From Trypanosoma brucei (lineage: Eukaryota): a stretch of 64,000 bases of DNA. The translations under genes and the position numbers were made by a program. Location of the stretch: positions 288,001-352,000 of the forward strand of contig CP000071.1 in NCBI GenBank assembly GCA_000002445.1. Direction: 5' to 3'. The notes beneath the pieces were generated by a model. The model was not told where the DNA came from, ran no database searches, and saw only the letters and a program-made list of their open reading frames with translations. Shown one piece after another: positions 1 to 64,000 of the stretch; within the stretch, counting starts at the first letter, position 1, and each line of letters opens with the position of its first letter.

Positions 1-516
1 CGTACCGTTAAGGGAATCGGAAGACACGCTTTCAGCAGCTCCCTTGCATTTTTCAGCCGCGCTCCTGACTCTCCAATTGGAATTGTGTCCTGCCACCTCC
101 TTCAACATGCGCTCTAACGCTGCTATACGATTGCTCCTGATCTCTTCAATATTCTCCGCCCTAAACTCAGTCTCAATGGATGCGGTTTCAGCTTTCTTGG
201 CGGCCTCAGTAACGTTGGAAGCAACACGCTTCGCACGCTCGACGGGATCGGTGGCATTTCTGTTCTCCCACAAGACATCCTCAGCCAAAGTTACATATTC
301 ATCACTCCGAGTCTTGGCATTCGATATCTTCAATGATTCGGTAGTTATCCAATATTTTAGGTCACGGACGGCATCTTTCAGTCCCCTGAACTGCTTCAGA
401 GCATTACACAATGTAACAGTTTGCTCAAGTGTAAGATTATTGTTCTTACCAACAGCAAATGGCATGCACAGGAGTACAACTGCTGTGAAACAGGTGAATC
501 GCGTCATTTGGCTCAA
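1..516 (-). CDS. Gene B copy 0, 5' part only (N-terminal ~172 codons). The gene continues to the left beyond the window. Product is an Ala-rich, GPI-anchored surface-protein family member.
   Basis: Reverse strand of 1..516 is near-identical to 10427..10943, the B1 N-terminus including the signal peptide MSQMTRFTCFTAVVLLCMPFAVG. The ATG lies at 516..514. Confidence 0.7.
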   Translation of the reverse strand, partial: MSQMTRFTCFTAVVLLCMPFAVGKNNNLTLEQTVTLCNALKQFRGLKDAVRDLKYWITTESLKISNAKTRSDEYVTLAEDVLWENRNATDPVERAKRVASNVTEAAKKAETASIETEFRAENIEEIRSNRIAALERMLKEVAGHNSNWRVRSAAEKCKGAAESVSSDSLNGT

Positions 517-555
517 CTCTCTCTTGGATGTGGAAATCTTGGAATGATGTTTCGT

Positions 556-588
556 CTACAAAATGGTAAGGAAAGATAGCAACAAAAG
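556..588 (-). promoter_or_regulatory. Polypyrimidine tract plus candidate AG spliced-leader acceptor upstream of the gene B start. The same element recurs at ~10983..11015 and ~21378..21410.
   Basis: The minus-strand sequence cttttgttgctatctttccttacc is followed by attttgtAG about 40 nt upstream of the ATG at 516. This is the typical kinetoplastid trans-splicing signal arrangement. This is inference; there is no RNA evidence. Confidence 0.35.
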
Positions 589-900
589 TTGATACTATGC
601 ATGAAATGACACGGAGAAAATGAGACCAACTGGAAGCCATAATTAGTCACTTATGCACAAGGCACAACATCTTTACGGAAAACACAACTAAAGTCGTTGA
701 CATACATGGACTACACAACACAGAAGCAGTGATGTATATGACAGTATGCCTCAGTCACACTTCCATATGTGCATGCACGCTCATAAGCATTGCCAACTTT
801 CTTGTTGTTCGTATCTTATCCATTCATAAAACATCCCCAACAGAGTGGCATCCATTGACAGCATGCGGTAATAAGTGCCTCCAGCAGCTGTCAGACAAGA

Positions 901-3900
901 TTAGTTGTGCGACGAATCACATGAGAGAGAAACATTGCTTTCCTCATCGTGATTGGGATACGCCTGCGCTTCGTCGACGGATGCCGCATGCGGATTATGA
1001 AAAGGTGGTGTGTCGTATACAGGCAGCACAGTGACTCCTTCACCGTCAACATGGGTGTGCCCGCTGTAATTTATAGTGTCTCTGCCACGAGTCGCAGTTG
1101 AGTTGAAGGGAAGCACAACGGCTTGGGGTAGTGGTAGAGGAATCGAGCGCATGGCCTGCTGCAAACGGACATAATCACTAAACTCGGCATCAACTATCGC
1201 CTGCCACTCCTCTTCCTCCCAGTTCACGAGCCGCATACGCCGCCCAGCCTCGCTTTCAAGCATAAACGTCGACTCCTCGTAGAAGTGCTGTGTAGTGGTG
1301 TAACTCATCATGTCATAACTCGTGAGCCGCGACGTATCATGAACGTCCGTCGACATCTCTGACATGGTATCATGAACGGAAACCTCGATTTCCTCACGTG
1401 TTTGCGATTGCAAGCGCCGACGCTGTGAGGCACGCCTCATATAAATGGCATTCAGCAGGTCCGGGTGATCTGCCGGTACAGTCACAGGTATTGGATTGAC
1501 ATTCACACCCCTGCCAGTCGGACCCTCATACATGCTGAATTCTCCACTGTAGTCAAATTGTAGTTCCAGTTCCTTTGCATCCACGCGGATACGCTCAATA
1601 CCGTCTGTAAAGACAAGCGCCATGTTGTAGCGGTCCCTCGCCTCCTGTAATGCGATCTGATCACGATCATCACACTCTTGCTCCTCGACAGAAGTCCAGT
1701 CCGCCCTCCCAGGAAAGTCACCGCCCCACGCAAAGTCGTCAACACCCGATGTCATGCCATCGATCATCGTCCTCGCGGTGGTATTGGTATTGGGGGAACC
1801 ATCACCAGAGTAGAACCCCAGAAGCAGTGGGTTGTTACCGCTTTCCAAATATTCGGGGTCGGGAGATGTTCCACTGATACAAGACATGTCGAGATTGTCC
1901 AGCTGCATCTTATCTGCAACGACAAGTTGTCGCTCCTCCTTCTCCTTAGAGCAGCATCGTCGCAAAAAGCACACGGCAAGCAACAACAGCAGCAGAAACA
2001 GCAACACAGCTGCCACAATAATGGCAATCACCGCCCCCATTCCCAATGGACCCCAAGCAGACCCACCACATATATCCCCACTTGCCTTCACATTACCCAA
2101 AGTAACGCAGTAGGTATTGTCTGTGAGGTCCCATGCGCAAACACTGAACTCCGTGCCCGCGGGGTAGTCTCTAATTTTGTTGTGGTTCATCCTCAACTTA
2201 CACTTGCCATCTGAGCCCTCACTGGCTTCCCCGACGGTGACGCCCTTGTCAGTGGGGTTGCAACAGTCACCCTTGATCACACGCACAACCGTCTGGCGGT
2301 GGGAAGAGTCCGGTGCACGGCACGACTCGAGTGGTGTCACCTTACAAGGTTCCACTATCGAAGGAAATACACTGACGGGTGGAATGAAGCGGAGGCTAGA
2401 GCTCAAAGGGACACTGACGACTGAACGGTTGACAGGAGTGGTAGCGCAGAAATATATCGAGTCCGTACCATTTTGCGCGGTAACAGAAACACGGCGGGCG
2501 CTTGCCGCGTCATCATCACCCACCAGTGCCCAACTTCCATGTGATTCATTTCGACGCAGGCAACTTCTGTCTGTGCTAAAACCGGGAAGCAAGCTCTCAG
2601 CATACAGGTCGTCCATCAAGTACAGAACGCCAGGAACACCAAGAAGGACGTCTCTCCCACGAATATTGTAATACGTAGGGTCAAATGTCTCAATCTGCGC
2701 AATCGGGAGGAGCTGCTTTGCCGAAGCAACACGTGCTGCTATCCCATTAGCGCTTATTTTCACAATTTTGGGACGCGTCGCACTGCCGTCAAAAACCTCC
2801 TGGCAGAGCGTCCACACACCCGCGGATGGTAACCCGGCCGCATTCACGTTCTTGAACGATATATTACCACGCGCCTCCTCGTCAGTCGTAAAGAATGGCA
2901 CCACGTCCTCACCACCACAGGAAGCATCTCGCCGCAGACGAAATGCTGAGTTTGGCGACAGAGGAATGTACACCTCTGCCTCCGTCCCCAGAACAAATGA
3001 CGACGGAAAGATGATATCAGTAGAAACCTCCACTTCCGATACAACACTGAGGTTCCCGGCGGGGGTCCCAACGCACAACGACACGGAAGGCAACCTCCCT
3101 GGAATGAAGGTCGGACCCAGTACAACGCTGCCGCTCGGCCGCACGTAACCCACAGAGTTCCCCGTCAGAGTGGTTGCGCACGCATTTTCGGAGAGATATA
3201 CGCCACGAAAGTCGGAGTTGTGTAGATACGCAAGTGGGTTCTCTGCGTCTTCCCCGGGCACTAACGAGTACAATGGCTTTGCTCCAGAGACCACAGGTGT
3301 CTGCAGTTTTGCGTGAAACCGAGCAGTGGGAACCGCCGCAGGATCGATCTTCTTCACGATGGGCGGAGTTATGATGAGAACCTCCGCTACTGGTATTGGA
3401 GGCGAGGTGGGTTGTTCCCCCAATACACATACACATTTCACGCCTGAGATACCTATTAGCGTAACCGCCTCCTCAACTGGGGTCTCTGCAAGACCGGGGG
3501 CCGCCACAATCTTCTCGCCACACACCGCGCAATCGCTTAGGTACGTGTCCGGTGTTCGGGTAGCGTAGTTCATCACTAAGTTCGCAGGCCCTAGCACCTC
3601 GCTGTCGCTATCCACACGTCCATGAATGCTAGGGTTCACAACACGGAAGTTTTCCACTGAAAGCGTCGGGCCATCTGTTGTGAAGACATACCCAGGATCC
3701 CTTATTGTGTGTGTACACACATAAAACGTAAGATTCCGATTGTACCGTGGCGTCATTGTGGCTCTGCTCTGACTAAGTACTCCATTGCAGTCACTCCTTG
3801 TGGAAAGAAAGGGACTGGTAAGGATCGCCTTGTCAATGCCATAGTCGGTTACTTGTTTCGCTGGAAGCGCCGTCACCGGCCGTACCGCAGGCTGCTTTCC

Positions 3901-6900
3901 ACCGGGGCATTCATCTAAGTGAATCAGTTGCATAGTCCCACGCATAACATACCCACCGCTTTCCCCACGCTCACAATAGTACACATCTGTCAGATCACGG
4001 TTCCGGTATTTGCACTTATCCACATGCAGCGTTGACATAGAGTTGGCTATGACCGTGTCGTACTCACTCAAGATACTGTCAGTACACGCTTCTAAGGTGG
4101 AGATCCTCACCCTCCCACTTTGAATGCCACTGGACTCCACGGTCACACTGCGACCTGCAATAATCGTCGCAGGAGTCATGTAGTGAAAAATATTGAAAGT
4201 AGATGCAGGCAACTTATCATACGCAGAAATACCGACACACACCCTGGCACCCTTCGCCACAGCTGGCGTCTTCACAATGGTAACATCCTTACTGTGTTCG
4301 CCGGAAGCAAAGGGAAAACTGTCATACGAAGCATTCGCCTCTGTGCAGTTAAGCTCTGGGGGGACAATGTAAACGGTGAGATTCGACGCCCCTATATGCA
4401 AGCTACCCCCATCAAGGGTCAAGCGAAGAGGTGTGTGCTTCCGTACGAGTGACACATTAAAGGACGCCGTAAACGGGTTAATCACCTTAAGGGGCTTCTG
4501 ACCAACAGCAACTCCCAAACGCCGCTCATCCTGCTGACACAATGCATATTCGCCTAGTAGAACATCCTCCAAGGGAGTAGTTGGCCCAGTGTAGTAGCGC
4601 TCAGTCGCCTCCTCACAAATCCTTGCATTCAGTGGGACTTTGCAGGAAGCGGCGTTGACACAGCGCACGAGGAACAAAGATGCCTTCTTAAGCAGCGGTC
4701 TTGCCACAAAATTATTCGTTGACCTACGGACAGCGTACAGAGAATCCACAGCAAAATCCTCAGCACTTACCTTCCCTCCGTACAAGTAATACGATTCATT
4801 GGTATCACCCCACCCCACGCAAACATGCAGTTCGCCAGCCTTCTGAACCACAAAAGGTTCTGCACTCCCACTTATGGGGTCAACCCAACCCTCACCGTAC
4901 ACCCTAATGCCACCACCGGGGGCACTTTGGCACGACTCAATGCTCTCGCTCACAAGAAAGCGTGTTGGCTGCAGCGCAGTCAGCGCCTCTCCTCGAAACC
5001 TCATGCTGAGGGGAAGACCAACAACGCCAATAGGTGAATCCGGCACAAGCTCTAGCTGCTGCTGTGACTGAATTAAACCTACATCTTCGTATCCATTCCC
5101 CTTCCACAGGCATACCTTCCATTTCTTCATACCAACAGCTGTGTAGACCACATACGCCGGACCCACTTCAGTAATTCTAATAGCAACGGCAGTACCATCA
5201 TCCACAATTTCGCCACAGTTCACATCACTCGTTTCCTTAAAAAGCACCTTCAGACCTTTGAGGGAGGTCTTATCAGGTACAATAAAATTGACTCGATTGC
5301 TTACGCCAACGAACACGGTCCTGGGGAATACCTCCACATCGGAAACAGCTAACATACCCGATACCCTCACTTTCCAGGCACCCCCATCACTGTCATGGTA
5401 ACCAACACATACGTACACCTTGCCAACTGTGTTGCGCATCACCGTCACGGACGCCTCCCCTTCAGCCGTTGCATTTACCTCAGAAATGGATGGTGTGCAG
5501 CTCTCACTTTCACTGAACACTATGGGCGCCTCAGGCGGTACGGCGGACACCTTGACGGGTGTACTGACACCTTTTACAATGGAAGCCGGCGACAACTCCG
5601 CAGGACCGTATACCATGACATTCCCAACGTTCGAATAGGGGCGATTCACAGGATGTTCCGTGCCCGGTGTCTTCACACACAGCACATGTCTACCCGCAGT
5701 AGAAAACGCAACGCCGTACAGGGCAGTTGCATTCATGGAGTATGTCTCCCCGACTGGTGTAAGGCAATTATCCAGGGAGAAATACCCGGTTGTTCCTGCC
5801 TTGAGAGTCACGTTGGCATCAAGATGAATCGTCTCAGCCACACCCACGAAAAGGGTCCGGTGTTTCAGTTTGTATCGCCGCGTCGCAATATTCTTCACAG
5901 GGTAGGTATATCCCTCGTCAGGTTCCTCGTCCGCTTGTAGGTCGACAGATGAGGGAGTCGCGACACACAAAGTCATGTTCGGGAGTGCGTCCTCAGGAAC
6001 TCGAAACGTGACAGAACTTGCGCCAACTCTCACATCACCTTTTGAGTTGAGTTCCTCACACTCCGGGGTTACCGATAAACCAACCGTTATCACACCACTC
6101 CGCCCCGCATTGTGGCCGCTCAACAAAACCGTCAAATCAAGTCCACTGATCACGTTGGCTTCATCAAATGATACCGTCGGTGGCGGCAGAACTGTCACAA
6201 CAGCCGCACGCGCCTTGGGGTATGCAGTCGTGCTCCCCTCAAGACACGCGTAGTACGTACCTGAAACAGGTAAGGCAACTGCACCCCCATCCGAACGCGA
6301 GCGACGCTTCTTTACTGGGGGGCCCCGATATTGGATTCCTGATGGACCATCCACACGCACAGCCCCTGTACAGTTGGAATACATGTAGAAATCAAGCACC
6401 AACTTCACATCGTTAGCAGCTGCAGTCGCTGCATCCATTGTATACTTAATGCGAGTCCCGTACCCACTGTATAGGGTCCGTGGCTGAACGCCGTACTCCC
6501 GAACAGTTACCTTGTTCTCAGATGGTGAATATAACCTGCCACCCTTGTGGTAGGGCCAACCATTACACAGAAAATAGTCACCTTTAGGCACAGAAACCTC
6601 CATATTAACAACCTGCAACGTTTCCCCACCCACGGGGTCCTGAAGGATCGGATCACATAGGGGTGACTGAGAAAAAGTTGCCCACACGAGGTTGCCTACA
6701 GCCTCCAAGCGAAATGTTTCGTTCGTGTGCCGAAGTGCATCAGTGTTGTTCGTGTCATAACGTGGCACAGCAAGTAACACAGAGGCAGGAACGACGAAAG
6801 TTTTGCCATCACTCGTGGGTACCTTAGCACAAAGATAAATTACGCTTTGGACACTCCGTGTCACTCTCACCTCCCGGTTAGAACCCAGTTCGGCAGGTGG

Positions 6901-7494
6901 CAGACCTTGAATCATGCTCACGTCGTCACAGTTTTCATTGCGGTGAAATGTAATGAAGGTTCCAACAGGCACTGCGTCGCCGAATCGAATAGTGTTGTCA
7001 ACATCACGTTTCAAATAGCGTGGTATGGCTTCAACAAGGCTCAGCTGCACAGACAAAGAAAGGGAGGGAAACGCATCACCAGCACATATATACACTTCAC
7101 GTACTTTCGTATCGTACCACGGGTCAATGCCCACATCATTGCTCGTAACCGTGAAATTACATGGCGCATTCTTGGATATTTTGCACTTGGAGCCAATGAT
7201 CTGTGTATTGTCACATGTACTCATACGCGAAACGAAAATATCTGCTTTGATACTCTGGTCCGTCGTTTCCACACTGAACGGTACGTTCACCAGCGGTTTG
7301 TTAGGTCGTAACACAAGTGATGCAGCTCCACTGCTGCATAAAAACGTTGACGACACGATGCACAGAACTGAAGCCCAAAAAGTAAAGGGCACCTTACAGC
7401 AATGTCGGTAACGTGGAGATAGAGAGGAAGCATGGCTGGTACCTGTGCCACAGTGGGTTGAGTCCCTTCTTAGAAACATTTGCATAAATACCAA
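901..7494 (-). CDS. Gene A copy 1: a 2197-aa type I transmembrane glycoprotein. It has an N-terminal hydrophobic signal region and ~1800 aa of ectodomain made of ~18 tandem ~95-aa Cys-containing modules. There is one TM helix (GAVIAIIVAAVLLFLLLLLLAVCFL) and a ~375-aa acidic cytoplasmic tail.
   Basis: A 6.6-kb uninterrupted ORF. The motif h-[YHF]-h-C-[VA]-G/T recurs at ~90-100 aa spacing, for example VYICAGDAF, IYLCAKVPTSDG, TLCVATPSS, VYVCVGYHDSDG, LHVCVGWGDTNE, ARVCVGISAYD, FYVCTHTIRDPG, SLCVGTPAGN and IYFCATTPVNRS. There are many N-x-S/T sequons. I recognised no enzyme motif. Confidence 0.85.
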   Translation of the reverse strand: MVFMQMFLRRDSTHCGTGTSHASSLSPRYRHCCKVPFTFWASVLCIVSSTFLCSSGAASLVLRPNKPLVNVPFSVETTDQSIKADIFVSRMSTCDNTQIIGSKCKISKNAPCNFTVTSNDVGIDPWYDTKVREVYICAGDAFPSLSLSVQLSLVEAIPRYLKRDVDNTIRFGDAVPVGTFITFHRNENCDDVSMIQGLPPAELGSNREVRVTRSVQSVIYLCAKVPTSDGKTFVVPASVLLAVPRYDTNNTDALRHTNETFRLEAVGNLVWATFSQSPLCDPILQDPVGGETLQVVNMEVSVPKGDYFLCNGWPYHKGGRLYSPSENKVTVREYGVQPRTLYSGYGTRIKYTMDAATAAANDVKLVLDFYMYSNCTGAVRVDGPSGIQYRGPPVKKRRSRSDGGAVALPVSGTYYACLEGSTTAYPKARAAVVTVLPPPTVSFDEANVISGLDLTVLLSGHNAGRSGVITVGLSVTPECEELNSKGDVRVGASSVTFRVPEDALPNMTLCVATPSSVDLQADEEPDEGYTYPVKNIATRRYKLKHRTLFVGVAETIHLDANVTLKAGTTGYFSLDNCLTPVGETYSMNATALYGVAFSTAGRHVLCVKTPGTEHPVNRPYSNVGNVMVYGPAELSPASIVKGVSTPVKVSAVPPEAPIVFSESESCTPSISEVNATAEGEASVTVMRNTVGKVYVCVGYHDSDGGAWKVRVSGMLAVSDVEVFPRTVFVGVSNRVNFIVPDKTSLKGLKVLFKETSDVNCGEIVDDGTAVAIRITEVGPAYVVYTAVGMKKWKVCLWKGNGYEDVGLIQSQQQLELVPDSPIGVVGLPLSMRFRGEALTALQPTRFLVSESIESCQSAPGGGIRVYGEGWVDPISGSAEPFVVQKAGELHVCVGWGDTNESYYLYGGKVSAEDFAVDSLYAVRRSTNNFVARPLLKKASLFLVRCVNAASCKVPLNARICEEATERYYTGPTTPLEDVLLGEYALCQQDERRLGVAVGQKPLKVINPFTASFNVSLVRKHTPLRLTLDGGSLHIGASNLTVYIVPPELNCTEANASYDSFPFASGEHSKDVTIVKTPAVAKGARVCVGISAYDKLPASTFNIFHYMTPATIIAGRSVTVESSGIQSGRVRISTLEACTDSILSEYDTVIANSMSTLHVDKCKYRNRDLTDVYYCERGESGGYVMRGTMQLIHLDECPGGKQPAVRPVTALPAKQVTDYGIDKAILTSPFLSTRSDCNGVLSQSRATMTPRYNRNLTFYVCTHTIRDPGYVFTTDGPTLSVENFRVVNPSIHGRVDSDSEVLGPANLVMNYATRTPDTYLSDCAVCGEKIVAAPGLAETPVEEAVTLIGISGVKCVCVLGEQPTSPPIPVAEVLIITPPIVKKIDPAAVPTARFHAKLQTPVVSGAKPLYSLVPGEDAENPLAYLHNSDFRGVYLSENACATTLTGNSVGYVRPSGSVVLGPTFIPGRLPSVSLCVGTPAGNLSVVSEVEVSTDIIFPSSFVLGTEAEVYIPLSPNSAFRLRRDASCGGEDVVPFFTTDEEARGNISFKNVNAAGLPSAGVWTLCQEVFDGSATRPKIVKISANGIAARVASAKQLLPIAQIETFDPTYYNIRGRDVLLGVPGVLYLMDDLYAESLLPGFSTDRSCLRRNESHGSWALVGDDDAASARRVSVTAQNGTDSIYFCATTPVNRSVVSVPLSSSLRFIPPVSVFPSIVEPCKVTPLESCRAPDSSHRQTVVRVIKGDCCNPTDKGVTVGEASEGSDGKCKLRMNHNKIRDYPAGTEFSVCAWDLTDNTYCVTLGNVKASGDICGGSAWGPLGMGAVIAIIVAAVLLFLLLLLLAVCFLRRCCSKEKEERQLVVADKMQLDNLDMSCISGTSPDPEYLESGNNPLLLGFYSGDGSPNTNTTARTMIDGMTSGVDDFAWGGDFPGRADWTSVEEQECDDRDQIALQEARDRYNMALVFTDGIERIRVDAKELELQFDYSGEFSMYEGPTGRGVNVNPIPVTVPADHPDLLNAIYMRRASQRRRLQSQTREEIEVSVHDTMSEMSTDVHDTSRLTSYDMMSYTTTQHFYEESTFMLESEAGRRMRLVNWEEEEWQAIVDAEFSDYVRLQQAMRSIPLPLPQAVVLPFNSTATRGRDTINYSGHTHVDGEGVTVLPVYDTPPFHNPHAASVDEAQAYPNHDEESNVSLSCDSSHN

Positions 7495-9521
7495 ACGCTA
7501 CAACAACCTTCTCAGTACTCGCTTATTCCCTTTCTCTCAACGTGTATGCCTTTATGCTCTTGCAGAAAACTATTTACGGTGTGCGTATTCGCCAACCCGC
7601 GTAAACCTAAGACGATTGTGCACAGACTCCTCTGTCTCTGTCTCTCACACTAGTTCCTTACCACGCGACCCGTTTAAGAGGGAAGTGGCTAAACTATGTA
7701 AGGTGCTTATGGAATTACTACGGTACTGACCTTCACTTATCTTCGTGTACTCCGTTTAACTTTCAATTGCCCCTCCGCAGTGATGAACTCTTTTGTTTGA
7801 TTTCTTCTATGGTTGCTTCTATCCTCAGTTACTATGAAGATACAGCTGTATCTATTACCTCCGTTACTCGACAAAAATGTTTCCCCGGTGAAAAAGGGAT
7901 GTGCCTCTATGGATATACAAATGTATGAGTCCACAAATGTATGGATATGCAGGTGTAGAAAATATGCGACCCTACACGTACAGCTTTTCTATGTAACGTC
8001 CTGTTGAAATGGTCCTCGTTTACTCTTATTTGTGCTTTCTCGTATCGTTGTCGATCTCCTTCCCGTTCCACAACAGACTTTTCTCGCAATATCGCTCGCC
8101 TGTGTATCGGTAAATCAATTCACAAAACACCTTTATGGTAGGAACGGTATATCAAACTGATGAATATTTAGTGTGCGAAGCTTGAGGCTACGCTACTGAT
8201 CAATGCGGACAACACGTCGGGCAGAAAACTACAGAAACTAAAACAAAAGGGCTAAAAATGCGGTAAAAAAATCTATAAACCTATGTAAATGATGGTAGCG
8301 ATATATTGTCAGAGCTGCTTCGCGAAACAGAAATGGCAACTGAATGGCTAACTAAAAAAAACAAAAAAGATCTAGCAGTAATATCGCGCTGCTTCTGCAC
8401 AACGTCTAAAGTGTGATGCACGGAAAGGAAGTAGTTTTTCAAGAGAAGTGCACACAAAATGGTAAGCACATGGGTGAGGAATGCGCTCCATAGACATCAA
8501 TGAATAAACCCCGCGCACACAAGCAAGTGAAACGACATATCAAAAGAAGTTACAATGCAACACTTAAAGAGTACAACATGTGCTGGTGAAGTAACAAAAC
8601 CCACACATTCACTTTTTAAAAATGGTCAAAAGATATAATGCCCCTGAATTTATTAAGAAGAGGTGGGCATCAGGGTAGCACAGGCGGATACAACTCCAGG
8701 CCAAGAGGGCAACAAAGACATATGAACTGCAAGTGCAAACAATTACTATAATGTTTTACATTTAGCAACCGACACACTATAAATGACCACAAGGGACTTT
8801 AACATGTCCCCGATAGATCCACCCACAATCGCTAAACGAAGTAATTCAAGCGAGCACATAAACTCACGGCAACATTCCAAGCGTAGCAAACACAATGTAG
8901 TGGAGAGCAGACGTACAGCACCTGGAAGGCGCCATCTCAAACTCGGTACTCACTAATACATACCACACAGCTGCACAGTTCAGTCATATAATGAACATTA
9001 AACGGTTATATATATAATAACTGCTACAATAAGGAAAAAAAGGGAGGGGGGAAAGGGAAGCAATTATGAAGTCAAGACTAAATTAATACTTTACATACAC
9101 AGCAGAGAATTGCACAATCTGTAAAGCGCTCACACATGTAAGTATACACAAGAAGGAGTAAACACTAAAATGAAAACACGGATGAAAATAATGAAGAAAC
9201 GCTAACGCACCTGCTCACCAACACAACATAGCAGTCTACATTGCTGTATATGTGATGTGCATAAAATGTCGAGAAACTAGGAACAAACACTAAATAAAGG
9301 TACCAGAATAGCCATGCCGATACTTTAAAAGAAAAAAAGAATTTATAAAAAAATATATTAGGATCATGATTAGCATATAAAAGTGAAAACGCTATTGAAA
9401 ACAATGGCAACGATAAAACCATAACGAGAAGCCTTAAGTAACACCCAACAATGACACGTTTGCGTGTATGTAATCCCTCACGCTAATCCTTGGCTGCTAC
9501 ACCGAAACGGTACTACTTGGA

Positions 9522-10943
9522 CTACAAAAGACCAACTAATGTGAAAGTAAGGGAAAATAATAATAAGCGTAAATTGTGGTTCTTATTGCTTGCTGCACTT
9601 CCCATTGAAGACAAACGACCTTCACCAAACTCGATCAGAGAAGCAACTCCAGCCACCTCCATCGTTTTATTCAGTTTGACCTCTTTTCTCCGCACGGCAA
9701 TGCTGGCAATAGTAATCAGCTGTGTGGATGTATTCAGATCTTCAAGCATATGAGAGACCACACGTGTGTCACTCTCCAGTCGCTCCGAGAGATTTGGAAA
9801 GTTGTCCATAAGTTTCTTCCTCATATCATCCAGAGATTTGGGTGTCACCACCCAAGCTGTTCCCCCGCACACCTCAGCAGCCTTCTTTGCTTTCTCATCT
9901 GCAGCATTTCCAGCTATCTTCCTTAGCGTATTTTCCATGAGTGGTAGGTAATGAGCCCTTATACTTTTGAGATTCCTTGCATACCTGCTTACCTTCTTAA
10001 ACACATTCTGTGCTTTACTTACTGCTTTCGCAACCTCAGCAACGGCCCGCTTCACCTGATCCATGTGTCCCCCCGGACGCTTTGCATCCGCTTGGCTCCG
10101 TTCCTCCACTTTAGAAACCATTGCAGAACGGCTCACAGCTTGCTCCGTGAATGCGTCCACTGCACCTTTTAGGCCTCTGTACTGCTCAACCATCAAACAC
10201 ACTGCTTGTGTCTGATTCAGAGTAAGATTGTACTTTCTGGTGATAGAGGCCTTTGTTCCCTCGACCAGTTCCTTCACCGTAGACTCACCTTTGAGCGCCA
10301 CCGACCTCCAAGTAACGACATTGTAGAGCACAAACTCCAGCTTCCACAGCTCCCCGGAACTTTCCCGGGTGTCATCCTCCAAACCTTCCGAAGCACCCTC
10401 AGGTAACGTACTAAACAACTCCAACAGCGTACCGTTAAGGGAATCGGAAGACACGCTTTCAGCAGCTCCCTTGCATTTTTCAGCCGCGCTCCTGACTCTC
10501 CAATTGGAATTGTGTCCTGCCACCTCCTTCAACATGCGCTCTAACGCTGCTACACGATTGCTCCTGATCTCTTCAATATTCTCCGCCCTAAACTCAGTCT
10601 CAATGGATGCGGTTTCAGCTTTCTTGGCGGCCTCAGTAACGTTGGAAGCAACACGCTTCGCACGCTCGACGGGATCGGTGGCATTTCTGTTCTCCCACAA
10701 GACATCCTCAGCCAAAGTTACATATTCATCACTCCGAGTCTTGGCATTCGATATCTTCAATGATTCGGTAGTTATCCAATATTTTAGGTCACGGACGGCA
10801 TCTTTCAGTCCCCTGAACTGCTTCAGAGCATTACACAATGTAACAGTTTGCTCAAGTGTAAGATTATTGTTCTTACCAACAGCAAATGGCATGCACAGGA
10901 GTACAACTGCTGTGAAACAGGTGAATCGTGTCATTTGGCTCAA
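9522..10943 (-). CDS. Gene B copy 1: a 473-aa Ala/Lys/Glu-rich secreted glycoprotein with a predicted C-terminal GPI-anchor signal (…SAASNKNHNLRLLLFSLTFTLVGLL). It consists of two homologous ~205-aa halves.
   Basis: There is an N-terminal signal peptide and at least 7 N-x-T sequons. The internal repeat NLTLEQTVTLCNALKQFRGLKDAV (res 27-50) pairs with NLTLNQTQAVCLMVEQYRGLKGAV (res 239-262). SLNGTLLELFSTLPEGASEGLEDDTR (~res 167-192) pairs with SLDDMRKKLMDNFPNLSERLESDTR (~res 371-395). The composition suggests a helical-bundle fold like the trypanosome VSG/HpHbR/GARP-type surface proteins, but that is inference only. Confidence 0.8.
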   Translation of the reverse strand: MSQMTRFTCFTAVVLLCMPFAVGKNNNLTLEQTVTLCNALKQFRGLKDAVRDLKYWITTESLKISNAKTRSDEYVTLAEDVLWENRNATDPVERAKRVASNVTEAAKKAETASIETEFRAENIEEIRSNRVAALERMLKEVAGHNSNWRVRSAAEKCKGAAESVSSDSLNGTLLELFSTLPEGASEGLEDDTRESSGELWKLEFVLYNVVTWRSVALKGESTVKELVEGTKASITRKYNLTLNQTQAVCLMVEQYRGLKGAVDAFTEQAVSRSAMVSKVEERSQADAKRPGGHMDQVKRAVAEVAKAVSKAQNVFKKVSRYARNLKSIRAHYLPLMENTLRKIAGNAADEKAKKAAEVCGGTAWVVTPKSLDDMRKKLMDNFPNLSERLESDTRVVSHMLEDLNTSTQLITIASIAVRRKEVKLNKTMEVAGVASLIEFGEGRLSSMGSAASNKNHNLRLLLFSLTFTLVGLL

Positions 10944-11327
10944 CTCTCTCTTGGATGTGGAAATCTTGGAATGATGTTTCGTCTACAAAATGGTAAGGAA
11001 AGATAGCAACAAAAGTTGATACTATGCATGAAATGACACGGAGAAAAGGAGACCAACTGGAAGCCATAATTAGTCACTTATGCACAAGGCACAACATCTT
11101 TACGGAAAACACAACTAAAGTCGTTGACATACATGGACTACACAACACAGAAGCAGTGATGTATATGACAGTATGCCTCAGTCACACTTCCATATGTGCA
11201 TGCACGCTCATAAGCATTGCCAACTTTCTTGTTGTTCGTATCTTATCCATTCATAAAACATCCCCAACAGAGTGGCATCCATTGACAGCATGCGGTAATA
11301 AGTGCCTCCAGCAGCTGTCAGACAAGA

Positions 11328-14300
11328 TTAGTTGTGCGACGAATCACATGAGAGAGAAACATTGCTTTCCTCATCGTGATTGGGATACGCCTGCGCTTCG
11401 TCGACGGATGCCGCATGCGGATTATGAAAAGGTGGTGTGTCGTATACAGGCAGCACAGTGACTCCTTCACCGTCAACATGGGTGTGCCCGCTGTAATTTA
11501 TAGTGTCTCTGCCACGAGTCGCAGTTGAGTTGAAGGGAAGCACAACGGCTTGGGGTAGTGGTAGAGGAATCGAGCGCATGGCCTGCTGCAAACGGACATA
11601 ATCACTAAACTCGGCATCAACTATCGCCTGCCACTCCTCTTCCTCCCAGTTCACGAGCCGCATACGCCGCCCAGCCTCGCTTTCAAGCATAAACGTCGAC
11701 TCCTCGTAGAAGTGCTGTGTAGTGGTGTAACTCATCATGTCATAACTCGTGAGCCGCGACGTATCATGAACGTCCGTCGACATCTCTGACATGGTATCAT
11801 GAACGGAAACCTCGATTTCCTCACGTGTTTGCGATTGCAAGCGCCGACGCTGTGAGGCACGCCTCATATAAATGGCATTCAGCAGGTCCGGGTGATCTGC
11901 CGGTACAGTCACAGGTATTGGATTGACATTCACACCCCTGCCAGTCGGACCCTCATACATGCTGAATTCTCCACTGTAGTCAAATTGTAGTTCCAGTTCC
12001 TTTGCATCCACGCGGATACGCTCAATACCGTCTGTAAAGACAAGCGCCATGTTGTAGCGGTCCCTCGCCTCCTGTAATGCGATCTGATCACGATCATCAC
12101 ACTCTTGCTCCTCGACAGAAGTCCAGTCCGCCCTCCCAGGAAAGTCACCGCCCCACGCAAAGTCGTCAACACCCGATGTCATGCCATCGATCATCGTCCT
12201 CGCGGTGGTATTGGTATTGGGGGAACCATCACCAGAGTAGAACCCCAGAAGCAGTGGGTTGTTACCGCTTTCCAAATATTCGGGGTCGGGAGATGTTCCA
12301 CTGATACAAGACATGTCGAGATTGTCCAGCTGCATCTTATCTGCAACGACAAGTTGTCGCTCCTCCTTCTCCTTAGAGCAGCATCGTCGCAAAAAGCACA
12401 CGGCAAGCAACAACAGCAGCAGAAACAGCAACACAGCTGCCACAATAATGGCAATCACCGCCCCCATTCCCAATGGACCCCAAGCAGACCCACCACATAT
12501 ATCCCCACTTGCCTTCACATTACCCAAAGTAACGCAGTAGGTATTGTCTGTGAGGTCCCATGCGCAAACACTGAACTCCGTGCCCGCGGGGTAGTCTCTA
12601 ATTTTGTTGTGGTTCATCCTCAACTTACACTTGCCATCTGAGCCCTCACTGGCTTCCCCGACGGTGACGCCCTTGTCAGTGGGGTTGCAGCAGTCACCCT
12701 TGATCACACGCACAACCGTCTGGCGGTGGGAAGAGTCCGGTGCACGGCACGACTCGAGTGGTGTCACCTTACAAGGTTCCACTATCGAAGGAAATACACT
12801 GACGGGTGGAATGAAGCGGAGGCTAGAGCTCAAAGGGACACTGACGACTGAACGGTTGACAGGAGTGGTAGCGCAGAAATATATCGAGTCCGTACCATTT
12901 TGCGCGGTAACAGAAACACGGCGGGCGCTTGCCGCGTCATCATCACCCACCAGTGCCCAACTTCCATGTGATTCATTTCGACGCAGGCAACTTCTGTCTG
13001 TGCTAAAACCGGGAAGCAAGCTCTCAGCATACAGGTCGTCCATCAAGTACAGAACGCCAGGAACACCAAGAAGGACGTCTCTCCCACGAATATTGTAATA
13101 CGTAGGGTCAAATGTCTCAATCTGCGCAATCGGGAGGAGCTGCTTTGCCGAAGCAACACGTGCTGCTATCCCATTAGCGCTTATTTTCACAATTTTGGGA
13201 CGCGTCGCACTGCCGTCAAAAACCTCCTGGCAGAGCGTCCACACACCCGCGGATGGTAACCCGGCCGCATTCACGTTCTTGAACGATATATTACCACGCG
13301 CCTCCTCGTCAGTCGTAAAGAATGGCACCACGTCCTCACCACCACAGGAAGCATCTCGCCGCAGACGAAATGCTGAGTTTGGCGACAGAGGAATGTACAC
13401 CTCTGCCTCCGTCCCCAGAACAAATGACGACGGAAAGATGATATCAGTAGAAACCTCCACTTCCGATACAACACTGAGGTTCCCGGCGGGGGTCCCAACG
13501 CACAACGACACGGAAGGCAACCTCCCTGGAATGAAGGTCGGACCCAGTACAACGCTGCCGCTCGGCCGCACGTAACCCACAGAGTTCCCCGTCAGAGTGG
13601 TTGCGCACGCATTTTCGGAGAGATATACGCCACGAAAGTCGGAGTTGTGTAGATACGCAAGTGGGTTCTCTGCGTCTTCCCCGGGCACTAACGAGTACAA
13701 TGGCTTTGCTCCAGAGACCACAGGTGTCTGCAGTTTTGCGTGAAACCGAGCAGTGGGAACCGCCGCAGGATCGATCTTCTTCACGATGGGCGGAGTTATG
13801 ATGAGAACCTCCGCTACTGGTATTGGAGGCGAGGTGGGTTGTTCCCCCAATACACATACACATTTCACGCCTGAGATACCTATTAGCGTAACCGCCTCCT
13901 CAACTGGGGTCTCTGCAAGACCGGGGGCCGCCACAATCTTCTCGCCACACACCGCGCAATCGCTTAGGTACGTGTCCGGTGTTCGGGTAGCGTAGTTCAT
14001 CACTAAGTTCGCAGGCCCTAGCACCTCGCTGTCGCTATCCACACGTCCATGAATGCTAGGGTTCACAACACGGAAGTTTTCCACTGAAAGCGTCGGGCCA
14101 TCTGTTGTGAAGACATACCCAGGATCCCTTATTGTGTGTGTACACACATAAAACGTAAGATTCCGATTGTACCGTGGCGTCATTGTGGCTCTGCTCTGAC
14201 TAAGTACTCCATTGCAGTCACTCCTTGTGGAAAGAAAGGGACTGGTAAGGATCGCCTTGTCAATGCCATAGTCGGTTACTTGTTTCGCTGGAAGCGCCGT

Positions 14301-17300
14301 CACCGGCCGTACCGCAGGCTGCTTTCCACCGGGGCATTCATCTAAGTGAATCAGTTGCATAGTCCCACGCATAACATACCCACCGCTTTCCCCACGCTCA
14401 CAATAGTACACATCTGTCAGATCACGGTTCCGGTATTTGCACTTATCCACATGCAGCGTTGACATAGAGTTGGCTATGACCGTGTCGTACTCACTCAAGA
14501 TACTGTCAGTACACGCTTCTAAGGTGGAGATCCTCACCCTCCCACTTTGAATGCCACTGGACTCCACGGTCACACTGCGACCTGCAATAATCGTCGCAGG
14601 AGTCATGTAGTGAAAAATATTGAAAGTAGATGCAGGCAACTTATCATACGCAGAAATACCGACACACACCCTGGCACCCTTCGCCACAGCTGGCGTCTTC
14701 ACAATGGTAACATCCTTACTGTGTTCGCCGGAAGCAAAGGGAAAACTGTCATACGAAGCATTCGCCTCTGTGCAGTTAAGCTCTGGGGGGACAATGTAAA
14801 CGGTGAGATTCGACGCCCCTATATGCAAGCTACCCCCATCAAGGGTCAAGCGAAGAGGTGTGTGCTTCCGTACGAGTGACACATTAAAGGACGCCGTAAA
14901 CGGGTTAATCACCTTAAGGGGCTTCTGACCAACAGCAACTCCCAAACGCCGCTCATCCTGCTGACACAATGCATATTCGCCTAGTAGAACATCCTCCAAG
15001 GGAGTAGTTGGCCCAGTGTAGTAGCGCTCAGTCGCCTCCTCACAAATCCTTGCATTCAGTGGGACTTTGCAGGAAGCGGCGTTGACACAGCGCACGAGGA
15101 ACAAAGATGCCTTCTTAAGCAGCGGTCTTGCCACAAAATTATTCGTTGACCTACGGACAGCGTACAGAGAATCCACAGCAAAATCCTCAGCACTTACCTT
15201 CCCTCCGTACAAGTAATACGATTCATTGGTATCACCCCACCCCACGCAAACATGCAGTTCGCCAGCCTTCTGAACCACAAAAGGTTCTGCACTCCCACTT
15301 ATGGGGTCAACCCAACCCTCACCGTACACCCTAATGCCACCACCGGGGGCACTTTGGCACGACTCAATGCTCTCGCTCACAAGAAAGCGTGTTGGCTGCA
15401 GCGCAGTCAGCGCCTCTCCTCGAAACCTCATGCTGAGGGGAAGACCAACAACGCCAATAGGTGAATCCGGCACAAGCTCTAGCTGCTGCTGTGACTGAAT
15501 TAAACCTACATCTTCGTATCCATTCCCCTTCCACAGGCATACCTTCCATTTCTTCATACCAACAGCTGTGTAGACCACATACGCCGGACCCACTTCAGTA
15601 ATTCTAATAGCAACGGCAGTACCATCATCCACAATTTCGCCACAGTTCACATCACTCGTTTCCTTAAAAAGCACCTTCAGACCTTTGAGGGAGGTCTTAT
15701 CAGGTACAATAAAATTGACTCGATTGCTTACGCCAACGAACACGGTCCTGGGGAATACCTCCACATCGGAAACAGCTAACATACCCGATACCCTCACTTT
15801 CCAGGCACCCCCATCACTGTCATGGTAACCAACACATACGTACACCTTGCCAACTGTGTTGCGCATCACCGTCACGGACGCCTCCCCTTCAGCCGTTGCA
15901 TTTACCTCAGAAATGGATGGTGTGCAGCTCTCACTTTCACTGAACACTATGGGCGCCTCAGGCGGTACGGCGGACACCTTGACGGGTGTACTGACACCTT
16001 TTACAATGGAAGCCGGCGACAACTCCGCAGGACCGTATACCATGACATTCCCAACGTTCGAATAGGGGCGATTCACAGGATGTTCCGTGCCCGGTGTCTT
16101 CACACACAGCACATGTCTACCCGCAGTAGAAAACGCAACGCCGTACAGGGCAGTTGCATTCATGGAGTATGTCTCCCCGACTGGTGTAAGGCAATTATCC
16201 AGGGAGAAATACCCGGTTGTTCCTGCCTTGAGAGTCACGTTGGCATCAAGATGAATCGTCTCAGCCACACCCACGAAAAGGGTCCGGTGTTTCAGTTTGT
16301 ATCGCCGCGTCGCAATATTCTTCACAGGGTAGGTATATCCCTCGTCAGGTTCCTCGTCCGCTTGTAGGTCGACAGATGAGGGAGTCGCGACACACAAAGT
16401 CATGTTCGGGAGTGCGTCCTCAGGAACTCGAAACGTGACAGAACTTGCGCCAACTCTCACATCACCTTTTGAGTTGAGTTCCTCACACTCCGGGGTTACC
16501 GATAAACCAACCGTTATCACACCACTCCGCCCCGCATTGTGGCCGCTCAACAAAACCGTCAAATCAAGTCCACTGATCACGTTGGCTTCATCAAATGATA
16601 CCGTCGGTGGCGGCAGAACTGTCACAACAGCCGCACGCGCCTTGGGGTATGCAGTCGTGCTCCCCTCAAGACACGCGTAGTACGTACCTGAAACAGGTAA
16701 GGCAACTGCACCCCCATCCGAACGCGAGCGACGCTTCTTTACTGGGGGGCCCCGATATTGGATTCCTGATGGACCATCCACACGCACAGCCCCTGTACAG
16801 TTGGAATACATGTAGAAATCAAGCACCAACTTCACATCGTTAGCAGCTGCAGTCGCTGCATCCATTGTATACTTAATGCGAGTCCCGTACCCACTGTATA
16901 GGGTCCGTGGCTGAACGCCGTACTCCCGAACAGTTACCTTGTTCTCAGATGGTGAATATAACCTGCCACCCTTGTGGTAGGGCCAACCATTACACAGAAA
17001 ATAGTCACCTTTAGGCACAGAAACCTCCATATTAACAACCTGCAACGTTTCCCCACCCACGGGGTCCTGAAGGATCGGATCACATATGGGTGACTGAGAA
17101 AAAGTTGCCCACACGAGGTTGCCTACAGCCTCCAAGCGAAATGTTTCGTTCGTGTGCCGAAGTGCATCAGTGTTGTTCGTGTCATAACGTGGCACAGCAA
17201 GTAACACAGAGGCAGGAACGACGAAAGTTTTGCCATCACTCGTGGGTACCTTAGCACAAAGATAAATTACGCTTTGGACACTCCGTGTCACTCTCACCTC

Positions 17301-17921
17301 CCGGTTAGAACCCAGTTCGGCAGGTGGCAGACCTTGAATCATGCTCACGTCGTCACAGTTTTCATTGCGGTGAAATGTAATGAAGGTTCCAACAGGCACT
17401 GCGTCGCCGAATCGAATAGTGTTGTCAACATCACGTTTCAAATAGCGTGGTATGGCTTCAACAAGGCTCAGCTGCACAGACAAAGAAAGGGAGGGAAACG
17501 CATCACCAGCACATATATACACTTCACGTACTTTCGTATCGTACCACGGGTCAATGCCCACATCATTGCTCGTAACCGTGAAATTACATGGCGCATTCTT
17601 GGATATTTTGCACTTGGAGCCAATGATCTGTGTATTGTCACATGTACTCATACGCGAAACGAAAATATCTGCTTTGATACTCTGGTCCGTCGTTTCCACA
17701 CTGAACGGTACGTTCACCAGCGGTTTGTTAGGTCGTAACACAAGTGATGCAGCTCCACTGCTGCATAAAAACGTTGACGACACGATGCACAGAACTGAAG
17801 CCCAAAAAGTAAAGGGCACCTTACAGCAATGTCGGTAACGTGGAGATAGAGAGGAAGCATGGCTGGTACCTGTGCCACAGTGGGTTGAGTCCCTTCTTAG
17901 AAACATTTGCATAAATACCAA
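11328..17921 (-). CDS. Gene A copy 2: a 2197-aa type I transmembrane modular surface protein. It differs from copy 1 by one residue (SPLCDPIL versus SPICDPIL).
   Basis: The ORF is identical in length and frame to 901..7494 at an offset of 10427. Confidence 0.85.
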   Translation of the reverse strand: MVFMQMFLRRDSTHCGTGTSHASSLSPRYRHCCKVPFTFWASVLCIVSSTFLCSSGAASLVLRPNKPLVNVPFSVETTDQSIKADIFVSRMSTCDNTQIIGSKCKISKNAPCNFTVTSNDVGIDPWYDTKVREVYICAGDAFPSLSLSVQLSLVEAIPRYLKRDVDNTIRFGDAVPVGTFITFHRNENCDDVSMIQGLPPAELGSNREVRVTRSVQSVIYLCAKVPTSDGKTFVVPASVLLAVPRYDTNNTDALRHTNETFRLEAVGNLVWATFSQSPICDPILQDPVGGETLQVVNMEVSVPKGDYFLCNGWPYHKGGRLYSPSENKVTVREYGVQPRTLYSGYGTRIKYTMDAATAAANDVKLVLDFYMYSNCTGAVRVDGPSGIQYRGPPVKKRRSRSDGGAVALPVSGTYYACLEGSTTAYPKARAAVVTVLPPPTVSFDEANVISGLDLTVLLSGHNAGRSGVITVGLSVTPECEELNSKGDVRVGASSVTFRVPEDALPNMTLCVATPSSVDLQADEEPDEGYTYPVKNIATRRYKLKHRTLFVGVAETIHLDANVTLKAGTTGYFSLDNCLTPVGETYSMNATALYGVAFSTAGRHVLCVKTPGTEHPVNRPYSNVGNVMVYGPAELSPASIVKGVSTPVKVSAVPPEAPIVFSESESCTPSISEVNATAEGEASVTVMRNTVGKVYVCVGYHDSDGGAWKVRVSGMLAVSDVEVFPRTVFVGVSNRVNFIVPDKTSLKGLKVLFKETSDVNCGEIVDDGTAVAIRITEVGPAYVVYTAVGMKKWKVCLWKGNGYEDVGLIQSQQQLELVPDSPIGVVGLPLSMRFRGEALTALQPTRFLVSESIESCQSAPGGGIRVYGEGWVDPISGSAEPFVVQKAGELHVCVGWGDTNESYYLYGGKVSAEDFAVDSLYAVRRSTNNFVARPLLKKASLFLVRCVNAASCKVPLNARICEEATERYYTGPTTPLEDVLLGEYALCQQDERRLGVAVGQKPLKVINPFTASFNVSLVRKHTPLRLTLDGGSLHIGASNLTVYIVPPELNCTEANASYDSFPFASGEHSKDVTIVKTPAVAKGARVCVGISAYDKLPASTFNIFHYMTPATIIAGRSVTVESSGIQSGRVRISTLEACTDSILSEYDTVIANSMSTLHVDKCKYRNRDLTDVYYCERGESGGYVMRGTMQLIHLDECPGGKQPAVRPVTALPAKQVTDYGIDKAILTSPFLSTRSDCNGVLSQSRATMTPRYNRNLTFYVCTHTIRDPGYVFTTDGPTLSVENFRVVNPSIHGRVDSDSEVLGPANLVMNYATRTPDTYLSDCAVCGEKIVAAPGLAETPVEEAVTLIGISGVKCVCVLGEQPTSPPIPVAEVLIITPPIVKKIDPAAVPTARFHAKLQTPVVSGAKPLYSLVPGEDAENPLAYLHNSDFRGVYLSENACATTLTGNSVGYVRPSGSVVLGPTFIPGRLPSVSLCVGTPAGNLSVVSEVEVSTDIIFPSSFVLGTEAEVYIPLSPNSAFRLRRDASCGGEDVVPFFTTDEEARGNISFKNVNAAGLPSAGVWTLCQEVFDGSATRPKIVKISANGIAARVASAKQLLPIAQIETFDPTYYNIRGRDVLLGVPGVLYLMDDLYAESLLPGFSTDRSCLRRNESHGSWALVGDDDAASARRVSVTAQNGTDSIYFCATTPVNRSVVSVPLSSSLRFIPPVSVFPSIVEPCKVTPLESCRAPDSSHRQTVVRVIKGDCCNPTDKGVTVGEASEGSDGKCKLRMNHNKIRDYPAGTEFSVCAWDLTDNTYCVTLGNVKASGDICGGSAWGPLGMGAVIAIIVAAVLLFLLLLLLAVCFLRRCCSKEKEERQLVVADKMQLDNLDMSCISGTSPDPEYLESGNNPLLLGFYSGDGSPNTNTTARTMIDGMTSGVDDFAWGGDFPGRADWTSVEEQECDDRDQIALQEARDRYNMALVFTDGIERIRVDAKELELQFDYSGEFSMYEGPTGRGVNVNPIPVTVPADHPDLLNAIYMRRASQRRRLQSQTREEIEVSVHDTMSEMSTDVHDTSRLTSYDMMSYTTTQHFYEESTFMLESEAGRRMRLVNWEEEEWQAIVDAEFSDYVRLQQAMRSIPLPLPQAVVLPFNSTATRGRDTINYSGHTHVDGEGVTVLPVYDTPPFHNPHAASVDEAQAYPNHDEESNVSLSCDSSHN

Positions 17922-19949
17922 ACGCTACAACAACCTTCTCAGTACTCGCTTATTCCCTTTCTCTCAACGTGTATGCCTTTATGCTCTTGCAGAAAACTAT
18001 TTACGGTGTGCGTATTCGCCAACCCGCGTAAACCTAAGACGATTGTGCACAGACTCCTCTGTCTCTGTCTCTCACACTAGTTCCTTACCACGCGACCCGT
18101 TTAAGAGGGAAGTGGCTAAACTATGTAAGGTGCTTATGGAATTACTACGGTACTGACCTTCACTTATCTTCGTGTACTCCGTTTAACTTTCAATTGCCCC
18201 TCCGCAGTGATGAACTCTTTTGTTTGATTTCTTCTATGGTTGCTTCTATCCTCAGTTACTATGAAGATACAGCTGTATCTATTACCTCCGTTACTCGACA
18301 AAAATGTTTCCCCGGTGAAAAAGGGATGTGCCTCTATGGATATACAAATGTATGAGTCCACAAATGTATGGATATGCAGGTGTAGAAAATATGCGACCCT
18401 ACACGTACAGCTTTTCTATGTAACGTCCTGTTGAAATGGTCCTCGTTTACTCTTATTTGTGCTTTCTCGTATCGTTGTCGATCTCCTTCCCGTTCCACAA
18501 CAGACTTTTCTCGCAATATCGCTCGCCTGTGTATCGGTAAATCAATTCACAAAACACCTTTATGGTAGGAACGGTATATCAAACTGATGAATATTTAGTG
18601 TGCGAAGCTTGAGGCTACGCTACTGATCAATGCGGACAACACGTCGGGCAGAAAACTACAGAAACTAAAACAAAAGGGCTAAAAATGCGGTAAAAAAATC
18701 TATAAACCTATGTAAATGATGGTAGCGATATATTGTCAGAGCTGCTTCGCGAAACAGAAATGGCAACTGAATGGCTAACTAAAAAAAACAAAAAAGATCT
18801 AGCAGTAATATCGCGCTGCTTCTGCACAACGTCTAAAGTGTGATGCACGGAAAGGAAGTAGTTTTTCAAGAGAAGTGCACACAAAATGGTAAGCACATGG
18901 GTGAGGAATGCGCTCCATAGACATCAATGAATAAACCCCGCGCACACAAGCAAGTGAAACGACATATCAAAAGAAGTTACAATGCAACACTTAAAGAGTA
19001 CAACATGTGCTGGTGAAGTAAAAAAAACCCACACATTCACTTTTTAAAAATGGTCAAAAGATATAATGCCCCTGAATTTATTAAGAAGAGGTGGGCATCA
19101 GGGTAGCACAGGCGGATACAACTCCAGGCCAAGAGGGCAACAAAGACATATGAACTGCAAGTGCAAACAATTACTATAATGTTTTACATTTAGCAACCGA
19201 CACACTATAAATGACCACAAGGGACTTTAACATGTCCCCGATAGATCCACCCACAATCGCTAAACGAAGTAATTCAAGCGAGCACATAAACTCACGGCAA
19301 CATTCCAAGCGTAGCAAACACAATGTAGTGGAGAGCAGACGTACAGCACCTGGAAGGCGCCATCTCAAACTCGGTACTCACTAATACATACCACACAGCT
19401 GCACAGTTCAGTCATATAATGAACATTAAACGGTTATATATATAATAACTGCTACAATAAGGAAAAAAAGGGAGGGGGGAAAGGGAAGCAATTATGAAGT
19501 CAAGACTAAATTAATACTTTACATACACAGCGGAGAATTGCACAATCTGTAAAGCGCTCACACATGTAAGTATACACAAGAAGGAGTAAACACTAAAATG
19601 AAAACACGGATGAAAATAATGAAGAAACGCTAACGCACCTGCTCACCAACACAACATAGCAGTCTACATTGCTGTATATGTGATGTGCATAAAATGTCGA
19701 GAAACTAGGAACAAACACTAAATAAAGGTACCAGAATAGCCATGCCGATACTTTAAAAGAAAAAAAGAATTTATAAAAAAATATATTAGGATCATGATTA
19801 GCATATAAAAGTGAAAACGCTATTGAAAACAATGGCAACGATAAAACCATAACGAGAAGCCTTAAGTAACACCCAACAATGACACGTTTGCGTGTATGTA
19901 ATCCCTCACGCTAATCCTTGGCTGCTACACCGAAACGGTACTACTTGGA

Positions 19950-21338
19950 CTACAAAAGACCAGTTCCTAGCAAACACACCAGAAAAGACGCAAATGCTAT
20001 GGGTGTAGTAGTAGGAGAGTAGTCGGTCTCTCGGTTTAATTTTAATTCGGCAGCTTGAGCGTACTGCATCGCGGCATTGAGTTGTTTGTATTCCCTGTGG
20101 AGAATAGTAAGACTTTCGATCAATTTCGCCGTATCTTTTTTTAGTCTTTTGGAAGATTGGGCGGGAATGCTGTGGAAAAGCCCATTTTTTGTGTCCTCCA
20201 GAGATTTAGGTGTTACAACCTCGGCCGTCTCTCTGCATGCCTCAGCAGCCTTCCTTGTTGCTTGTGAGGCGGCGTATTGAGAAATCGACAAGAGTGTTTT
20301 TTCAAGGGAACCTGCATATGCGGCTGCAACAGATTTCATATAAACCGAGTGACCTGTTAAAGCTCGATACGCTTTTTCCGCCGCCTCGGCAGCTTCCGCA
20401 ATTTCATTAACAGTCTCCCTCACCCGCTGCGACAAGAGCTTGCCTTTGCCATCCTCATTTGCCTCTTCCGCGAGCTGAACAACATTATCACTCCTTATTT
20501 TAGCATCAGCAGCCTTTTGGGCCATGGTCTTGGAAATTTCTTCAATGTTGCTGACAAAAATGGGTAGTGCCCTGTACTGTTCAGCGGCAATACACAATGC
20601 TTGTGTCTGTTGTAGTGTGAGATTGTACCTCTTTCCGTATGCAGACACAGCTTTTGTAACAGCTTCCCGAACCCTAAACTCAGTATATTCCGCATTTATT
20701 TTTATTTCGACAAGGGATTGGGCTGCGCCCTCGAGTTTGTGGAGTTTGTTGGAAGCGTCGCGGGTAGCTTCCTTCAACCTCTTAATCGACTTCGCAGGGA
20801 AATATTGCAACATATCGTCCAGCGCATGTATTAGAGATTCAACGGTCACATTTTTAGTGGTTTTGTTGCATGATTTTGCAACCCCTTTCACCTCTACAGT
20901 TCCTCCTTCGTTCCCTAACTTCTTCAATGCACCCTCAAGCGAGGGTACGTAGGCGCTACTGATGGTTCCAAGAACTCCGGCATCAACATCAGATTCCAAA
21001 ATCACAATTTCCGCTTTTTTAACGGCCTCAGTAACGTTGGCAGCAAGAACTCTGGCTCGTTTTTCTAGAGCCTTAGCCTTTGTGGTCGCCTGAGCGGGCT
21101 CTTTAACACGCCTCAACTGTTCATCACTCCGAGTCTTGGCATTCGATATCTTCAATGATTCGGTAGTTATCCAATATTTTAGGTCACGGACGGCATCTTT
21201 CAGTCCCCTGAACTGCTTCAGAGCATTACACAATGTAACAGTTTGCTCAAGTGTAAGATTATTGTTCTTACCAACAGCAAATGGCATGCACAGGAGTACA
21301 ACTGCTGTGAAACAGGTGAATCGCGTCATTTGGCTCAA
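19950..21338 (-). CDS. Gene B copy 2: a 462-aa paralogue of B1. The first 73 residues and last 3 residues plus the stop are identical, but the central ~385 codons are different. They are homologous but strongly diverged, and 11 codons shorter. It has a predicted GPI signal …TTTPIAFASFLVCLLGTGLL.
   Basis: The DNA is identical to B1 from the ATG (21338) down to 21120, then diverges over 19963..21119, then is identical again from 19962 through the stop and 3' flank. Internal two-half repeat is preserved (KRYNLTLQQTQALCIAAEQYRAL; SLIHALDDMLQYFPAKSIKRLKEATRD versus SLEDTKNGLFHSIPAQSSKRLKKDTAK). Confidence 0.8.
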   Translation of the reverse strand: MSQMTRFTCFTAVVLLCMPFAVGKNNNLTLEQTVTLCNALKQFRGLKDAVRDLKYWITTESLKISNAKTRSDEQLRRVKEPAQATTKAKALEKRARVLAANVTEAVKKAEIVILESDVDAGVLGTISSAYVPSLEGALKKLGNEGGTVEVKGVAKSCNKTTKNVTVESLIHALDDMLQYFPAKSIKRLKEATRDASNKLHKLEGAAQSLVEIKINAEYTEFRVREAVTKAVSAYGKRYNLTLQQTQALCIAAEQYRALPIFVSNIEEISKTMAQKAADAKIRSDNVVQLAEEANEDGKGKLLSQRVRETVNEIAEAAEAAEKAYRALTGHSVYMKSVAAAYAGSLEKTLLSISQYAASQATRKAAEACRETAEVVTPKSLEDTKNGLFHSIPAQSSKRLKKDTAKLIESLTILHREYKQLNAAMQYAQAAELKLNRETDYSPTTTPIAFASFLVCLLGTGLL

Positions 21339-23463
21339 CTCTCTCTTGGATGTGGAAATCTTGGAATGATGTTTCGTCTACAAAATGGTAAGGAAAGATA
21401 GCAACAAAAGTTGATACTATGCATGAAATGACACGGAGAAAATGAGACCAACTGGAAGCCATAATTAGTCACTTATGCACAAGGCACAACATCTTTACGG
21501 AAAACACAACTAAAGTCGTTGACATACATGGACTACACAACACAGAAGCAGTGATGTATATGACAGTATGCCTCAGTCACACTTCCATATGTGCATGCAC
21601 GCTCATAAGCATTGCCAACTTTCTTCCCCGACTAACCAGGAGCTCTGTAGCAAACACAGTAACTATGATGTCTCGCAGTCAATGACCAAAATAAAAAATA
21701 AAAACAAACGCGAGAGGTCTGACAGACCTTTTCCCCCCATATTTTTTGGATCAACGCAATCACGCAAATTGGGCGCATCAACCGCACGATAGGAGAGCAT
21801 TCATAAGTGGAACTGCACCAGGCTCTGTTGAAAAAAGAAAAAAAAGAATGGTCATTTAGCATTTCACGGCACCCCGTGTCGGAAGAAAAGCACAATTCAA
21901 GGGCAGTTGATCGTCACCACCACCCTCGCTAGAGGTCATCTTGAATTTTGTTGGAACCCGCACATTTTTTCGTGCAGCGCTTATCGATTTACAAGCCCTT
22001 ACGCGTTTCTTCACCCCACAATGTTGCGACGTTGTGTTATTCTTGTTGATTTCATTGTGTGACCCAACATCGTTCTTAGCTTCGTGACAACACGGTGTAG
22101 TGCACCAGTAATGAACGTGTTGGTTTCGCACATTTGCACACAGCCTTGGCTCGCGCTCCACACATCTCTCATGTGCCGTTCTTTTCTCGTTCATAACTGT
22201 TTTTGTGTTAAAACACCTGCATATATTTTTGAAATAACCTTAAGTAGTTACCGGTCAACTCGAGGCATTCATCAGAGCCGTTGCGCGTGGGAACTGAATA
22301 TATGTTGATTACATCAGCGTCCGTAAAGACGTTAAAGTTTCGGCAACGGCGTAACTGTGGGGAGGACCAATCCTACTGAAATGAATAACGCAGATATAAG
22401 ATGTGTTGTTACTCACGACACTTGGTTCATGTCAACCTAGCAGAAAAGGCAAAGTAAAAAAGAGAAAATAACAGACCGAAACAGAAAAGTGGATAATGGT
22501 ATAAAAAAGTTGGCAGTGTGAATGTTGTGGGGAGAGGGAGGTGGTGCCAGCATTGAAACGGAACGTGGGCTTGCGCTACGATATGGTTAGGCATTCCAGC
22601 AAATGCTGCCTAAGACTTAAATTGTAATGCCAAGAAACAAAAATGGATTATTGAGAAGAGACGAGAATGCAGCATAAATTGAATTGAAGGCACCAAAGCA
22701 AATAAATTTCTGCATGTGGGTGGGAATACTCCTGACTTGAGGTATCGCGGTGGCCTGCTGCAACCCTTCACTATACGAGTGACAGTGCGCGCAACGTATC
22801 TTTTCTTGCGTCGAAGTCTTTCTTCGATGCAGTCGCCAATGAAAAGAACTGAAGTTAAAAACTGCACAAGAACGAGCCTACACCGCGCTACAGGGGGGGA
22901 CTTTAAAATGTGGTACAGATAACTAAAAAAAGAAGTAAACAAAAGAAACGGGAGGAATTCAAGAAACAAAAAGAAACGAAAAGAAAAAGCGGAGAGTAAT
23001 CTCCCATCATAACATTCGTCTTCTCACCAAGCCCAAACGCTTTCTTTCCCCCTTTCATTGCCCTTTCTCAACAAATTTTTTCACCTGCGGTCCTTCACAT
23101 TACATACGACCCCATACCGAGCTCCAGCATCTACAAAAATTGAAAACAAAACAGAAGAAAAGAAAAATAGAAAGAAAAAAGAAAAAAAGAAGGGGACTTG
23201 GTGCGCGCCGTCATTGTTCCAAGTTACCACGCGCAGGTATATCCGTTTTGGCATAAAGTTGCTAGTTGCAACTCGAAATGTCCCTTTTTCACAGGTCACT
23301 CTTATAGCCCCTTTCCCCCTTGTCGGCTCTCATCGCCCCCCACCCCACCCTCCCACTGTCCACCGCATAATGTTTGACACCTACCCCACTGCACTGTTTG
23401 CCGTCACATTCACCTTTTAGTCTCACTGTTGTGTTCGTGGGGGGAAAAAATTGAGAAAACATA

Positions 23464-25272
23464 CTACGCTCCACCGCAGAAACGCCTCACAATTTCCTCC
23501 ACGTCGTTGGCAAGCTTAGAGGATACAGCGTGAGTTGCGGCCTCTGCATACACACGCACAATAGGCTCAGTGCCACTGGGACGCGCAAACGCCCTTGCAA
23601 CCGTTGCAGATGAGGGAGTTGCTTCATTGGCAGCCGCAACCGCGGCGTCAATGGCCTCCTGCAACCCTGGTGGAGTTAGGGCCCGTCTTTCATCTTGTGT
23701 GTTTGTTATCACTTTGGGATTCTTCACTTTCACTTTAAGCTGAGTCGATGGGATGTCAGTGTACAAACGGAGCCACGAGTCGAAGCTCATTTTGTGAGCC
23801 AACAGTATCAATTCGCAAGCAAAGACGTTGGCAATCGCATCCCCGCAAACTTGAGAAATGAGCCTTGGGAGCAGTGAAAGCACGTGTCGTGTTTTCGATG
23901 GAAGGGAGGGGACCTTCGCGTCAATCGCATCCCCATTAAGAAGAATAGTACCGTGGCCGTTGGATTCAAAGTACGCACCAATGTCGCATTTATGTGCTAT
24001 CGGATGTAGGTTTTTCACTCCAGTTTGGGATGAATATGTCCGCAGCCCAAGCCCACGTTGGATGTAGTCTGTCGATGCGCCGTTGGCGTACGCCGTTTGT
24101 ACCACTCCAACGTCCAACAACTTCAGTGCCTCACCACCAATCCACTCACGGACGGAAAGCGCGTAAAGAATGGAAATACGGTCCCCGTCTAGTAGACGCC
24201 AAACATCCTCGCCAGTTTCCCTGTCGTGAAAAAAAGCCACAACACGGTCGGCATCCCCATCGAGGGAGTAGTAATGCACCTCCTCATTCTTATCTGATCT
24301 TCGTTTTTCATAAGCCGCAGCCCATTCCTTCGTATCGTTCGAAGGGTATTGTGCCTTCTGAGTGTAGTCAGCACCACACATGTAGTTGAGGGCGTTGATA
24401 TCGTCGACGTTATCATGTAGAACAGTCACGTCAAAGAACTCCTCGAAGACACCTGAGGTCACCTCCTGAGCACATTTGAGAAGTGACTTGAGGGCAACAG
24501 CACCAACGCCACTGGCGGCGTCGATCACAATCTTTTGCCGTTGCCGCGGATTTGTACCCCCATTTCCCTCCGTCACAAACCGCAGCAACTCCCCTAATGA
24601 ACCAAAAACCTCTTTTGCGTATAGCGCCGAGGTGAAGTCAGCGGGTTTCATTGCTCCAGGCCCCGTAAGTTGCTCCCTGTTTGCTCGTCCAACCAAATAG
24701 TGCAACTGAGGAGTAGTAAGCACACCATGATCAGCATAGGTCACACCGATCGCCTGTAAAGAGGAAAATATGGCGCTCAAAATGTCCACACCTGTTGGGC
24801 GTGTATCCCTCGATAGGTGAACCGCACCAAACGGGCAGCGAATCTTCACATCCTCCGGTTTTGGTTGTTCAAGGCCGTGCAAATTGATACAATCATTCAA
24901 AACTTTCAAAAGTTCCTCACCTGTGGAGGCGTTGGCCGCCTGAGTGCATGTGGTCTCCCATGAAGTCTCCAGCATGCCACCATCCACATCAATCAGCTTA
25001 AGACCATTGTCCCCACAAGGGTTATGAGACGCCGTGACCATGCAGCCAACCGAGCAACCGTTCAACCCGCCAAAATTCCCTTTTTTGATGGCCCACCACA
25101 CTCGAAGGACCGCAACATAAACAACACGAGAGGCCACTGGGGGCAATAACGTGCCAATTGTACGGAACCCCGATGTGCCGTATGGCATGGGGTCCACGCG
25201 AGCATCGTGCAGCAGCGGGTACTTCGCAACCGCGGCACAAATCGCATCCGCAACCGCAGCCTGCAGCACCAT
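23464..25272 (-). CDS. PAGM: Phosphoacetylglucosamine mutase (PAGM/AGM1, alpha-D-phosphohexomutase family)
   Basis: Active-site Ser loop TASHNPCGDNGLKLID, metal loop DGDADRV, sugar-binding FESNGHG and phosphate-binding RPSGTEPIVRVYAEA all match AGM1-type enzymes. The product is 602 aa. Confidence 0.93.
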   Translation of the reverse strand: MVLQAAVADAICAAVAKYPLLHDARVDPMPYGTSGFRTIGTLLPPVASRVVYVAVLRVWWAIKKGNFGGLNGCSVGCMVTASHNPCGDNGLKLIDVDGGMLETSWETTCTQAANASTGEELLKVLNDCINLHGLEQPKPEDVKIRCPFGAVHLSRDTRPTGVDILSAIFSSLQAIGVTYADHGVLTTPQLHYLVGRANREQLTGPGAMKPADFTSALYAKEVFGSLGELLRFVTEGNGGTNPRQRQKIVIDAASGVGAVALKSLLKCAQEVTSGVFEEFFDVTVLHDNVDDINALNYMCGADYTQKAQYPSNDTKEWAAAYEKRRSDKNEEVHYYSLDGDADRVVAFFHDRETGEDVWRLLDGDRISILYALSVREWIGGEALKLLDVGVVQTAYANGASTDYIQRGLGLRTYSSQTGVKNLHPIAHKCDIGAYFESNGHGTILLNGDAIDAKVPSLPSKTRHVLSLLPRLISQVCGDAIANVFACELILLAHKMSFDSWLRLYTDIPSTQLKVKVKNPKVITNTQDERRALTPPGLQEAIDAAVAAANEATPSSATVARAFARPSGTEPIVRVYAEAATHAVSSKLANDVEEIVRRFCGGA

Positions 25273-25314
25273 ACTCTCCGTTTTAACTTACTGAGTATAT
25301 AAACGATATATACG

Positions 25315-25320
<6 letters not shown>

Positions 25321-25354
<34 letters not shown>
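25321..25354. repeat. (TA)17 microsatellite. Further (TA)n / (AT)n tracts lie at ~25511-25533, 25817-25842 (followed by (GT)5), 35303-35323 and 38531-38548.
   Basis: Seen directly in the sequence. Confidence 0.95.
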
Positions 25355-25355
<1 letters not shown>

Positions 25356-25816
25356 CTCGTGTTGCTTCCTTCCTTCTGCCTCTTGTTCCTTCTTCAAATG
25401 GTATTGCTGTTTTTACTTCCCCTTTTCTACTGCGATATATGGGCACCAACTAACGTGAGGGATCAGTTTTGAATTAAACACAATAAACACACGTGTACAC
25501 TTCAAAAAAATATATACATATATATATATATATTTTTTTTTTTAAACCATTGTTTAGAAGAAAAAAATGAGAAGAGATCGAAAAGGCATTTAAATACATG
25601 TGTACGCACAGGCAAATACGAACTTTGTCATCAGGGCAACAGAAGAGAAAAGCATTTAGATATTTATAGAGGTACATATGCATGTGTAGATGTGCATATA
25701 TCAGGCAGAACAGCCAGAACAACAAAAACAAAAACAAAGCTAGAAAAAACAAAAAGGGATCCTGAGAGCTGAGCTAATAGAGGAAAAGAGAATAGAAGAG
25801 AATGGCATGCACAGAC

Positions 25817-25852
<36 letters not shown>

Positions 25853-26085
25853 TCAACTTTTCGCACAGGCACATTGCAAAGAAGAAAACAGTTAACCTTC
25901 CTTTAGGAGCAGACAAGAACGCAACACAAGGAAGAGATGGATTCAGAAGCAAGGCACCGAACGTGGAACAGTTTAAGAAAGGGAGAGAACATAGAAGGAT
26001 GTGGAGAAGGTAAGAAACGGGGATCTTCCAGAAAATTAGGATAGAGAGGAAGAAGAACACCTACAGAGAACCATACAGTGAGGAG

Positions 26086-26130
26086 AACAACAACAACAAC
26101 AGCAGCAGCAGAAGCGGAAGCAGCAGCAGC
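26086..26130. repeat. (CAA)n/(CAG)n trinucleotide microsatellite in an intergenic/UTR region
   Basis: The run aacaacaacaacaacagcagcagcagaagcggaagcagcagcagc is seen directly. Confidence 0.9.
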
Positions 26131-28911
26131 ACCCGGAGCAGAGTCAGAAGAAACAGAAATAAGCCTTGAATGGTGTAAGGGAATGATGAATAGAAAGTTG
26201 TTTGTGTGCTGTGGTGGGTGGGTGGAGGAATCGATAACAACGTGATGTCGCTTCTTATCCAAATCCCATCTCCCTTTTTGCACTCATCCCCTTCTTATTT
26301 TTTTTTCCATCGCCCTTTCTTTTTTTGTTGTTGTTTTTGTTTTTGTCGTTTTGTTTTTTCCCCCCTCCCACGTGAAGGACAGCTGCCGAACCAGAAAATA
26401 CGGGACCGATAGAGGCAAGAACACAAGATCAGATGCACTTTGAATGGGTACGCAGGTAATAGTAAAAAGGACCAAAGGGGAGGGAAAAGGGGGGAAGAGG
26501 AGGAAAGAGGGGGCGAAGAGCAAAGCACACGCAGATGCAGATGCAAATGCATACAAATGAACGGGGCCAGTGAGCAATTTCCATACTTTGTTTATTCGTC
26601 AAGACAAAATAAAAAATAAAAGAAAAACAGAACTGCACAGAGGTTCGAAATCAGACTAAAATGGTGGGATTGAGGTGTAGACAAACTGCAAACTGACAGC
26701 AAATGCAAAAGCTCCGCTCTCTCACTCTTCTTACCTTCTTTCCCTTAACCTCTCCTCCCCACCCCATCCACCCTTTTCTGGAGATGAACCGCGGGACTGT
26801 TTCTATTCTTCGGTGAAACGCATGGCAAAGACATAACGAAATTCTTCTTTAGTTCTTACTTTTTTCTCTCTCTCTTTTCCTTTCGAACCTTATGCGCCCT
26901 TTTTCTTCCTTGAGGGGTTCGCACCTGCCTACTTCTCGTAGCAGTGTTGTTTTTTTTTTTCCCAACCACTACGATTTGCACCAAAGGTCCCCTGCGACGC
27001 TTTAGTACGGCGGGTGGTTAACGAACATTTTCCTCGCTCTGAGTTCCCCTCATGTTGGTTGATTGGCTGGTTGGTTTTGTTGTGTTGTTGTTGTTGTTTT
27101 CGGTTTTTCGTCTGTTTTGTTTTCTCTTCTTATTAGTAAATAAAATGTATGCAGTACAGAAAATGGAGGCAAGTTGGGGGAAAGTAGGTGTCACCCAGTA
27201 TGTATGTATGTATGTTGTTTTTTTTAAAAAGAAAAAGTGGCTCTCGCACAGCTTCCCTCACTATTGATGGCACCATATTTAGGTTGTTGCACGCACTCAA
27301 CAGCACTTTGTTGTTTTCATTATTTTATTGCTTATCCAATCACTCTGATTTACTTCCTACATATTTATTACACACTTCGCTCACCGTTATTATCCATACA
27401 TTTATGTATAGGTCTATTTTTATTTATTTGATACCTTTCTCCACCAACTGCATCCTCTTTGTTTCACAATTCTCTTTCTCTCTTTTCTCACCCTCTGTAT
27501 CCTTTACCATCTTATATTTCCTCTATTCTTCTATTTTCTCTTTCACAGTGTGTGTTTGATTAAAGTTTTGCTGCTTTTTCCCTTTTTTTTCGTTTTCGAA
27601 GTTACCGTTTTGTTTTCCTTTGTCCTTTTTTCCCCCCTTTATTCTTCGTCACTTCTCTCATATTTTTACCACTTTCTGAAATATGAAAATGAGATGATTT
27701 CACGTCTTCTTACCCTTCACTTCTCTCCTCCTCTCCTTGCATCCTTCCAAACCCCAACGCCAACAGACACTTCGCTTCCCTTTCCACAATTGTCTCTGCT
27801 TTAATTCTTTCCTTCATCATATTCCCCACTTTCCAGATATGTATGAAGGAAGGAAGCAATTGCATGTGATTGCGTACTTGAGATAAGCAGCAGCGGCATG
27901 GGGGGAAGGGGAAATTTTTTTTAAAAAAACAAGGAGGAAGGGAGGAGAGAAGAGAAGAGAAAATAATCATAAACAAAGGACGGAAAAACACGGGAAATAT
28001 GGCGGCACACACACACGCACGCACACACGCTACACCGGTGATAGGAAAATGTGTCCGAACTCACACAAGTAGCATGGACTGATGGGAAAGAATGAAAGAA
28101 TGAAAGAATGAAAGAAAGAGAAAAAGAGAGGCGACGGGGGTGGGGCGTACCAATGAGCTGAAAAGATTTTGAAAAAAAAAAGGGGGAAGGGAATCCGGAG
28201 GAGGAGACGGGGACGGGGACAACAAAACATCAAAGAGTAAAACTTAGTTTTTTTCCCCCTTTCTGAAGGTCAAAAATAAAAAGCATTATGGAGGAGAAAC
28301 ATTTTTTTTAAATGCCTAAAACTTATGGGAGGGTAAAGAAGGAACCAGAAACTAAAGAAAAATGGGGCATTCTGCTTTTTCTGAGTTAACAAAGATCGCC
28401 CCAAAGAAAAATCATAAAAAAGTCTTTTTTTTTCTTATTATTCGCCTTAAAGGTGGGTGTGCAAGCGTAGACACACTGGCCAAACGTGGCGCAGGCACAT
28501 CGTTGCGTCAACACACATTTTTTTTTGGTGGCAATAAGAACTCGCAGGCATTTCAATAGTTAAAAAAAGAAAAAAGAGAGACACGCGCATAGTTTCGAAA
28601 GAAAAGAACTTATTCCCTCCATCCACTCCCCCTCCCCCTCTTCTTCTTCTTCCTCTTCTACCGCTCACTTAACGCCAGACTTCCTCCCTTCGTTTTACGC
28701 CTTAAGATCCATTCCACCCACATCCCCATAATAATCCATTTGTCCATTCAAATGGTAGAAATGGCAGCCATCCAGGAACTTAGAAAATGCCCTCATGTCG
28801 GCTTACTCACCAATAACGAACAAGAGATAGTTTGAAATGAAATGGACAGTGACCACAGATGAATCTTAACCATCAACTTTGTCATCCACTTTACCTACAG
28901 ACCGATTGGAA

Positions 28912-29868
28912 CTATGAATTGTGACGCATCACGGAATCATAGTTTGGAGGTGCCGGTTGTGGTAACGGTGGAGGTATTGAGTGGTGACTACCGCTGCTTT
29001 TGGGATGTCTTCCCCCTCCTCCTCCTCCTGATCTCACTGGTTGGCTGCGAGAATGTTGGGGCACCATCACCGTACCTCCTGGAAGGCCCTGAGGGATTGG
29101 AACAGAGTGAGGCGCAGGCCCCACCTGAGCAATGGATGGTGAAGGAATAATACTAAGGCCACCAACACGGCTCTGGTCCAGTTTGGCGCAAAACGTACGA
29201 GGGTCATTCGAAAACTCAGGAGGGCATAACGACAAGGGAATACACAAATACGTCTCACTCGCGGATGCTGCTGGTGCGTCTCTGCTGGGTGCTGGAGCTG
29301 CTAACTCAAATGTAGTTGCCTGAATCTGAGGAGGTTGTACAAATGCCTCGGACGGCAATGGCGGGAGACGCGAAGCAACCGCTCCAAAAGCGGGAAGGCG
29401 TGAACCTTCCACGTGGCGGTCGTAAAGACGCGGGCGACGGACACCGTCACGTGGATCACCAGTGGACAAAGAGGAGTTTCTCGAAGAAACAGAAGATGAA
29501 TCAGAAAGCGAGCGCTCGCGGCGACGGCCGGGGATGGAAGAGCCACCACCTGGGACCCTTCTGACTCTGTCTGTCCTAACATTTGCCAACGCCGGCTCTA
29601 CAGTGAGTTTAACACCCTTCAGATAGTGAGGCTCTGGCCGTTGGACACCGGTCGGTGGTGAGTTGAATACCACCCATCCGAAACCGCGAGAGTTTCCACT
29701 GGGATCTCGCTTTAGAATGAAGGTCATCACATCACCAAAGTTAGAGAAGTATTCCTCCACATCCTGAGGGGTTATTTGTCTGTGAAGTCCACCAATGAAA
29801 AAACGAGTACATTTTTCGGCGCTGATGGCCTCCTCCTCGAGTGGAACAGTTGGATCACCCGTGCTCAT
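28912..29868 (-). CDS. RBP33: RNA-binding protein with one N-terminal RRM and a Pro/Ser/Gly-rich C-terminal region (318 aa). Probably the RBP33 orthologue.
   Basis: RNP2 RFFIGGL and RNP1 RGFGWVVF are present. The symbol rests on my recollection that a ~33-kDa RRM protein, RBP33, lies immediately next to PAGM on T. brucei chromosome 8. The RRM call is solid; the symbol is moderate. Confidence 0.75.
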   Translation of the reverse strand: MSTGDPTVPLEEEAISAEKCTRFFIGGLHRQITPQDVEEYFSNFGDVMTFILKRDPSGNSRGFGWVVFNSPPTGVQRPEPHYLKGVKLTVEPALANVRTDRVRRVPGGGSSIPGRRRERSLSDSSSVSSRNSSLSTGDPRDGVRRPRLYDRHVEGSRLPAFGAVASRLPPLPSEAFVQPPQIQATTFELAAPAPSRDAPAASASETYLCIPLSLCPPEFSNDPRTFCAKLDQSRVGGLSIIPSPSIAQVGPAPHSVPIPQGLPGGTVMVPQHSRSQPVRSGGGGGGRHPKSSGSHHSIPPPLPQPAPPNYDSVMRHNS

Positions 29869-31328
29869 CCTCTTCTGCGTCTTCTGGCTACAAATAAATG
29901 GGAAGATCTGTTACTTGCTTCCTCCTCACTAGCGATCCGTTCCGTGTGCTTTGTTCTACTCACCTGAACACTACCACTTCAGCAACTGGTATGTTGTTAT
30001 AGTGTGTGTGACGCGGCTCTCGAGGGATATTTAGGGCGAATCGCTGGCGACTTGCGGGAGTTCTCTCACTTTCCGTGTCCTATATTTTATATTTAGCTTT
30101 TTGTCGTTGAAGTTGTTGTTGCACACGAACACAACCGTGAGGAAACCGACAGCACCTTAAAAACACCCAACCTGAGGTTTTTTTTTCGTTGTATTTCCTG
30201 CGTGATGCCGGTAAGTTTGTTCTGACCTTCTCCAATGCGCAATGCTTTTTCTTCCTTGAAGTTACGTAGCCAACACGTAAAGATATTTTTCTTGACTTCA
30301 ATCGCGTCCTCACTTCCTTCGTTGTTTCTTTTGCTTGAAACTGCCGCAATGGGTGAAAATAGAAGAGAATTTGCGTTGTGTGTCAGTGAGTTCCTCCAAA
30401 AGCAGTTTGGCGATTACTGCACTGTTGTAAAGATGTAAAAGAGGGCTTGACGACAAAGAAGACAGTCACAAAAACACGACTGTTCACCTAAAACAATATT
30501 AAAATAGATAAATAAAAACATATGTGAATATATGTACGTGTACGAAAGGGGGATGTTAGAGAGAAGGGGGCTCCTCAGCCGACTGCCCATTAGGTTTCAA
30601 CAGCAACTTCACATAATAAAACGGGAAATGAGTGACAAGATTTTTTTTAAATGAAAAAAAGTCAAATACAGAAGAAGTCAAAATAAAAGGCATAGCTTGC
30701 GGAACCTCCAAAAGCACACCGTTGTGCCTGCCACAATAAGCGATAAGGGACAAAAAAAAACATGTACGCAAGTTGCACCAAGACAACACACCACAGACTC
30801 CAAACACTGAAGCTGAAGCGTGCTCGAAATGGCTCTGTTAGCGTACATAAAGGCAGTATGGCAGGCATCGCTGCCCGTCCTGAGAGACACTTCCGCACGG
30901 CTACAGCGGGCCTTGTCTGTTACTGATTACGCTCACTTTTTCCCCCTCTATGAAAGTGCTCTGTTACTTTTTTTTTTCTTCCTCCCACACACATTCTCTC
31001 CCTCCTGGCGGGTGGATCACCCACTTTTCAGCCCAAGTCACCTCGAACCCCGAAAGCCGCCCTGCGAGGAAACAGGGGAAAAGGTTTGAAAATGGCGGAG
31101 GTGTCGAGATAAACTGGGGCGCAACACCTCTGCCCAGTGAAGTCGTACGACTACATGGGAGACGGAACGGGAGGGAGGCCAAGCAAGAAGAATAATCCGC
31201 CAACGGTAACCCTGTCTGTGGTTCGAGGGTGCGCAGCAGCAGAAAAAGAATAAATCAACCAATCGATACAACCATGAGAGAAGCAAATGGATAACTCACA
31301 CACCAAAAAGAAAACAATAGACGCCGTC

Positions 31329-32111
31329 CTACCGTCTCCCACGGTTTGGTTGCTGTGAGTTAACACACGACCGTATCTTCTCATCTTCCTCCATCATCTC
31401 TAAAGCTATAGCACGCCCAGCGCTTACGTCACCGCTGGTAAAACTGAAAGCAGTGCCACTGCCGAACTGGACCTTAGCCTCTGAAAAACTACCACAATCA
31501 CTTCCCTCTGCATCTGCCTCCTCCTCAAAACTGTGGTCGCACTTCCCATTCGAGGCACCACCAGCGTAACTACTGCCATTGGGTTGAATGTCCCTCACTC
31601 CCGTGTGGAATCGCTTCATAGCAATAGGATGACAAAACAAAACACCCATCGCAGATGAATTTAAGTGGTGTTCTCGCGCCCTTTCACTCGCTCGTTTCTT
31701 TAGGGGTCGTCGCTCACACACGTATCGGCGTGCCCACATTTCGTCTGTCTCATCATTACTGTCCTCCGGATTAGACACCACAGGTGACACGGTTAGGCTG
31801 CGGCATGGGCCCCATCCCACATCCAAGAAAAAATCTTCCTCCATTGCATCTATCTTTAGTCGGCCACAACATTCAGCAGGAGTTTCATCCGCAGCACCCG
31901 AGAAATCAGCATCGTTGGAAATCATGGGAGAACCCGCTGTGAAATTCTTTGAAGCGGCAGTAACTACTCTTGTTGGTGACGCTATCTGTTGCCCCACCCA
32001 ACTGATTCTATCTTTAATCGTATCAAAAGCTGGAGACCGGCATGACATCGACCAGGAAGGCCGTTTCATCGCACTTTCACCCTGCAACTGTCGTTGCCTC
32101 ATATAAATCAC
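31329..32111 (-). CDS. Hypothetical protein, 260 aa, with no recognisable motif
   Basis: An ORF in the same orientation as its neighbours, of the expected size and spacing for a polycistronic-unit gene, with no low-complexity bias. Otherwise unsupported. Confidence 0.45.
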   Translation of the reverse strand: MIYMRQRQLQGESAMKRPSWSMSCRSPAFDTIKDRISWVGQQIASPTRVVTAASKNFTAGSPMISNDADFSGAADETPAECCGRLKIDAMEEDFFLDVGWGPCRSLTVSPVVSNPEDSNDETDEMWARRYVCERRPLKKRASERAREHHLNSSAMGVLFCHPIAMKRFHTGVRDIQPNGSSYAGGASNGKCDHSFEEEADAEGSDCGSFSEAKVQFGSGTAFSFTSGDVSAGRAIALEMMEEDEKIRSCVNSQQPNRGRR

Positions 32112-32856
32112 GAGACAATACTACACAAGAAAACGCAAGATTGGTGACAGCACCTTTCCGCTACGTCAGCAATCCCCCTCCTGCACCACGCGAGCCCTCA
32201 GCAGGTCGTTTAGAACCCCTCAGAAGAGATAGCCACAAGGTACTGAAAAATGGGTGAAGGGCTCACCCACAACAGTCAAAGAGAGAAGAAAAGGGAAAAT
32301 ATGTGCAACAAGGGTGCTGACGCCTCATTTCAAAAAATGAAGGGAAACCAAAGAAAATAGTGCTGCTAATAAAGAAAAAGTGTAGAATGGAGGAGAAAGC
32401 GGGAAACCCCTTGGCTTGAATGCATTGCCACTTGTACAAACCGTTGCGGTCGATCATTTAGATGAAAGTTCGGTTACCTAAGTGCACCGCACATTTATTC
32501 CGGTTATTGGAACAGACGACAGGAAAATAGAAAAAAAATGGTCTGAGAAGAATGATGCAGTAATGGCAAGGAGGTTGGTATGAAAAGCACTGCCGCGGCG
32601 CGAAAACAAAAAAAATTGAAGTAATTTAAAAACAGAAAAGGCAAAAGAAGTAACTTCCCATCACAACAACGCGATTACCATGATGCTGCTCTCAGCAACT
32701 AAAAAGAGAGAGTGTGTGAGTAACGGACGCCACCTCATAAATGCAACATTCAGACACCATCTATATGTGATTCTTCCTGGATACGGGCCTCCATTGCACC
32801 CGCAGCGACACACTTCACTTGCTTCTATTGGATGTCACATACACACAAACAAGTTG

Positions 32857-34446
32857 TTACAACACCCGGTTCTCAGCTTGTCCGCCGTCGTGTATACCAT
32901 TAAGAATGGTCCTTATGGCCCGAACAGCATTGAGCTCGTCACTTACAACACTCTGGGGATTCACAGCAGCTCCCTCCGCGAGGCTCTGATTAGCATCACT
33001 CCACGCGCGGCCTCTCTGCATATTAGTCAGCTGCCGCAGTTGTTCCTCCCTCCGGCTCGGCTCAAAGAAGACAACCCCTGGCGGATGGTGCGCCCGGACG
33101 ACTAGCCGCCCTTTTTCCTCAGGGATGAAGGGCCAGCCCCTTGCTATCGTATTGTTCTCAATACGCTGGCGTCGTGCTCGCTCCAGAGCACGCAGCTCCC
33201 GTTCCTTGGAAGTGGTGACAACGTTGTAATCGGTGCCGCTTTGGCCGCCGAAACCCCTCGCAAGCGAGTACCGCTGAGCATCAAGACGCTCGGCAGCGGC
33301 GGCCTCGCGACTGGACTGAATTCGGTCGTTCATTTCTTGGCGCAGTCGCTGCAACTCCGCAAGACGTTCGTGCCGCGCGAAACTCTCCGCCATCTTCCAC
33401 CCATCGTCATGCATCCAATCACGATACCGCCTGTACGCCAGAAGGAAAAGTACACATATGCCGAGGTAAGCTACAATGGCACGAAGAAGAATGGAACTCA
33501 TCGGCATGTTCCATGCCCGTCGTACCTGGGCGTGCATCGAAAAGGGGTTCGAGGTCGAGAAGGGATTATCTGTGAAGCTACGGTCACTTTGCTTGTACGT
33601 ATAGAAGCCTCGCCGGGGGTTAGCGGTCTGCTTGAAATAGTCTGCGTTCGAAGCGCCGCGATAGTCGTAACTGGTGCCTGCATCGTGCGAACCCTGCGCG
33701 GCGTACCGACCAGAGGTATCGTAAGAAGGAGTTCCATTACCACTGCTACCTGCGCGGCTACTGTAGTGGTAACTACCGCCTCGATAAGTCGCTTGCTGAG
33801 CCTTGAATTGCTCCCGCTCTAGCTTGGAAAGATCCTTTAACCGATTATATGCCACGGTTATGCGGCTCATTGCGGCCGCATCACCACCGGCGTCAGGGTG
33901 GTGCTTCTGGACGAGGCCACGGTAAATCTTCTTCAAATGTTTTGGGTCACTATCCACATCAACCCCTAGCACGGAGCATGCATCCCTCACTTCGTCATAT
34001 GTCGGGGCACGTTGCCCAGCCGATGCAAAACGACGCGCGGTCACCTGCGGCCATGCAGGCGGCAGAGTTGCGAAGCGAATGCCGGTTCGAGCCGTCAAGC
34101 CTGAGCGGAGGAGCGCGGCAGAAGTCATTAGTGGCGTGCTGCGAGCATATGCACGTGGACGTGACACTAAAGTCTCAACATATCCAAATGGCGACTCGGT
34201 GTCGCTTCGACTGCGCTGTGGAGAGCACGAAGGCCTCCTCCACAAGATATGCGCTACCCTCCGACACATAGTTACATGACTCATAAGAAAATGTGGCGAA
34301 TAGACGCCAGCCCACTTGCCATAACTCATTTTCGTTGCGTTTCTTCTAACAGCTCCCACTATCCTCAATTCCTTTTCCTTTTTCTCTTTTTCCTCCTTTT
34401 CCCACGTCTCTTTCTCCCTACTCTTGCTCTCAACCCTTACTTGCAA
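32857..34446 (-). CDS. J-domain (DnaJ/Hsp40-like) membrane protein, 529 aa
   Basis: J-domain with an HPD tripeptide: YDEVRDACSVLGVDVDSDPKHLKKIYRGLVQKHHPDAGGD. A hydrophobic segment ILLRAIVAYLGICVLFLLAY lies mid-protein. The N-terminus (MTSAALLRSGLTARTGIRFATL region) looks presequence-like. Confidence 0.8.
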   Translation of the reverse strand: MQVRVESKSREKETWEKEEKEKKEKELRIVGAVRRNATKMSYGKWAGVYSPHFLMSHVTMCRRVAHILWRRPSCSPQRSRSDTESPFGYVETLVSRPRAYARSTPLMTSAALLRSGLTARTGIRFATLPPAWPQVTARRFASAGQRAPTYDEVRDACSVLGVDVDSDPKHLKKIYRGLVQKHHPDAGGDAAAMSRITVAYNRLKDLSKLEREQFKAQQATYRGGSYHYSSRAGSSGNGTPSYDTSGRYAAQGSHDAGTSYDYRGASNADYFKQTANPRRGFYTYKQSDRSFTDNPFSTSNPFSMHAQVRRAWNMPMSSILLRAIVAYLGICVLFLLAYRRYRDWMHDDGWKMAESFARHERLAELQRLRQEMNDRIQSSREAAAAERLDAQRYSLARGFGGQSGTDYNVVTTSKERELRALERARRQRIENNTIARGWPFIPEEKGRLVVRAHHPPGVVFFEPSRREEQLRQLTNMQRGRAWSDANQSLAEGAAVNPQSVVSDELNAVRAIRTILNGIHDGGQAENRVL

Positions 34447-35521
34447 CTCGATAATCGTGGCGTATCTTCCTACACCGAATCACTGTACCTGTCGCACACG
34501 ATGGAAAACAGAGGAAGGAGGGGGGAAATGGAAAATGAGGATAATAGCAACAATAACAACGGTGATAATGATACAAGTGCTACACAGCACTCTTCACTGT
34601 AGTTTACACCTTGCACCACACACGAATATATCCAACTGTGCCAGGACTCCTGGGAAGAAAGGGAGTTGGTAGTGAAGAGTAACTTCAAATCCCCTTCCGT
34701 AACCGGAAAGGTTACGAAAAAGGAATAAAACAAATGGATTAAAAGGAAGCAAGCAACATATAACCAACCATGAATAAATATGATGAATGCCCACACTCCG
34801 AGCCGTTCCCCCCACCACACCGGGTATGTGCCACTACCTCACTTGTCCCCATTTCCGACACAACTCCTAGTGAGTCTGCGGAAACAATAAAATAAAAAGC
34901 GGCCAAACACCCCGCTTTACGGGTCGATATGCTTCGGATAATGCACACCGCACTGCGCACATGATATTGTTCACGGTGAGGTAACCAAAAACCGGGAAAA
35001 TATAGTGGAAATAAAAAGAGGCTAAAAGTGAGGAATGGACGAAAAAGGGATCAAAAATGGAGGGTAGGCGCTTAACCGCCCGTCAGATCCGTCAGCAACA
35101 GCGATACTTCAAATACAGATAATTAAAAAAACATACCGCCTCTGAGACTAACATTTAAAAATAAAAACAGAACTACAACTGCACGCGTTTTTTTTCCTTT
35201 TTTTTCTTGAAAGGAGAGTGATAGAAGAATGGAAGGGGGGAAACCACTCATAAGACCGTTGTGAACGCAGCCCGTGTCGGCCGGTTCACGCTTGGATGGA
35301 AAAGATAATGCATATATATATATATATATATATCATATGCCCGCAGTGTGTCGAAGGGCTTTCACTCTCAACCAAGAGAAGTGGGGGGGGGAAAAGGAAA
35401 AAAGAAAAAAACTTATGGCTTCAAATAACAGAAGGTCATGCCCCGAATATAGGATGAAGCAGTGTCTCATCACCCATCCCGTTTGCTTCACTCGTCTATG
35501 ATCGTCTTTCCATCTTTGACC

Positions 35522-37735
35522 TCATTCCACCGGTGCAGCTTCATCCTGCTCGTCAAAACGCAGTTCCTCCAGCGAAGTCATGCCTTTGCTATCGTATGTA
35601 CACTTCCACACGGTACGATACGGTACATCCAACCACATGCAACTCTCTGCAGAAATACTCCCAAAGTACGTCAGTAGGGCGCGTAGCACAGCACGGTGCG
35701 CAACAATAACAACAACGCGGTCTGTGTTCTCAAGTTCCATGATGACGGGCTCAAGGCGTTGTACAAGGTCCTTGTAGCTTTCACCCTTGGGATAACGAAA
35801 GCTAAATTTGTTGCAATTGCGGAGCTCCTGCATCAGTGGGCACTGCTCACGAAGTTCCGCGTGCGTCAAATTCTCGCAGACACCGGCATACAATTCGTTC
35901 AGGCTGTGGCACCGTGTTGTCTTAATCCCAAGCAACTGCTCACACTTCTCTACGGTTTGAATTGCGCGATATAGTTGACTCGTCCATATCACGACACGTT
36001 GCGGGCTGTCGGGAAACCCGTAAGCACTATGAGTATCGGTGCTTGCACACGTTCCACTCCCTTCCCGCACCCGACCATCTCCATCACCAGCCGTATGCGC
36101 AGTTTCGCAAACGCAGGAATCTGTATCATTCCTCTCTTGCTCCACGTACTGCGTCAAGGAAGCAACAAACTCAAGCAACTCAATAGTATCCTGCTCTCCC
36201 TCTGGAGAAAGCGGCGAGTCGCCACCGATTCGATCCTCGCAATGGTAAACAGACATACCATTACGAACAAAGTAAATAGGGTGTTGAACCTTCAGTTGAG
36301 TGACGTTCATAACAAACGAAACAATGCGACTAGCGATGTATCCCATCACACCACACACCTCCACTTCGTGGAAGTTATTTACCCTCACGTACCGCTTGGT
36401 GCCCCTCTGCTTAGCAACCTTCTCCTCCAACATGGTGCAAGCACTATTGTCGCCAGTTTTCGAGTTCGACTGGTTCGCACAGCATGAGGCAGCGCCGACA
36501 GACGTGTACACACTCTTCAGGTAATCCACACGCCGCTCAAAATCTCTTTTTGCATCGTTCAGTTTTACACTTGAGTGATATTCCATTACATCCCTCACCT
36601 TAAATTCATCAAATGTTTTGTTAAATTTGTTGCTTCGCACCACCTCTACGAAGAACGTCTGTGTACAAAGTGGGGAAAATAGACCTTCGGCTTCGTCACG
36701 CAACTCTTCCGTAGGGAAGTCATCATTGAGCACAAGCACTTCACCGCCTTCGGCGTAGAAGTTCTGGGCGTCATGAGCATACTGCTGCAGAACGCAACGG
36801 TAGAGCCTCCGCTCAACGCTGTTCGAATCACTTACAAGCGCATGGAAGTGCTCCGCCCGAACGTAAACCGGGTCCTTTTCCTTCAGCCTGCTCCGTTCAG
36901 ACCGTGATTCATCTCCTTGCCCGTTATAGTAATTCATCAGCAACCGTCGCCAAGCAACCTGAACGTTTAGAACCTTTGCACGGTGACCATGCCACCCCAG
37001 TAGTCGGCAAACCTTGTGCGCAAGAAACGTTTTACCGCGTGCTGGTAAACCCACCATGATGACACACAACGTAGTCGTATAGGAATGTGTCTTATCATCA
37101 AAGTGTACTGGGCCTTGGTAAGATAACGGTCCGGTATAGTTGTCCAGTGGTGGGGAAGCGCTAACAGCGGGTGAGTAAAGAGGGGTGGAGCTGACCTGTG
37201 ATGCACCTGCAACATGTGAGCCCTCTCCGACACACAAATCAACGTCGTTTTGAAAGTCCACCGCGGGAGAATTAAGGGAAGCAATAGACTTGGAGACCGT
37301 GTCCGCATCCCCACGATCCACCCCCGGTTCTTCACCGTTTTGTTCACCGGAGACCCCGACCACAGTGTGGGCGGACGTTTTAGCTATTTCTGCCCTCCTC
37401 TGCAGGTTAATCTTTCGCCATTTCCACTTGTGAAAGGGGCGAATAGGGCCGTGAAGCAATTTTTTCACAACCAACATGCGCTGTGACGCATCCAACGGAC
37501 ACGAGGCATCGACCTCACTGCAACAACCTCCGCGACTATATCTGTTACCCTTGTTCATGGCATTGCGCTCACTCAACTCCATCAGCACCTCGGCCTCAGA
37601 AGTTGTCTGGGGCTTAGGAGCCTCCGTCATATGCCAATTAAATCCGACTATAACCGACTTTTGGCACCGCAGCAGTAGCTGCACCCCGCCTACAGCCTCT
37701 GCTTCGTTGTTGTTGTTGTTTTCACCCTCCCCCAC
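35522..37735 (-). CDS. 6-phosphofructo-2-kinase/fructose-2,6-bisphosphatase family protein, 737 aa. The kinase domain is intact. The bisphosphatase domain has RNG in place of the catalytic RHG, so the catalytic His is replaced by Asn.
   Basis: The kinase P-loop VIMVGLPARGKTFLAHKVCRLLGW aligns with mammalian PFKFB VMVGLPARGKTYISKKL. The phosphatase segment IYFVRNGMSVYHCEDRIGGDSPLSPEGEQ aligns with [29 protein letters not shown]. The C-terminal VVIVAHRAVLRALLTYF matches VLVICHQAVMRCLLAYF. Confidence 0.9.
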   Translation of the reverse strand: MGEGENNNNNEAEAVGGVQLLLRCQKSVIVGFNWHMTEAPKPQTTSEAEVLMELSERNAMNKGNRYSRGGCCSEVDASCPLDASQRMLVVKKLLHGPIRPFHKWKWRKINLQRRAEIAKTSAHTVVGVSGEQNGEEPGVDRGDADTVSKSIASLNSPAVDFQNDVDLCVGEGSHVAGASQVSSTPLYSPAVSASPPLDNYTGPLSYQGPVHFDDKTHSYTTTLCVIMVGLPARGKTFLAHKVCRLLGWHGHRAKVLNVQVAWRRLLMNYYNGQGDESRSERSRLKEKDPVYVRAEHFHALVSDSNSVERRLYRCVLQQYAHDAQNFYAEGGEVLVLNDDFPTEELRDEAEGLFSPLCTQTFFVEVVRSNKFNKTFDEFKVRDVMEYHSSVKLNDAKRDFERRVDYLKSVYTSVGAASCCANQSNSKTGDNSACTMLEEKVAKQRGTKRYVRVNNFHEVEVCGVMGYIASRIVSFVMNVTQLKVQHPIYFVRNGMSVYHCEDRIGGDSPLSPEGEQDTIELLEFVASLTQYVEQERNDTDSCVCETAHTAGDGDGRVREGSGTCASTDTHSAYGFPDSPQRVVIWTSQLYRAIQTVEKCEQLLGIKTTRCHSLNELYAGVCENLTHAELREQCPLMQELRNCNKFSFRYPKGESYKDLVQRLEPVIMELENTDRVVVIVAHRAVLRALLTYFGSISAESCMWLDVPYRTVWKCTYDSKGMTSLEELRFDEQDEAAPVE

Positions 37736-38868
37736 ACTCTCTCTTTTGCTTCAAAAAGAGAAACGTCTATTTTGCCAACTGTTTTTCCTTTTCGTTGCGC
37801 CGAGACCTTGTGGTGTATCTGCCTTGTCCTGCGGGGACACCAATGATACAATAATCCCGAAAGAAAAGTGGACCTGAGTGTCGCGCGAAAAGATAAATCT
37901 CGTACGTATGTAAGATATGATTATTTATGCGTATGTATGTATACCGGAAAGAATAGTTACGGAAGCAAACCTGTACTCCTGGAGGCCAACGGACTAATGG
38001 GTCCTCCTTTCCTTCGTTGCGCTTCTGCTGTCCTTACTGCAAATGCTACCGGTAGATTTCCCTTGTCTTCTCTTCTCCCTTGAGGTATCCGTCTTTCCCA
38101 CACTTTCTTAATCTTTGAATATATTTCTGACTGACCCTCGTCACTAAAACTGCTTTGTTCTTTGATGATATACTCCCTTGTATTATAGTGATAATGATTA
38201 TCACGCTCTCACTGCTTCCTTATGAGCACTCACGAGTAAAGCAAAACAACAGTAATAATAAATGATCACATCTGAGATTGTGAAACGCGTCAGAGGACGG
38301 TTTAAACTCCTTTCCAGCGGAAGTAGCGACAACGGTAGCAGCGCCACTAAATTTCGCATTTGTAATTGGGTCACTGTTCAGGTAAAAAGGTGACCACAAA
38401 AAAACGAGTGCATACATATATGCATATGTATACATGTATATTAAAGCGGTAACAAATAACGGATAAAACGCCCCGTAGGGGCCACATCAACGAGCGATAA
38501 GGAAAAAAAAAAGACTCAAACACAATCCATGCATATATATATATATACATGTGTATCTGTATATGTGCGTGTGCGCGCGCACTCATATGCGGTGCAACAT
38601 TATCGATATAAGTTGAACGAGGACAGAGGGTTACACACTGATGTCCCTTCAACCACTCGTACCGCCATCCCACCATTTCCGATGTCTATTACGACCAACA
38701 CTGCCGGGCGATTATAACCATGGGTAGGTGTCAGTAAGCGTACCCAACAGGTTACAGAAAAGAGGGGGGGAAATCTCGACGCAATGATTCCCACTCGGAG
38801 GTGAACCAGGGGTTAATGAATACACGACAGACCCAACAGCAAAATAGCGCACTTAAAACCACAGACCT

Positions 38869-39756
38869 TCACCTCAATTCACGTTTGGAAAAAGACTCAG
38901 AATTGGTGTAGAGGCCCCGCGCGGCGTAGTGTTTCTTCACTGCCACAAAAATCATACAAATAAGCAAAAAGACGGTGACGGCAAAAACACCAGCGACTAT
39001 ATGGCGGCCAAACGCCGCACTGACAATCTGCGCCCGCTCTGCCCGCTGCCTGGTCCTCGCCCATTCGTCAGCATTGGCACCAAACAACCCCGATGGTGCA
39101 CGAGACCCAAAACTGCCAGCACAACAGTCCCTAAATCGACCACCAGCCAGGTGACCTGTACGCCTGTACTCGCGGAGTATTTCAGCAGCGGAGACTCGTG
39201 CGTCCGTTGCCGCGCCACCTAAAACATAAAACAAAAAGGACCGCCTTTGATTTCTTGGTGGGTGGTTGTCCACCTTCCACGGTGGGGCCTCGTTCCTCAT
39301 CTCACGCCGACGCTGCTCAAATTTGTTGAACTCAAATGTAGCTCTGCTCCCTTCGCCCTTTCGGCCAGCCACACCTTCGTATACTCTCCGCCCTCGCTCT
39401 GTTTCCTCTTCCTGCTGTACTCTTTGCTTTAAAAGGGCATGTCGTTCCGCCTCAGTGAATCGGCGCAGCAACTTATACGCCTCTACCCCGCGGCGCATTT
39501 TGTCCTCGGCAACTGACGACTCCTCGGTGCCACCTTGCAAGACATCAGGATGGTTACTCTTAGCCAATGATTGAAAGCGATCCCTTACCTCGGCGTCACT
39601 GGCACTATCGGAGAGTGAAAGGACTCGTAGCGCCTGTCTAATTTCCTCTACCAAATGAGCGGTCGATGTTGAGAGAAAACGACGTTGGAAGACATACCAG
39701 CGAGCAGCAACATCGCTTATGAGAGCCCTGCGGAGGCCCTCTGTCCGCATACTCAC
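38869..39756 (-). CDS. J-domain protein with a C-terminal transmembrane anchor, 295 aa
   Basis: J-domain-like segment DAEVRDRFQSLAKSNHPDVLQGG with HPD. C-terminal TM segment IVAGVFAVTVFLLICMIFVAV. Confidence 0.7.
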   Translation of the reverse strand: MSMRTEGLRRALISDVAARWYVFQRRFLSTSTAHLVEEIRQALRVLSLSDSASDAEVRDRFQSLAKSNHPDVLQGGTEESSVAEDKMRRGVEAYKLLRRFTEAERHALLKQRVQQEEETERGRRVYEGVAGRKGEGSRATFEFNKFEQRRREMRNEAPPWKVDNHPPRNQRRSFLFYVLGGAATDARVSAAEILREYRRTGHLAGGRFRDCCAGSFGSRAPSGLFGANADEWARTRQRAERAQIVSAAFGRHIVAGVFAVTVFLLICMIFVAVKKHYAARGLYTNSESFSKRELR

Positions 39757-40539
39757 AAGGTTCTCTCCTTCCCCCTCCCTCCCTCCGTTTACCCACGCCG
39801 CCGCTAGAACACTTCAACGTCTTCCTTCGTAATTAATCTCCACTTGCTACCGCTACGGTGAGGCAGCTACGCGTGATGGTAACAAAACAGGCAGGTAGAA
39901 GAGGTAGAAAGAACTGCTGAATAACAAAAGACCTCGTTGACGGAATGCCCATTCACACCTAACATGTGTGAAGGAGAGGATGGAGACCAACAAAGCATCA
40001 CTGTCAGATAGGGGTAGACAAGCTCTGGTTTGGCCGAGGAAAGAGAAAAGAAAGAAGGGTGTGTGTAAGCACTCATTTGCAATTATGTCTGCCTCTCACT
40101 ATATATTTAAAAAAAACGAAAATAAACGAACAAAGGACGTTAATAGGGAAGTTGGGCTTCCACTGCTGCAGCGGAAGCGACCAACCGTTAGCACACATAC
40201 ATACACATCTACATCGATAAATAAATATATATGTTTATATGCGGAGTCACACAGATTTATCGATTTGCAGAAATCGGAGAAACATCCGACCACCGCGCAC
40301 AACGCTTGTACCGTTGGGATTCGCCTCACAAAAATGCAAATGAGGGGCATAAGTGCCTAAAACTGCGGGTTCATCCTGAAAAGACCCCGACTGCATAAAC
40401 TGACTACACCCATATATCCTTGATGCAAAGAAATCAAATAAAAACAAACTAGGGTTGCACAGCCTTTCCCACAGGTACACACAAGTATGCGTGTTCCACT
40501 GATGCAAGCGTGTAAGCCCTTCCCCCTTTGCGAAGCGAC

Positions 40540-40974
40540 TCAGTGAAACCGAGTTCCACAATAACAATGTTCTCTCGTGCACGGTGGACGCTTTTTGCGA
40601 CGGCTACCGCATGACCCCTGAGCTCCTGCGCCACCCTCACCATCACCGCAGGCTTCACCATTTTGCTTCGCCTCATTGTTGTTTGCACAACCGTGGCAGC
40701 TGTCATCCTGATCACTACAACTACTACTAGTGCTGTCATCATCACTGCTGCTCTCACCAAAGAGTTTCTTTTTGTGGAAAATGCAGCAACTCTTACTTAC
40801 GCGTTGGTTTTGGTTATCCTTTACGTTAGCCTCCCAAGAGATGTGTCGGTCCCGGGAAGCCGATGAGGGGGCGGGACGCAAATGAAGTGTCACCTCTCGG
40901 CGCGGAATAAAAGCAACTTGCGTCTGTTGTATTCCTTCCGCCTGGTGGGTGCCCAATTGCTGAGACGAAGACAT
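40540..40974 (-). CDS. Protein phosphatase 1 regulatory subunit, inhibitor-3 / PPP1R11 / Ypi1 homologue, ~144 aa from the second ATG. The longest ORF runs to 41025, but its first 17 codons read through the polypyrimidine tract.
   Basis: The signature RHISWEANVKDNQNQRVSKSCCIFHKKKLFGESSSDDDSTSSSCSDQDDSCHGC matches PPP1R11 [52 protein letters not shown]. That signature contains the W/PP1-binding motif, the CC-I-[FY] motif and an acidic Ser stretch. Confidence 0.7.
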   Translation of the reverse strand: MSSSQQLGTHQAEGIQQTQVAFIPRREVTLHLRPAPSSASRDRHISWEANVKDNQNQRVSKSCCIFHKKKLFGESSSDDDSTSSSCSDQDDSCHGCANNNEAKQNGEACGDGEGGAGAQGSCGSRRKKRPPCTREHCYCGTRFH

Positions 40975-42499
40975 GACAAAAGAGCACCTTCCCTTTTTTC
41001 TTTCCTTTTTTTCCTTAATTTTCACCTTTTTGTATTCTTGCTTTGCTTAGATCGTAACTGTATTGCTAGTAACTGGGGCGAATATTGAGTACTGTGGGGT
41101 AAAATTAACTGAGATAAAATAAAAGGCGCTCTTTGTTCCTCTTTTCCACACACCAGTGTTATCACCACTATCGCCGCTAGTGGCACTGTTTCTACTCGAA
41201 ATATGTATAGGACAACTGCTTTTTAGTGTTTACTTGACTGATTATTTTTTTTTCCCCCTTCGGTGAGCCCGATGTGTTTAGTGAAGTAATGAATTAAGAT
41301 TTAGAGAAGAATTTTAAAAAAAGAAAAATAAAGAGGAAATGGAAAGGGAAGGAAAGCTAAGAATCAATAACGTTTAGAGTCGTATGAAGCACAGGGAGCG
41401 ATCCAGCGAGTAAAATACGAACACTGAACAGTGTACGAGAAAGGGAAGTAACTGTGCATCAAAGTGGAACAGAAACACATGGCAAGTCGAATACGTCACG
41501 GAATGAAACATGCTTATGGAAAACGGCAAAAAAAAATACATATACAGGTGCACACACGGACTGCAACTAAGAGGAAGACAACAATGAAAAAGAGAACCAG
41601 TGCCACTTACATCTCCGCATAACAACATTTCGTGCGAAGATATCAACCATGCGGGAATGCACATATGCACACGTGTACTCCCACCCACCCACCCCCCAGC
41701 AATCCTTCGCCTCTTAATTCAGCAGCGCACTCATTCGCTCCTTTTAGCACAAGTGAAAGCGGACCACCAAAAAGGAAAGTAAAATAAAAATGTGGAACAC
41801 ACCTGCATTACGTGACAAACCACAACAAACACATTTGTCTAGTGTCTTTATCTTCATATGTACATGAACAACACAATAGACACAACCTTGTCTACTGCTA
41901 CACTCGAGAACCAAAGAAATAGGCCCCAACACAACAGCGCCCTTCACGCAAACAAACAACCACACACACACACACACACGTACAAAGAGGGTCAATGAGA
42001 CATGTAAAAGCGAACAAACAGATCAAAAAGCAAAGAAAAAAAAAGGAAAAACACAGTTCAACCAAACGGGCGACGAACGCCCCAACTTATAATTTTATCG
42101 CTGTGATACTTAATCTCTTCATCCCTATCCTACCCCATCTATCCATGCGCACATGCGCATCTCCCCCATGACGTCTAAATTAATGTGAAAGAAAAGGAAA
42201 AATCAAAGCTCCTAGGGGGGTAAACGGGAGGGGAAAAAAAGTAATGCCAAAATGATACACCGCACCGGATGACGTAATAACACTGAAAGGAAATAAGCAC
42301 ACGCACATAAGGCTGTAGACTGGTCTTGAACTATTTGATGTTCCACCGCCTTCCCCACATCTCAATCCTCATATCTACAGTTCAACGATAGTGGCGACAA
42401 CAATGCTTCAGAGTACATTATTTTTCCTCTTCCTACTTGTTACGTGCACTTTTCCCAACACTTCTGTCTCACTACGGTACAACAAATCACCCGGTACTT

Positions 42500-42559
42500 C
42501 ACTTGTGAACCGTAACTGACGGGTGCTGGCTTTCGGAGCACCCGTCAGCTACGGTTCTC
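42500..42559. other. Near-perfect 18-21 bp inverted repeat (hairpin) in the spacer downstream of the 2653-aa gene. The arms are ccgtaactgacgggtgct and agcacccgtcagctacgg around a ggctttcgg loop.
   Basis: Seen directly: 17/18 complementary positions with one A·C mismatch, extendable by 3 more pairs (gaa/ttc). It lies ~270-320 nt 3' of the stop at 42827 on the minus strand. Confidence 0.6.
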
Positions 42560-42826
42560 GGCACTCATTTGCAGTGAACAAGCATTACCCTCACCTGCAC
42601 TGCGCCTTTCTTGAAGCGGTTATAAACTCAACCCGTCACTCCTCATCACGTTCCTGAGTCAACACTTCTACCCCCCCCCAACAATTGCGGGGGCGACGAA
42701 ACAACGGTGGACAAGAAATAAAAAGAACCCTAAACGATAAAACAGCACCCCACCAAAACCATATAAATTCACACAATCTAATAATGGAACTCACTCACAC
42801 ATACATACACACACACGTGAAATCCG

Positions 42827-45800
42827 CTAAGGACGGCAAGGTTGCGGGATACGGGGGTTCGGCGAGGTCACACCCGCACGACCATCGACAGCATTTGAAT
42901 TACCCTCCTTTTGAAATCCCTGAGGGCTCACTCCCCACTCATTCCCCAAAGTGGTAGTTCCATTTGCTCTTAACGGCTGTTGATAATTGCGGGGACGACT
43001 GTCCCTGGTACTTCTTGGTGGCGTTAGAACTGTGCGACCCGTTCGCGACAACTTGGCTCGCTGATTTTGTTGTTTGCTCTCCAGCGTCCAACGTATGTTC
43101 ATCGTGGGGTGCATACTACCGCGCCCGCTCTCGGCAACGTCGTCCAAGTGGGGGCGGGGACGGCGCGACTCCACTTCTTGGAATGGTTTGAGATGTGTCT
43201 CTGACCATTTTCCTCCAATGGCTGTGGTTGAGATAGCAGAAGGCGTTTTGGTTGGGCTTCGTAAATCGTGAGTCTCCGTAAAAAAGAAACTGCAGCGCTT
43301 GCCTGTCGCCGTATTTTCGTTAGCGTTTGCGTTCAGATACTGTGAACTGCCTCTCCTCAACCGCGTTCGGTCTAAGTGTTGGGGTTCCCCTTCCGACTGC
43401 AGTAACCCTAAATCTTCTTCAACATTACTAGGGCTCATGACGAGCAGAGGGTCAGCTAATGTGGTTACTCCTTTACCCATATCACCACATCGCAAAGGGG
43501 TTTCCTTCGTGAGGATTGAGGGCAAGATGCCTGCTATCGGAGGCACTTGCACACTCCCACGACTTACATCACCTACTCTCTGCCCCCGTCCCAAGTAGGG
43601 GCTCGGTGAAATACTAACACACTGAAACGAATCCATGGTTAACGCGCCGTCACTGCTGTTGATGTAAAGCTTCAATGCCTCCTCTAACGCGATCCATTGA
43701 GAGTTCGCAGCCAACTGCGGCAAGTCAAACTCGAACTGCGGATTTAGTTGCCCCTCGCGGCGCTCTGAGAGGGCGACGACGATGACACCCGGACGCCCCA
43801 CAACGCCAGCCTGCGCGAACTGCGGTAAGGAGGCGGTAACAGCTGTTTCCCCATCAGGAGTGCTAGGAAGTGATTCCTTGGCATCCTGAGTTCGAGAAAA
43901 ACTAAACGGGGGGCGTTGTAATTTGCTATGAAGGGAAATGAATGTAACACTGTGCCCCGTCCGGCTCAACGAATTACCATGCTGAGACGTGTACTCTCCA
44001 TCGTCCAGCTTCCTCTTGGCTTCTACATAAAACGAGGTCATGTGCTTCTCGTGCGAAGAGATAAAAAAAGAGATACTTGTATCAACGGCTGACTCAGCCT
44101 CTCCACCTCGCTTTACGTCGGTAGCAGATAGCGGCGGCCCTGCACCGGCAAACGTTTGACTCTCATCAGCATTTAGTTTAACTCTATCCAACACACCACT
44201 GTACCTCGCACTCGGAAAGGGATCCAGGCCTTGGCCATCCGAACAGCAAACATCCCTCAAGAGGCGCGCAACGGAAAGATCGACAGCCGCTGCATAGGCC
44301 TTCCCGTCAAGATCCTCAAGCTCTGACAAAACAGACATTTGCATCGGCAAGAAGTAAAGGTCCTCCATAATGATACCTTTCGAATCCATTTCTGACTCAT
44401 CGATCGGTAGTGCAGCCATGAGCAATTCCTTCGGTTTCTTAATCAAGTTTTGCATCTCATTATGTAGGGTTGTGGGCATACTGCCCAGGGACTGAAATCC
44501 CACATGTGACATGGCCCGCCGCGGTGATGCTTGCTTTCTACCATCAGCGCCACTAGAGTTTCCCCCGCCTGGTGAGTTGTAAACGCCAGAGCCACCACCT
44601 CTTTTGGCACCCTGCTTTAACAACGCCACCCTGTACTTCAACGTAATATTGCGCATCATTGCTTCGTGGAGCTTCTGTTTATTAGTCCCACTGGCATAAG
44701 CTTTACGTTGTCGTAGATTTTCCGCACTCTTCCACTGCTTCGTGAATTGGGTCTTCACAAACTCACCGATCCGCCGAATACCAGCGTCCAATGGGTTACA
44801 TGGTGAAAACTCCTGAAGACGCGCACACGCGTAGGGTGTCCACACACTAACCGACCCGTCCGCGCTCCCCACGTACAGGACGCCATTGCGTCGCGTTGTA
44901 ATACACTGCACTGCGTTATTATCTTCTGAAAAAAAAACTTCCTCGTCACGGCTCGCGCCTTCGTGGCAGCGACGTAACGCCTCGGTAATGCAGTCAGGTG
45001 GGGCTCCTTCGAGAAAAGCGTTCCAGTTGACGGAGATGGATTTATGCTGCCATCGGGACGATGCACCACCCTCTCGGTGGTCAGTTCCCTCCCTCGCGAG
45101 AAGACGCCTCTCGTCAACATACTTCATCAGTATTCTCACGCGCTCACGACGCTCGCGCCGTGCCCGCTCGATTATGGCTTCCATGGACAACAGGGTGAGA
45201 GGAGAGCTGGACACGGTGTTCACGGCGTGACGACGGAATAGAAGTTCCACCCAGTCCCCTGTTATCGGGGCCGGTCCTTCCTCTAACTCACCCGACGCCG
45301 CAATCGTTTCGACAAACTCCTCAATGTGGCAATTCGAGACCCGATTCGTGGAAGTGGGGTGCGAGCTATTGATTTCTTCAAACATGCTTTTTCGGTGGTG
45401 AAGCTCCTCCAAAATGCACTGACGAATGTGTCGCAAATCCTGCGAATTTATCATCGCAGCACACTTGGTTGTTTGGTCTCCATCCATTGCTCCATAATCC
45501 GTGGACGATGGTTGGCCGCTTCGTTGTGTTTGCATGAGCTGTAGCACATAGTGCAGAATTGCCGCCCCCAATAAAAGATCCGAGAGAGTTACGGTTGCAA
45601 GGTCCAACAAGGAAAACGTCGGTTCCGATGGGCCCCGGAACGTGGACGTTGAGGTCGGGTGTGGATGAAACAGCGATCGACAGGAATCATAGATCCACAA
45701 AAGCGATGGTCGCCACGACTGCAACGGCACCGCTGTCTGTGGCCTTTCCGACTGCCCATCAACTTCAGGGTTTGAAGATCCCTTGGGTAACCTCAGGGTC

Positions 45801-48800
45801 CCCAAGCTGGTGGATCTGCTAGAACTCACGGGCTTCGGTACGGAGGGCGCATTGCCTTCATCTGTGGAATCATCCGTTGCAGTCGGTTGTACCGTTGCAG
45901 CGGAGCCGCTCACCAAACTCCGTCGACGGCGATTTAGGAATGCGAGATCGTTGCGCTGCCTATTTATGGTCCTCATCACACGGTCAGGAGTCAGGTTAAA
46001 GAACACCAGCAAAACATTACACAACTCCACCTCTGCGCTGCCGCTTTGACCTTGTACAGACATTCTGCCGCGGGACATCAAGCTGGGCGATCTTCCAGAT
46101 AAAGAAGCAGGGTGAAGGTTCGCAGCAACTATTAGATTTCGCACCAAATACGATGTGACGAAGCCCTGCTGCGTACCAACGTACAGTGAGCAACAATGTG
46201 GGTCAAAGTGAAGCGTCGTCGGGGCACCGGGAACACGGAACCACCATACACAGGGAGTGGAGTTTAGACCATGCTGGTTAGTGCTCTCCACACTCGATTC
46301 CGTCAACTTGTCAACATTAAAAAGTTCCACGGATGGCTCATGCAAACTGGCTTGTTGCTGCCGCCGATATAACAACAAAGCCTTGTAGAAGTTATCAAAG
46401 AGGTCCAAAAAGGAAGCACCCTTCAGGAGGTAGAAACCAACAGTTCCCTGTACCTCTCCCACAACCAGGCAGGGATAGCCGCCAAGAAACGAAATAGTAG
46501 ACACCTCACTAGCAACATAAAACACTTGCAGGGCCATTCCGACGGCGGAGCCCATTCCCATCAGAGAGACACGACCGTTAACTTGCACGAGACATACAAG
46601 GTTTAACGCATGGCTAACAGTGATAAAACTAACTGCGTCGGCCTCCACCATTACGTTACGATATGCCTCGGCTGCCTCACTCTCGGTGCATCTAGTTGTA
46701 CGGCCACTTCTGTTGGCTGCTTCTTTCCTCATCAACGTGTTCTCCATCCGTAAATATGAAAGGGCCTTACTCACAAGAAACTCGGGAATGATGATGCGAT
46801 GCGCGTGCACACTACTGCCTAGAAGCGGGAAGAAACGGATAACTCCATCAACGTACACGACACACAACTCATGAGAGTTACGAGGGGTCATCATCCCGAC
46901 TACTTCACGGTGAACTGAAGAAGTTTTCGATCTCTCTAACGGAAGTTTGTGGCCCTCCCGGAGGAGACGTTGCAGGACAAAGGCGACATCATGAACGCCT
47001 ACGTGAGCCCCAACGTAACCATCTGGTGACTTCACATCATCACAGTCCTGGTTGTGTCGATTTTCGCCGGGGTTTCTAGTATACGTATACATGTGACGGC
47101 ACTGGAGCACAGCAGCGTAGATGAGCTCTGTAGAAGGGGACATAGTCAACAGCGTTTTCACCAATTGACCACTCTTTATTCGGTGCATACGAACATCCCC
47201 GCTTCCCAGGGCATAAAAAACGAACCGCTCTTGTGCATCTACGTGAGCGCAAATGACCCTATGCGTGGCCATCTGCTTTGACGAAACATCATCTTCGCCT
47301 GAGTTGTCTGCTCCTGCCGCGGCGGCTGCGGCGAATCGTGGAGTTGGAAGACCGCGAGCGGTTTGGTGGTTTGACTCCGGCGAAGGTCGGGAACCACCGC
47401 CGGCATCGCGGGCGGTGGACGCCTCGTGTTTCTGGGCGACCATCGCACGGCTGTTCTCCCGACGAGCCAAATCGGCCCGTTCAGTCGCGACACGGATAAC
47501 ATCATTTATTGTGGGAAGTGGCTGCTTGCATTCATCCAACTTATAGCGTTCCAAATCGGCAGCGGCGTTTGCGAGTTGTGCATCCGTGGGCAAATTCGAG
47601 CGTGACGCGAATGTGAGAGCCAAACGGGCCATGAGAAACTCTGGGTTATTCACCTTGAAACCAACCACAAGTTTGCTACTCTGGCAATCCCACACGCGAC
47701 AATCTGTGGGGCTCACGCTCACAAGCCACCGGTTTCGCTCACACATACCCACGTACAATGGCGGCGAGGAATGTGTTTTCATCGCAACTGAACCACTGAT
47801 GAACACACACACCAAATTATTTTTGGCCCCCGAAACAAACAGACGCCTCGTGTAGGCATCGTATGCAACCGTGCGAATGGGGTGAAGACTTCTTCTCTTC
47901 TGGTCATCCTCTAGCTTTGCGAATGACGTTTGCAAGATCGCGGCCAGTGCCCGGGAACCGGTGTCCCCAGCAACTCTCAAACGTTTATTGCCTGCATCAT
48001 CAACATCGAAGAGCCTAAAACCATTATTAGGTCCCATGTTTTCCTCCGACAAAAATCCCAAAGAGTTCATGCATTCTTCCGAAACAGCATAAAACGAAAA
48101 CTTGACGAGAGCGGTCCTCAGACTCCACACCTTTATGTGGCCACTCGTGTCAACGGTCGTTAGTTGCTCGAGGCTCTCATCAACTATAAATGATGCAATT
48201 TGGAAGTAATGGGGAGATATGGGGTCGTAAAAGTCTACACGAGAACTTTGGTGCGTCGTCCCCCATAGTGAAACACGGTTAGAGGAACTCAATGTCACAA
48301 TGGCGTTACCCGTCGGTGTGATATACGCAAGTCGCACTCCTCCACCAGTTTCCAATCGAAATGAGCGTACAAGTGTCATAGTACTCGCTCGGCTAAGAAC
48401 GATAGCACCGTCTAAGCTAGAGGTTAGAAGCATATCAGACGCTGTGAGGCATACGGATGTGACAACCTCCGAGTGAATTTTTTGCTCCTGCACAACGCGC
48501 CTTTCGAAGCGATCACGAACAGTTGAGGCAGCCACAATACCAGTAGTCATAATATCACTTGTTGAGGTCTGTGCTGAGATCATGCGTCGGAGAATTGCCT
48601 GTAGATCCAGTTTAATTACCTTTCCTGACCGTGTCCCAACGAAAAGGAAACCCTTTAACGGTAGGTTTTCATCAGCCGCCGCTGCACACCAGTCCATGGC
48701 GCAGATCGTCTCCTTCACATTCATCGTCAGACTCTCGGGAACCACCCAGATATGCTGATCCATGTTGTAGAAACGAATGATAAGATCATTCGTTAGGGTG

Positions 48801-50788
48801 ATAATAGTCTTGGGCAAATTGGGCCCAACGTCTTTTACCTCCATGCAGCATTCAATAGTGGGTTTGTTCCGATAATTGTTCTGGTCAGTTCGCTTTTCCT
48901 CCTTCTTTCGTTCGTCTTCCTCCTCTTCTGACAGACCCTGCTCTTTCTTCTGCTTCCGCTGCAGAGTAAACAACAACGACTGCTTTCCCCCGCCGTCCTG
49001 CAAGCGTCCATCCTCGTAGAGCACGTACCCCTTGGTAAACTTTTCCTGCTCCTTATTGTTTTCCCCTGTGCCAGCGTGGATGTCCCATCGTTCGGGGTCC
49101 CACGCGTCGGTTGCCCCATGACAATGCATAAGAAGCATTTCCGACGACCGTACCAACAGCTTCCGCTGAATAAGCCCATGGTATGAACTATCACACACCG
49201 CAAAGTCATTTGTTCCTTCCACGAGTACAGCAGCAGGGTTGTGACGGACCTTCGTTACCGCACGAACATAACCTAAGCGCCGCAACATTGATGGAAAGGG
49301 TTCTACCACACAATCGTCAAACACTGCCACGCCACTGCGTTCACTATCCTCACCGCAGTCCTGATCACACAACCCGCGGAGCTTTTCTTCCATGCATTCC
49401 GTAAGAGCATCTGTAAAGACCGACCAACTAATAACCCCCTTCTGCTCTGTATCAAATATATCAAAGCCCTGCATTGCAACCCGCCGGCACTCTTCCAGGA
49501 GAGAAACAGCCTCCTGAAGAAGAGAGTGGAGGGCTTCGTAACGAGGTGACACCAGAGGAGAAACGTTGTGAAGTGAATTACTTCCAGAGTCTCCCATGAC
49601 AACCGAAAGGCTAACCTCTGTCCTCGGTGTTGAGCCTCCGGCACAACTGGCACCCTGATTTGTTTGCTGAGACTTCACGCTGAATGCTTCCGCGGGAAAG
49701 CGGTCAAGGTAGTGCAAACGAAACAAGGCCCTGCTCAGCACGTACACAAAAACCGGAAGCGGTAGCACAAGGTTATCGGCATCTGTAACTAAGTGTGTGT
49801 GTCCGACTTTCTCACCTGCCTCATTTAAGCAGCTGCCGATCCCGTCGTGCAAGTCAAGATCCCGCATGTTCCTCGGCTTCGGTGCATTGCGTAAGTTTAC
49901 CATGAGTTCCTTTGTTCCGGCGTCAGGGAACTGTCTCGATACCACTGCAGTGAAAGTATCATTCGGGCGGGCCTTTCGCTTAGCCCTCAGCTCAAAAATC
50001 CTCTGCTGAACGTAACGATCATATATCCAAGTACACAACATTGCCTTCGTCTGCGAAGGAACATCCATCATACTCTTGACTGACTCCTCAACGGAAACAT
50101 CCGATGACGATTGGTCGTCTAAACTCTGCCAGGCCCGATCCGTTCCACCATCAGCGTTCGCACCGTCGTCTTCGCTTCTCACAGATGCTTGGTAAGATGG
50201 GGCTTTCGACCCCTGCCGCCCACGATGGGATCTATCCAAATGCTGCTCACCATACCGCATCTCCCTCTCGACGTGATTAACCAGCTTCTGCATGTCATTC
50301 AGGTCCCCGTGATTAAGAATGGCAGCGTGGGCCACGAATGACAACTTCAGCTTGTCGAGGTCTGTTGTCGCTAAATCTAATACCGACAGGGTGGAAGGAT
50401 TGCGGTAAGCACCGAGGGAACGAAAGGACTTTCTAGTGATGCGTGATTGCTTGGGGCGCCGCTTTAAGGGAGGCACCAGCGACTTGGACGACCACAAGCC
50501 GTCCTTCGGTTGTTCATCGGCGTCTGTGAAACTCACGAAAGGCACCGAAACGCTTCGGTTACGCACAGCATGTGACCCTGAAGGACTCGCAGGTGCACGG
50601 CTAATCGACTCCCCCTCCTCAGCCAACTTGGTGTCGGCTGCAGGGGAAGAAAATTCTGCGAAGCAGGACTTCGTCTCTGCCTCGTCATCGCCATGACTTG
50701 CGGCGGCGTTTACTTCGAAGTCCAGTGAAACTCCTACAGTGCTGCCGTGAGCTGAATTGGGCCCAACGGAACCAGTTAATGTAGACAT
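42827..50788 (-). CDS. Very large hypothetical protein, 2653 aa. It has WD40-like strand motifs (SGHIKVWSL, SGKVIKLDL, DGSVSVWTP) and one EF-hand-like loop (FDIFDTEQKGVISWSVF).
   Basis: An 8-kb uninterrupted ORF. The domain guesses are weak pattern matches only. Confidence 0.8.
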   Translation of the reverse strand: MSTLTGSVGPNSAHGSTVGVSLDFEVNAAASHGDDEAETKSCFAEFSSPAADTKLAEEGESISRAPASPSGSHAVRNRSVSVPFVSFTDADEQPKDGLWSSKSLVPPLKRRPKQSRITRKSFRSLGAYRNPSTLSVLDLATTDLDKLKLSFVAHAAILNHGDLNDMQKLVNHVEREMRYGEQHLDRSHRGRQGSKAPSYQASVRSEDDGANADGGTDRAWQSLDDQSSSDVSVEESVKSMMDVPSQTKAMLCTWIYDRYVQQRIFELRAKRKARPNDTFTAVVSRQFPDAGTKELMVNLRNAPKPRNMRDLDLHDGIGSCLNEAGEKVGHTHLVTDADNLVLPLPVFVYVLSRALFRLHYLDRFPAEAFSVKSQQTNQGASCAGGSTPRTEVSLSVVMGDSGSNSLHNVSPLVSPRYEALHSLLQEAVSLLEECRRVAMQGFDIFDTEQKGVISWSVFTDALTECMEEKLRGLCDQDCGEDSERSGVAVFDDCVVEPFPSMLRRLGYVRAVTKVRHNPAAVLVEGTNDFAVCDSSYHGLIQRKLLVRSSEMLLMHCHGATDAWDPERWDIHAGTGENNKEQEKFTKGYVLYEDGRLQDGGGKQSLLFTLQRKQKKEQGLSEEEEDERKKEEKRTDQNNYRNKPTIECCMEVKDVGPNLPKTIITLTNDLIIRFYNMDQHIWVVPESLTMNVKETICAMDWCAAAADENLPLKGFLFVGTRSGKVIKLDLQAILRRMISAQTSTSDIMTTGIVAASTVRDRFERRVVQEQKIHSEVVTSVCLTASDMLLTSSLDGAIVLSRASTMTLVRSFRLETGGGVRLAYITPTGNAIVTLSSSNRVSLWGTTHQSSRVDFYDPISPHYFQIASFIVDESLEQLTTVDTSGHIKVWSLRTALVKFSFYAVSEECMNSLGFLSEENMGPNNGFRLFDVDDAGNKRLRVAGDTGSRALAAILQTSFAKLEDDQKRRSLHPIRTVAYDAYTRRLFVSGAKNNLVCVFISGSVAMKTHSSPPLYVGMCERNRWLVSVSPTDCRVWDCQSSKLVVGFKVNNPEFLMARLALTFASRSNLPTDAQLANAAADLERYKLDECKQPLPTINDVIRVATERADLARRENSRAMVAQKHEASTARDAGGGSRPSPESNHQTARGLPTPRFAAAAAAGADNSGEDDVSSKQMATHRVICAHVDAQERFVFYALGSGDVRMHRIKSGQLVKTLLTMSPSTELIYAAVLQCRHMYTYTRNPGENRHNQDCDDVKSPDGYVGAHVGVHDVAFVLQRLLREGHKLPLERSKTSSVHREVVGMMTPRNSHELCVVYVDGVIRFFPLLGSSVHAHRIIIPEFLVSKALSYLRMENTLMRKEAANRSGRTTRCTESEAAEAYRNVMVEADAVSFITVSHALNLVCLVQVNGRVSLMGMGSAVGMALQVFYVASEVSTISFLGGYPCLVVGEVQGTVGFYLLKGASFLDLFDNFYKALLLYRRQQQASLHEPSVELFNVDKLTESSVESTNQHGLNSTPCVWWFRVPGAPTTLHFDPHCCSLYVGTQQGFVTSYLVRNLIVAANLHPASLSGRSPSLMSRGRMSVQGQSGSAEVELCNVLLVFFNLTPDRVMRTINRQRNDLAFLNRRRRSLVSGSAATVQPTATDDSTDEGNAPSVPKPVSSSRSTSLGTLRLPKGSSNPEVDGQSERPQTAVPLQSWRPSLLWIYDSCRSLFHPHPTSTSTFRGPSEPTFSLLDLATVTLSDLLLGAAILHYVLQLMQTQRSGQPSSTDYGAMDGDQTTKCAAMINSQDLRHIRQCILEELHHRKSMFEEINSSHPTSTNRVSNCHIEEFVETIAASGELEEGPAPITGDWVELLFRRHAVNTVSSSPLTLLSMEAIIERARRERRERVRILMKYVDERRLLAREGTDHREGGASSRWQHKSISVNWNAFLEGAPPDCITEALRRCHEGASRDEEVFFSEDNNAVQCITTRRNGVLYVGSADGSVSVWTPYACARLQEFSPCNPLDAGIRRIGEFVKTQFTKQWKSAENLRQRKAYASGTNKQKLHEAMMRNITLKYRVALLKQGAKRGGGSGVYNSPGGGNSSGADGRKQASPRRAMSHVGFQSLGSMPTTLHNEMQNLIKKPKELLMAALPIDESEMDSKGIIMEDLYFLPMQMSVLSELEDLDGKAYAAAVDLSVARLLRDVCCSDGQGLDPFPSARYSGVLDRVKLNADESQTFAGAGPPLSATDVKRGGEAESAVDTSISFFISSHEKHMTSFYVEAKRKLDDGEYTSQHGNSLSRTGHSVTFISLHSKLQRPPFSFSRTQDAKESLPSTPDGETAVTASLPQFAQAGVVGRPGVIVVALSERREGQLNPQFEFDLPQLAANSQWIALEEALKLYINSSDGALTMDSFQCVSISPSPYLGRGQRVGDVSRGSVQVPPIAGILPSILTKETPLRCGDMGKGVTTLADPLLVMSPSNVEEDLGLLQSEGEPQHLDRTRLRRGSSQYLNANANENTATGKRCSFFFTETHDLRSPTKTPSAISTTAIGGKWSETHLKPFQEVESRRPRPHLDDVAESGRGSMHPTMNIRWTLESKQQNQRAKLSRTGRTVLTPPRSTRDSRPRNYQQPLRANGTTTLGNEWGVSPQGFQKEGNSNAVDGRAGVTSPNPRIPQPCRP

Positions 50789-51736
50789 GTTATTTCCTTT
50801 TTTTTTTTGGCGGTGAATGTAACCTTAATGCCACGGGGAACAGCGAAGGTCACACGAATAATCTCTGCCACCTACAGAAGGCAATAAAGAATGTGAAATA
50901 GAGGTGGCAATAAGGAAACAACAAAACAAAATGCGTTTGAAGAAGGCACGATAATAACAATGACTTGGGAATTTTTTTTAACCGATAAAGCAACACGACT
51001 AAAAAAAAAAAAACTCCTCCGTAACTCACTTGATTACCACTGCACACCTAAGTAGCATTGGAAAAGAACGTAATAACAGCAGTCCAGATAAAACTTTTTG
51101 AACTTCTCTCTAGCAGGCTAGAGGTTCACAACCCATCGTGCCACACTCACTCCGGTGCTCAGTTTCACTTTATGTACGCAGTCACATAGCAAATAAAAAA
51201 TTTAAGCGCTGCACTCGGCCAATCCAAGCGGGAATAGCCTGGTTAACTGAAGTGGAGCACGCACATTGGCCGAGTTGAAACAAAAAAGATAACAAACGAA
51301 ACGAGTGGGCAAACAAATGGTAAAGTAATGCAGGAAATTAGAAAGAAATAACATACGAAATAGAAAAGGTGAAGGAAGGAAGAAGTTCACCTCGCTCGGA
51401 AAGGAAAGAGAAAACACTAATCCAAAAAGAGGGTCAGTTCAAAAAGAACGGGAAGACTAATCGTCACATACCAAGTCCTTGTTCCCCTCCTCCTCCTCCC
51501 TCCATGGCTTCACAAAGGAGGGTTAGCTTCCCACCCACCCGCCTCCGAAACAAGATGAAATAAGCACCGAAAAGGTACGCACATCAAACAAGTGTTGAGA
51601 ACGGCGATTCATGTAACTATACGAAAGACATATGTGCATCAAACATGAGATTATTACCAAACACACATATGCGTGCATGCCCCCAAAAGGGAGGAAAAAA
51701 GTATGTCGCATGCAAGCAAGAAGCAGAAAAAATACG

Positions 51737-53962
51737 TTAGGATATGTTGAGGAGTCGAAGAACATCATCCCCAATAGGCACACTTCGTTGCATCCCATAG
51801 GCCTTTACACGCTCATCCACACAAGCGGGTTCGTAGAGGTAATTCACCATTACAGTGGCACTCTGTCTGCTACCATCCGCAGTGCAGTTGGCAAGAAAAT
51901 TCAGTCGGAACATGGTGGCCCCGTTCGATATATGAAAGTTCCCTACCGGATCGAGAATACGATTACGGTGCTTCTCCTTATACAAATAGTGCGCTACCGA
52001 GCGGAGAAGCGGTTTCTCAACGGTACGTGTAAACTCACTATCATTCCACCATGGTGAAATGACATCCTCATCTGCTTTGCCGGGGGCACCGCTCTCACCG
52101 GTGCCATCCTCCTCAGGGGACCCAAAAAGAGCCAACAGATACTGCATGGTGACGAGGTTAGCAGCATCTTCATTCCCCTCACGTAGGTGGTAGTGAAGTC
52201 GTGAAATAAAGTGCCCACAACCCCTCCCTCTGTGATGTGACAAACCGAGGACGGCGCCGCGAAGTATTGAAAAAAGCTCCGCCGCCTTGGGTTTCGAGCA
52301 TTCTCCGAAAATTCGAGGTTGCGCGAATTTTTTCGAGGAAGAACACAACGAAATGCTTCCGCTGCGCATTTCCACCTGTTGCTGAAGCTTTGCCACCTCT
52401 CCAACCAACCATCTTAAGTACCCAGGGACGGGAGAAATTGTGGAAAATGTGGTAATGGGTGAGAGGCCGGCACAATGACGCTCGCCGTTGAGTCGTGCTT
52501 CAATTTCCCGCACTACACGTTTGATGAGCATATTTCCAAGGTTAACACCACGTAGTGCTGACTGCACCGAGTTGATACTGTAAAACATGGAAGTGTCTAC
52601 GTCCTCTACAGGATCATGCTTTCGTGCCCCTGAACAAGCATCGGCCACCTCACCATTGGCAGCCCCCAATTGGTCGTTTTGGCGCTCCTGAACGCTTGGG
52701 GGGTGGGGACGACCTAAAATAATGTCGACGGAGCGGGCAATACCACGCGTAAGGGCCACTTGTACAGCAATTAGGGGTTCCTCCACAACCGCCGGGTGAA
52801 AAAACGCGAAGAGGTGTCTATTTTTCGCAGGCTGCAACCGCTGCTTCATATCCACAAGACCCCCAACAAAGGGATGAACGCTTTCGGCGGCCATCACCTT
52901 CTCAAGCAGAAGAGGTGGGGTAGTACGCCACGTGAGTTCCTCCATAACAAGCCACTGCTTCGAGAAAAAATCGCCGAAAAGGTACTCCAGCGACACGTCA
53001 ATAGATGAGACATGATGCTGACGGAGGAGCCAAAGTTCAAGCTCTCTATTCGTAGTCAGTGGACCACTGTTTGGAGGTGAATCGATTACTTGACGCGACG
53101 ACTGCCGCTCATGTTGACGCTTCAACTCGGCCTGAAGCTGTGCCACCTGGCAATGGCACCTCTTTTGAAAATACATTACACATCGACGCAAATCCATCAG
53201 TCTGCGCACTCCACGCTCCACAGAAGCAGATTGCTTAAACCACATGTAATACACAGGAGAACCCGCATGTAGTGCAGCAACGCATTGCCGAAGCAAATTG
53301 TTCTTAGCCTTAACAAGCTTGGAGGACAAAACAGCAGCACCCACACCGCTGCGGTTCTCTTCCCTAAAGCAACTTTCCGCTGACACGGTCGCAGAACATC
53401 CACCAGCGATAAATTGACCCGATTGAGCGTTGAGGTCCTCGATATTTTGAATGGTATTGTTAAGCTGCGCCACCGCCGCTTGTACCTCTACGATATCGAC
53501 GTCAAGCTCCATCAACAGAGCAACGAAACTAAAAAACGCATCTTCTTGGTTGGGAGATATGGTCTCACTCAAGTCGAACAGCGTGCTGGGAGGAATGATA
53601 GACTCGTATACATCCCACACGGCAGACACAACAGATGGCGGTAGCTGCCCTTTCTCTCCAACCAAAACAGATTTCATTTCCTCAACAAGCGTAAATTCAG
53701 TATGAGGGCCCCGACCACTGAATACCGACCCCGACTTTGTCGTTCCATTACTTGCGGGAACTGCCGAACCATCATCATCACCATCACCACCACCCTGCGC
53801 TAAGGCCCAAAGCCTCCGACACCAGTTCGCCAGTCGGTCCTCTGACAGTTGTAGTGTGACATCCGTTGCGTTGTACCGATGTGACACCCGTGAGATGTTG
53901 TCTAAGTGAAAAGGGAACCTCATACGCCTGGAGCAATAAGGGCGCCGGACTAAGGTCAACAT
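51737..53962 (-). CDS. Malonyl-CoA decarboxylase (MCD)-like protein, 741 aa
   Basis: The C-terminal catalytic-domain signature FYSINSVQSALRGVNLGNMLIKRVVREI matches the MCD consensus [25 protein letters not shown]. Confidence 0.75.
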   Translation of the reverse strand: MLTLVRRPYCSRRMRFPFHLDNISRVSHRYNATDVTLQLSEDRLANWCRRLWALAQGGGDGDDDGSAVPASNGTTKSGSVFSGRGPHTEFTLVEEMKSVLVGEKGQLPPSVVSAVWDVYESIIPPSTLFDLSETISPNQEDAFFSFVALLMELDVDIVEVQAAVAQLNNTIQNIEDLNAQSGQFIAGGCSATVSAESCFREENRSGVGAAVLSSKLVKAKNNLLRQCVAALHAGSPVYYMWFKQSASVERGVRRLMDLRRCVMYFQKRCHCQVAQLQAELKRQHERQSSRQVIDSPPNSGPLTTNRELELWLLRQHHVSSIDVSLEYLFGDFFSKQWLVMEELTWRTTPPLLLEKVMAAESVHPFVGGLVDMKQRLQPAKNRHLFAFFHPAVVEEPLIAVQVALTRGIARSVDIILGRPHPPSVQERQNDQLGAANGEVADACSGARKHDPVEDVDTSMFYSINSVQSALRGVNLGNMLIKRVVREIEARLNGERHCAGLSPITTFSTISPVPGYLRWLVGEVAKLQQQVEMRSGSISLCSSSKKFAQPRIFGECSKPKAAELFSILRGAVLGLSHHRGRGCGHFISRLHYHLREGNEDAANLVTMQYLLALFGSPEEDGTGESGAPGKADEDVISPWWNDSEFTRTVEKPLLRSVAHYLYKEKHRNRILDPVGNFHISNGATMFRLNFLANCTADGSRQSATVMVNYLYEPACVDERVKAYGMQRSVPIGDDVLRLLNIS

Positions 53963-54516
53963 AGTTTTGTATTAGTCACCCCTTTCGGCAGCAGTGACTT
54001 CGGTACGCTGTGCACTTGCTCCCCCTAATAAAAAAAAAAAGATTACCCAGCCTTTTGGGTGTGCTGGTGGTCGGTTCCCGCAGCTCTTTGAACCTACTCT
54101 CTTCCGTTCCTTCCGGCAGATATTCTCTCAAAACTGGCACGCCGGGTAGAAAGGCCATGTTGCAACTCCAAACAAAATAAGGCGGAAAGAAAAGATAAAA
54201 GTTACATAAACAAACAGATCCCAACTTGTACGACAATGCGAAGATAACGATAAGAGATTCAAAACAAAAATAAGGAACCAACTAGCAAGTAAAAGAAGGC
54301 ACACACGTCGCATAACACTGTTCGGACGGGGCCTGAAAACATGTATAAAGATGGTTAGTATGTAAACTTTGTATCTGCCCTTCAACACCAGCCCTCCCAG
54401 ACTTATGCTGGAGGGCAATCATTCTAACACTGAGATGTAAGCACCGCTTAGGGGAAACGCTAACGGTGCCTCTATATATCTTCTATATGTGTGCATGGAG
54501 AAATTCTTCCGACCGC

Positions 54517-57171
54517 TCAGCACTTTCTTTCCACACCACCCAAAAGTTTCCCAATCCGAACCAACAGATCCGCTCGCCGTCCGCTTTCCAGCGCCTCATC
54601 GCCGCAGCCACCGTAAGAACAGTCGCGAATGGTACCCCCAACTGCAGCTGCATGTTCCATACCGGAGCAGTCGCACTGTTCGTTATTATAGCTTCGACTA
54701 GCAAGTTGTCGCCACATTAAGTCACTTTTTGGTAAAGCTGGAGAGACAAAATAGTCCCTTCCGGAGGGTAACAGCGATCCACAGTGAAGCGAAGGTCCCA
54801 ACGGCGCTCTCCACGCATCTTTCACTTCGTCGTGCACAACCTGCGGCGCTGCCTCGGGTTGTGTTGGCTCATAAATTGAAGGAGGGTGGTGATACGATGG
54901 CGTTCTGGCGAAGCGATAATCATAGGGAGCGGCACGGGAGCTGCCCAACCCAGTTGAGTAGCAGCACCGAGCTGCTGAAGAAGATGAAGAAACCGGCACT
55001 GAAGAGGTAGCAAAGCCCCACGGCGCGTTGCACGAGACCCTTTGTTCCATTGGCATCTGCCATGGTCCTTGCCCAGACTCCTTGCGAGGAAATGCAAGTG
55101 ACGTCCCCGTTTTAGAGGGGACCAGGGGACGAGTCATGTCGCCGCATGTCGGTTCCCATGTCTCAACATGAGCTGCGTTAGGAACCGACGGGGCGCAGAG
55201 GTGGTACACAGGGCCACGACGATGGCGGCCGTTACCATTCAGATCCCCACATCCGCCGTTGTTGCTTGCACAAACAGGGGTATAGTCAACAGCTGAAGAT
55301 GCCCTGGTGCACAAAGATGCGGTTCGATGGGAGCACCCGTCTCTTTTAGGTCCCACTGCCGCTGCTTTTGGGTTCCCTGGCCGTTTCGAAGCCTCTCGAG
55401 TGCGACTACAGCGAGATGAACTTGCGCAGGTACCAGGGTTGCGCTCCATCATTGCCTTTCCACCATGACCTTCCCCACCCGCAGTTTTTAAAGTAGACAC
55501 CTCCGCCAGGTGCCGTGATCTGCCGTTGCGAAGGTAAAAAGCCGCCATGCGCTCTGCGTCAACGGAAGCACCGCGTGTCTGTCCCCTTGGTGCCCTAGAT
55601 CCACTCCCACCTCCTTCTGTAGGTGCGTACGGGTCAACATAAGTTCGAGCCGGCTCAGCCACATGGATAGCAGCGGTGGCGCGACTTGGCTTTTTCCCTA
55701 TGTGATTCGAACAGCAGCTACGCAAAGACTCACGTTCTGCGCAGCGGTTAACGTCAGTGCCAACTGCGGCGGCAGAGCCAGTAGTGTTATTATCATCAAC
55801 GACAGCGACAGGAGTTACCGTAGTAAGTGTTGGTGGTTTTGCTGCACGCGCCTTGCGAACAGATGCCCCACGCCGCCTCGGTACGGCACTGCATCCTGAA
55901 ACTTTCAATGCTAACCGACGGCCAACAGTCTTACAGGGGCACCCCTCTTGTCGGCCGTCGTGTTCAAGGCTGCTGCGGAAACTCGAGGGAAAATGGGAGG
56001 GCCCACCAGCGGATGAAACCGACAAGGAGGACGGCTGCCGATGTTCTAAGGCTTTTTTGGTAGTAGCATGCAGTGCAGCTTCGTAGCGGTTACGCAACTC
56101 CAACAATTTAGCCTTCTCTCTGCTCAATGCCTCACCAGAAGCTGAGCCTATCCGAAAAACGTTTTGCCGCTGTACCCCTTCCATCCGAGCCACCTCAGCA
56201 TCGACCAACTTGATTTGACGAAGAAGGCAACGCCGCCGCCTCTCGGTTGCACACGATCTTGCCACAGCAGGTTTCCGCTGCCCGTCCGCTTCCACACATG
56301 TGGCATCCTCACGCTCAGAAACACAGCTTACTACTCTCTCAACGTGTTCCATACTGTTGGGCCTCTCCGGGGTGTTTGCGCAACTCCATAACCTTCTGTT
56401 GCTGTCACCGGAATGGGTGCCGACTTCGTCAAGAGAATCATCGGAACTAACGGTGTTACTACCATCACGCACCGCTGCTTCTGCTGCACCCGGTGGCGGC
56501 GCAGAACTAACTACTGTCAAATTTACGTCGTTGCCGCCACTGGCTGTTTTGAGGGGTGACATGAAAATAACTGCGGGTGGCAGTTGTGGAGGGTGGCACT
56601 TATTGAAACCACTATCATTGTCCCCGGAATCACCAATGCCGCCGTGGTTCAATTCATCCTTGCTTGACCCAACGGCTCTCTCCTCGGGTGGGCAGCTCTG
56701 CTTTGTAGGAGCTACACCATGGTTTGAAGAATCACATCTCCCTGTCGCCTGGGACACTGACGCCTGCAGTGGTGGCTTTAGTGCCGAGGAGTGTTTTGCA
56801 CGACTGTTAGTTTGGCGTCCATTGACATCCCCGCCTGCTGTGCAGCTAACGGAAAAAGGCAACACTTTCCGCACGCCGCACAGAACGGACTCGCCGCCAC
56901 ACTTCCCTTCCACCGCCGGCTGCTGTTGGATTTGTTGTTCTGGACTCCCCGCCAAGTTATGGGTTCCGCGGATAGTATCCCCTATATCTTTCCAATCATC
57001 TGCAGGAGGGTCAGTGTTCCATAGTGACGATGATGATGAAAGCGAACACATTCCGGAAAGCGCTGTGGAACGAGGGGGTGAGGCGCTTACCGTTGCAACG
57101 TTTGTAAACGTGGATCGGGCGCATGTGGTCACCGTGCTACTCGGCTGAGAAAGGACAGTAACACTGTGCAT
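54517..57171 (-). CDS. Hypothetical Ser/Ala/Gly/Pro/Arg-rich low-complexity protein, 884 aa
   Basis: A long ORF in the sense orientation of the transcription unit, with no catalytic motifs. It is probably a disordered protein. Confidence 0.55.
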   Translation of the reverse strand: MHSVTVLSQPSSTVTTCARSTFTNVATVSASPPRSTALSGMCSLSSSSSLWNTDPPADDWKDIGDTIRGTHNLAGSPEQQIQQQPAVEGKCGGESVLCGVRKVLPFSVSCTAGGDVNGRQTNSRAKHSSALKPPLQASVSQATGRCDSSNHGVAPTKQSCPPEERAVGSSKDELNHGGIGDSGDNDSGFNKCHPPQLPPAVIFMSPLKTASGGNDVNLTVVSSAPPPGAAEAAVRDGSNTVSSDDSLDEVGTHSGDSNRRLWSCANTPERPNSMEHVERVVSCVSEREDATCVEADGQRKPAVARSCATERRRRCLLRQIKLVDAEVARMEGVQRQNVFRIGSASGEALSREKAKLLELRNRYEAALHATTKKALEHRQPSSLSVSSAGGPSHFPSSFRSSLEHDGRQEGCPCKTVGRRLALKVSGCSAVPRRRGASVRKARAAKPPTLTTVTPVAVVDDNNTTGSAAAVGTDVNRCAERESLRSCCSNHIGKKPSRATAAIHVAEPARTYVDPYAPTEGGGSGSRAPRGQTRGASVDAERMAAFYLRNGRSRHLAEVSTLKTAGGEGHGGKAMMERNPGTCASSSRCSRTREASKRPGNPKAAAVGPKRDGCSHRTASLCTRASSAVDYTPVCASNNGGCGDLNGNGRHRRGPVYHLCAPSVPNAAHVETWEPTCGDMTRPLVPSKTGTSLAFPRKESGQGPWQMPMEQRVSCNAPWGFATSSVPVSSSSSAARCCYSTGLGSSRAAPYDYRFARTPSYHHPPSIYEPTQPEAAPQVVHDEVKDAWRAPLGPSLHCGSLLPSGRDYFVSPALPKSDLMWRQLASRSYNNEQCDCSGMEHAAAVGGTIRDCSYGGCGDEALESGRRADLLVRIGKLLGGVERKC

Positions 57172-57566
57172 CCTTCTACGATCAGCTTCTTACTTTACGG
57201 AAGGTCAACAAATTTGTGAGGATAAGGCATCAGGCGGAGCCAAACTGGTGCAGCACAGGGACAGAAAGAAAACAGCGCTTGCAGTGGGAAATTATCACTA
57301 CACACGAAACATTAATCTCTTTGCAACCACGCCGCTCAGACGAAGCAGCTTCAGGTGCGACTGGACAATCTCGCCCTCGTAACGAGTCGTAGGAAGTTCT
57401 ATTTGACCTACGAAGCACACATACACGCAGAGAGGACGGTACGCTCAGTCCCACCACCTTTTTGCAGAAGTCGAGTCAGCAGTAGATTGCGCCGAACAGA
57501 GAATTTTTACACATGGAAATAGGAAAATAGCCACTTATTTCTTTCTATGCAACCGAACTCGTCCCC

Positions 57567-57597
57567 CACCACTACCACCACCACCACCACCCCCCCT
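57567..57597. repeat. (CCA)n / C-rich microsatellite in the spacer
   Basis: The run caccactaccaccaccaccaccacccccccc is seen directly. Confidence 0.85.
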
Positions 57598-57869
57598 GCG
57601 CCTGCAGTCTCTGATCTATTTTTCCTCACCCTCATCCACACAAATTCGACACTTCCTTATTCACATGCCGACTGTAGACTCAGCATCTAACGGATTCCCT
57701 CCCAATCCTCTGCACATTTCACTGCCAACTCCACTCTTTCCGCATTGGCAAACATGCACTTGAAGGAGGAAGAGGGGAAAGGGGTACAAATATACATACA
57801 CGCACCAAAGCTCTACCAGCTGTAATCAACAAAACCCCTCATCCATAGCTCACTATACGACTTCGCTCC

Positions 57870-58487
57870 CTAATAGAGCGAAGTTTTCTTCATGATGCGA
57901 AGGAACTCCTCCTCACTTACCTCACCGTCACCGTCCCTATCAGCCTCGTCGATCATCTCTTGTATTTCAGAGTCCGTCATGTTTTCGCCCAACTCCTGCG
58001 CGACCCGTTTCAGGTTCTTGAAAGTTATCTTTCCCGTTTTGTCGTCGTCGAATAGGTGAAACGCCTTCAACATCTCCTCACGTGAGTCACGCTCATTCAT
58101 CTTGCGCGCCATCAGATCAACAAACTCGGCAAACCCGATGACGTGGTTGTCCGCACCAGGTGCAGTACCAGGTTTAACAGGTGCCGGGTCACCACGCTCC
58201 TCCATTGTCGACGCGATCAAGCGGCGCACTTCATCCTTCCGTGGTTCAAATCCCAGCGCCCTCATCGCAACCTTCAGTTCCTTCACGTCAATGGTTCCAC
58301 TGCCATCAGTATCGAAGAGATCGAAAGCCTCCTTAATTTCTTGGCGCTGCTCCTCCGTCAGTACGGCAAGGGCGGAGCCGCTCAGACTCATCCCCGGAGC
58401 TATCGAACGGTTCACACTCTGCGCGACGGGGGAATTACCGCCACGGTTGGTGGTGCTCATAGGTGTGTTGGCAGGTGGAGAAATCAA
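57870..58487 (-). CDS. Centrin (caltractin) EF-hand protein, 205 aa, with a ~45-aa Ser/Asn/Pro-rich N-terminal extension
   Basis: Four EF-hand regions are present, including [42 protein letters not shown] and [17 protein letters not shown]. By its position a few genes from PAGM it could be T. brucei centrin-2, but I am not sure enough of that for a symbol. Confidence 0.9.
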
Positions 58488-59670
58488 TCAACGGCACTGC
58501 AAGTCGAAAAAATTACAATAGAGGAGTATAGTAATGCAAAAGAGCTCTTTCGCGTGGTGGCTTGTCCACCGTTTGCTGCTGAATAAACAAAAGACAAGTT
58601 TAAAGCGAGCAGGTATGCAGAATTGAGCAAAAATACGAGAAAGGCAAAATGGCAGACAGTGAATTCATTTCCCATTTTTTTTCTCTCAGAGAGAAAGAGA
58701 AATGAGGGAGGGAAACACGTCCCTTTCGTTTATAACAACTACACGCAACTGGGGACCACCAACGTATATGGCATCACCATTCTCACAACCAGAGCAGAGG
58801 CTGGAAAAAAGGGCAGAAATAGAAACAGATATAGGGAAGAGCGAAGAAAAAGAAAACATGTAAGGTGCAAAAGGAGGCTAAACGGTTAAAAAGTACGAAC
58901 ACAACAACAACCCACGCAACGACCCAAACCCAGTCTTGTCACACAGCTGCCTGTCAAACAACACATAAGCACGTGCAACGTCTCATCCCCCGGACAAAAA
59001 AAAACAAAAAAGAAAACAAGACAAAGTTTCTCCACGAAGCATTGCGTCAAGGCGTTTTTTACTTGAAACTTCGCTTGTGCACCCTCTCCTTTCCTTTACT
59101 GCCGGTCATTCATTATTCCCCCTCTCTCTCCCCCCCCCTCATCACTCACCTTTCGCTAATGTCCCTGATAGTTGCACACCCGGCAATCAGGAAATAGCTA
59201 ATATCAAATGACCTGATGGGGGGAAGTGGAAGTATATACTTCATAGTTTTCACTCTTACTCGCCATCCCTCGGTTGCCTTAACACTCTCTCCCTTCTCTC
59301 GCTTTCGTTTCCGCCATCCCATCCTATTCCTTCCCCAACACATACAGACACACACACACAAATTATTGCCACATTACCGTTCCACCGACAAATGCAGAAA
59401 AGAAGAAAGAGTGGCTAACAAACACGCCCTCCTTTTCCCCTCTTCACATCCCGACTTTCTCCGTGAGTGTCCCACTCAAGCCACAGTTGCACAAAAAGGC
59501 GGAGATGCCGAGGCTGTGAAAAGGAGAAAAGGAAACGAAGCCCGAATATCAGCAGAAAACAGAAGAAAAACACGAGACGAATCCCACGTGACGCCGTACG
59601 CGCAAAAGGGAAAGGAAAAGGAAAAAAGAAGGAGAGCAAAGTTATGCACGCATACACACACAAACTGACA

Positions 59671-61941
59671 TTAACGTCGGGTCAATGACCGAGCCGTGCG
59701 GACCGAACTGTCGTTCGATGAGCAACTGTCGCCCCTCCTACTCTTGGAGAACTTGTCTTCGTTACTATCTTCACGAGGTCGTTTGTGAGAAACCAACCTA
59801 TCACTTGTGGGAGGGCAGCTGAGAAGCGAAACGTTTTCAAGCATGCGCTCCCTCCTCTGTTTGTGCTCATCTACAACCTGCTGCAACACAAGACGGCCAT
59901 TCGGATCTTGCAAGAGTGACCCATGTGCTTCGATTATGGCCTGTCGCCTCTTCACACTTTCCCCATCCACGTGCAAGATGCGTGACAGCAGCGTTGGGCG
60001 TTGGTCAATGTGCAACGCATCAGGAGAGGAAGAACCCGGCCTACGGTTGGGTTCAAATACCGCTGTTAACGCACGGAATGCATGGGTGAAAGAAGTTGCA
60101 ATGACATTAAAATTACGAAGTGAACTAGCTGCATTATTCTCGGGACATCCCGGGTCCTCCAGTAACACTTGTGGTGGCCCAGATTGCGGTCCTCCTCTCC
60201 CAAGCGAGCTATTGGCTCCATTGGTCATGGGCCGCACTGAAGAAGCACAAACGTCCGTACGTTTAAAGCATCTGCCAGTACCAACAACTGACAAACCGCA
60301 GCGATCATAACGAAAGTACATGCCATAATAACGGAAGAAATCCACAAGAAGGCGGCCTAGTCCACAGTAAAGACGTTGATCCGGAGAGCCTGTGTATATT
60401 GGGTGTTGTTGCAAAAAACTTATTGCCATAAGGGTGAGGGCAAAGGAACCCAAACCGCCATGGTACGGTTCGTCCATTCCACGCTGATGCAAAAAGTATT
60501 TCACGACTACAATCAGCGGCTCTGCCTCGCGATAGTGTTTCAGCAAATCAATGACAATCAACGTGTTCCGCGGCCCGTCTCGTGCGTTGATGCTTATATC
60601 AACATCCAGCAACGAACCACAGTGCTGAAACTTTAGCAGCGGAACTTTTGCCTTAAGAACCAGCTGCGGGTAAGCGGTATTGCAGATGCCGGACAAACTA
60701 ATCTCACGCGCCAGAAGCCTTAGAGCTTCCTCTGTCGGCACATCCACATTGAGGATAGTTATGTCAACATCGGAGAGTGGCAACAGAAGCCCTGTGGCCA
60801 TACTTCCAAACACCACAGGTTCACACTTTGGCCACAGTTGTTTGGCGATGGTGACTACCTCCGCTTCTACTAAGCACCGTATAGCAATTTCAGCCTCAGT
60901 AGGTTGATGAAACTTGACGAAATCACATATCTCCTGGTGAAGAGCGATAGCCGCGTCTTTGGCGTATTCTTTTTGTCCGGTTAGACGACCCACACACCAC
61001 AGAGGCACAGACCGTGTTTCCTCCCCCAAATAGGAGTGCCCAGGGTCGTATCCACCTTGACCTGATGAAACCTCATCTGAGGCTAAAACGCACTTTCCAT
61101 TCTTCAAAGTTACAGTCGCCTGCACTGCGTATCGCGAATCCGCATTTTTTTCGCTGTCTCCCTTAGAAAACCCGAGAAAATCGTCGAGAAATCCCTTTTC
61201 CGCTTCATCAGAGTTCGTGGAAGGTGCGGCAACTGCCGAGCCCACGACCGTAGTTTCCTCACCCCCCTGTTGTTTTAACGAACGATATCCGCGGGTGTCT
61301 TCCTGGGGGACGTACTCCACGTCACTGTCACTTTTACCGTCGTCGGCACCTTGTTTCCTGAGTTCCTCATTCAAAGCCTCTAGTCTTCCCTCATCCCGGT
61401 TCTTAACTGCACTGCTTCCTGTAGTCTTGAGGGTGACCTCATCTCTACTTATCTGCATTTGGGCCTGTCGCTCTCGTAATTTCATTACCAACTCGGCAGC
61501 AATGGGGGGTTCACTAGGCTGATTAGCCGCATTCTCTTCTTGAAGCAGCATCCAATCGGAACTAAAGTCACCCCTCCTCTCCTGGAATTTCGAAAACAAA
61601 CCAACTGACGGGGCAGGTGGGGGAATATCCACTACCTTCGATCTTTTGTTGGTGATCGCGTCACCGGCACGGTTTCTTGTGGAAACTGAGCCACACCGAT
61701 CAACAGCAGCATCGCTTGAGTCAACGGCGACGGGGCTTGTAGGTTTAGCAGGTTCGTCAGCAAGAGCATTTTCTTCAGCATCCTTACCGCAAATGGGAGT
61801 ACGCCCGGGGCGGTTCTTAGAACTGGTAGCCTTATTCCTGGCAGCCCCGCGGGCACGCGCAGTGGGCACATCTTCACTTCCAACGTGAACAGCGGCCGAC
61901 CGATCTTTCATACCGTTGCAGAGACCCCAAAACAAGCGCAA
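59671..61941 (-). CDS. Non-canonical poly(A) polymerase / terminal nucleotidyltransferase of the Cid1/Trf4/TUTase family (Pol-beta superfamily), 756 aa
   Basis: Catalytic motif VVFGSMATGLLLPLSDVDITILNVD (GS…DxD). PAP-associated-domain-like segment LYCGLGRLLVDFFRYYGMYFRYD. Confidence 0.75.
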   Translation of the reverse strand: MRLFWGLCNGMKDRSAAVHVGSEDVPTARARGAARNKATSSKNRPGRTPICGKDAEENALADEPAKPTSPVAVDSSDAAVDRCGSVSTRNRAGDAITNKRSKVVDIPPPAPSVGLFSKFQERRGDFSSDWMLLQEENAANQPSEPPIAAELVMKLRERQAQMQISRDEVTLKTTGSSAVKNRDEGRLEALNEELRKQGADDGKSDSDVEYVPQEDTRGYRSLKQQGGEETTVVGSAVAAPSTNSDEAEKGFLDDFLGFSKGDSEKNADSRYAVQATVTLKNGKCVLASDEVSSGQGGYDPGHSYLGEETRSVPLWCVGRLTGQKEYAKDAAIALHQEICDFVKFHQPTEAEIAIRCLVEAEVVTIAKQLWPKCEPVVFGSMATGLLLPLSDVDITILNVDVPTEEALRLLAREISLSGICNTAYPQLVLKAKVPLLKFQHCGSLLDVDISINARDGPRNTLIVIDLLKHYREAEPLIVVVKYFLHQRGMDEPYHGGLGSFALTLMAISFLQQHPIYTGSPDQRLYCGLGRLLVDFFRYYGMYFRYDRCGLSVVGTGRCFKRTDVCASSVRPMTNGANSSLGRGGPQSGPPQVLLEDPGCPENNAASSLRNFNVIATSFTHAFRALTAVFEPNRRPGSSSPDALHIDQRPTLLSRILHVDGESVKRRQAIIEAHGSLLQDPNGRLVLQQVVDEHKQRRERMLENVSLLSCPPTSDRLVSHKRPREDSNEDKFSKSRRGDSCSSNDSSVRTARSLTRR

Positions 61942-63666
61942 TAAGAATTATTAGAGTGGGCGAGCACAAAAAAATATGCCTGCGAACTTTCGCTTCGCGC
62001 CTTCAGCTGCTAGTTTTTTTTTTTTTTAACCGCTACCCTTTCCTTCCCCGCGCACAACGTCGTCACAGGGCAGTCGTCACTTATTCGAAAACGTTAACAA
62101 CAAACACGCCTACACGCAAGTGTTAGCACCCCACTTTTCCGCTAAAATTCGCCCCACTTTCTTCTACTTCAGTTGGTACCACCATTTAGAGGGAAACGAG
62201 TGGTAAAAGGAACGTGGGGAAGAACAAAAAATTAAGACAAAAAATAATGCGGTAAAGAAGAAAAAGTAGAAAAGATGGTAAAGGGTCAGTTGCCAAAGAC
62301 GCAAAGAACAAATCGCCGAAAAAAAAAACAGCCATGGATATACGCTGAAAGGGAGACGGTATGACAGAACTTAGTAACACAAACACACACTCTCACATCC
62401 TCTCCAAGCAACGAAAAGAAGGAAGGGTGATTTCAACATATATTTATGATCGTAAGAGAAAACAATAGTAGTAGTAATAATAATAATAATAAAAGGGGGG
62501 ATAACAACGGCAAGATAAGACAGTAAGCGAAAAAGTAATATTCACGAAACAAAAAATCAGGGGATTCACGAATGATATAAAAATAACAACATAAAGGGCA
62601 TGCAATTCTGCGGGGAAGAGATAAAAAAAATGAGAAAAATGCGCACGAAGTGTTACTCGAATATCCTACAACAAGGTAACATATGTGATCCAATGTTTCA
62701 ATATTTTATCATTCTTTCTATCTTCTCTCTCTCTTTTTTTTCACTCATCCACCGCTACAATCGGCCCAGATCCTCAATATAATCCCCTTTGATCTACTCC
62801 CGCACACGCTTATTGGGTCCCAATCCGTTGTATGTACACCACAATTTAATTTACACATCCGCAAACAGCATCACAAACAAACAGACTTATCAGCAACCGG
62901 TGGGTAGAAGGAAAGAGGAAAAATGAAGATGGGTATAAGGCGTGCAGTTACGCATGAGAGCAACTGATTCTTTACGACTCCGCCAGCTACCACTCGAATA
63001 ATTGCCGTCCCTGAGTACAAAACAAAAAAAAGAAAGGAAAGGAGGTAAAGAGGGCCCCTCCCCGCCCTCACTCCACTTCCGTGATTTAAAAAAAAAAGGC
63101 AGTGACGGAAGGTGATGAAAAGGCGGCAAAACAGATGTTTAGAACACATTTAAGTAGTAAGAATGAGGCAAGGAGCGAATAATGACAAAATGAAAAAAAT
63201 GAAAGTAAAGAGCGAAGTAACTCGCCTTCCTCCCAGGAGACAAAGTCCCAATACACAGCCGCCCAACAATCAGGCACAACCACCAGAACACAATACGTCG
63301 CTGTTTAAATTTGAAGTCGTTTCACTGAAGAAATATTGAGAAACACAGCGGGTACTTTACCTTTGTTGTGCCTGCTTACTTGCGTTTGTCGAGCCGCTGT
63401 TTCTTTCCAGCCTTTTAAATTATCCACTCCCGCGCTCCTCCTTCGGAGCTGCAGCCTCTCGATTGTGACAACTTCTCACTTAAACCATCGTACAAAGTTA
63501 TCATTACAATATGCTTTATTCACCTTGACTCCTGCTACTGATACACCTCCCCCGTTTCAACTCTTCTTTTCTTTTAAAATATTTTTCTTAGTTTTTCATA
63601 TTTTTGTCATTTTTTTTTCTTTTTTTGACAGTCCCTTACACACAAATCGCTCATACCACTCTCCAG

Positions 63667-64000
63667 TTAGCGGGTGACCAAGAAAGGATGTCTTAACATC
63701 TCTTCACAGTTTGGTCTTTCCTCAGGCCGAATGTGTAGGCACGAATGCAGAAAATCTTCCAATGAAACAAGCAACTGCATGTTTAGTAGACTCTCTATAT
63801 CACATTTGAAGTGATTTGCAGCATTCTCTGATCGATCGCAACGCAGAACGGTGGCCGCGTCGTATCTTCGTTCCTCTTCTCCTTCATGTGCCAACAATTT
63901 AGCAGCACTGTGATGATCATGAACGTCCCTTCCATTAGCCTCAGCGTCATTGCTGTAGCACGCTAACCACCACCGTGCATCACGTACCGCCTCCACAATG
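63667..64000 (-). CDS. Protein kinase, C-terminal end only. The gene continues to the right beyond the window.
   Basis: The terminal sequence EERPNCEEMLRHPFLVTR* resembles kinase subdomain XI (…RP…HPF). The upstream frame stays open to the window edge. Confidence 0.55.
   Translation of the reverse strand, partial: IVEAVRDARWWLACYSNDAEANGRDVHDHHSAAKLLAHEGEEERRYDAATVLRCDRSENAANHFKCDIESLLNMQLLVSLEDFLHSCLHIRPEERPNCEEMLRHPFLVTR

What the first reader, a model, noticed from the sequence alone, without database searches (positions are those of the whole stretch)
1..21624. Tandem array of a two-gene surface-protein unit (B then A), 10.43 kb per unit, 2+ copies, running off the left edge of the window
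The unit pairs a giant modular type I TM protein (A) with a GPI-anchored, alanine-rich, two-domain glycoprotein (B). The copies are almost identical: the two A copies differ by one residue. They are not byte-identical, though. There are scattered SNPs and a 1-bp indel, and flank SNPs that copy 0 shares with the far-right copy but not with copy 1. This argues for a real array kept uniform by concerted evolution, not an assembly duplicate. In kinetoplastids, tandem amplification is the usual way to raise expression of abundant surface molecules, so this looks like a dedicated surface-coat or adhesion module. I could not assign either protein to a named family from memory. The A-with-B pairing suggests the two act together, for example as a receptor plus a co-factor, as in other trypanosome TM-plus-GPI protein pairs. 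That last point is inference.
Basis: partly seen in the sequence, partly recalled or inferred. Interest (0 to 1): 0.8.

Follow-up and report, generated by a model that had tools for sequence, protein, structure and literature searches.

The report
Known FCP1 / CESP-like gene array
This is a real but already annotated stretch of Trypanosoma brucei chromosome 8, where two copies of the flagella-connector gene FCP1 alternate with three GARP/CESP-family surface-protein genes; the two gene kinds sit together through local recombination, not because they are known to work together.

Summary
Window 1-9534 repeats at 10428-19962 (99.92% identical, 7 SNPs and one 1-bp indel, period 10,427 bp).

**Identity.** The window is T. 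brucei TREU927 chromosome 8.
- A (901-7485 and 11328-17912) is Tb927.8.940/.960, the published flagella connector protein FCP1. It lies in the layer between the old and new flagellar membranes, so it is not a coat protein.
- B (1-507 partial, 9522-10934, 19950-21329) is Tb927.8.930/.950/.970. These are GPI-predicted double-GARP-domain proteins of surface family Fam50, the published sister clade of T. congolense CESP. Their transcripts peak in salivary-gland stages.

**Layout.** The third B (.970) is not a near-identical copy. Its first 70 residues match the other B genes exactly; the remaining residues are about 32% identical. The array is B'-A-B-A-B and ends just left of the window. An independent long-read assembly shows the same layout, so it is not an artefact.

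**Evolution.** Copies group by strain (59 sites) and never by position (0 sites), which supports concerted evolution or repeated duplication.

**A-B pairing.** FCP1 homologues in T. cruzi, T. vivax and Leishmania sit in the same gene neighbourhood with no B gene nearby. The pairing is therefore lineage-specific, and nothing supports a functional pairing.

**Verdict.** Already known; low interest.

The parts
1..9534 (-). Repeat unit copy 0 (truncated by the window edge)
   Evidence: 99.916% identical to 10428-19962.
10428..19962 (-). Repeat unit copy 1
   Evidence: period 10,427 bp.
1..507 (-). B0 = Tb927.8.930, first 169 codons only (the gene runs off the window)
   Evidence: Same as the N-terminal part of B1. 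The full 470-aa protein (P0014) differs from Tb927.8.950 at I128V and E358G.
298..803 (-). 506-bp '5' patch', copy 0. It covers 296 nt upstream of the B start codon plus the first 70 codons, and all three B genes share it.
   Evidence: 100% identical to 21120-21625 and 99.6% identical to 10725-11230. A pyrimidine-rich tract followed by AG lies 45-110 nt upstream of the ATG; this is a candidate trans-splice site.
901..7485 (-). A0 = Tb927.8.940 = FCP1 (flagella connector protein 1), 2194 aa
   Evidence: Exact match to XP_846931/AAZ12865. FCP1 = Tb927.8.940 in PMC6529878. Layout: hydrophobic signal at about residues 40-59; 17 modules of about 97 aa, each with a conserved Cys pair; a Cys-rich stalk at 1714-1806; a transmembrane segment at about 1815-1840; the motif CFLRRCC; and a 347-aa tail.
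7486..9521 (-). 2.0-kb AT-rich spacer holding the B 3' UTR and the region upstream of A
   Evidence: GC about 0.40. Carries the indel and SNPs at 8592, 8595 and 9104.
9405..9534 (-). ~130-bp '3' patch' (last 13 nt of the B coding sequence plus 117 nt downstream). All B genes share it. Proposed crossover site that created the duplication.
   Evidence: Homology between the B0 flank in other assemblies and the B1 flank stops at 9405. 9405-9534 is identical to 19833-19962.
9522..10934 (-). B1 = Tb927.8.950, 470 aa, two GARP domains
   Evidence: Exact match to XP_846932. Pfam PF16731, two stretches, E = 3e-69. C-x6-V[ST]xxSL motif at residues 154 and 356.
10725..11230 (-). 506-bp 5' patch, copy 1
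11328..17912 (-). A1 = Tb927.8.960, second FCP1 copy (L276I)
   Evidence: Exact match to XP_846933 and identical to a T. equiperdum OVI protein. Reported as palmitoylated and raised in procyclic forms (PMC4765897).
19833..19962 (-). 3' patch at the end of B'
   Evidence: Identical to 9405-9534.
19950..21329 (-). B' = Tb927.8.970, 459 aa. Divergent double-GARP paralogue with a mosaic make-up.
   Evidence: Exact match to XP_846934. PF16731, two stretches, E = 1e-117. Residues 1-70 are identical to B1 and identity then drops abruptly. The AF2 model is all-helical (pLDDT 77.7). Its best PDB matches are T. brucei FHR 6xz6, GARP 2y44 and MISP 5vtl (TM 0.82-0.86 normalised to the target).
21120..21625 (-). 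506-bp 5' patch, copy 2; the right-hand end of the array
   Evidence: Sequence to the right of 21625 is unique and leads to the phosphoacetylglucosamine mutase gene at 23464-25272.

Best explanation
**What the genes are.** The region is the annotated T. brucei chromosome 8 locus Tb927.8.930-.970. In the direction of transcription it reads B'(.970) - FCP1(.960) - B(.950) - FCP1(.940) - B(.930).

[quoted passage not shown] Its depletion releases the tip early.
- Shown here: FCP1 has a roughly 1750-residue ectodomain of 17 divergent beta-sandwich modules, each with a conserved cysteine pair. These are followed by a cysteine-rich stalk, one transmembrane helix, juxtamembrane cysteines and a 347-residue cytoplasmic tail.
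- Inferred: this matches a protein that fills the interstitial layer between the two flagellar membranes and ties it to the submembrane layers. In that respect it would work like a metazoan Ig- or cadherin-type junction protein.

**The B genes.** They encode predicted GPI-anchored proteins made of two tandem GARP-type three-helix bundles. They belong to Fam50 and are sister to the T. congolense adhesin candidate CESP. Their transcripts are enriched in salivary-gland stages. Their function is untested; ligand binding or adhesion on epimastigote or metacyclic surfaces is an inference from relatives.

**How the array arose (inferred).** Fam50 genes came to flank an ancestral single FCP1 gene, giving PAGM-B'-FCP1-B-UQcon. 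B' and B share a 506-bp 5' patch and a roughly 130-bp 3' patch. Unequal crossing-over in the 3' patch duplicated the 10,427-bp [FCP1 + B] block. Continued recombination, whether gene conversion or repeated loss and re-duplication, keeps the copies alike within a strain.

**The pairing.** The A-B adjacency is a product of this recombination and does not indicate a shared function.
For: **Identity**
- Exact protein matches to the TREU927 entries.
- FCP1 = Tb927.8.940 and serves as the flagella-connector marker (PMC6529878).
- FCP1 lies in zone 3, between the two membranes (PMC11555346).
- Depletion severs the connection prematurely (PMC9826329).
- The interstitial zone is 13-28 nm thick, with filaments projecting from both membranes (PMC4731218).

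**FCP1 architecture**
- Transmembrane segment and cysteine map; 17 modules.
- The cysteines are invariant from T. brucei to Leishmania.
- The AF2 model of residues 55-700 is all-beta, pLDDT 71.5. Foldseek matches are chains of Ig/FN3/macroglobulin-type sandwiches.

**B genes**
- Pfam GARP found twice per protein; PDB sequence hits 6xz6, 2y44 and 5vtl; fold matches.
- Fam50 clade 'ii', described as a tandem array on chromosome 8 and sister to CESP (PMC3605285; PMC2739429).
- GPI prediction and salivary-gland expression (PMC3378594; PMC8483307).

**Array**
- The IVM-t1 long-read assembly is colinear: PAGM-B'-A-B-A-B-UQcon.
- Patch boundaries.
- Site patterns: 59 strain-specific, 0 copy-specific. 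At 53 of the 59, both TREU927 copies differ from IVM-t1 and gambiense.

**No coupling**
- T. cruzi has DnaJ-281aa-RRM-PAGM-A-UQcon with no B-like sequence.
- T. vivax has A-UQcon. L. tarentolae has paralogue-A-UQcon.
Against: - The original FCP1 paper (Varga et al. 2017) was not available, so localisation and phenotype come from papers that cite it.
- The crossover model is inferred from patch boundaries alone.
- Short-read polishing of the IVM-t1 assembly could make its two copies look more alike than they are. That cannot explain the 53 sites shared by both Sanger-derived TREU927 copies.
- T. congolense synteny was not examined, so the age of the A-B adjacency within African trypanosomes is unknown. 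The T. vivax contig shows only 909 nt upstream of A.
- No data here exclude a physical A-B interaction in salivary-gland stages.
- The AF2 models rest on very shallow alignments (4-5 sequences).
Confidence: 0.82

Rival explanations
1. A and B form a dedicated two-component surface module, such as a receptor plus a GPI-anchored co-factor, and were amplified together because they function together.
For: - The two genes alternate and are duplicated as one block.
- Both products are predicted to face the outside of the membrane.
- CESP, a relative of B, has been linked to adhesion, and FCP1 is a junction protein.
Against: - A is pan-trypanosomatid and sits in the same gene neighbourhood without any B gene in T. 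cruzi, in L. tarentolae, and in the part of T. vivax that could be seen.
- B belongs to a family restricted to African trypanosomes.
- Stage profiles differ. A protein is raised in procyclic forms, while B transcripts peak in salivary glands.
- Fam50 MISP genes on chromosome 7 also alternate with unrelated genes, so this layout is a habit of the family.
- Gene adjacency in trypanosome polycistrons does not imply shared function (established knowledge).
Confidence: 0.06
2. The tandem duplication is an assembly artefact, for example two alleles of a heterozygous diploid locus laid end to end.
For: - The two copies differ by only 0.08%, which is within the range of allelic differences.
- The T. 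b. gambiense DAL972 assembly shows a single A flanked by two B genes.
Against: - An independent long-read assembly of another Trypanozoon strain (IVM-t1) carries the same two-copy layout over more than 30 kb.
- The junctions fall exactly at short homology patches, as expected for unequal crossing-over.
- A T. equiperdum OVI contig joins the B' body to A, as in TREU927.
Confidence: 0.03
3. The duplication is kept by selection for gene dosage, either of FCP1 or of the B protein. Trypanosomes have little gene-specific transcriptional control.
For:
- Two strains retain two copies, and the copies are homogenised.
Against: - FCP1 marks one small structure per dividing cell, so a need for high dosage is not obvious.
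- T. cruzi and T. vivax carry one copy. The gambiense assembly shows one.
- No expression or fitness data were available to test dosage.
- This rival is compatible with the recombination origin given as the best explanation.
Confidence: 0.25

Closest known systems
FCP1, flagella connector protein 1 (Tb927.8.940; Varga et al. 2017, as cited in PMC6529878, PMC11555346 and PMC9826329)
   Same: The sequence is identical; it is this gene. A type I membrane topology with a very large ectodomain fits its published position in the interstitial zone 3 of the flagella connector.
   Different: Nothing differs for copy A0. The second copy (Tb927.8.960) differs by L276I. The module count, the fold assignment and the conserved neighbourhood with T. 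cruzi and Leishmania homologues were worked out here. I could not check whether they have already been published.
Fam50 clade 'ii' / T. congolense CESP (Jackson et al. 2013, PMC3605285; Sakurai et al. 2008, as cited)
   Same: GARP-domain proteins with a signal peptide and a predicted GPI anchor. They are expressed in late insect stages and arranged as a chromosome 8 tandem array. This locus is the one the phylome paper describes.
   Different: An adhesion role has been proposed only for CESP; the T. brucei proteins are untested. The sharp B/B' mosaic (residues 1-70 identical, the rest about 32%) is not mentioned in the passages I read.
Single-bundle trypanosome surface proteins with solved structures: factor H receptor (6xz6), T. 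congolense GARP (2y44), MISP360 (5vtl), HpHbR (4e40, 4x0j)
   Same: Each half of B is predicted to adopt the same elongated three-helix bundle (TM 0.82-0.86 normalised to the target for 6xz6, 2y44 and 5vtl; rmsd 2.2-3.0 A). Each half carries the family motif C-x6-V[ST]xxSL.
   Different: B has two bundles in tandem on one chain. Sequence identity to the solved proteins is only 18-26%. No ligand is known.
MISP locus on T. brucei chromosome 7 (PMC10089363)
   Same: Fam50 genes alternate with unrelated genes in a repeated unit.
   Different: The interleaved genes there are small hypothetical genes, not FCP1. I did not analyse that locus.
Metazoan Ig-superfamily and cadherin-type junction proteins
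   Same: The design is the same: a string of beta-sandwich modules, one transmembrane helix, and a cytoplasmic tail that can connect to submembrane layers, bridging two apposed membranes.
   Different: There is no detectable sequence relationship: no Pfam hit and no PDB sequence hit. The Cys-Cys spacing is 24-43 residues, not what I recall for classical Ig domains (my own knowledge, not tested). The resemblance is of fold class only, from a medium-confidence model.

Membership tests
FCP1 (flagella connector protein 1) | Sequence is that of Tb927.8.940 | tested here: met
   Exact look-up returns XP_846931 / AAZ12865 for 901-7485 and XP_846933 for 11328-17912. PMC6529878 equates FCP1 with Tb927.8.940.
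FCP1 (flagella connector protein 1) | Localises to the flagella connector (zone 3), and loss causes premature release of the new flagellum tip | not testable with these tools
   Taken from the literature only. The primary paper was not held.
Pfam GARP (PF16731) / cell-surface phylome Fam50 | Match to the family HMM above the gathering score | tested here: met
   B1 scores 232.9 bits and B' scores 391 bits against a cut-off of 27.4. Each protein has two matched stretches.
Pfam GARP (PF16731) / cell-surface phylome Fam50 | Conserved cysteine followed by a VTxxSL-like motif (Jackson 2013) | tested here: met
   C-x6-V[ST]xxSL is present in all four domains: B1 residues 154 and 356, B' residues 154 and 365. 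The motif is described.
Pfam GARP (PF16731) / cell-surface phylome Fam50 | Elongated three-helix-bundle fold | tested here: met
   AF2 model, pLDDT 77.7, all-helical. Foldseek matches: 6xz6 TM 0.84, 2y44 TM 0.86, 5vtl TM 0.82, each normalised to the target. This is a predicted structure, not a solved one.
Pfam GARP (PF16731) / cell-surface phylome Fam50 | N-terminal signal peptide and C-terminal GPI-addition signal | tested here: inconclusive
   Hydrophobic N- and C-termini are visible in the sequence. No GPI predictor was run here. BigPI and FragAnchor predictions are published for .930 and .950, and .970 is called GPI-anchored.
Pfam GARP (PF16731) / cell-surface phylome Fam50 | Falls in clade 'ii', sister to T. 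congolense CESP | not tested
   Literature statement only. No T. congolense sequence could be retrieved, because the word-based search returned only one hit.
Tandem array under concerted evolution | Two or more head-to-tail copies confirmed in an independent assembly | tested here: met
   The IVM-t1 long-read assembly is colinear with the window across both units and on to UQcon.
Tandem array under concerted evolution | Copies within a genome are more alike than copies at the same position in different genomes | tested here: met
   Within a strain the copies are 99.93% and 99.86% identical. Between strains at the same position they are 99.28% identical. There are 59 strain-specific sites and 0 copy-specific sites, and at 53 of the 59 both TREU927 copies stand apart. 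Repeated independent duplication would give the same pattern.
Ig-superfamily / cadherin-type adhesion proteins | Match to an Ig, FN3 or cadherin sequence profile | tested here: not met
   No Pfam family at E <= 0.01. No meaningful PDB sequence hit.
Ig-superfamily / cadherin-type adhesion proteins | Ectodomain built of tandem beta-sandwich modules | tested here: met
   17 repeats of about 97 aa. The AF2 model is all-beta. 228 PDB matches at E <= 0.001; the listed top 50 are almost all multi-domain Ig/FN3/MG-type chains. This shows fold class only.

The most novel reading that the evidence does not exclude
The FCP1 family is an ancient trypanosomatid flagellar-membrane adhesion protein; homologues exist in T. 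cruzi and Leishmania, although the one source read here says the flagella connector is present only in T. brucei. In T. brucei its neighbourhood with CESP-like genes might not be accidental: FCP1 and the double-GARP proteins could cooperate in flagellum-mediated attachment or flagellum-to-flagellum contacts of salivary-gland stages. A milder version is that recombination keeps the 5' and 3' ends of B and B' identical so that they share regulation, while their ligand-binding bodies stay about 32% identical under selection for two specificities.
Probability: 0.06. Interest if true: 0.55.

Novelty: already known. Interest (0 to 1): 0.17.

Why it matters
It matters little as a discovery. Both gene kinds are annotated in the reference genome, and both are in the literature: FCP1 as a flagella-connector component, and Tb927.8.930-.970 as the Fam50 chromosome 8 array sister to CESP.

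Three by-products could be useful to specialists:
1. A clear domain map of FCP1, with 17 cysteine-paired beta-sandwich modules that are conserved as far as Leishmania. This gives a concrete model for the filaments seen in the interstitial zone of the connector.
2. A clean small example of concerted evolution, with identifiable crossover patches.
3. The fact that Tb927.8.970 is a mosaic paralogue with identical ends and a divergent body. This matters for designing primers, RNAi or antibodies that are meant to tell the B genes apart.

Tried and rejected
- **Word-indexed protein search.** It returned only 4 relatives of A and 1 of B. Repeating it with an alignment of the A hits gave nothing more for A. 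The exhaustive HMMER search was needed to see the A family: 30 cluster representatives, including T. grayi, T. cruzi and Porcisia.
- **Reading left of the window.** TREU927 itself is not in the gene-position index, so I could not read that sequence directly. I used the colinear IVM-t1 and gambiense loci instead.
- **Primary FCP1 paper.** Varga et al. 2017 is not held, by DOI or by PMC id.
- **Sequence-family searches for A.** No Pfam family and no PDB sequence relative.
- **RNA genes and tandem repeats.** No tRNA genes, Rfam families or notable tandem repeats were found in the array.
- **All three B genes near-identical?** Considered and rejected; B' is diverged.
- **Assembly artefact or allele mis-join?** Considered and rejected.
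- **Polishing artefact as the cause of the strain-specific pattern?** It could affect IVM-t1 but not the 53 sites shared by both TREU927 copies.
- **T. congolense CESP synteny.** It could not be examined with the collections available.

Full report

Yes. A self-comparison of the window shows that 1-9534 repeats at 10428-19962 with 99.916% identity (7 mismatches, one 1-bp gap). A 506-bp piece occurs three times, at 298-803, 10725-11230 and 21120-21625.

The differences between the two units are SNPs at 126, 502, 621, 2263, 6660, 8595 and 9104, plus an indel at 8592. Only the SNP at 6660 changes the large protein, L276I.

All large ORFs in the 64-kb window lie on the minus strand. That pattern is typical of a kinetoplastid polycistron.

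**2.

The third B gene (19950-21329) is not a near-identical copy. There is no DNA-level similarity between 9535-10724 and 19963-21119.

At the protein level, residues 1-70 are identical to B1 and the last three residues (GLL) also match. Overall identity is 42.7%, which leaves roughly 32% for residues after 70 (worked out from the numbers).

Domain 1 of one protein is closest to domain 1 of the other (44%). Domain 2 is closest to domain 2 (40%). Domain 1 against domain 2 gives only 29-33%. The internal domain duplication is therefore older than the split between B and B'.

The array therefore reads B'-A-B-A-B in the direction of transcription.

**3. Identity of the sequence**

Exact protein look-ups place the window on T. 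brucei brucei TREU927 chromosome 8:

| Gene in this report | Locus tag |
|---|---|
| B0 | Tb927.8.930 |
| A0 | Tb927.8.940 |
| B1 | Tb927.8.950 |
| A1 | Tb927.8.960 |
| B' | Tb927.8.970 |

These are followed upstream by phosphoacetylglucosamine mutase and other housekeeping genes.

**4. Gene A is FCP1**

- PMC6529878 lists FCP1 = Tb927.8.940 as the reference marker of the flagella connector. It describes the structure as present only in T. brucei.
- PMC11555346 places FCP1 (with FC1) in zone 3, the electron-dense layer between the membranes of the new and old flagella.
- PMC9826329 states that depletion of FCP1/2/4 and FC1 severs the connection prematurely.
- Tb927.8.960 is reported as palmitoylated and raised late in differentiation and in procyclic forms.

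The primary paper (Varga et al. 2017) was not available.

**5. Architecture of FCP1, worked out here**

The parts of the protein, in order:
- A hydrophobic signal at about residues 40-59.
- 17 modules with a mean period of 97 residues. Each has a conserved cysteine pair 24-43 residues apart and a hydrophobic-Tyr-x-Cys type second motif.
- A cysteine-rich stalk at residues 1714-1806.
- One strong transmembrane segment at about residues 1815-1840.
- The juxtamembrane motif CFLRRCC, which fits the reported palmitoylation.
- A 347-residue tail.

The cysteines are invariant in an alignment with T. vivax and two Leishmania homologues.

An AF2 model of residues 55-700 is all-beta (mean pLDDT 71.5, alignment of only 4 sequences). 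Its PDB matches are chains of Ig/FN3/macroglobulin-type sandwiches: hydin-like central-apparatus proteins, GhpA, CD109, complement C5, mastigoneme protein, LILRB3 and RPTP-sigma.

There is no Pfam hit and no PDB sequence match. The resemblance to adhesion molecules is therefore one of design, not of family membership.

Cryo-tomography found regular filaments projecting from both flagellar membranes into a 13-28 nm interstitial zone (PMC4731218). FCP1 ectodomains are an obvious candidate for these filaments. That is inference.

**6. Gene B is a double-GARP Fam50 protein**

- Both B1 and B' match Pfam GARP (PF16731) twice, far above threshold.
- Each domain carries the family motif C-x6-V[ST]xxSL.
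- PDB sequence hits are the T. brucei factor H receptor 6xz6, GARP 2y44 and MISP360 5vtl.
- The AF2 model of B' (pLDDT 77.7) is two sets of long helices. Its fold matches are the same three proteins (TM 0.82-0.86 normalised to the target), followed by HpHbR and ISG65.

The literature already describes these genes:
- They are 'related to CESP' (PMC2739429).
- They are GPI-predicted, with transcripts enriched in salivary glands (PMC3378594; PMC8483307).
- CESP itself has been proposed to aid attachment, with mixed evidence.

**7. Is the array real, and where does it end?**

A long-read assembly of T. b. equiperdum IVM-t1 is colinear with window 24787 to 1. It then continues through the rest of B0 to a ubiquitin-conjugating-enzyme gene. 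Its layout is PAGM-B'-A-B-A-B-UQcon, with exactly two A genes and three B genes.

A T. equiperdum OVI contig joins a B' body that is 100% identical to the one in the window to A.

The T. b. gambiense DAL972 assembly shows PAGM-B-A-B-UQcon, with both B genes of the .950 type. This could be a true deletion or a collapse through the 506-bp patch; I could not tell which.

**8. How the array formed and is maintained**

B' and B share two short patches:
- A 506-bp 5' patch, made of 296 nt upstream of the start codon plus 70 codons.
- A roughly 130-bp 3' patch, made of the last 13 nt of coding sequence plus 117 nt downstream.

The middle gene B1 has a B-type body followed by the B'-type downstream flank. 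That is what an unequal crossover in the 3' patch of an ancestral B'-A-B locus would produce. A crossover, or an assembly collapse, in the 5' patch would give the gambiense layout. This model is inference.

For the maintenance of the array there is a direct test. I aligned both units of TREU927 and both units of IVM-t1.
- 59 sites separate the strains, with both copies agreeing inside each strain.
- No site groups copies by position.
- 20 sites are singletons.
- At 53 of the 59 sites, both TREU927 copies stand apart from IVM-t1 and from gambiense.
- Within a strain the copies are 99.93% and 99.86% identical. Across strains they are 99.28% identical.

This is the signature of concerted evolution. 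It could equally reflect repeated loss and re-duplication at the same patches. Polishing of the IVM-t1 assembly could inflate the similarity of its own copies, but not that of the TREU927 copies.

**9. Do A and B belong together functionally?**

The evidence says no.

- The A family is pan-trypanosomatid. An exhaustive search found 30 cluster representatives, nearly all 1,900-3,400 residues long, including T. grayi, T. cruzi, Porcisia and Leishmania.
- In T. cruzi the neighbourhood is DnaJ-281aa-RRM-PAGM-A-UQcon. This is the same order as in the window, but without any B-like sequence.
- T. vivax has A-UQcon.
- L. tarentolae has two tandem A-family paralogues followed by UQcon.
- B belongs to a family confined to African trypanosomes.
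- Stage profiles differ between A and B.
- MISP genes, another Fam50 clade, likewise alternate with unrelated genes.

**10. Verdict**

The claims that the array is real and under concerted evolution are supported. The claims of a surface-coat module, a functional A-B pair and unknown families are not.

Both genes and the array are already annotated and published, so novelty is 'already known' and interest is low. Three points remain of residual interest:
- The FCP1 domain map.
- The presence of conserved FCP1 homologues in T. cruzi and Leishmania; the one source read here (PMC6529878) says the flagella connector is present only in T. brucei.
- The mosaic nature of Tb927.8.970.

Noticed in passing
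L002 (T. b. gambiense DAL972, FN554971.1) 2617-19608: The gambiense assembly has PAGM-B-A-B-UQcon. It holds one FCP1 gene, both B genes are of the .950 type, and there is no .970-type body. This is either a real recombinational deletion through the 506-bp patch or an assembly collapse.
   Followed up: partly
L003 (L. tarentolae) 745-6672 and 10001-16750: Two tandem FCP1-family paralogues (1975 and 2249 aa, each about 28% identical to T. brucei FCP1) lie upstream of the UQcon gene. The source read here lists the flagella connector as 'Not present in Leishmania', so what the family does in Leishmania is unknown.
   Followed up: partly
window 1-507 and 9522-10934 (Tb927.8.930 / .950): The two proteins differ at only two residues (I128V, E358G). 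A published RT-PCR survey nevertheless lists different stage profiles for them (PMC3378594). The assays may not distinguish the two genes.
   Followed up: no
L006 10001-13278 and L007 10001-11716 (T. b. equiperdum IVM-t1): In this long-read assembly the FCP1 genes are annotated as fragments of 891, 179 and 571 aa. Alignment to the window shows many small indels, so the fragmentation looks like sequencing error, not pseudogenes.
   Followed up: partly
window 25273-28911: A 3.6-kb stretch between the PAGM gene and the RRM-protein gene has no ORF of 120 aa or more. Its GC content is lower than the surroundings, and it holds an (AT)24 microsatellite at 25306-25354.
   Followed up: no
window 23464-34329 versus L005 (T. 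cruzi) 488-8709: The gene order DnaJ - protein of about 260-280 aa - RRM protein - phosphoacetylglucosamine mutase - FCP1 - UQcon is conserved between T. brucei and T. cruzi. The Fam50 genes are therefore the only insertions in this block.
   Followed up: yes
window 508-900 and 10935-11327: Only 393 nt separate the FCP1 stop codon from the next B start codon. The FCP1 3' UTR, its polyadenylation site, and the B splice acceptor and 5' UTR must all fit there. By contrast, 2.0 kb separate the B stop codon from the next FCP1 start codon.
   Followed up: partly
window 42827-50788 and 54517-57171: Two further genes were not examined beyond a Pfam scan. One is a 2653-aa protein with weak WD40/beta-propeller matches. 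The other is an 884-aa protein with no Pfam match.
   Followed up: no

What the first reader, a model, noticed from the sequence alone, without database searches (positions are those of the whole stretch)
901..7494. Gene A ectodomain is built from ~18 tandem ~95-residue modules, each with a conserved h-Y/H-h-C-[VA]-G/T strand
The motif positions I mapped are approximately residues 133, 217, 304, 410, 503, 598, 687, 787, 881, 973, 1072, 1160, 1245, 1340, 1458, 1546, 1664 and 1765. After these come the TM helix at ~1802-1826 and a ~375-aa acidic cytoplasmic tail. The regular ~90-100 aa period with one invariant Cys-containing beta-strand is the signature of a string of small beta-sandwich (Ig/PKD/cadherin-like) domains. 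That would form a long rod-like ectodomain typical of adhesins. The acidic cytoplasmic tail is long enough to carry signalling or cytoskeleton-docking function. The same applies to copy 2 at 11328..17921.
Basis: seen in the sequence. Interest (0 to 1): 0.7.

Follow-up and report, generated by a model that had tools for sequence, protein, structure and literature searches.

The report
Trypanosome flagella-connector adhesin built of Ig-like domains
The gene (present twice in tandem) is almost certainly Trypanosoma brucei FCP1, a known protein of the junction that ties the growing flagellum to the old one.

Summary
The window is T. brucei TREU927 chromosome 8. Gene A (901-7485, minus strand, 2194 aa from the first ATG) and its copy (11328-17912, one amino-acid difference) are "hypothetical protein, conserved". 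Gene order plus the literature identifies them as Tb927.8.940 and Tb927.8.960, which is FCP1, flagella connector protein 1.

The ectodomain holds 18 modules with a mean period of 97 aa. Each carries a conserved cysteine pair, not a single Cys: [LF]-S-x4-C, then 13-42 residues (mostly 25-40), then G-x-h-Y-h-C-[VA]. These cysteines are kept in 16-19 of 19 trypanosomatid orthologs.

- Single-sequence methods and Pfam see no repeat.
- Profile-profile comparison links most modules to each other.
- A leave-one-module-out HMM test ties 17 of the 18 positions together. The Cys-rich membrane-proximal module 18 is the exception.
- AlphaFold2 models of modules 7-9 (pLDDT 92) and 10-18 (pLDDT 83) are all-beta.
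- No cadherin or PKD signature is present.

A transmembrane helix (1817-1841), a palmitoylatable CxxxxCC, and a 352-aa acidic tail with two conserved motifs follow.

The adhesin reading fits the published placement of FCP1 in the interstitial zone of the flagella connector. The result is a new member of a known kind, of moderate interest.

The parts
901..7485 (-). Gene A copy 1, CDS from the first ATG to the stop (2194 aa). Equals XP_846931 / Q57YD7. Inferred to be Tb927.8.940 (FCP1).
   Evidence: gene-order mapping
11328..17912 (-). Gene A copy 2 (2194 aa, L276I relative to copy 1). Equals XP_846933 / Q57XH9. Inferred to be Tb927.8.960 (FCP1).
7315..7485 (-). N-terminal residues 1-57: a long n-region followed by a hydrophobic signal sequence (about 34-56).
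   Evidence: hydrophobic window 40-59. Orthologs have short classical signal peptides.
2377..7314 (-). Residues 58-1703: seventeen homologous modules of about 85-120 aa. These are Ig-like beta-sandwiches, each with a conserved Cys pair ([LF]-S-x4-C ... G-x-h-Y-h-C-[VA]).
   Evidence: AF2 models of modules 7-9 and 10-17. Fold searches.
4741..5616 (-). Residues 624-915 (modules 7-9), modelled with AlphaFold2: pLDDT 92.3, pTM 0.85, three beta-sandwiches. The motif Cys sits in the penultimate strand of each.
1981..4758 (-). Residues 910-1835 (modules 10-18 plus the TM helix), modelled with AlphaFold2: pLDDT 83.3, all-beta domains. Low confidence only at 1567-1588 and 1807-1815.
2056..2376 (-). Residues 1704-1810: membrane-proximal module 18. 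It is Cys-rich (9 Cys) and predicted beta-rich, but a profile of the other modules does not recognise it.
1963..2037 (-). Transmembrane helix, residues 1817-1841.
   Evidence: hydropathy 3.5; helix at residues 1816-1834
1951..1971 (-). Juxtamembrane cysteines C1839, C1844 and C1845 (CFLRRCC), the likely palmitoylation site.
   Evidence: One search gives the sequence. Tb927.8.960 is reported as palmitoylated (PMC4765897). That these are the modified cysteines is inference.
904..1962 (-). Cytoplasmic tail, residues 1842-2194: 352 aa, pI 4.45, 62 D/E against 28 K/R.
1555..1674 (-). Conserved tail block 1, residues about 1938-1977 (DDRDQIALQEARDRYNM...IER).
1156..1308 (-). Conserved tail block 2, residues about 2060-2110 (MSYTTTQ.FY.E...RR.R..NWEEEEW).
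1..8605 (.). First copy of the near-identical tandem duplication. It equals 10428-19032, with 5 mismatches and a unit of 10427 bp.

Best explanation
Gene A and its tandem twin encode FCP1 (Tb927.8.940 / Tb927.8.960), a type I membrane glycoprotein of Trypanosoma brucei.

Anatomy (shown):
- A signal sequence.
- An ectodomain of about 1750 aa made of 17 homologous Ig-like beta-sandwich domains. This domain family is specific to the lineage.
- One divergent Cys-rich membrane-proximal domain.
- A single TM helix and a juxtamembrane CxxxxCC.
- A 352-aa acidic tail with two conserved blocks that look helical from the sequence (they were not modelled).

Inferred about the domains: each is stapled by a disulfide between a Cys that follows an early strand and the Cys in the penultimate G-x-h-Y-h-C strand.

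Mechanism (inferred from the anatomy plus published localisation and RNAi): the protein is delivered to the flagellar membrane in procyclic forms. Its ectodomains fill the interstitial zone of the flagella connector and bind in trans, either to each other or to a partner on the opposite flagellum. [quoted passage not shown] The tail blocks dock the molecule to the intraflagellar connector layers, which are linked to the axonemes by FCP3 and the kinesins FCP2 and FCP4.

The junction gap is only 13-28 nm, whereas 18 domains would span about 70-80 nm if straight. The ectodomains must therefore lie obliquely, flat or folded back. That could account for the stacked periodic filaments seen by cryo-tomography.
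For: Identity:
- 100% match to T. brucei TREU927 XP_846931 and XP_846933 on the 2.48-Mb chromosome.
- The window order is GARP-like (partial) / gene A / GARP-like / gene A / GARP-like / PAGM / RRM protein.
- The literature gives Tb927.8.930, 950 and 970 as a GPI-anchored family, Tb927.8.980 as PAGM and Tb927.8.990 as RBP33.
- Tb927.8.940 is FCP1 and Tb427.08.960 is also FCP1. This matches two identical copies.
- Tb927.8.960 is palmitoylated and up-regulated in procyclic forms. This fits the CxxxxCC motif and a connector that exists only in procyclic forms.

Architecture:
- Cys pairs are conserved in 16-19 of 19 orthologs.
- hhalign links modules at 60-95% probability, while module-versus-tail controls reach at most 0.5%.
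- The leave-one-out HMM recognises 17 of 18 module positions.
- AF2 gives pLDDT 92.3 and pTM 0.85 for three modules, and pLDDT 83.3 for nine modules plus the TM helix. Every motif Cys falls in the penultimate strand.
- The ectodomain has 19 N-glycosylation sequons.

Function:
- FCP1 represents zone 3, between the two flagellar membranes.
- Its depletion causes premature disconnection.
- Cryo-ET shows regular filaments projecting from both membranes, with a dense midline.
- The tail blocks are conserved from Trypanosoma to Leptomonas.
Against: - The gene-ID mapping rests on gene order and papers. No record directly links the accession to Tb927.8.940, and Varga et al. 2017 could not be read.
- Disulfide bonding could not be measured because no model coordinates were available.
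- Modules 1-6 were not modelled. Module 1 has only weak hhalign support (at most 44%), and the T. brucei copies of modules 10, 12, 14 and 18 score within the decoy range.
- Trans-binding, its partner and tail docking are all untested.
- Orthologs exist in Leishmania, Leptomonas and T. cruzi, which are not known to have a flagella connector. Connector adhesion therefore cannot be the family's only or ancestral role.
- A straight 18-domain rod does not fit the 13-28 nm gap.
Confidence: 0.72

Rival explanations
1. The family is an ancient, general flagellar-membrane adhesion or spacer molecule of trypanosomatids, for example for flagellum-pocket, flagellum-cell-body or flagellum-substrate contacts. 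On this view T. brucei merely co-opted it into the flagella connector, and trans-adhesion between two flagella is a derived side function.
For: - Collinear orthologs with the same Cys pattern occur in T. vivax, T. grayi, T. cruzi, Leishmania, Leptomonas and unnamed kinetoplastid assemblies.
- Synteny with PAGM is kept in a EukProt gene model.
- Leishmaniinae carry two paralogs with different tails.
- The connector is described as present only in T. brucei.
Against: - No localisation or phenotype is known for any ortholog outside T. brucei.
- It is none of the known Leishmania adhesion proteins KIAP1-4. KIAP1 is C-type-lectin-like, KIAP2 and KIAP3 are calpain-like, and KIAP4 is the canonical ARND-family member.
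- In T. brucei the published signal is specific to the connector.
Confidence: 0.35
2. The ectodomain is not itself an adhesin. It would be a passive ruler or scaffold, or a receptor whose long stalk senses contact, while adhesion is carried by another molecule. The acidic tail would signal rather than anchor.
For: - No known ligand-binding domain or motif is present: no RGD, and no lectin or cadherin calcium sites.
- The ectodomain is much longer than the junction gap.
- The interstitial zone thins from 28 to 13 nm as the connector matures. This suggests a rearranging scaffold.
Against: - Depletion of FCP1 disconnects the flagella.
- Tandem Ig-like arrays commonly bind through the domains themselves, as in ICAM, Dscam and contactin, which are the structural neighbours.
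- The tail has no kinase, phosphatase or other signalling domain.
Confidence: 0.15
3. The roughly 95-aa periodicity is not a true repeat family. It would reflect unrelated beta-rich segments that happen to share spaced cysteines, that is, convergence or chance.
For: - Self-BLAST finds nothing.
- Iterative HMMER from module 7 recruits no other module.
- Pfam finds no repeat.
- Many module pairs have hhalign probability below 5%.
- The Cys periodogram alone is only modestly significant, with 7 of 500 shuffles reaching the observed value.
Against: - 25 module pairs reach at least 50% hhalign probability and form one connected network. Tail controls reach at most 0.5%.
- A profile that excludes each module position still recognises 17 of 18 positions above decoys.
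- All 12 modelled modules have the same strand order, with the motif Cys in the penultimate strand.
Confidence: 0.04

Closest known systems
FCP1, flagella connector protein 1 of Trypanosoma brucei (Tb927.8.940 / Tb927.8.960; Varga et al. 2017, as cited in PMC6529878, PMC11555346 and PMC9826329)
   Same: By gene order this is the same gene. [quoted passage not shown]
   Different: The papers I could read give no domain description. The 17+1 Ig-like module architecture, the conserved Cys pairs, the tail blocks and the wide distribution across trypanosomatids are added here. I could not read the original FCP1 paper, so some of this may already be published.
Metazoan cell-adhesion molecules made of tandem Ig/FN3 domains (ICAM-1/5, Dscam, contactin, Robo, MAG)
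   Same: Type I membrane topology, a string of beta-sandwich domains of about 90-100 aa, a disulfide-bearing Y-x-C-type strand, N-glycosylation and cell-cell junction function. They are Foldseek neighbours at E of about 1e-7.
   Different: Identity is only 9-15%. There is no Pfam Ig, I-set or FN3 hit and no significant PDB sequence match (best E 0.16). The Cys-Cys spacing is 13-42 residues, mostly 25-40, rather than about 55-70. The family is found only in kinetoplastids.
Classical and desmosomal cadherins, and the protocadherin-15 / cadherin-23 tip link
   Same: Single-pass membrane proteins with long chains of beta-sandwich domains. They bridge two membranes in trans, produce a dense midline, and are anchored to the cytoskeleton through a cytoplasmic tail.
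   Different: No Ca2+-binding linker motifs are present: DxNDN 0 and DRE 0. There is no cadherin Pfam hit. The domains are disulfide-stapled, and there is no catenin-binding tail.
Bacterial giant adhesins with Ig-like repeats (Bap, SiiE, the MpAFP/RTX adhesin extender, GhpA) and the gingipain / PorZ IgSF domains
   Different: They are prokaryotic, their repeats are near-identical and often Ca2+-dependent, and they have no TM helix plus cytoplasmic tail. Identity is 10-18%.
FLA1 / FLA1BP, the T. brucei flagellum attachment zone membrane adhesion pair
   Same: Trypanosome single-pass glycoproteins that hold a flagellar membrane against another membrane through their ectodomains. This statement rests on my own knowledge of the literature.
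   Different: From memory, FLA1 and FLA1BP use NHL-repeat (beta-propeller) ectodomains rather than Ig-like chains. No similarity to them appeared in any search here. I did not compare them directly.

Membership tests
Ig-like beta-sandwich fold (structural class) | Two-sheet beta-sandwich of about 7-8 strands in about 90-100 residues | tested here: met
Immunoglobulin superfamily in the sequence sense (Pfam Ig, I-set, V-set, C2-set) | Significant match to an Ig-family profile | tested here: not met
   The Pfam scan of the whole protein at E<=1 gave only three TM-region noise hits. The profile of modules 7-9 against PDB sequences gave a best E of 0.16-0.21, and one of those hits was a Robo1 Ig domain.
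Immunoglobulin superfamily | Intradomain disulfide between the B and F strands (F-strand Y-x-C), packed on a core Trp | tested here: inconclusive
   The second Cys lies in the penultimate (F-like) strand within G-x-h-Y-h-C. The first Cys follows an early strand in a turn and lies only 13-42 residues upstream. No conserved Trp is seen. Cys-Cys distances could not be measured because no coordinates were available.
Cadherin repeat | Ca2+-binding motifs at the domain linkers (DxNDN, LDRE, DxD) and a cadherin profile match | tested here: not met
   DxNDN 0, [LIV]DRE 0, and DxD 4 scattered occurrences. No Pfam cadherin hit.
PKD domain | WDFGDG-type signature and a PKD profile match | tested here: not met
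   WD[FWY]GDG 0 and GDG 0. No Pfam PKD or REJ hit.
FCP1 (Tb927.8.940 / Tb927.8.960) | Encoded by the two tandem genes between the GPI-anchored genes Tb927.8.930, 950 and 970 and upstream of PAGM (Tb927.8.980) | tested here: met
   The window order is GARP-like / gene A / GARP-like / gene A / GARP-like / PAGM / RRM. The gene IDs come from PMC3378594, PMC8483307, PMC3465800, PMC4162612, PMC6529878 and the supplement of PMC9826329. This is inference from gene order, not a direct accession link.
Flagella connector component | [quoted passage not shown] | not testable with these tools
   Literature only.
Type I membrane glycoprotein | N-terminal signal sequence, one TM helix, N-glycosylation sequons and conserved Cys on the N-terminal side only | tested here: met
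   Hydrophobic segments at 40-59 and 1809-1847, 19 N-x-S/T sequons and 50 Cys in the ectodomain. The ectodomain Cys are conserved, the tail Cys are not. A TM helix appears in the AF2 model.

The most novel reading that the evidence does not exclude
The FCP1 family would be the trypanosomatids' own cadherin analogue: an ancient Ig-like-chain adhesion receptor restricted to kinetoplastids.

In T. brucei its 18-domain ectodomains would lie flat or zig-zag between the two flagellar membranes. They would themselves form the periodic lattice of the connector's interstitial zone (7 nm by 11 nm), collapsing from three stacks to one as the junction matures from 28 to 13 nm.

In species without a connector, such as Leishmania, T. 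cruzi and Leptomonas, the orthologs would mediate other flagellar membrane contacts that still lack a known adhesin.
Probability: 0.2. Interest if true: 0.65.

Novelty: new member of a known kind. Interest (0 to 1): 0.42.

Why it matters
The flagella connector is a rare example of a mobile transmembrane junction. Its cytoplasmic motors and plates are partly catalogued, but in the papers I could read nothing describes what bridges the extracellular gap.

Recognising FCP1 as a chain of 17+1 disulfide-stapled Ig-like domains, with a palmitoylatable anchor and two conserved tail blocks, gives a concrete and testable model. The tests include domain deletions, tags placed in the ectodomain, recombinant domains for binding assays, and fitting to existing cryo-tomograms.

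It also defines a domain family that Pfam lacks. The family is conserved across trypanosomatids, including human pathogens that have no connector, which points to an unstudied surface or flagellar adhesion molecule in Leishmania and T. cruzi.

The gene, its localisation and its knock-down phenotype are already published, so this adds anatomy to a known player rather than finding a new system.

Tried and rejected
- Self-BLASTP with permissive settings returned only the identity hit.
- Iterative hmmsearch seeded with module 7 recruited no other module at i-E<0.01.
- hhalign with only 4 orthologs per module gave few links. It needed the 19-ortholog alignment.
- Two homologous-protein runs with the full protein or a 4-sequence profile returned only 4 orthologs, limited by the word index.
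- The exhaustive representative search found 28 proteins, all collinear orthologs. No other protein family carries this module.
- The tail-profile search found only a T. congolense fragment. There is therefore no evidence that the tail blocks are shared with other proteins, though sensitivity was limited.
- The AFDB50 fold library was unavailable.
- Varga et al. 2017 could not be retrieved by DOI, PMC id or PubMed id.
- Accession-number searches of the literature found nothing.
- I considered and rejected FC1 as the identity: it is Tb927.11.1340.
- I considered and rejected KIAP1-3 and the ARND/KIAP4 adhesion proteins, which have different domains.
- I considered and rejected cadherin and PKD membership.
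- I considered and rejected a tandem DNA repeat as the origin of the modules: TRF finds none in 1-23000.

Full report
WHAT IS IN THE WINDOW

All large ORFs lie on the minus strand and are separated by long gaps. This is the look of a trypanosomatid polycistronic unit.

The 2194-aa product of 901-7485 (first ATG; the listed ORF starts three codons earlier at a TTG) is 100% identical to "hypothetical protein, conserved" of Trypanosoma brucei brucei TREU927. Its accession is XP_846931 / Q57YD7, on a 2.48-Mb chromosome. The second copy is XP_846933 / Q57XH9.

The two copies sit in a 10,427-bp tandem duplication. Window 1-8605 equals 10428-19032 with five mismatches. The proteins differ only at residue 276, L versus I.

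CHECKING THE OBSERVATION

The eighteen h-Y/H-h-C sites exist. In ATG numbering the Cys lies at 134, 219, 307, 414, 507, 603, 693, 792, 889, 983, 1083, 1171, 1257, 1353, 1471, 1561, 1680 and 1783. Spacing is 85-119 aa, mean 97.

The TM helix is 1817-1841, not 1802-1826. The tail is 352 aa with pI 4.45.

Pooled over 18 modules and 19 orthologs, the consensus is [LF]-S-x4-C for the first Cys and G-x-[YLVF]-[YF]-[LV]-C-[VA] for the second. All these cysteines are kept in 16-19 of 19 orthologs, whereas cysteines in the tail are not.

IS IT MORE THAN CHANCE?

Simple tests are weak:
- Self-BLAST finds nothing.
- Iterative HMMER from one module recruits no other.
- Pfam sees no domain.
- The Cys periodogram peak at 95 aa is reached by 7 of 500 shuffles.

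Stronger tests are clear:
- The strand motif occurs 14 times against 4.6 expected, with a maximum of 12 in 2000 shuffles.
- With 19-ortholog sub-alignments, hhalign links modules 2-10 and 12-17 in one network. 25 pairs reach at least 50% probability and 11 reach at least 80%. All 54 module-versus-tail controls stay at or below 0.5%.
- In a leave-one-position-out test, an HMM built from the other 17 module positions scored the omitted position above the 99th percentile of 2000 shuffled decoys. This held in 10-19 of the 18-19 orthologs scored for positions 1-17, but in only 2 of 19 for position 18.

There are therefore seventeen homologous modules plus one divergent, Cys-rich membrane-proximal domain.

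STRUCTURE

AlphaFold2 with a 19-ortholog alignment gave a confident model of residues 624-915, which are modules 7-9 (pLDDT 92.3, pTM 0.85). It shows three all-beta domains of 7-8 strands.

Residues 910-1835 (modules 10-18 plus the TM helix) gave pLDDT 83.3. Beta domains run throughout, followed by a terminal helix. Only a linker at 1567-1588 and the juxtamembrane stretch at 1807-1815 are uncertain.

In all 12 modelled modules the motif Cys sits in the penultimate strand, followed by a long last strand. The first Cys sits in a turn after an early strand. Disulfide formation is inferred from conservation and the extracellular location. I had no coordinates to measure it.

The fold searches agree with each other:
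- Foldseek returns tandem arrays such as GhpA, ICAM-1/5, LILR/KIR, Dscam, contactin and fibronectin.
- A profile of the three modules finds nothing significant among PDB sequences, with a best E of 0.16.
- Cadherin calcium-site motifs and the PKD signature are absent.

The domains nevertheless form their own sequence family.

DISTRIBUTION

An exhaustive profile search of 1.84 billion representative proteins with modules 5-11 found only 28 proteins. All are collinear and mostly of about 1,900-3,400 aa, apart from a few short fragments.

The named ones are T. vivax, T. grayi, T. cruzi, Leishmania tarentolae, L. guyanensis and Leptomonas seymouri, which has two paralogs.

One EukProt gene model fuses a phosphoacetylglucosamine mutase to the ortholog. 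This is the same neighbourhood as in this window, so synteny supports orthology.

IDENTITY

Pfam on the neighbours gives GARP-family surface proteins at 9522-10943 and 19950-21338. A third, truncated GARP-like gene lies at 1-516. Next comes PAGM at 23464-25272 and an RRM protein at 28912-29868.

The literature supplies the gene IDs:
- Tb927.8.980 is PAGM and Tb927.8.990 is RBP33.
- Tb927.8.930, 950 and 970 are a GPI-anchored family expressed in the salivary glands.

The two interleaved genes must therefore be Tb927.8.940 and Tb927.8.960. Tb927.8.940 is listed as FCP1, the reference marker of the flagella connector. Tb427.08.960 is also listed as FCP1, localising to "Cytoplasm, ER" in bloodstream forms. 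Tb927.8.960 is reported as palmitoylated and up-regulated in procyclic forms.

Two genes with one name, an ER signal when the structure is absent, palmitoylation next to a CFLRRCC motif, and procyclic expression all fit gene A. FC1 is a different gene, Tb927.11.1340.

HOW IT PROBABLY WORKS

[quoted passage not shown] Depletion of FCP1 detaches the new flagellum tip prematurely.

Cryo-tomography shows regular filaments projecting from both membranes with a darker midline. The lines lie 7 nm apart, with densities every 11 nm. The gap shrinks from 28±6 nm to 13±2 nm, while three stacks of densities reduce to one.

A type I protein with a long chain of Ig-like domains is the obvious candidate for these filaments. 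I infer trans-binding of the ectodomains and docking of the conserved tail blocks to the intraflagellar plates.

One problem remains. At about 4-4.5 nm per Ig-like domain (general knowledge), 18 domains span about 70-80 nm. That is several times the gap, so the chains cannot stand upright. They must lie flat, oblique or folded, which may be what the stacked periodic layers are. This is speculation.

WHAT REMAINS OPEN

- The orthologs in Leishmania, Leptomonas and T. cruzi, organisms not known to build a connector, argue that the family has another, probably older, role. They are not the known Leishmania attachment proteins KIAP1-4.
- In Leishmaniinae only one of the two paralogs keeps the tail blocks.
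- A search with the tail profile found no other protein carrying the blocks, but that search has limited reach.

VERDICT

The gene is a known, functionally characterised protein. What is added is its anatomy: a kinetoplastid-specific Ig-like domain family repeated 17 times, a divergent membrane-proximal domain, a lipidated anchor and conserved tail blocks.

This is a new member of a known kind, namely tandem Ig-like adhesion receptors. It is of moderate interest, mainly to trypanosome cell biologists.

Noticed in passing
window 1-516, 9522-10943, 19950-21338 (minus strand): Three GARP-family (PF16731) surface-protein genes, inferred to be Tb927.8.930, 950 and 970, interleave with the two FCP1 copies. 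The first two share an N-terminal 172 aa with one change. The second and third share an identical 73-aa N-terminus but are only 41% identical overall. The array is therefore a mosaic, probably shaped by gene conversion.
   Followed up: partly
window 10717-11235 vs 21112-21630: A second block of near-identity with a different offset (10395 rather than 10427). It covers the 5' ends and upstream regions of the GARP-like genes.
   Followed up: partly
P0025 (EukProt gene model, 3372 aa): This gene model fuses an RRM-like N-terminus, a phosphoacetylglucosamine mutase (Pfam AMG1/PGM, residues 350-853) and the FCP1 ortholog. The order is the same as RBP33 / PAGM / FCP1 in this window, so the synteny is conserved and the fusion is probably an annotation artefact.
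   Followed up: partly
P0012 (3017 aa ortholog): It appears to contain an internal duplication of about nine modules, because long stretches of the sequence recur almost verbatim. This could be a real expansion or an assembly or gene-model artefact.
   Followed up: no
orthologs P0018 vs P0019 (Leptomonas seymouri), and P0003, P0004, P0013, P0015 (P0003 L. tarentolae, P0004 L. guyanensis; P0013 and P0015 not named by any search): Leishmaniinae carry two paralogs of the family. Only the P0018 type keeps the two conserved cytoplasmic blocks. The other type has an unrelated tail.
   Followed up: partly
window 7315-7485 (residues 1-57): The T. brucei protein has an unusually long N-terminal region (about 33 residues, including 3 Cys) before the hydrophobic signal core. 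Orthologs such as that of T. grayi start directly with a classical signal peptide.
   Followed up: no
window 42827-50788 (minus strand): A 2653-aa ORF with only weak WD40 / beta-propeller Pfam matches, all below the gathering thresholds. It was not characterised here.
   Followed up: no
window 54517-57171 and 31329-32111 (minus strand): ORFs of 884 aa and 260 aa with no Pfam match at E<=0.001.
   Followed up: no

Follow-up and report, generated by a model that had tools for sequence, protein, structure and literature searches.

The minus-strand gene Tb927.8.950 of Trypanosoma brucei, located in the 64,000-nucleotide stretch analysed here (the window), most probably encodes a surface protein of salivary-gland stages: a member of Fam50 clade 'ii' with a signal peptide, two GARP bundles, and a GPI signal (probability about 0.8). 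The gene, its family, predicted anchor, expression, and 3HB-3HB architecture are all previously published, and no new kind of element was found. The additions made here are minor, namely a three-domain T. congolense ORF at a 212-residue period and the near-identical flanks that surround diverged cores in the gene array. The first-pass annotation, read from the sequence without tools, had reached the correct family. The features of the gene are as follows.

9522..10934, minus strand: complete CDS of Tb927.8.950, 470 aa plus the stop codon at 9522-9524 (exact match to AAZ12866/XP_846932)
10875..10934, minus strand: predicted signal peptide, residues 1-20 (MTRFTCFTAVVLLCMPFAVG, KNNN next; hydrophobic window at residues 1-21)
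10296..10853, minus strand: GARP domain 1, residues 28-213, with Cys34 and Cys154 (PF16731 at 157 bits, AF2, alignment with 2Y44)
9696..10217, minus strand: GARP domain 2, residues 240-413, with Cys246 and Cys356 (PF16731 at 87.9 bits, AF2, half-versus-half alignment)
9525..9596, minus strand: predicted GPI-attachment signal, about residues 447-470 (hydropathy; published BigPI and FragAnchor positives)

The minus-strand ORF was delimited as 9522..10943 by the ORF tool, which placed its start at a TTG (10943). This TTG was dropped in favour of the first ATG at 10934, the eukaryotic start, which yields 470 aa. The product was identical in sequence to 'hypothetical protein Tb927.8.950' from chromosome 8 of T. 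brucei brucei TREU927, and its UniProt entry (Q57XI0) is titled 'Trypanosoma glutamic acid/alanine-rich protein domain-containing protein'. Among T. b. gambiense proteins, two shared 98-99% identity with it. The plus-strand ORFs 9490..9753 and 10369..10974, which overlie the gene, were discarded as artefacts lying antisense to a minus-strand polycistron.

The VSG/HpHbR/GARP/BARP class of helical bundles had been proposed at first pass as a comparator, with membership left undecided. The Pfam GARP profile (PF16731; 193 positions, gathering score 27.4 bits) matched the whole protein in two stretches with E=3e-69 and 232.9 bits. When the halves were scored singly, the N-terminal half gave 157 bits (positions 2-188/193) and the C-terminal half 87.9 bits (positions 2-187/193). 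A PDB sequence search returned 2Y44, the T. congolense GARP, with E=3.5e-8 and 6XZ6 with E=1e-3. Fam50 proteins are characterised by a ubiquitous Cys that precedes a VTxxSL-type motif (Jackson 2013, PMC3605285), and Tb927.8.950 carries C34…QFR with C154…VSSDSL in domain 1 and C246…QYR with C356…VTPKSL in domain 2. These motif columns (C....Q[LFY]R in helix 1; Cys then VTxxSL-type) were conserved over 15 aligned domains. We regard GARP/Fam50 membership of Tb927.8.950 as established at the sequence level, and the GARP/BARP part of the proposed comparison therefore stands on the profile matches in both halves and the two PDB matches. The VSG part does not: neither the VSG-type N-terminal domain fold nor membership by sequence profile was found for Tb927.8.950, and the link to that superfamily is remote.

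When 1.84 billion representatives were searched exhaustively with HMMER, nine proteins besides Tb927.8.950 were recovered, each a single-domain Fam50 protein from an African trypanosome: GARP, FHR, BARP, T. vivax BARP-like proteins, and Tb11.02.2370 with its ortholog in T. congolense. None of these 10 proteins is an annotated two-domain ortholog from outside Trypanozoon. Weak Pfam matches (DUF3450, DUF1664, BLOC1_2, and others) and a PDB match to an SMC coiled coil fell under the cut-offs and were set aside as coiled-coil or compositional noise.

Tb927.8.950 is internally duplicated, as the first-pass annotation had claimed. Residues 1-225 and 226-470 were joined by one collinear BLASTP alignment of 198 columns with 28% identity (E=8e-17), and the Smith-Waterman score between the halves was 194, compared with 36.8 +/- 6.6 (maximum 64) in 500 shuffles (z=23.9). 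The motifs picked out by eye lay in register in both halves, NLTLxQT..C....Q[FY]RGLK.AV at the start and C.....V[ST]..SL....LE.DTR near the end. The halves had been put at about 205 aa, a value that needs correction to a period of 212 residues (Cys34/Cys246, Cys154/Cys356). A neighbour-joining tree built from individual domains paired the first domains of Tb927.8.950 and its paralog Tb927.8.970 with a bootstrap of 100 and the second domains with 84. Since domain 1 pairs with domain 1 and domain 2 with domain 2, the duplication is older than both T. brucei isoforms.

Hydropathy exceeded 1.6 solely at residues 1-21 and 455-470, in agreement with the earlier reading that there is no membrane-spanning segment besides the terminal tail. 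At the N-terminus, A-V-G at the end of the predicted signal peptide would satisfy the -3/-1 cleavage rule. The C-terminus consists of small residues (SMGSAAS), a polar spacer (NKNHNLR), and a 14-residue hydrophobic end, LLLFSLTFTLVGLL, with nothing beyond. This is the layout of a GPI signal, in line with the GPI-type C-terminus noted at first pass, and the anchor itself is a prediction; the omega site probably falls within S446-S449. Nine N-x-S/T sequons, candidate sites read from sequence only, were counted versus 3.6 expected from shuffles (P=0.005). Two of them, N24-L-T and N236-L-T, lie at equivalent positions where the respective domains begin, and Tb927.8.970 retains both. The composition was A 10.9%, L 10.6%, E 8.9%, V 8.9%, and K 7.9%, and the description 'Ala/Lys/Glu-rich' is thus true only mildly.

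The AF2 model of Tb927.8.950 had a mean pLDDT of 77.7 and a pTM of 0.50, and the other four of the five models reached about 50. The underlying alignment was shallow (5 sequences, effectively 2) because the word-indexed homolog searches gave only the query's own cluster. Two modules were predicted, each composed of helix, helix, small head, and helix. Module 1 has helices at 27-81, 83-138, and 183-235 with its head at 139-182; module 2 has helices at 239-284, 291-343, and 384-450 with its head at 344-383. The predicted fold is an elongated three-helix bundle with a small membrane-distal head, as in the GARP family. The pLDDT was below 50 across the signal-peptide region. The paralog Tb927.8.970 gave an identical helix layout, and its models were more consistent (62-78). 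Between helix 3 of domain 1 and helix 1 of domain 2 the model leaves a gap of three residues (N236-L-T), so that head-to-tail stacking would be the natural arrangement. Helix 3 of domain 1 terminates opposite the head of that domain, and domain 2 begins at its own head end (Cys246 with Cys356). This spacing and these helix ends are compatible with head-to-tail stacking in a model whose inter-domain geometry is, at a pTM of 0.50, a prediction.

The two-bundle layout differs from that of the named three-helix-bundle proteins. In GARP of T. congolense (2Y44) and BARP of T. brucei, both PF16731, a single bundle leads into an acidic or low-complexity tail, whereas Tb927.8.950 has two tandem bundles and no low-complexity tail. 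FHR (Tb927.5.4020, 6XZ6) and MISP (Tb927.7.360, 5VTL) are single bundles with approximately 21% sequence identity to Tb927.8.950. MISP carries a long disordered C-terminal stalk where Tb927.8.950 has its second bundle, and FHR binds factor H through a splayed head, whereas Tb927.8.950 has no known ligand. The three-helix-bundle receptors HpHbR and ISG65/ISG75 showed no significant sequence similarity to Tb927.8.950 and were not among the Pfam GARP relatives found; of these receptors, ISG65 and ISG75 span the membrane and belong to bloodstream forms.

The single T. congolense match that resembled Tb927.8.950 at the N-terminus was a fragment of 148 aa, and its contig, CAEQ01000427.1 (IL3000), was then scanned by tblastn. 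An unannotated 663-aa ORF was found at 452..2443 (+); three of its stretches match Pfam GARP, and its tail is GPI-like. The conserved Cys residues of the ORF, at 7, 219, and 431, give a 212-residue period, as in Tb927.8.950. The genes annotated at 227-700 and 1555-2175 of this contig lie on the strand opposite to the ORF and look spurious. The copy at 452..2443 is devoid of signal-peptide codons, and a second copy, from 3036 onward, is frameshifted in the draft assembly. This ORF is presumably a CESP gene (published CESP sequence: BAF91109). CESP, a Fam50 protein of T. congolense, resembles Tb927.8.950 in being predicted to be GPI-anchored and N-glycosylated and in belonging to tsetse epimastigote-type stages. 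The CESP-like ORF likewise shares the tandem GARP domains at the same period, but has three domains versus two in T. brucei, and domain-to-domain identity is 22-30%. The T. vivax relative has one GARP domain. Deeper nodes of the single-domain tree had bootstraps below 60, and the origins of the duplication in T. brucei and in T. congolense are not separable on it. The shared multi-domain layout and 212-residue period support the sister relationship of the T. brucei array to CESP.

Tb927.8.950 belongs to a tandem array (Tb927.8.930/.950/.970); its other members in the window and the genes interspersed among them are as follows.

1..507, minus strand: first 169 codons of Tb927.8.930, which continues past the window start (translation, unit alignment)
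901..7485, minus strand: Tb927.8.940, twin of Tb927.8.960 (exact match to AAZ12865)
11328..17912, minus strand: Tb927.8.960, a 2194-aa gene in the 10.4-kb tandem unit (exact match to AAZ12867)
19950..21329, minus strand: paralog Tb927.8.970, 459 aa, two GARP domains (Pfam GARP E=1e-117 in two stretches; AF2)

Successive 10.4-kb units were 99.93% identical over 9006 nt, and the part of Tb927.8.930 within the window differed from Tb927.8.950 by V128I. Tb927.8.970 showed 41% identity to Tb927.8.950 overall, with residues 1-70 identical. When the units of the latter two genes were compared (7495-11230 versus 17922-21625), identity was 99.6% over a segment that starts about 300 nt before the ATG and takes in the first 70 codons (210 nt of the CDS), and 99.85% from the last four codons (12 nt of the CDS) through the 3' UTR. 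The coding core between these flanks had approximately 41% protein identity, ranging from 10 to 53% per 30-residue window. Near-identical flanks around a diverged core thus point to recent homogenisation of the flanks and to two old versions of the ectodomain; the sequence pattern implies that gene conversion or unequal crossing-over acted on the flanks. An AT-rich, A-skewed stretch of about 2 kb lies 3' of each GARP-family gene (7495-9521 and 17922-19949; GC approximately 0.40, AT skew approximately +0.2). It is presumably a long 3' UTR, 99.85% conserved between units, and could carry stage-specific regulatory elements. Tb927.8.940 and Tb927.8.960, which alternate with the GARP-family genes, encode a 2194-aa single-pass membrane protein without a Pfam match, and Tb927.8.940 serves as the flagella connector marker FCP1 (PMC6529878).

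The array has a published record. The products of Tb927.8.930, 950, and 970 were described as related to CESP (Fragoso et al. 2009, PMC2739429), and the chromosome-8 array was placed in Fam50 clade 'ii', sister to CESP (Jackson et al. 2013, PMC3605285). For Tb927.8.930 and Tb927.8.950, a high-confidence GPI anchor (BigPI, FragAnchor), a signal peptide, and N-glycosylation were predicted (Savage et al. 2012, PMC3378594). Transcripts of Tb927.8.950 were salivary-gland-specific and were detected in metacyclics too (PMC3378594); Tb927.8.950 and Tb927.8.970 were up-regulated in salivary glands (Naguleswaran et al. 2021, PMC8483307). The salivary-gland transcript enrichment is modest, at least 2-fold by qRT-PCR (PMC3378594) and a log2FC of 1.5 (PMC8483307). 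In a screen for GPI-anchored receptors, Tb927.8.950 was entered as '3HB-3HB', Fam50 (Macleod et al. 2020, PMC7067766 Supplementary Table 1), an entry that equals the internally duplicated helical-bundle architecture read at first pass.

From these data we propose the following model. As an N-glycosylated and GPI-anchored protein, Tb927.8.950 would most likely be exposed on the cell surface during the salivary-gland stages in tsetse, from epimastigotes to metacyclics. By the GARP fold, its N-terminus would be membrane-distal and held to the head by the conserved disulfide, and helix 3 would head back to the membrane. A single bundle was reported to be approximately 90 Å (~9 nm) long for FHR (PMC7067766), and a head-to-tail pair at ~90 Å per bundle would form a rod of about 18 nm. 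Domain 1 may be the membrane-distal working end, engaged in binding of a tsetse or host ligand or in adhesion, and domain 2 may act mainly as a spacer that raises domain 1 over the BARP or metacyclic-VSG coat. Such a role for the distal domain is suggested by analogy with CESP, for its attachment effect, and with FHR, HpHbR, and ISG65, which act as receptors. CESP was reported to promote attachment, a role that is based on attachment to plastic and is disputed (PMC10734937). An adhesion or receptor role of Tb927.8.950 is accordingly put forward here as tentative, with a chance short of even.

The main rival to this role is a passive one: Tb927.8.950 would serve only to build the epimastigote or metacyclic coat, as a 'filler' of the BARP/GARP type but longer, without a specific ligand, and the duplication would add size only. 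No ligand is known for the founding members, GARP and BARP, and MISP, a related family, is not needed in the fly, where its knock-down or knock-out gave no phenotype (PMC10089363). The strong divergence of the domains (28%) and isoforms (41%) would also be expected under weak constraint or immune-type diversification. However, the multi-domain layout is kept in both T. brucei isoforms and in the T. congolense relative at an identical period, the Cys pair and VTxxSL head motif are present in every domain, and FHR, HpHbR, and ISG65, which have the same fold, are specific receptors. We consider the filler role somewhat unlikely. The adhesion or receptor role can be extended into a joint reading, which is unlikely as a whole: GARP bundles would be stacked as a rigid rod, two in T. 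brucei (~18 nm) and three in T. congolense (~27 nm), putting a ligand-binding distal domain past the BARP or metacyclic-VSG coat, with a length fitted to the attachment site of each species (salivary gland versus proboscis), and the two diverged ectodomain 'cassettes' of the array (.930/.950 versus.970) inside gene-converted signal-peptide and UTR flanks would give two binding specificities or antigenic types.

Two further alternatives concern the location of the protein. It might be released as a soluble factor into the salivary-gland lumen or saliva, as CESP was described from an epimastigote-conditioned supernatant (PMC10734937) and saliva of infected tsetse contains peptides of BARP and MISP (PMC10089363). 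Such soluble forms could come from GPI proteins that are shed, however, and Tb927.8.950 was not one of the GPI families reported from the infected-saliva proteome (BARP, mVSG, MISP; PMC10089363). With its canonical GPI-signal layout and two positive predictors (PMC3378594), a primarily soluble protein appears quite improbable. Hydrophobic C-termini can also be ambiguous, and the stretch in Tb927.8.950 might be a transmembrane or tail anchor, or the protein might be kept internally; the tail of Tb927.8.970 differs (…SPTTTPIAFASFLVCLLGTGLL), and this paralog does not appear in the quoted part of the high-confidence GPI table (PMC3378594). But the hydrophobic run of about 14 residues reaches the last residue, leaving no cytoplasmic tail, and is preceded by the small residues G-S-A-A-S and the polar spacer. 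The characterised Pfam-GARP relatives (GARP, BARP, FHR, and MISP) are moreover all GPI-anchored (PMC3605285, PMC10089363, PMC7067766). We give this last alternative very little weight and retain the GPI-anchored surface protein as the preferred reading.

Surface proteins of salivary-gland stages are candidate transmission-blocking antigens. We know of no T. brucei molecule as yet identified for colonisation of, or attachment to, the tsetse salivary gland. As CESP relatives, Tb927.8.950 and its paralogs are plausible candidates, an idea already present in the literature.

The window belongs to the core of T. brucei chromosome 8: all its large ORFs lie on the minus strand, and upstream of the array are housekeeping genes. 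Their single-strand run at 23464-61941 therefore places the surface-protein array in a core polycistron, not in a subtelomere. The run (minus strand) includes genes for phosphoacetylglucosamine mutase, an RRM protein, a DnaJ protein, malonyl-CoA decarboxylase, and an EF-hand protein, as well as 6-phosphofructo-2-kinase/fructose-2,6-bisphosphatase-like and nucleotidyltransferase/TUTase-like genes.

Follow-up and report, generated by a model that had tools for sequence, protein, structure and literature searches.

Recombination, mosaic genes and concerted evolution are the rule in tandem gene arrays of Trypanosoma brucei (PMC1855330, PMC2854126), and the PGK A/B/C array has a chimeric middle copy (PMC1855330; PMC2854126). 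These arrays consist of head-to-tail paralogues in one polycistron, with abrupt identity switches within coding sequences. Copies within a genome are closer than subspecies orthologues, and unit numbers differ between T. b. brucei and T. b. gambiense (PMC1855330; PMC2854126). One reported unit of 10,346 bp occurs twice in T. b. brucei and once in T. b. gambiense (Tbg972.8.540; PMC2854126, Table 1). This 10.3-kb duplication is already published; its entry gives 'unique isoforms 0', and Tb927.8.970 is absent from it (PMC2854126). The literature searched contained no description of Tb927.8.970 as chimeric in structure.

The Fam50 proteins GARP, BARP, CESP and MISP have a GARP domain, a three-helix bundle, a signal peptide and a hydrophobic tail; they are encoded in tandem arrays and expressed in salivary glands (PMC3605285; PMC10089363). 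Within Fam50, the chromosome 8 array studied here makes up clade 'ii', whose sister is T. congolense CESP (PMC3605285; PMC10089363). In segmental gene conversion of VSG genes, recombination boundaries lie in or near the coding sequence of the surface protein, and conserved flanks are used. In Plasmodium falciparum, msp1 and msp2 are dimorphic allele families with conserved flanks. The locus described below resembled each of these systems in part.

The window, a stretch of 64,000 nucleotides, was from chromosome 8 of T. brucei brucei TREU927. It contained a chromosome-internal array amid housekeeping genes, in which B genes alternated head to tail with the flagella-connector gene FCP1, all on the minus strand. 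The minus-strand gene order was PAGM, B2 (Tb927.8.970), FCP1, B1 (Tb927.8.950), FCP1, B0 (Tb927.8.930). B2 was the transcriptionally first gene of the array, as the initial annotation had held. PAGM is a unique gene upstream of the array and marked array position 1 in all strains compared; it was also upstream of the first B gene in DAL972 and IVM-t1. The features, in window coordinates, were as follows.

1 to 507, minus strand: B0 (Tb927.8.930), first 169 codons only, truncated by the window start
298 to 9534, minus strand: 9.2-kb shared block, copy 2, with the B1 3' end, intergenic sequence, FCP1 and the B0 5' block (298-803)
901 to 7485, minus strand: coding sequence of the FCP1 copy Tb927.8.940, within copy 2 of the shared block
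9522 to 10934, minus strand: B1 coding sequence, Tb927.8.950, 470 aa, by exact look-up
9535 to 10724, minus strand: alpha core of B1, 1,190 nt
10725 to 19962, minus strand: 9.2-kb shared block, copy 1, 99.916% identical to 298-9534, with the last 13 nt of B2 coding sequence, 3' UTR, intergenic sequence, FCP1 and the B1 5' block (10725-11230)
11328 to 17912, minus strand: coding sequence of the FCP1 copy Tb927.8.960, by exact protein look-up (PMC6529878)
19950 to 21329, minus strand: B2 coding sequence, Tb927.8.970, 459 aa from the annotated ATG, by exact protein look-up
19963 to 21119, minus strand: beta core (B2 codons 71 to 456), the divergent block, 1,157 nt
21120 to 21625, minus strand: shared 5' block at B2, 506 nt, by self-BLAST
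23464 to 25272, minus strand: phosphoacetylglucosamine mutase (PAGM, Tb927.8.980), with Pfam AMG1/PGM domains

In the window, B0 showed the shared 5' part followed by alpha core (1-297), and the full-length B0 protein was of the alpha type along its whole length.

B1 and B2 were compared by self-BLAST and in base-level views. The switch points annotated initially (9535/10724 in B1 and 19963/21119 in B2) were exact, with identity ending within one base at both junctions, and the B2 core was 33 nt shorter as described (1,157 versus 1,190 nt). The 5' block at B2 comprised 296 nt upstream of the ATG, which included a polypyrimidine tract and AG splice-acceptor region, and 70 codons common to the B genes, which encode the putative signal peptide and the first bundle's helix 1. 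An earlier count of 73 shared codons had begun at a TTG; the annotated ATG (21329 in B2, 10934 in B1) is three codons downstream. Complete identity of this flank held between B0 and B2 (298-803 and 21120-21625, 100% by self-BLAST) but not between B1 and B2 (10725-11230 and 21120-21625, 99.6%), where two mismatches in 506 nt were found, one synonymous in codon 2 and one in the 5' UTR. The ends of the 5' block were sharp both upstream and downstream and were kept in the alignment with DAL972.

On the 3' side, identity started 13 nt before the stop and spanned FCP1, with 8 differences in 9,535 nt. Window positions 1-9534 and 10428-19962 were 99.916% identical by self-BLAST; the two copies differed at window positions 126, 502, 621, 2263, 6660, 8592, 8595 and 9104. 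This identity had been taken for the end of a cassette, but it ran for 9.2 kb through FCP1 to the next B gene and was a tandem repeat unit. B and FCP1 are unrelated and alternate, so one homogenised 'flank' is a 9.2-kb block, unlike in known T. brucei arrays. In DAL972, the genome in which the 3' flank of the terminal copy (B0 position) was read, the terminal B copy had only about 117 nt in common with the internal copies past the stop codon. The short 3' block was therefore 130 nt long, with 13 nt of coding sequence and 117 nt of UTR. A conserved GPI-signal end had also been proposed: the last three codons (GLL) and the stop were shared, whereas nearly all of the putative GPI-signal peptide was inside the divergent core. 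No divergence gradient was seen near the boundaries. A microhomology-mediated junction was considered; base-level views of both boundaries showed no distinctive sequence.

The alpha and beta cores had 575 mismatches in 1,122 aligned nt (48.8% identity, codon alignment). Identity at third positions was 38.5%, dN was 0.74 and dS was 1.56 in the same alignment, and the core proteins were about 30% identical. The mismatch contrast between the flanks (2/506 and 8/9,535) and the core (575/1,122) was highly significant (Fisher P <= 2e-117). Saturated cores (dS about 1.6) beside flanks of about 100% identity are an extreme contrast, which distinguishes the B genes from known T. brucei arrays. The alpha genes of T. 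b. brucei and T. b. gambiense had a dS of 0.022-0.025. Judged by these dS values, the cores are about 60 times older than the subspecies split, and the flanks are as young as the split or younger. A brucei/congolense pair of orthologues from this protein family was taken as a rough yardstick, and the identity of alpha and beta was lower than that of the pair (about 30% versus 42% aa).

An abrupt identity change between paralogues, as found here, is characteristic of gene conversion or unequal crossing-over in a tandem array. Because the cores are saturated, the results supported recent recombination (gene conversion or unequal crossing-over) as the only process that fits so abrupt a fall in identity, from about 100% to 49%, within a coding sequence. 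The segmental recombination suggested initially was thus upheld. Divergence of the core in situ, under selection and with conserved ends, was considered and rejected, as UTR and synonymous sites of the flanks were identical and core third positions were saturated.

The proteins were assigned to a kinetoplastid surface family, in agreement with the initial annotation. Both had two stretches matching GARP (PF16731), with 391 bits for B2 (E 1e-117) and 232.8 bits for B1 against a Pfam gathering cut-off of 27.4, and each had two GARP-type three-helix bundles. The AF2 model of B2 was all helical (mean pLDDT 77.6), with predicted helix 1 at residues 27-74; it was built on a shallow alignment (5 sequences, pTM 0.50), and the arrangement of its two domains is uncertain. 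A Foldseek search of the PDB with this model matched the structures 5VTL (MISP), 6XZ6 (factor H receptor, FHR) and 2Y44 (GARP), with E about 4e-6 to 7e-6 and target TM-scores of 0.84-0.86. The elongated three-helix-bundle fold is thus predicted for B2. The Fam50 relatives recovered have one GARP bundle, unlike the B proteins, which carry two in tandem. The B array also consists of two deeply diverged isoforms, in contrast to the near-identical copies of Fam50.

B2 had a putative signal peptide at the N-terminus and a hydrophobic C-terminal tail, both hydrophobic ends being visible in the sequence. A GPI anchor was predicted by two predictors for alpha (.930/.950; PMC3378594), and beta was termed GPI-anchored in PMC8483307. 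Alpha and beta are T. brucei-specific surface proteins, probably with a GPI anchor. Tb927.8.950 was salivary-gland specific by RT-PCR (PMC3378594), and in strain EATRO1125 both genes were up-regulated in tsetse salivary glands as compared with proventriculus, with a log2 fold change of 1.5 for.950 and 2.7 for.970 (PMC8483307). Salivary-gland forms can make two two-bundle GARP-family ectodomains that are about 30% identical. The two genes have the splice site within the trans-splicing region, the signal peptide, the first helix and the proximal 3' UTR in common, so they are probably co-regulated.

Alpha and beta were mutually closest relatives and the sole two-GARP-domain proteins found, and so have a two-domain ancestor in common. 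Apart from the alpha cluster, a full HMMER scan of 1.84 billion representatives gave only four Fam50 proteins, all distant and with a single domain. Homology searches with beta, an alpha/beta profile and FCP1 gave T. brucei-group clusters only, and they recovered neither CESP nor an FCP1 orthologue from T. congolense. The 90% cluster of beta has an unrelated 56-aa peptide as representative, by which beta is obscured in searches.

The junctions were then compared in other strains and assemblies. In a T. equiperdum OVI contig, the beta core was 99.8% identical to that of TREU927 (2 of 1,157 nt differed); the contig ran through the 3' junction and held 32 nt of the 5' block before the same 5' junction. 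The long-read assembly of T. b. equiperdum IVM-t1 showed the unique upstream region, the 5' block and then 35 consecutive beta-specific sites. Its position-1 core had 104 alpha/beta switches over 436 informative sites and 204 gap positions, with 78% identity versus 99.2% in the flanks, and the indel load was limited to the core segment. A true alpha/beta mosaic or a pseudogene at IVM-t1 position 1 was rejected on account of the 104 switches and the local indels, which indicated a collapsed-consensus artefact. Two Logan contigs with FCP1 ended short of the B genes.

It is very improbable that the structure itself is an artefact, with the identical flanks or the extra unit arising from a collapsed or mis-joined repeat on TREU927 chromosome 8. 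The boundaries do match repeat edges, draft-assembly copy number in such arrays is admittedly unreliable (PMC2854126), and the IVM-t1 assembly is garbled at this very locus. Nevertheless, the beta core was an intact ORF with full GARP domains, the repeat copies bore private differences, and RNA-seq reads from another strain gave.970 a fold change unlike that of.950 (PMC8483307). There were no N runs in the window, and the loci compared were also gap-free. Both junctions recurred in independent assemblies, those of T. equiperdum OVI and IVM-t1, which largely disposed of an assembly join as the source of the boundaries, the condition under which the initial annotation would have given up its reading.

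In T. b. gambiense DAL972, position 1 had an alpha core, preceded by the unique upstream region and 5' block also present in TREU927. Its array lacked one 10,395-nt unit of the TREU927 array, including one FCP1 copy, and the junction fell inside the shared 5' block; such variation in unit number is a property of tandem arrays. The absence of beta was observed in one draft assembly, scaffolded on TREU927, and its authors noted that repeat copy number can be arbitrary (PMC2854126). Across the strains, TREU927 and OVI carried beta at position 1, DAL972 carried alpha, and IVM-t1 showed a blend. Because beta occupied position 1 with the same boundaries in OVI and at least partly in IVM-t1, the beta-first arrangement is probably the more ancient one.

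The two DAL972 alpha genes differed from each other at 3 sites and from TREU927 B1 at 14-17 sites. B1 was 99% identical to the DAL972 orthologues, and the alpha cores were about 1% apart between the subspecies. For the alpha genes, paralogues within a genome were thus closer than orthologues between genomes, which is the pattern of concerted evolution. At one site of the 5' block, each genome had its own base in all of its copies, a weak signal in the same direction.

The explanation that we consider likely is that alpha and beta are old paralogues, with flanks homogenised by recombination in the array and cores too diverged to recombine. Homogenisation of the flanks, as opposed to import of the core, is our inference, and so are the limit that divergence sets on the tracts and the order of events given here. 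Gene conversion and unequal crossing-over within the array would hold all pairable sequence near-identical, namely the 5' block of 506 nt, the 3' block of 130 nt and, where copies are internal, the entire FCP1-containing spacer. Heteroduplex would be blocked from the substitution-saturated cores, so that tracts and crossovers would end at the same bases and leave sharp boundaries. The idea that divergence limits tracts comes from the mismatch-repair control of recombination in T. brucei. FCP1-alpha units would be gained or lost through crossovers in the 3' block, which would account for TREU927 having two copies of FCP1. If beta crossed over within the 5' block with an alpha gene downstream of it, the beta-FCP1 unit would be lost and the DAL972 layout would result. 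On the sequence comparison, this single unequal crossover would suffice to explain DAL972 without cassette exchange. The locus would then be a clean case of divergence limiting concerted evolution.

Several points run counter to this explanation, among them the fact that the loss of beta in DAL972 was seen in a single draft assembly. A long-running conversion equilibrium might leave a divergence gradient at the boundaries, which a single recent event would not. The paralogue model has no account of the initial escape of the two cores from conversion. The searches found no outgroup with a two-domain gene, and the shared 70 codons and UTR blocks could originally have been those of alpha or of beta, with transfer in either direction.

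An array that was first all alpha, with a diverged beta donor supplying a new core to its first copy in the brucei/equiperdum lineage, is an unlikely alternative; it corresponds to the cassette replacement of the initial annotation. The route would be gene conversion or a double crossover, with the donor elsewhere in the genome or in another haplotype. In its favour, the same flanks framed alpha in DAL972 but beta in both TREU927 and OVI, and both junctions were sharp; the 5' boundary was also near the end of predicted helix 1, where a modular swap may be structurally tolerable. The donor is the difficulty. Besides alpha, no protein near beta was found in databases including the TREU927, DAL972 and T. 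equiperdum proteomes, and no other beta-like gene was found in the 1.84 billion representatives or in a 5.8 billion-sequence database. Such a donor would itself need near-identical flanks beside a 49%-identical core, so the problem is merely shifted. In addition, DAL972 lacked a whole unit, FCP1 included, instead of having a swapped core at equal copy number, and the near-identity of its two alpha copies (3 differences) suggested that the position-1 alpha is recent and derived. The proposed check of whether cores assort independently of flanks was positive insofar as DAL972 had the same flank with an alpha core, but the difference there was one whole unit, which unequal crossing-over would explain with no exchange of cores.

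The strain distribution of position 1 (TREU927 and OVI with beta, DAL972 with alpha) would also be expected if alpha and beta were long-lived alleles of this position, an ancient balanced dimorphism that we regard as doubtful. Meiotic recombination would homogenise the flanks, and balancing selection would keep two non-recombining cores. The IVM-t1 blend resembles a collapsed consensus of reads from two haplotypes, and the core divergence is very old (about 30% aa versus 42% for the brucei/congolense pair). But alpha also occupies positions 2 and 3, so that loss of a unit yields an alpha-first array without allelism, and mis-piling of reads from the second unit would be an equally good source of the IVM-t1 blend. 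A two-state position 1 in an identical regulatory and signal frame, under balancing selection in the tsetse salivary gland or at transmission, is accordingly an unlikely proposal; under it, T. b. gambiense group 1 would have alpha fixed and some isolates, such as IVM-t1, would be heterozygous. Two very old types within conserved ends, either of which occurs at one position across isolates, recall msp1 and msp2. Unlike msp1 and msp2, alpha and beta coexist as paralogues in one array, and alleles at position 1 are only hypothetical. If true, the two-state position would be a trypanosome counterpart of the Plasmodium dimorphic alleles, in an invariant protein family of the insect stage.

The initial annotation had further proposed a cassette system that generates mosaic variants. 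Only two core types were found, each conserved between strains (beta with 2 of 1,157 nt differing) and the alpha copies homogenising, so the locus is not such a system. There was no credible alpha/beta sub-mosaic, the sole apparent hybrid being the IVM-t1 consensus artefact. The B locus thus differs from the VSG genes, as it has no donor archive, is chromosome-internal, and shows homogenisation rather than diversification as the net effect; no core type besides alpha and beta turned up in any database or strain covered. The half-homogenised pair is real, yet ordinary for trypanosome tandem arrays, and is no new variant-generating system.

Alpha and beta should count as distinct proteins in expression, knock-out and vaccine-antigen work on 'Tb927.8.930-970'. 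If the loss of beta in DAL972 holds in reads, it would be a difference between subspecies in a transmission-stage surface protein, unrecorded in the original comparison. Reads from the shared ends multi-map among the copies, and long-read consensus may silently blend paralogues at this locus, as in IVM-t1.

The window was identified as T. b. brucei TREU927 chromosome 8 by exact protein look-ups. The minus strand carried every long ORF, which fits a single polycistron. In the order of transcription, the genes were as follows.

Transcribed before PAGM, minus strand: housekeeping genes (RRM protein, DnaJ proteins, PFK2/FBPase-like, malonyl-CoA decarboxylase, others)
23464–25272, minus strand: phosphoacetylglucosamine mutase (PAGM), after the housekeeping genes and before B2
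19950–21329, minus strand: B2 (Tb927.8.970)
11328–17912, minus strand: FCP1 (Tb927.8.960), a 2,194-aa membrane protein, between B2 and B1
9522–10934, minus strand: B1 (Tb927.8.950)
901–7485, minus strand: second FCP1 copy (Tb927.8.940), between B1 and B0
1–507, minus strand: first 169 codons of B0 (Tb927.8.930)

FCP1 is a flagella-connector marker (PMC6529878). Its copies (901–7485 and 11328–17912) were duplicated along with the repeat unit and differed at 2 nt (window 2263 and 6660), with L279I resulting from one of these changes. No FCP1 homologue was found outside the T. brucei group by word-indexed search.

The array paralogues were compared by self-BLAST. Positions 1–9534 matched 10428–19962 with 99.916% identity (8 differences). 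The 506-nt 5' block at 21120–21625 was 100% identical to 298–803 and 99.6% identical to 10725–11230. Exactly 9535–10724 (1,190 nt) and 19963–21119 (1,157 nt) were left unmatched, and base-level alignments showed loss of identity within one base at both junctions. The core of B0 and B1 is referred to as alpha, and that of B2 as beta. Mismatches between the cores amounted to 575 of 1,122 aligned nt, with third-position identity of 38.5%, dN of 0.74, and dS of 1.56; the contrast with the flanks was significant (Fisher P ≤ 2e-117). The coordinates, 33-nt length gap, and boundary sharpness reported in the initial annotation were thus correct. Its 73 shared codons were reduced to 70, since it had counted from a TTG that precedes the annotated ATG by three codons. 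Such TTG starts of mechanical ORFs occurred in both B (TTG-to-ATG stretches 10935–10943 and 21330–21338) and FCP1 (7486–7494 and 17913–17921). The 5' ends had been described as 100% identical, but the 5' blocks of B1 and B2 differed at two sites. The supposedly conserved GPI-signal end came to just three common codons within the hydrophobic (GPI-signal) peptide at the C-terminus, and the 3' identity was not a short flank but the entire 9.2-kb repeat unit. The 5' boundary (codon 70/71; window 21120–21122 and 10725–10727) lay where predicted helix 1 (residues 27–74) ends, so the shared part would comprise the signal peptide and one whole helix of the first three-helix bundle. This coincidence may be due to chance.

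The same locus was compared in other strains. The T. equiperdum OVI contig contained a single repeat unit with a beta core, which differed from TREU927 at 2 of 1,157 nt, with junctions identical in place. Since two independent assemblies reproduced the junctions, an assembly artefact there was excluded; artefact as a general explanation is very improbable, with array copy number still assembly-dependent. In T. b. gambiense DAL972, the order was PAGM, B(alpha), FCP1, B(alpha), and ubiquitin-conjugating enzyme, exactly one 10,395-nt unit apart from the TREU927 array. The first DAL972 B had the upstream region and 5' block of TREU927 B2, followed by an alpha core. The last shared only about 117 nt past the stop codon with internal copies (window 9405–9521; DAL972 contig L001 11414–11530) before unique sequence, so the short 3' block consists of 13 nt of coding sequence and 117 nt of UTR. 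The DAL972 alpha genes differed from each other at 3 sites and from TREU927 B1 at 14–17, which points to copies evolving in concert or to a recently derived alpha at position 1 (the first B gene, beside PAGM). The DAL972 assembly had no beta gene (Tb927.8.970 type) and a single FCP1 copy. The lack of beta may be an unrecorded difference of gambiense from T. b. brucei and T. equiperdum, or an assembly omission. If real, it would be a subspecies contrast in a surface protein of the transmission stage.

On chromosome 8 of the long-read T. b. equiperdum IVM-t1 assembly (GCA_003543875.1), PAGM and the 5' block were followed by a 1-kb blended first B (contig L004 3649–4644). Downstream came one FCP1 copy, an alpha-type B, and another FCP1, matching TREU927. 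Over its first 35 informative sites the blended segment was purely beta, and its end was purely alpha; the stretch between them alternated 104 times (436 informative sites in the segment) and had 204 gap positions. The segment's identity was 78%, versus 99.2% to TREU927 in adjoining sequence. A true mosaic was rejected; most likely, alpha and beta reads were collapsed into one consensus, which hints that position 1 is alpha/beta heterozygous or that repeat reads were mis-piled. Ancient allelic dimorphism of alpha and beta at position 1 agrees with this consensus and with the strain pattern, but is unnecessary because alpha is already present downstream in the same array, and is considered unlikely.

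Divergence in place was ruled out, as the cores are saturated and the UTRs and synonymous sites next to them are identical; recent recombination must have homogenised the flanks. Recombination in T. brucei is limited by mismatch repair, and in this array tract length would depend on divergence. The simplest account is partial concerted evolution of the array. Gene conversion and unequal crossing-over would operate wherever B copies still pair, and would halt at the start of the 49%-identical alpha/beta cores. Crossing-over between beta and the terminal alpha within the 130-nt 3' block could generate the extra FCP1-alpha unit of TREU927; one in the 506-nt 5' block could delete the beta-FCP1 unit, giving the DAL972 layout. 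Two points, the occurrence of beta at position 1 in both T. b. brucei and T. equiperdum and the near identity of the two DAL972 alpha copies to each other, make it probable that the beta-first order is ancestral and the DAL972 state derived.

When 1.84 billion representatives were scanned in full by HMMER with beta as query, the only matches were the alpha cluster (42% overall) and four Fam50 proteins with a single domain (24–31% identity). Alpha and beta are therefore mutual closest relatives and the sole two-domain members found. The scan found no further beta-like gene as a possible donor. Import of the beta core from an ectopic donor is thus without a donor, and one with matching flanks would need its own explanation; we regard it as improbable. 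Tb927.8.970 was placed in the 90%-identity cluster of P0005, represented by an unrelated 56-aa ENA peptide (P0006), so beta-type proteins were never returned by homology searches. This is an artefact of the database and could conceal beta orthologues. Amino acid identity between the cores was about 30%, below the 42% seen when the Fam50 'i' gene of T. brucei is compared with its T. congolense orthologue. Unless core evolution is exceptionally rapid, this suggests that alpha and beta separated no later than that speciation.

Tandem arrays of T. brucei are well known for recombination, mosaics, and concerted evolution (PMC1855330, PMC2854126). The T. b. gambiense genome paper tabulates (Table 1) a 10,346-bp unit with two copies in T. 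b. brucei and one at Tbg972.8.540, marked 'unique isoforms 0' (PMC2854126). In the literature searched, only one paper mentioned Tb927.8.970, and neither its chimeric relation to Tb927.8.950 nor its absence from DAL972 was described. The finding is genuine and adds a clean new case to a known process, but does not represent a new type of system; no evidence was obtained for the cassette or mosaic diversification mechanism proposed initially.

B1 and B2 each matched the GARP domain twice. The AlphaFold model of B2 was all helical (mean pLDDT 77.6) and resembled T. brucei MISP, the factor H receptor, and T. congolense GARP (target TM-score 0.84–0.86). In both proteins the GARP bundle was tandemly duplicated (residues about 21–230 and 231–440), with an NLTLxQT...C...QxR motif repeated near residue 235. 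No other relative recovered had more than one bundle, which makes the two-domain architecture apparently specific to the B clade. Alpha was found to be salivary-gland specific, with a predicted GPI anchor (PMC3378594), and both alpha and beta transcripts peak in salivary glands of strain EATRO1125 (PMC8483307). Tb927.8.930 was reported in salivary gland and proventriculus, and Tb927.8.950 in salivary gland (PMC3378594). The short shared 3' UTR (about 117 nt) of the terminal B could underlie this difference.
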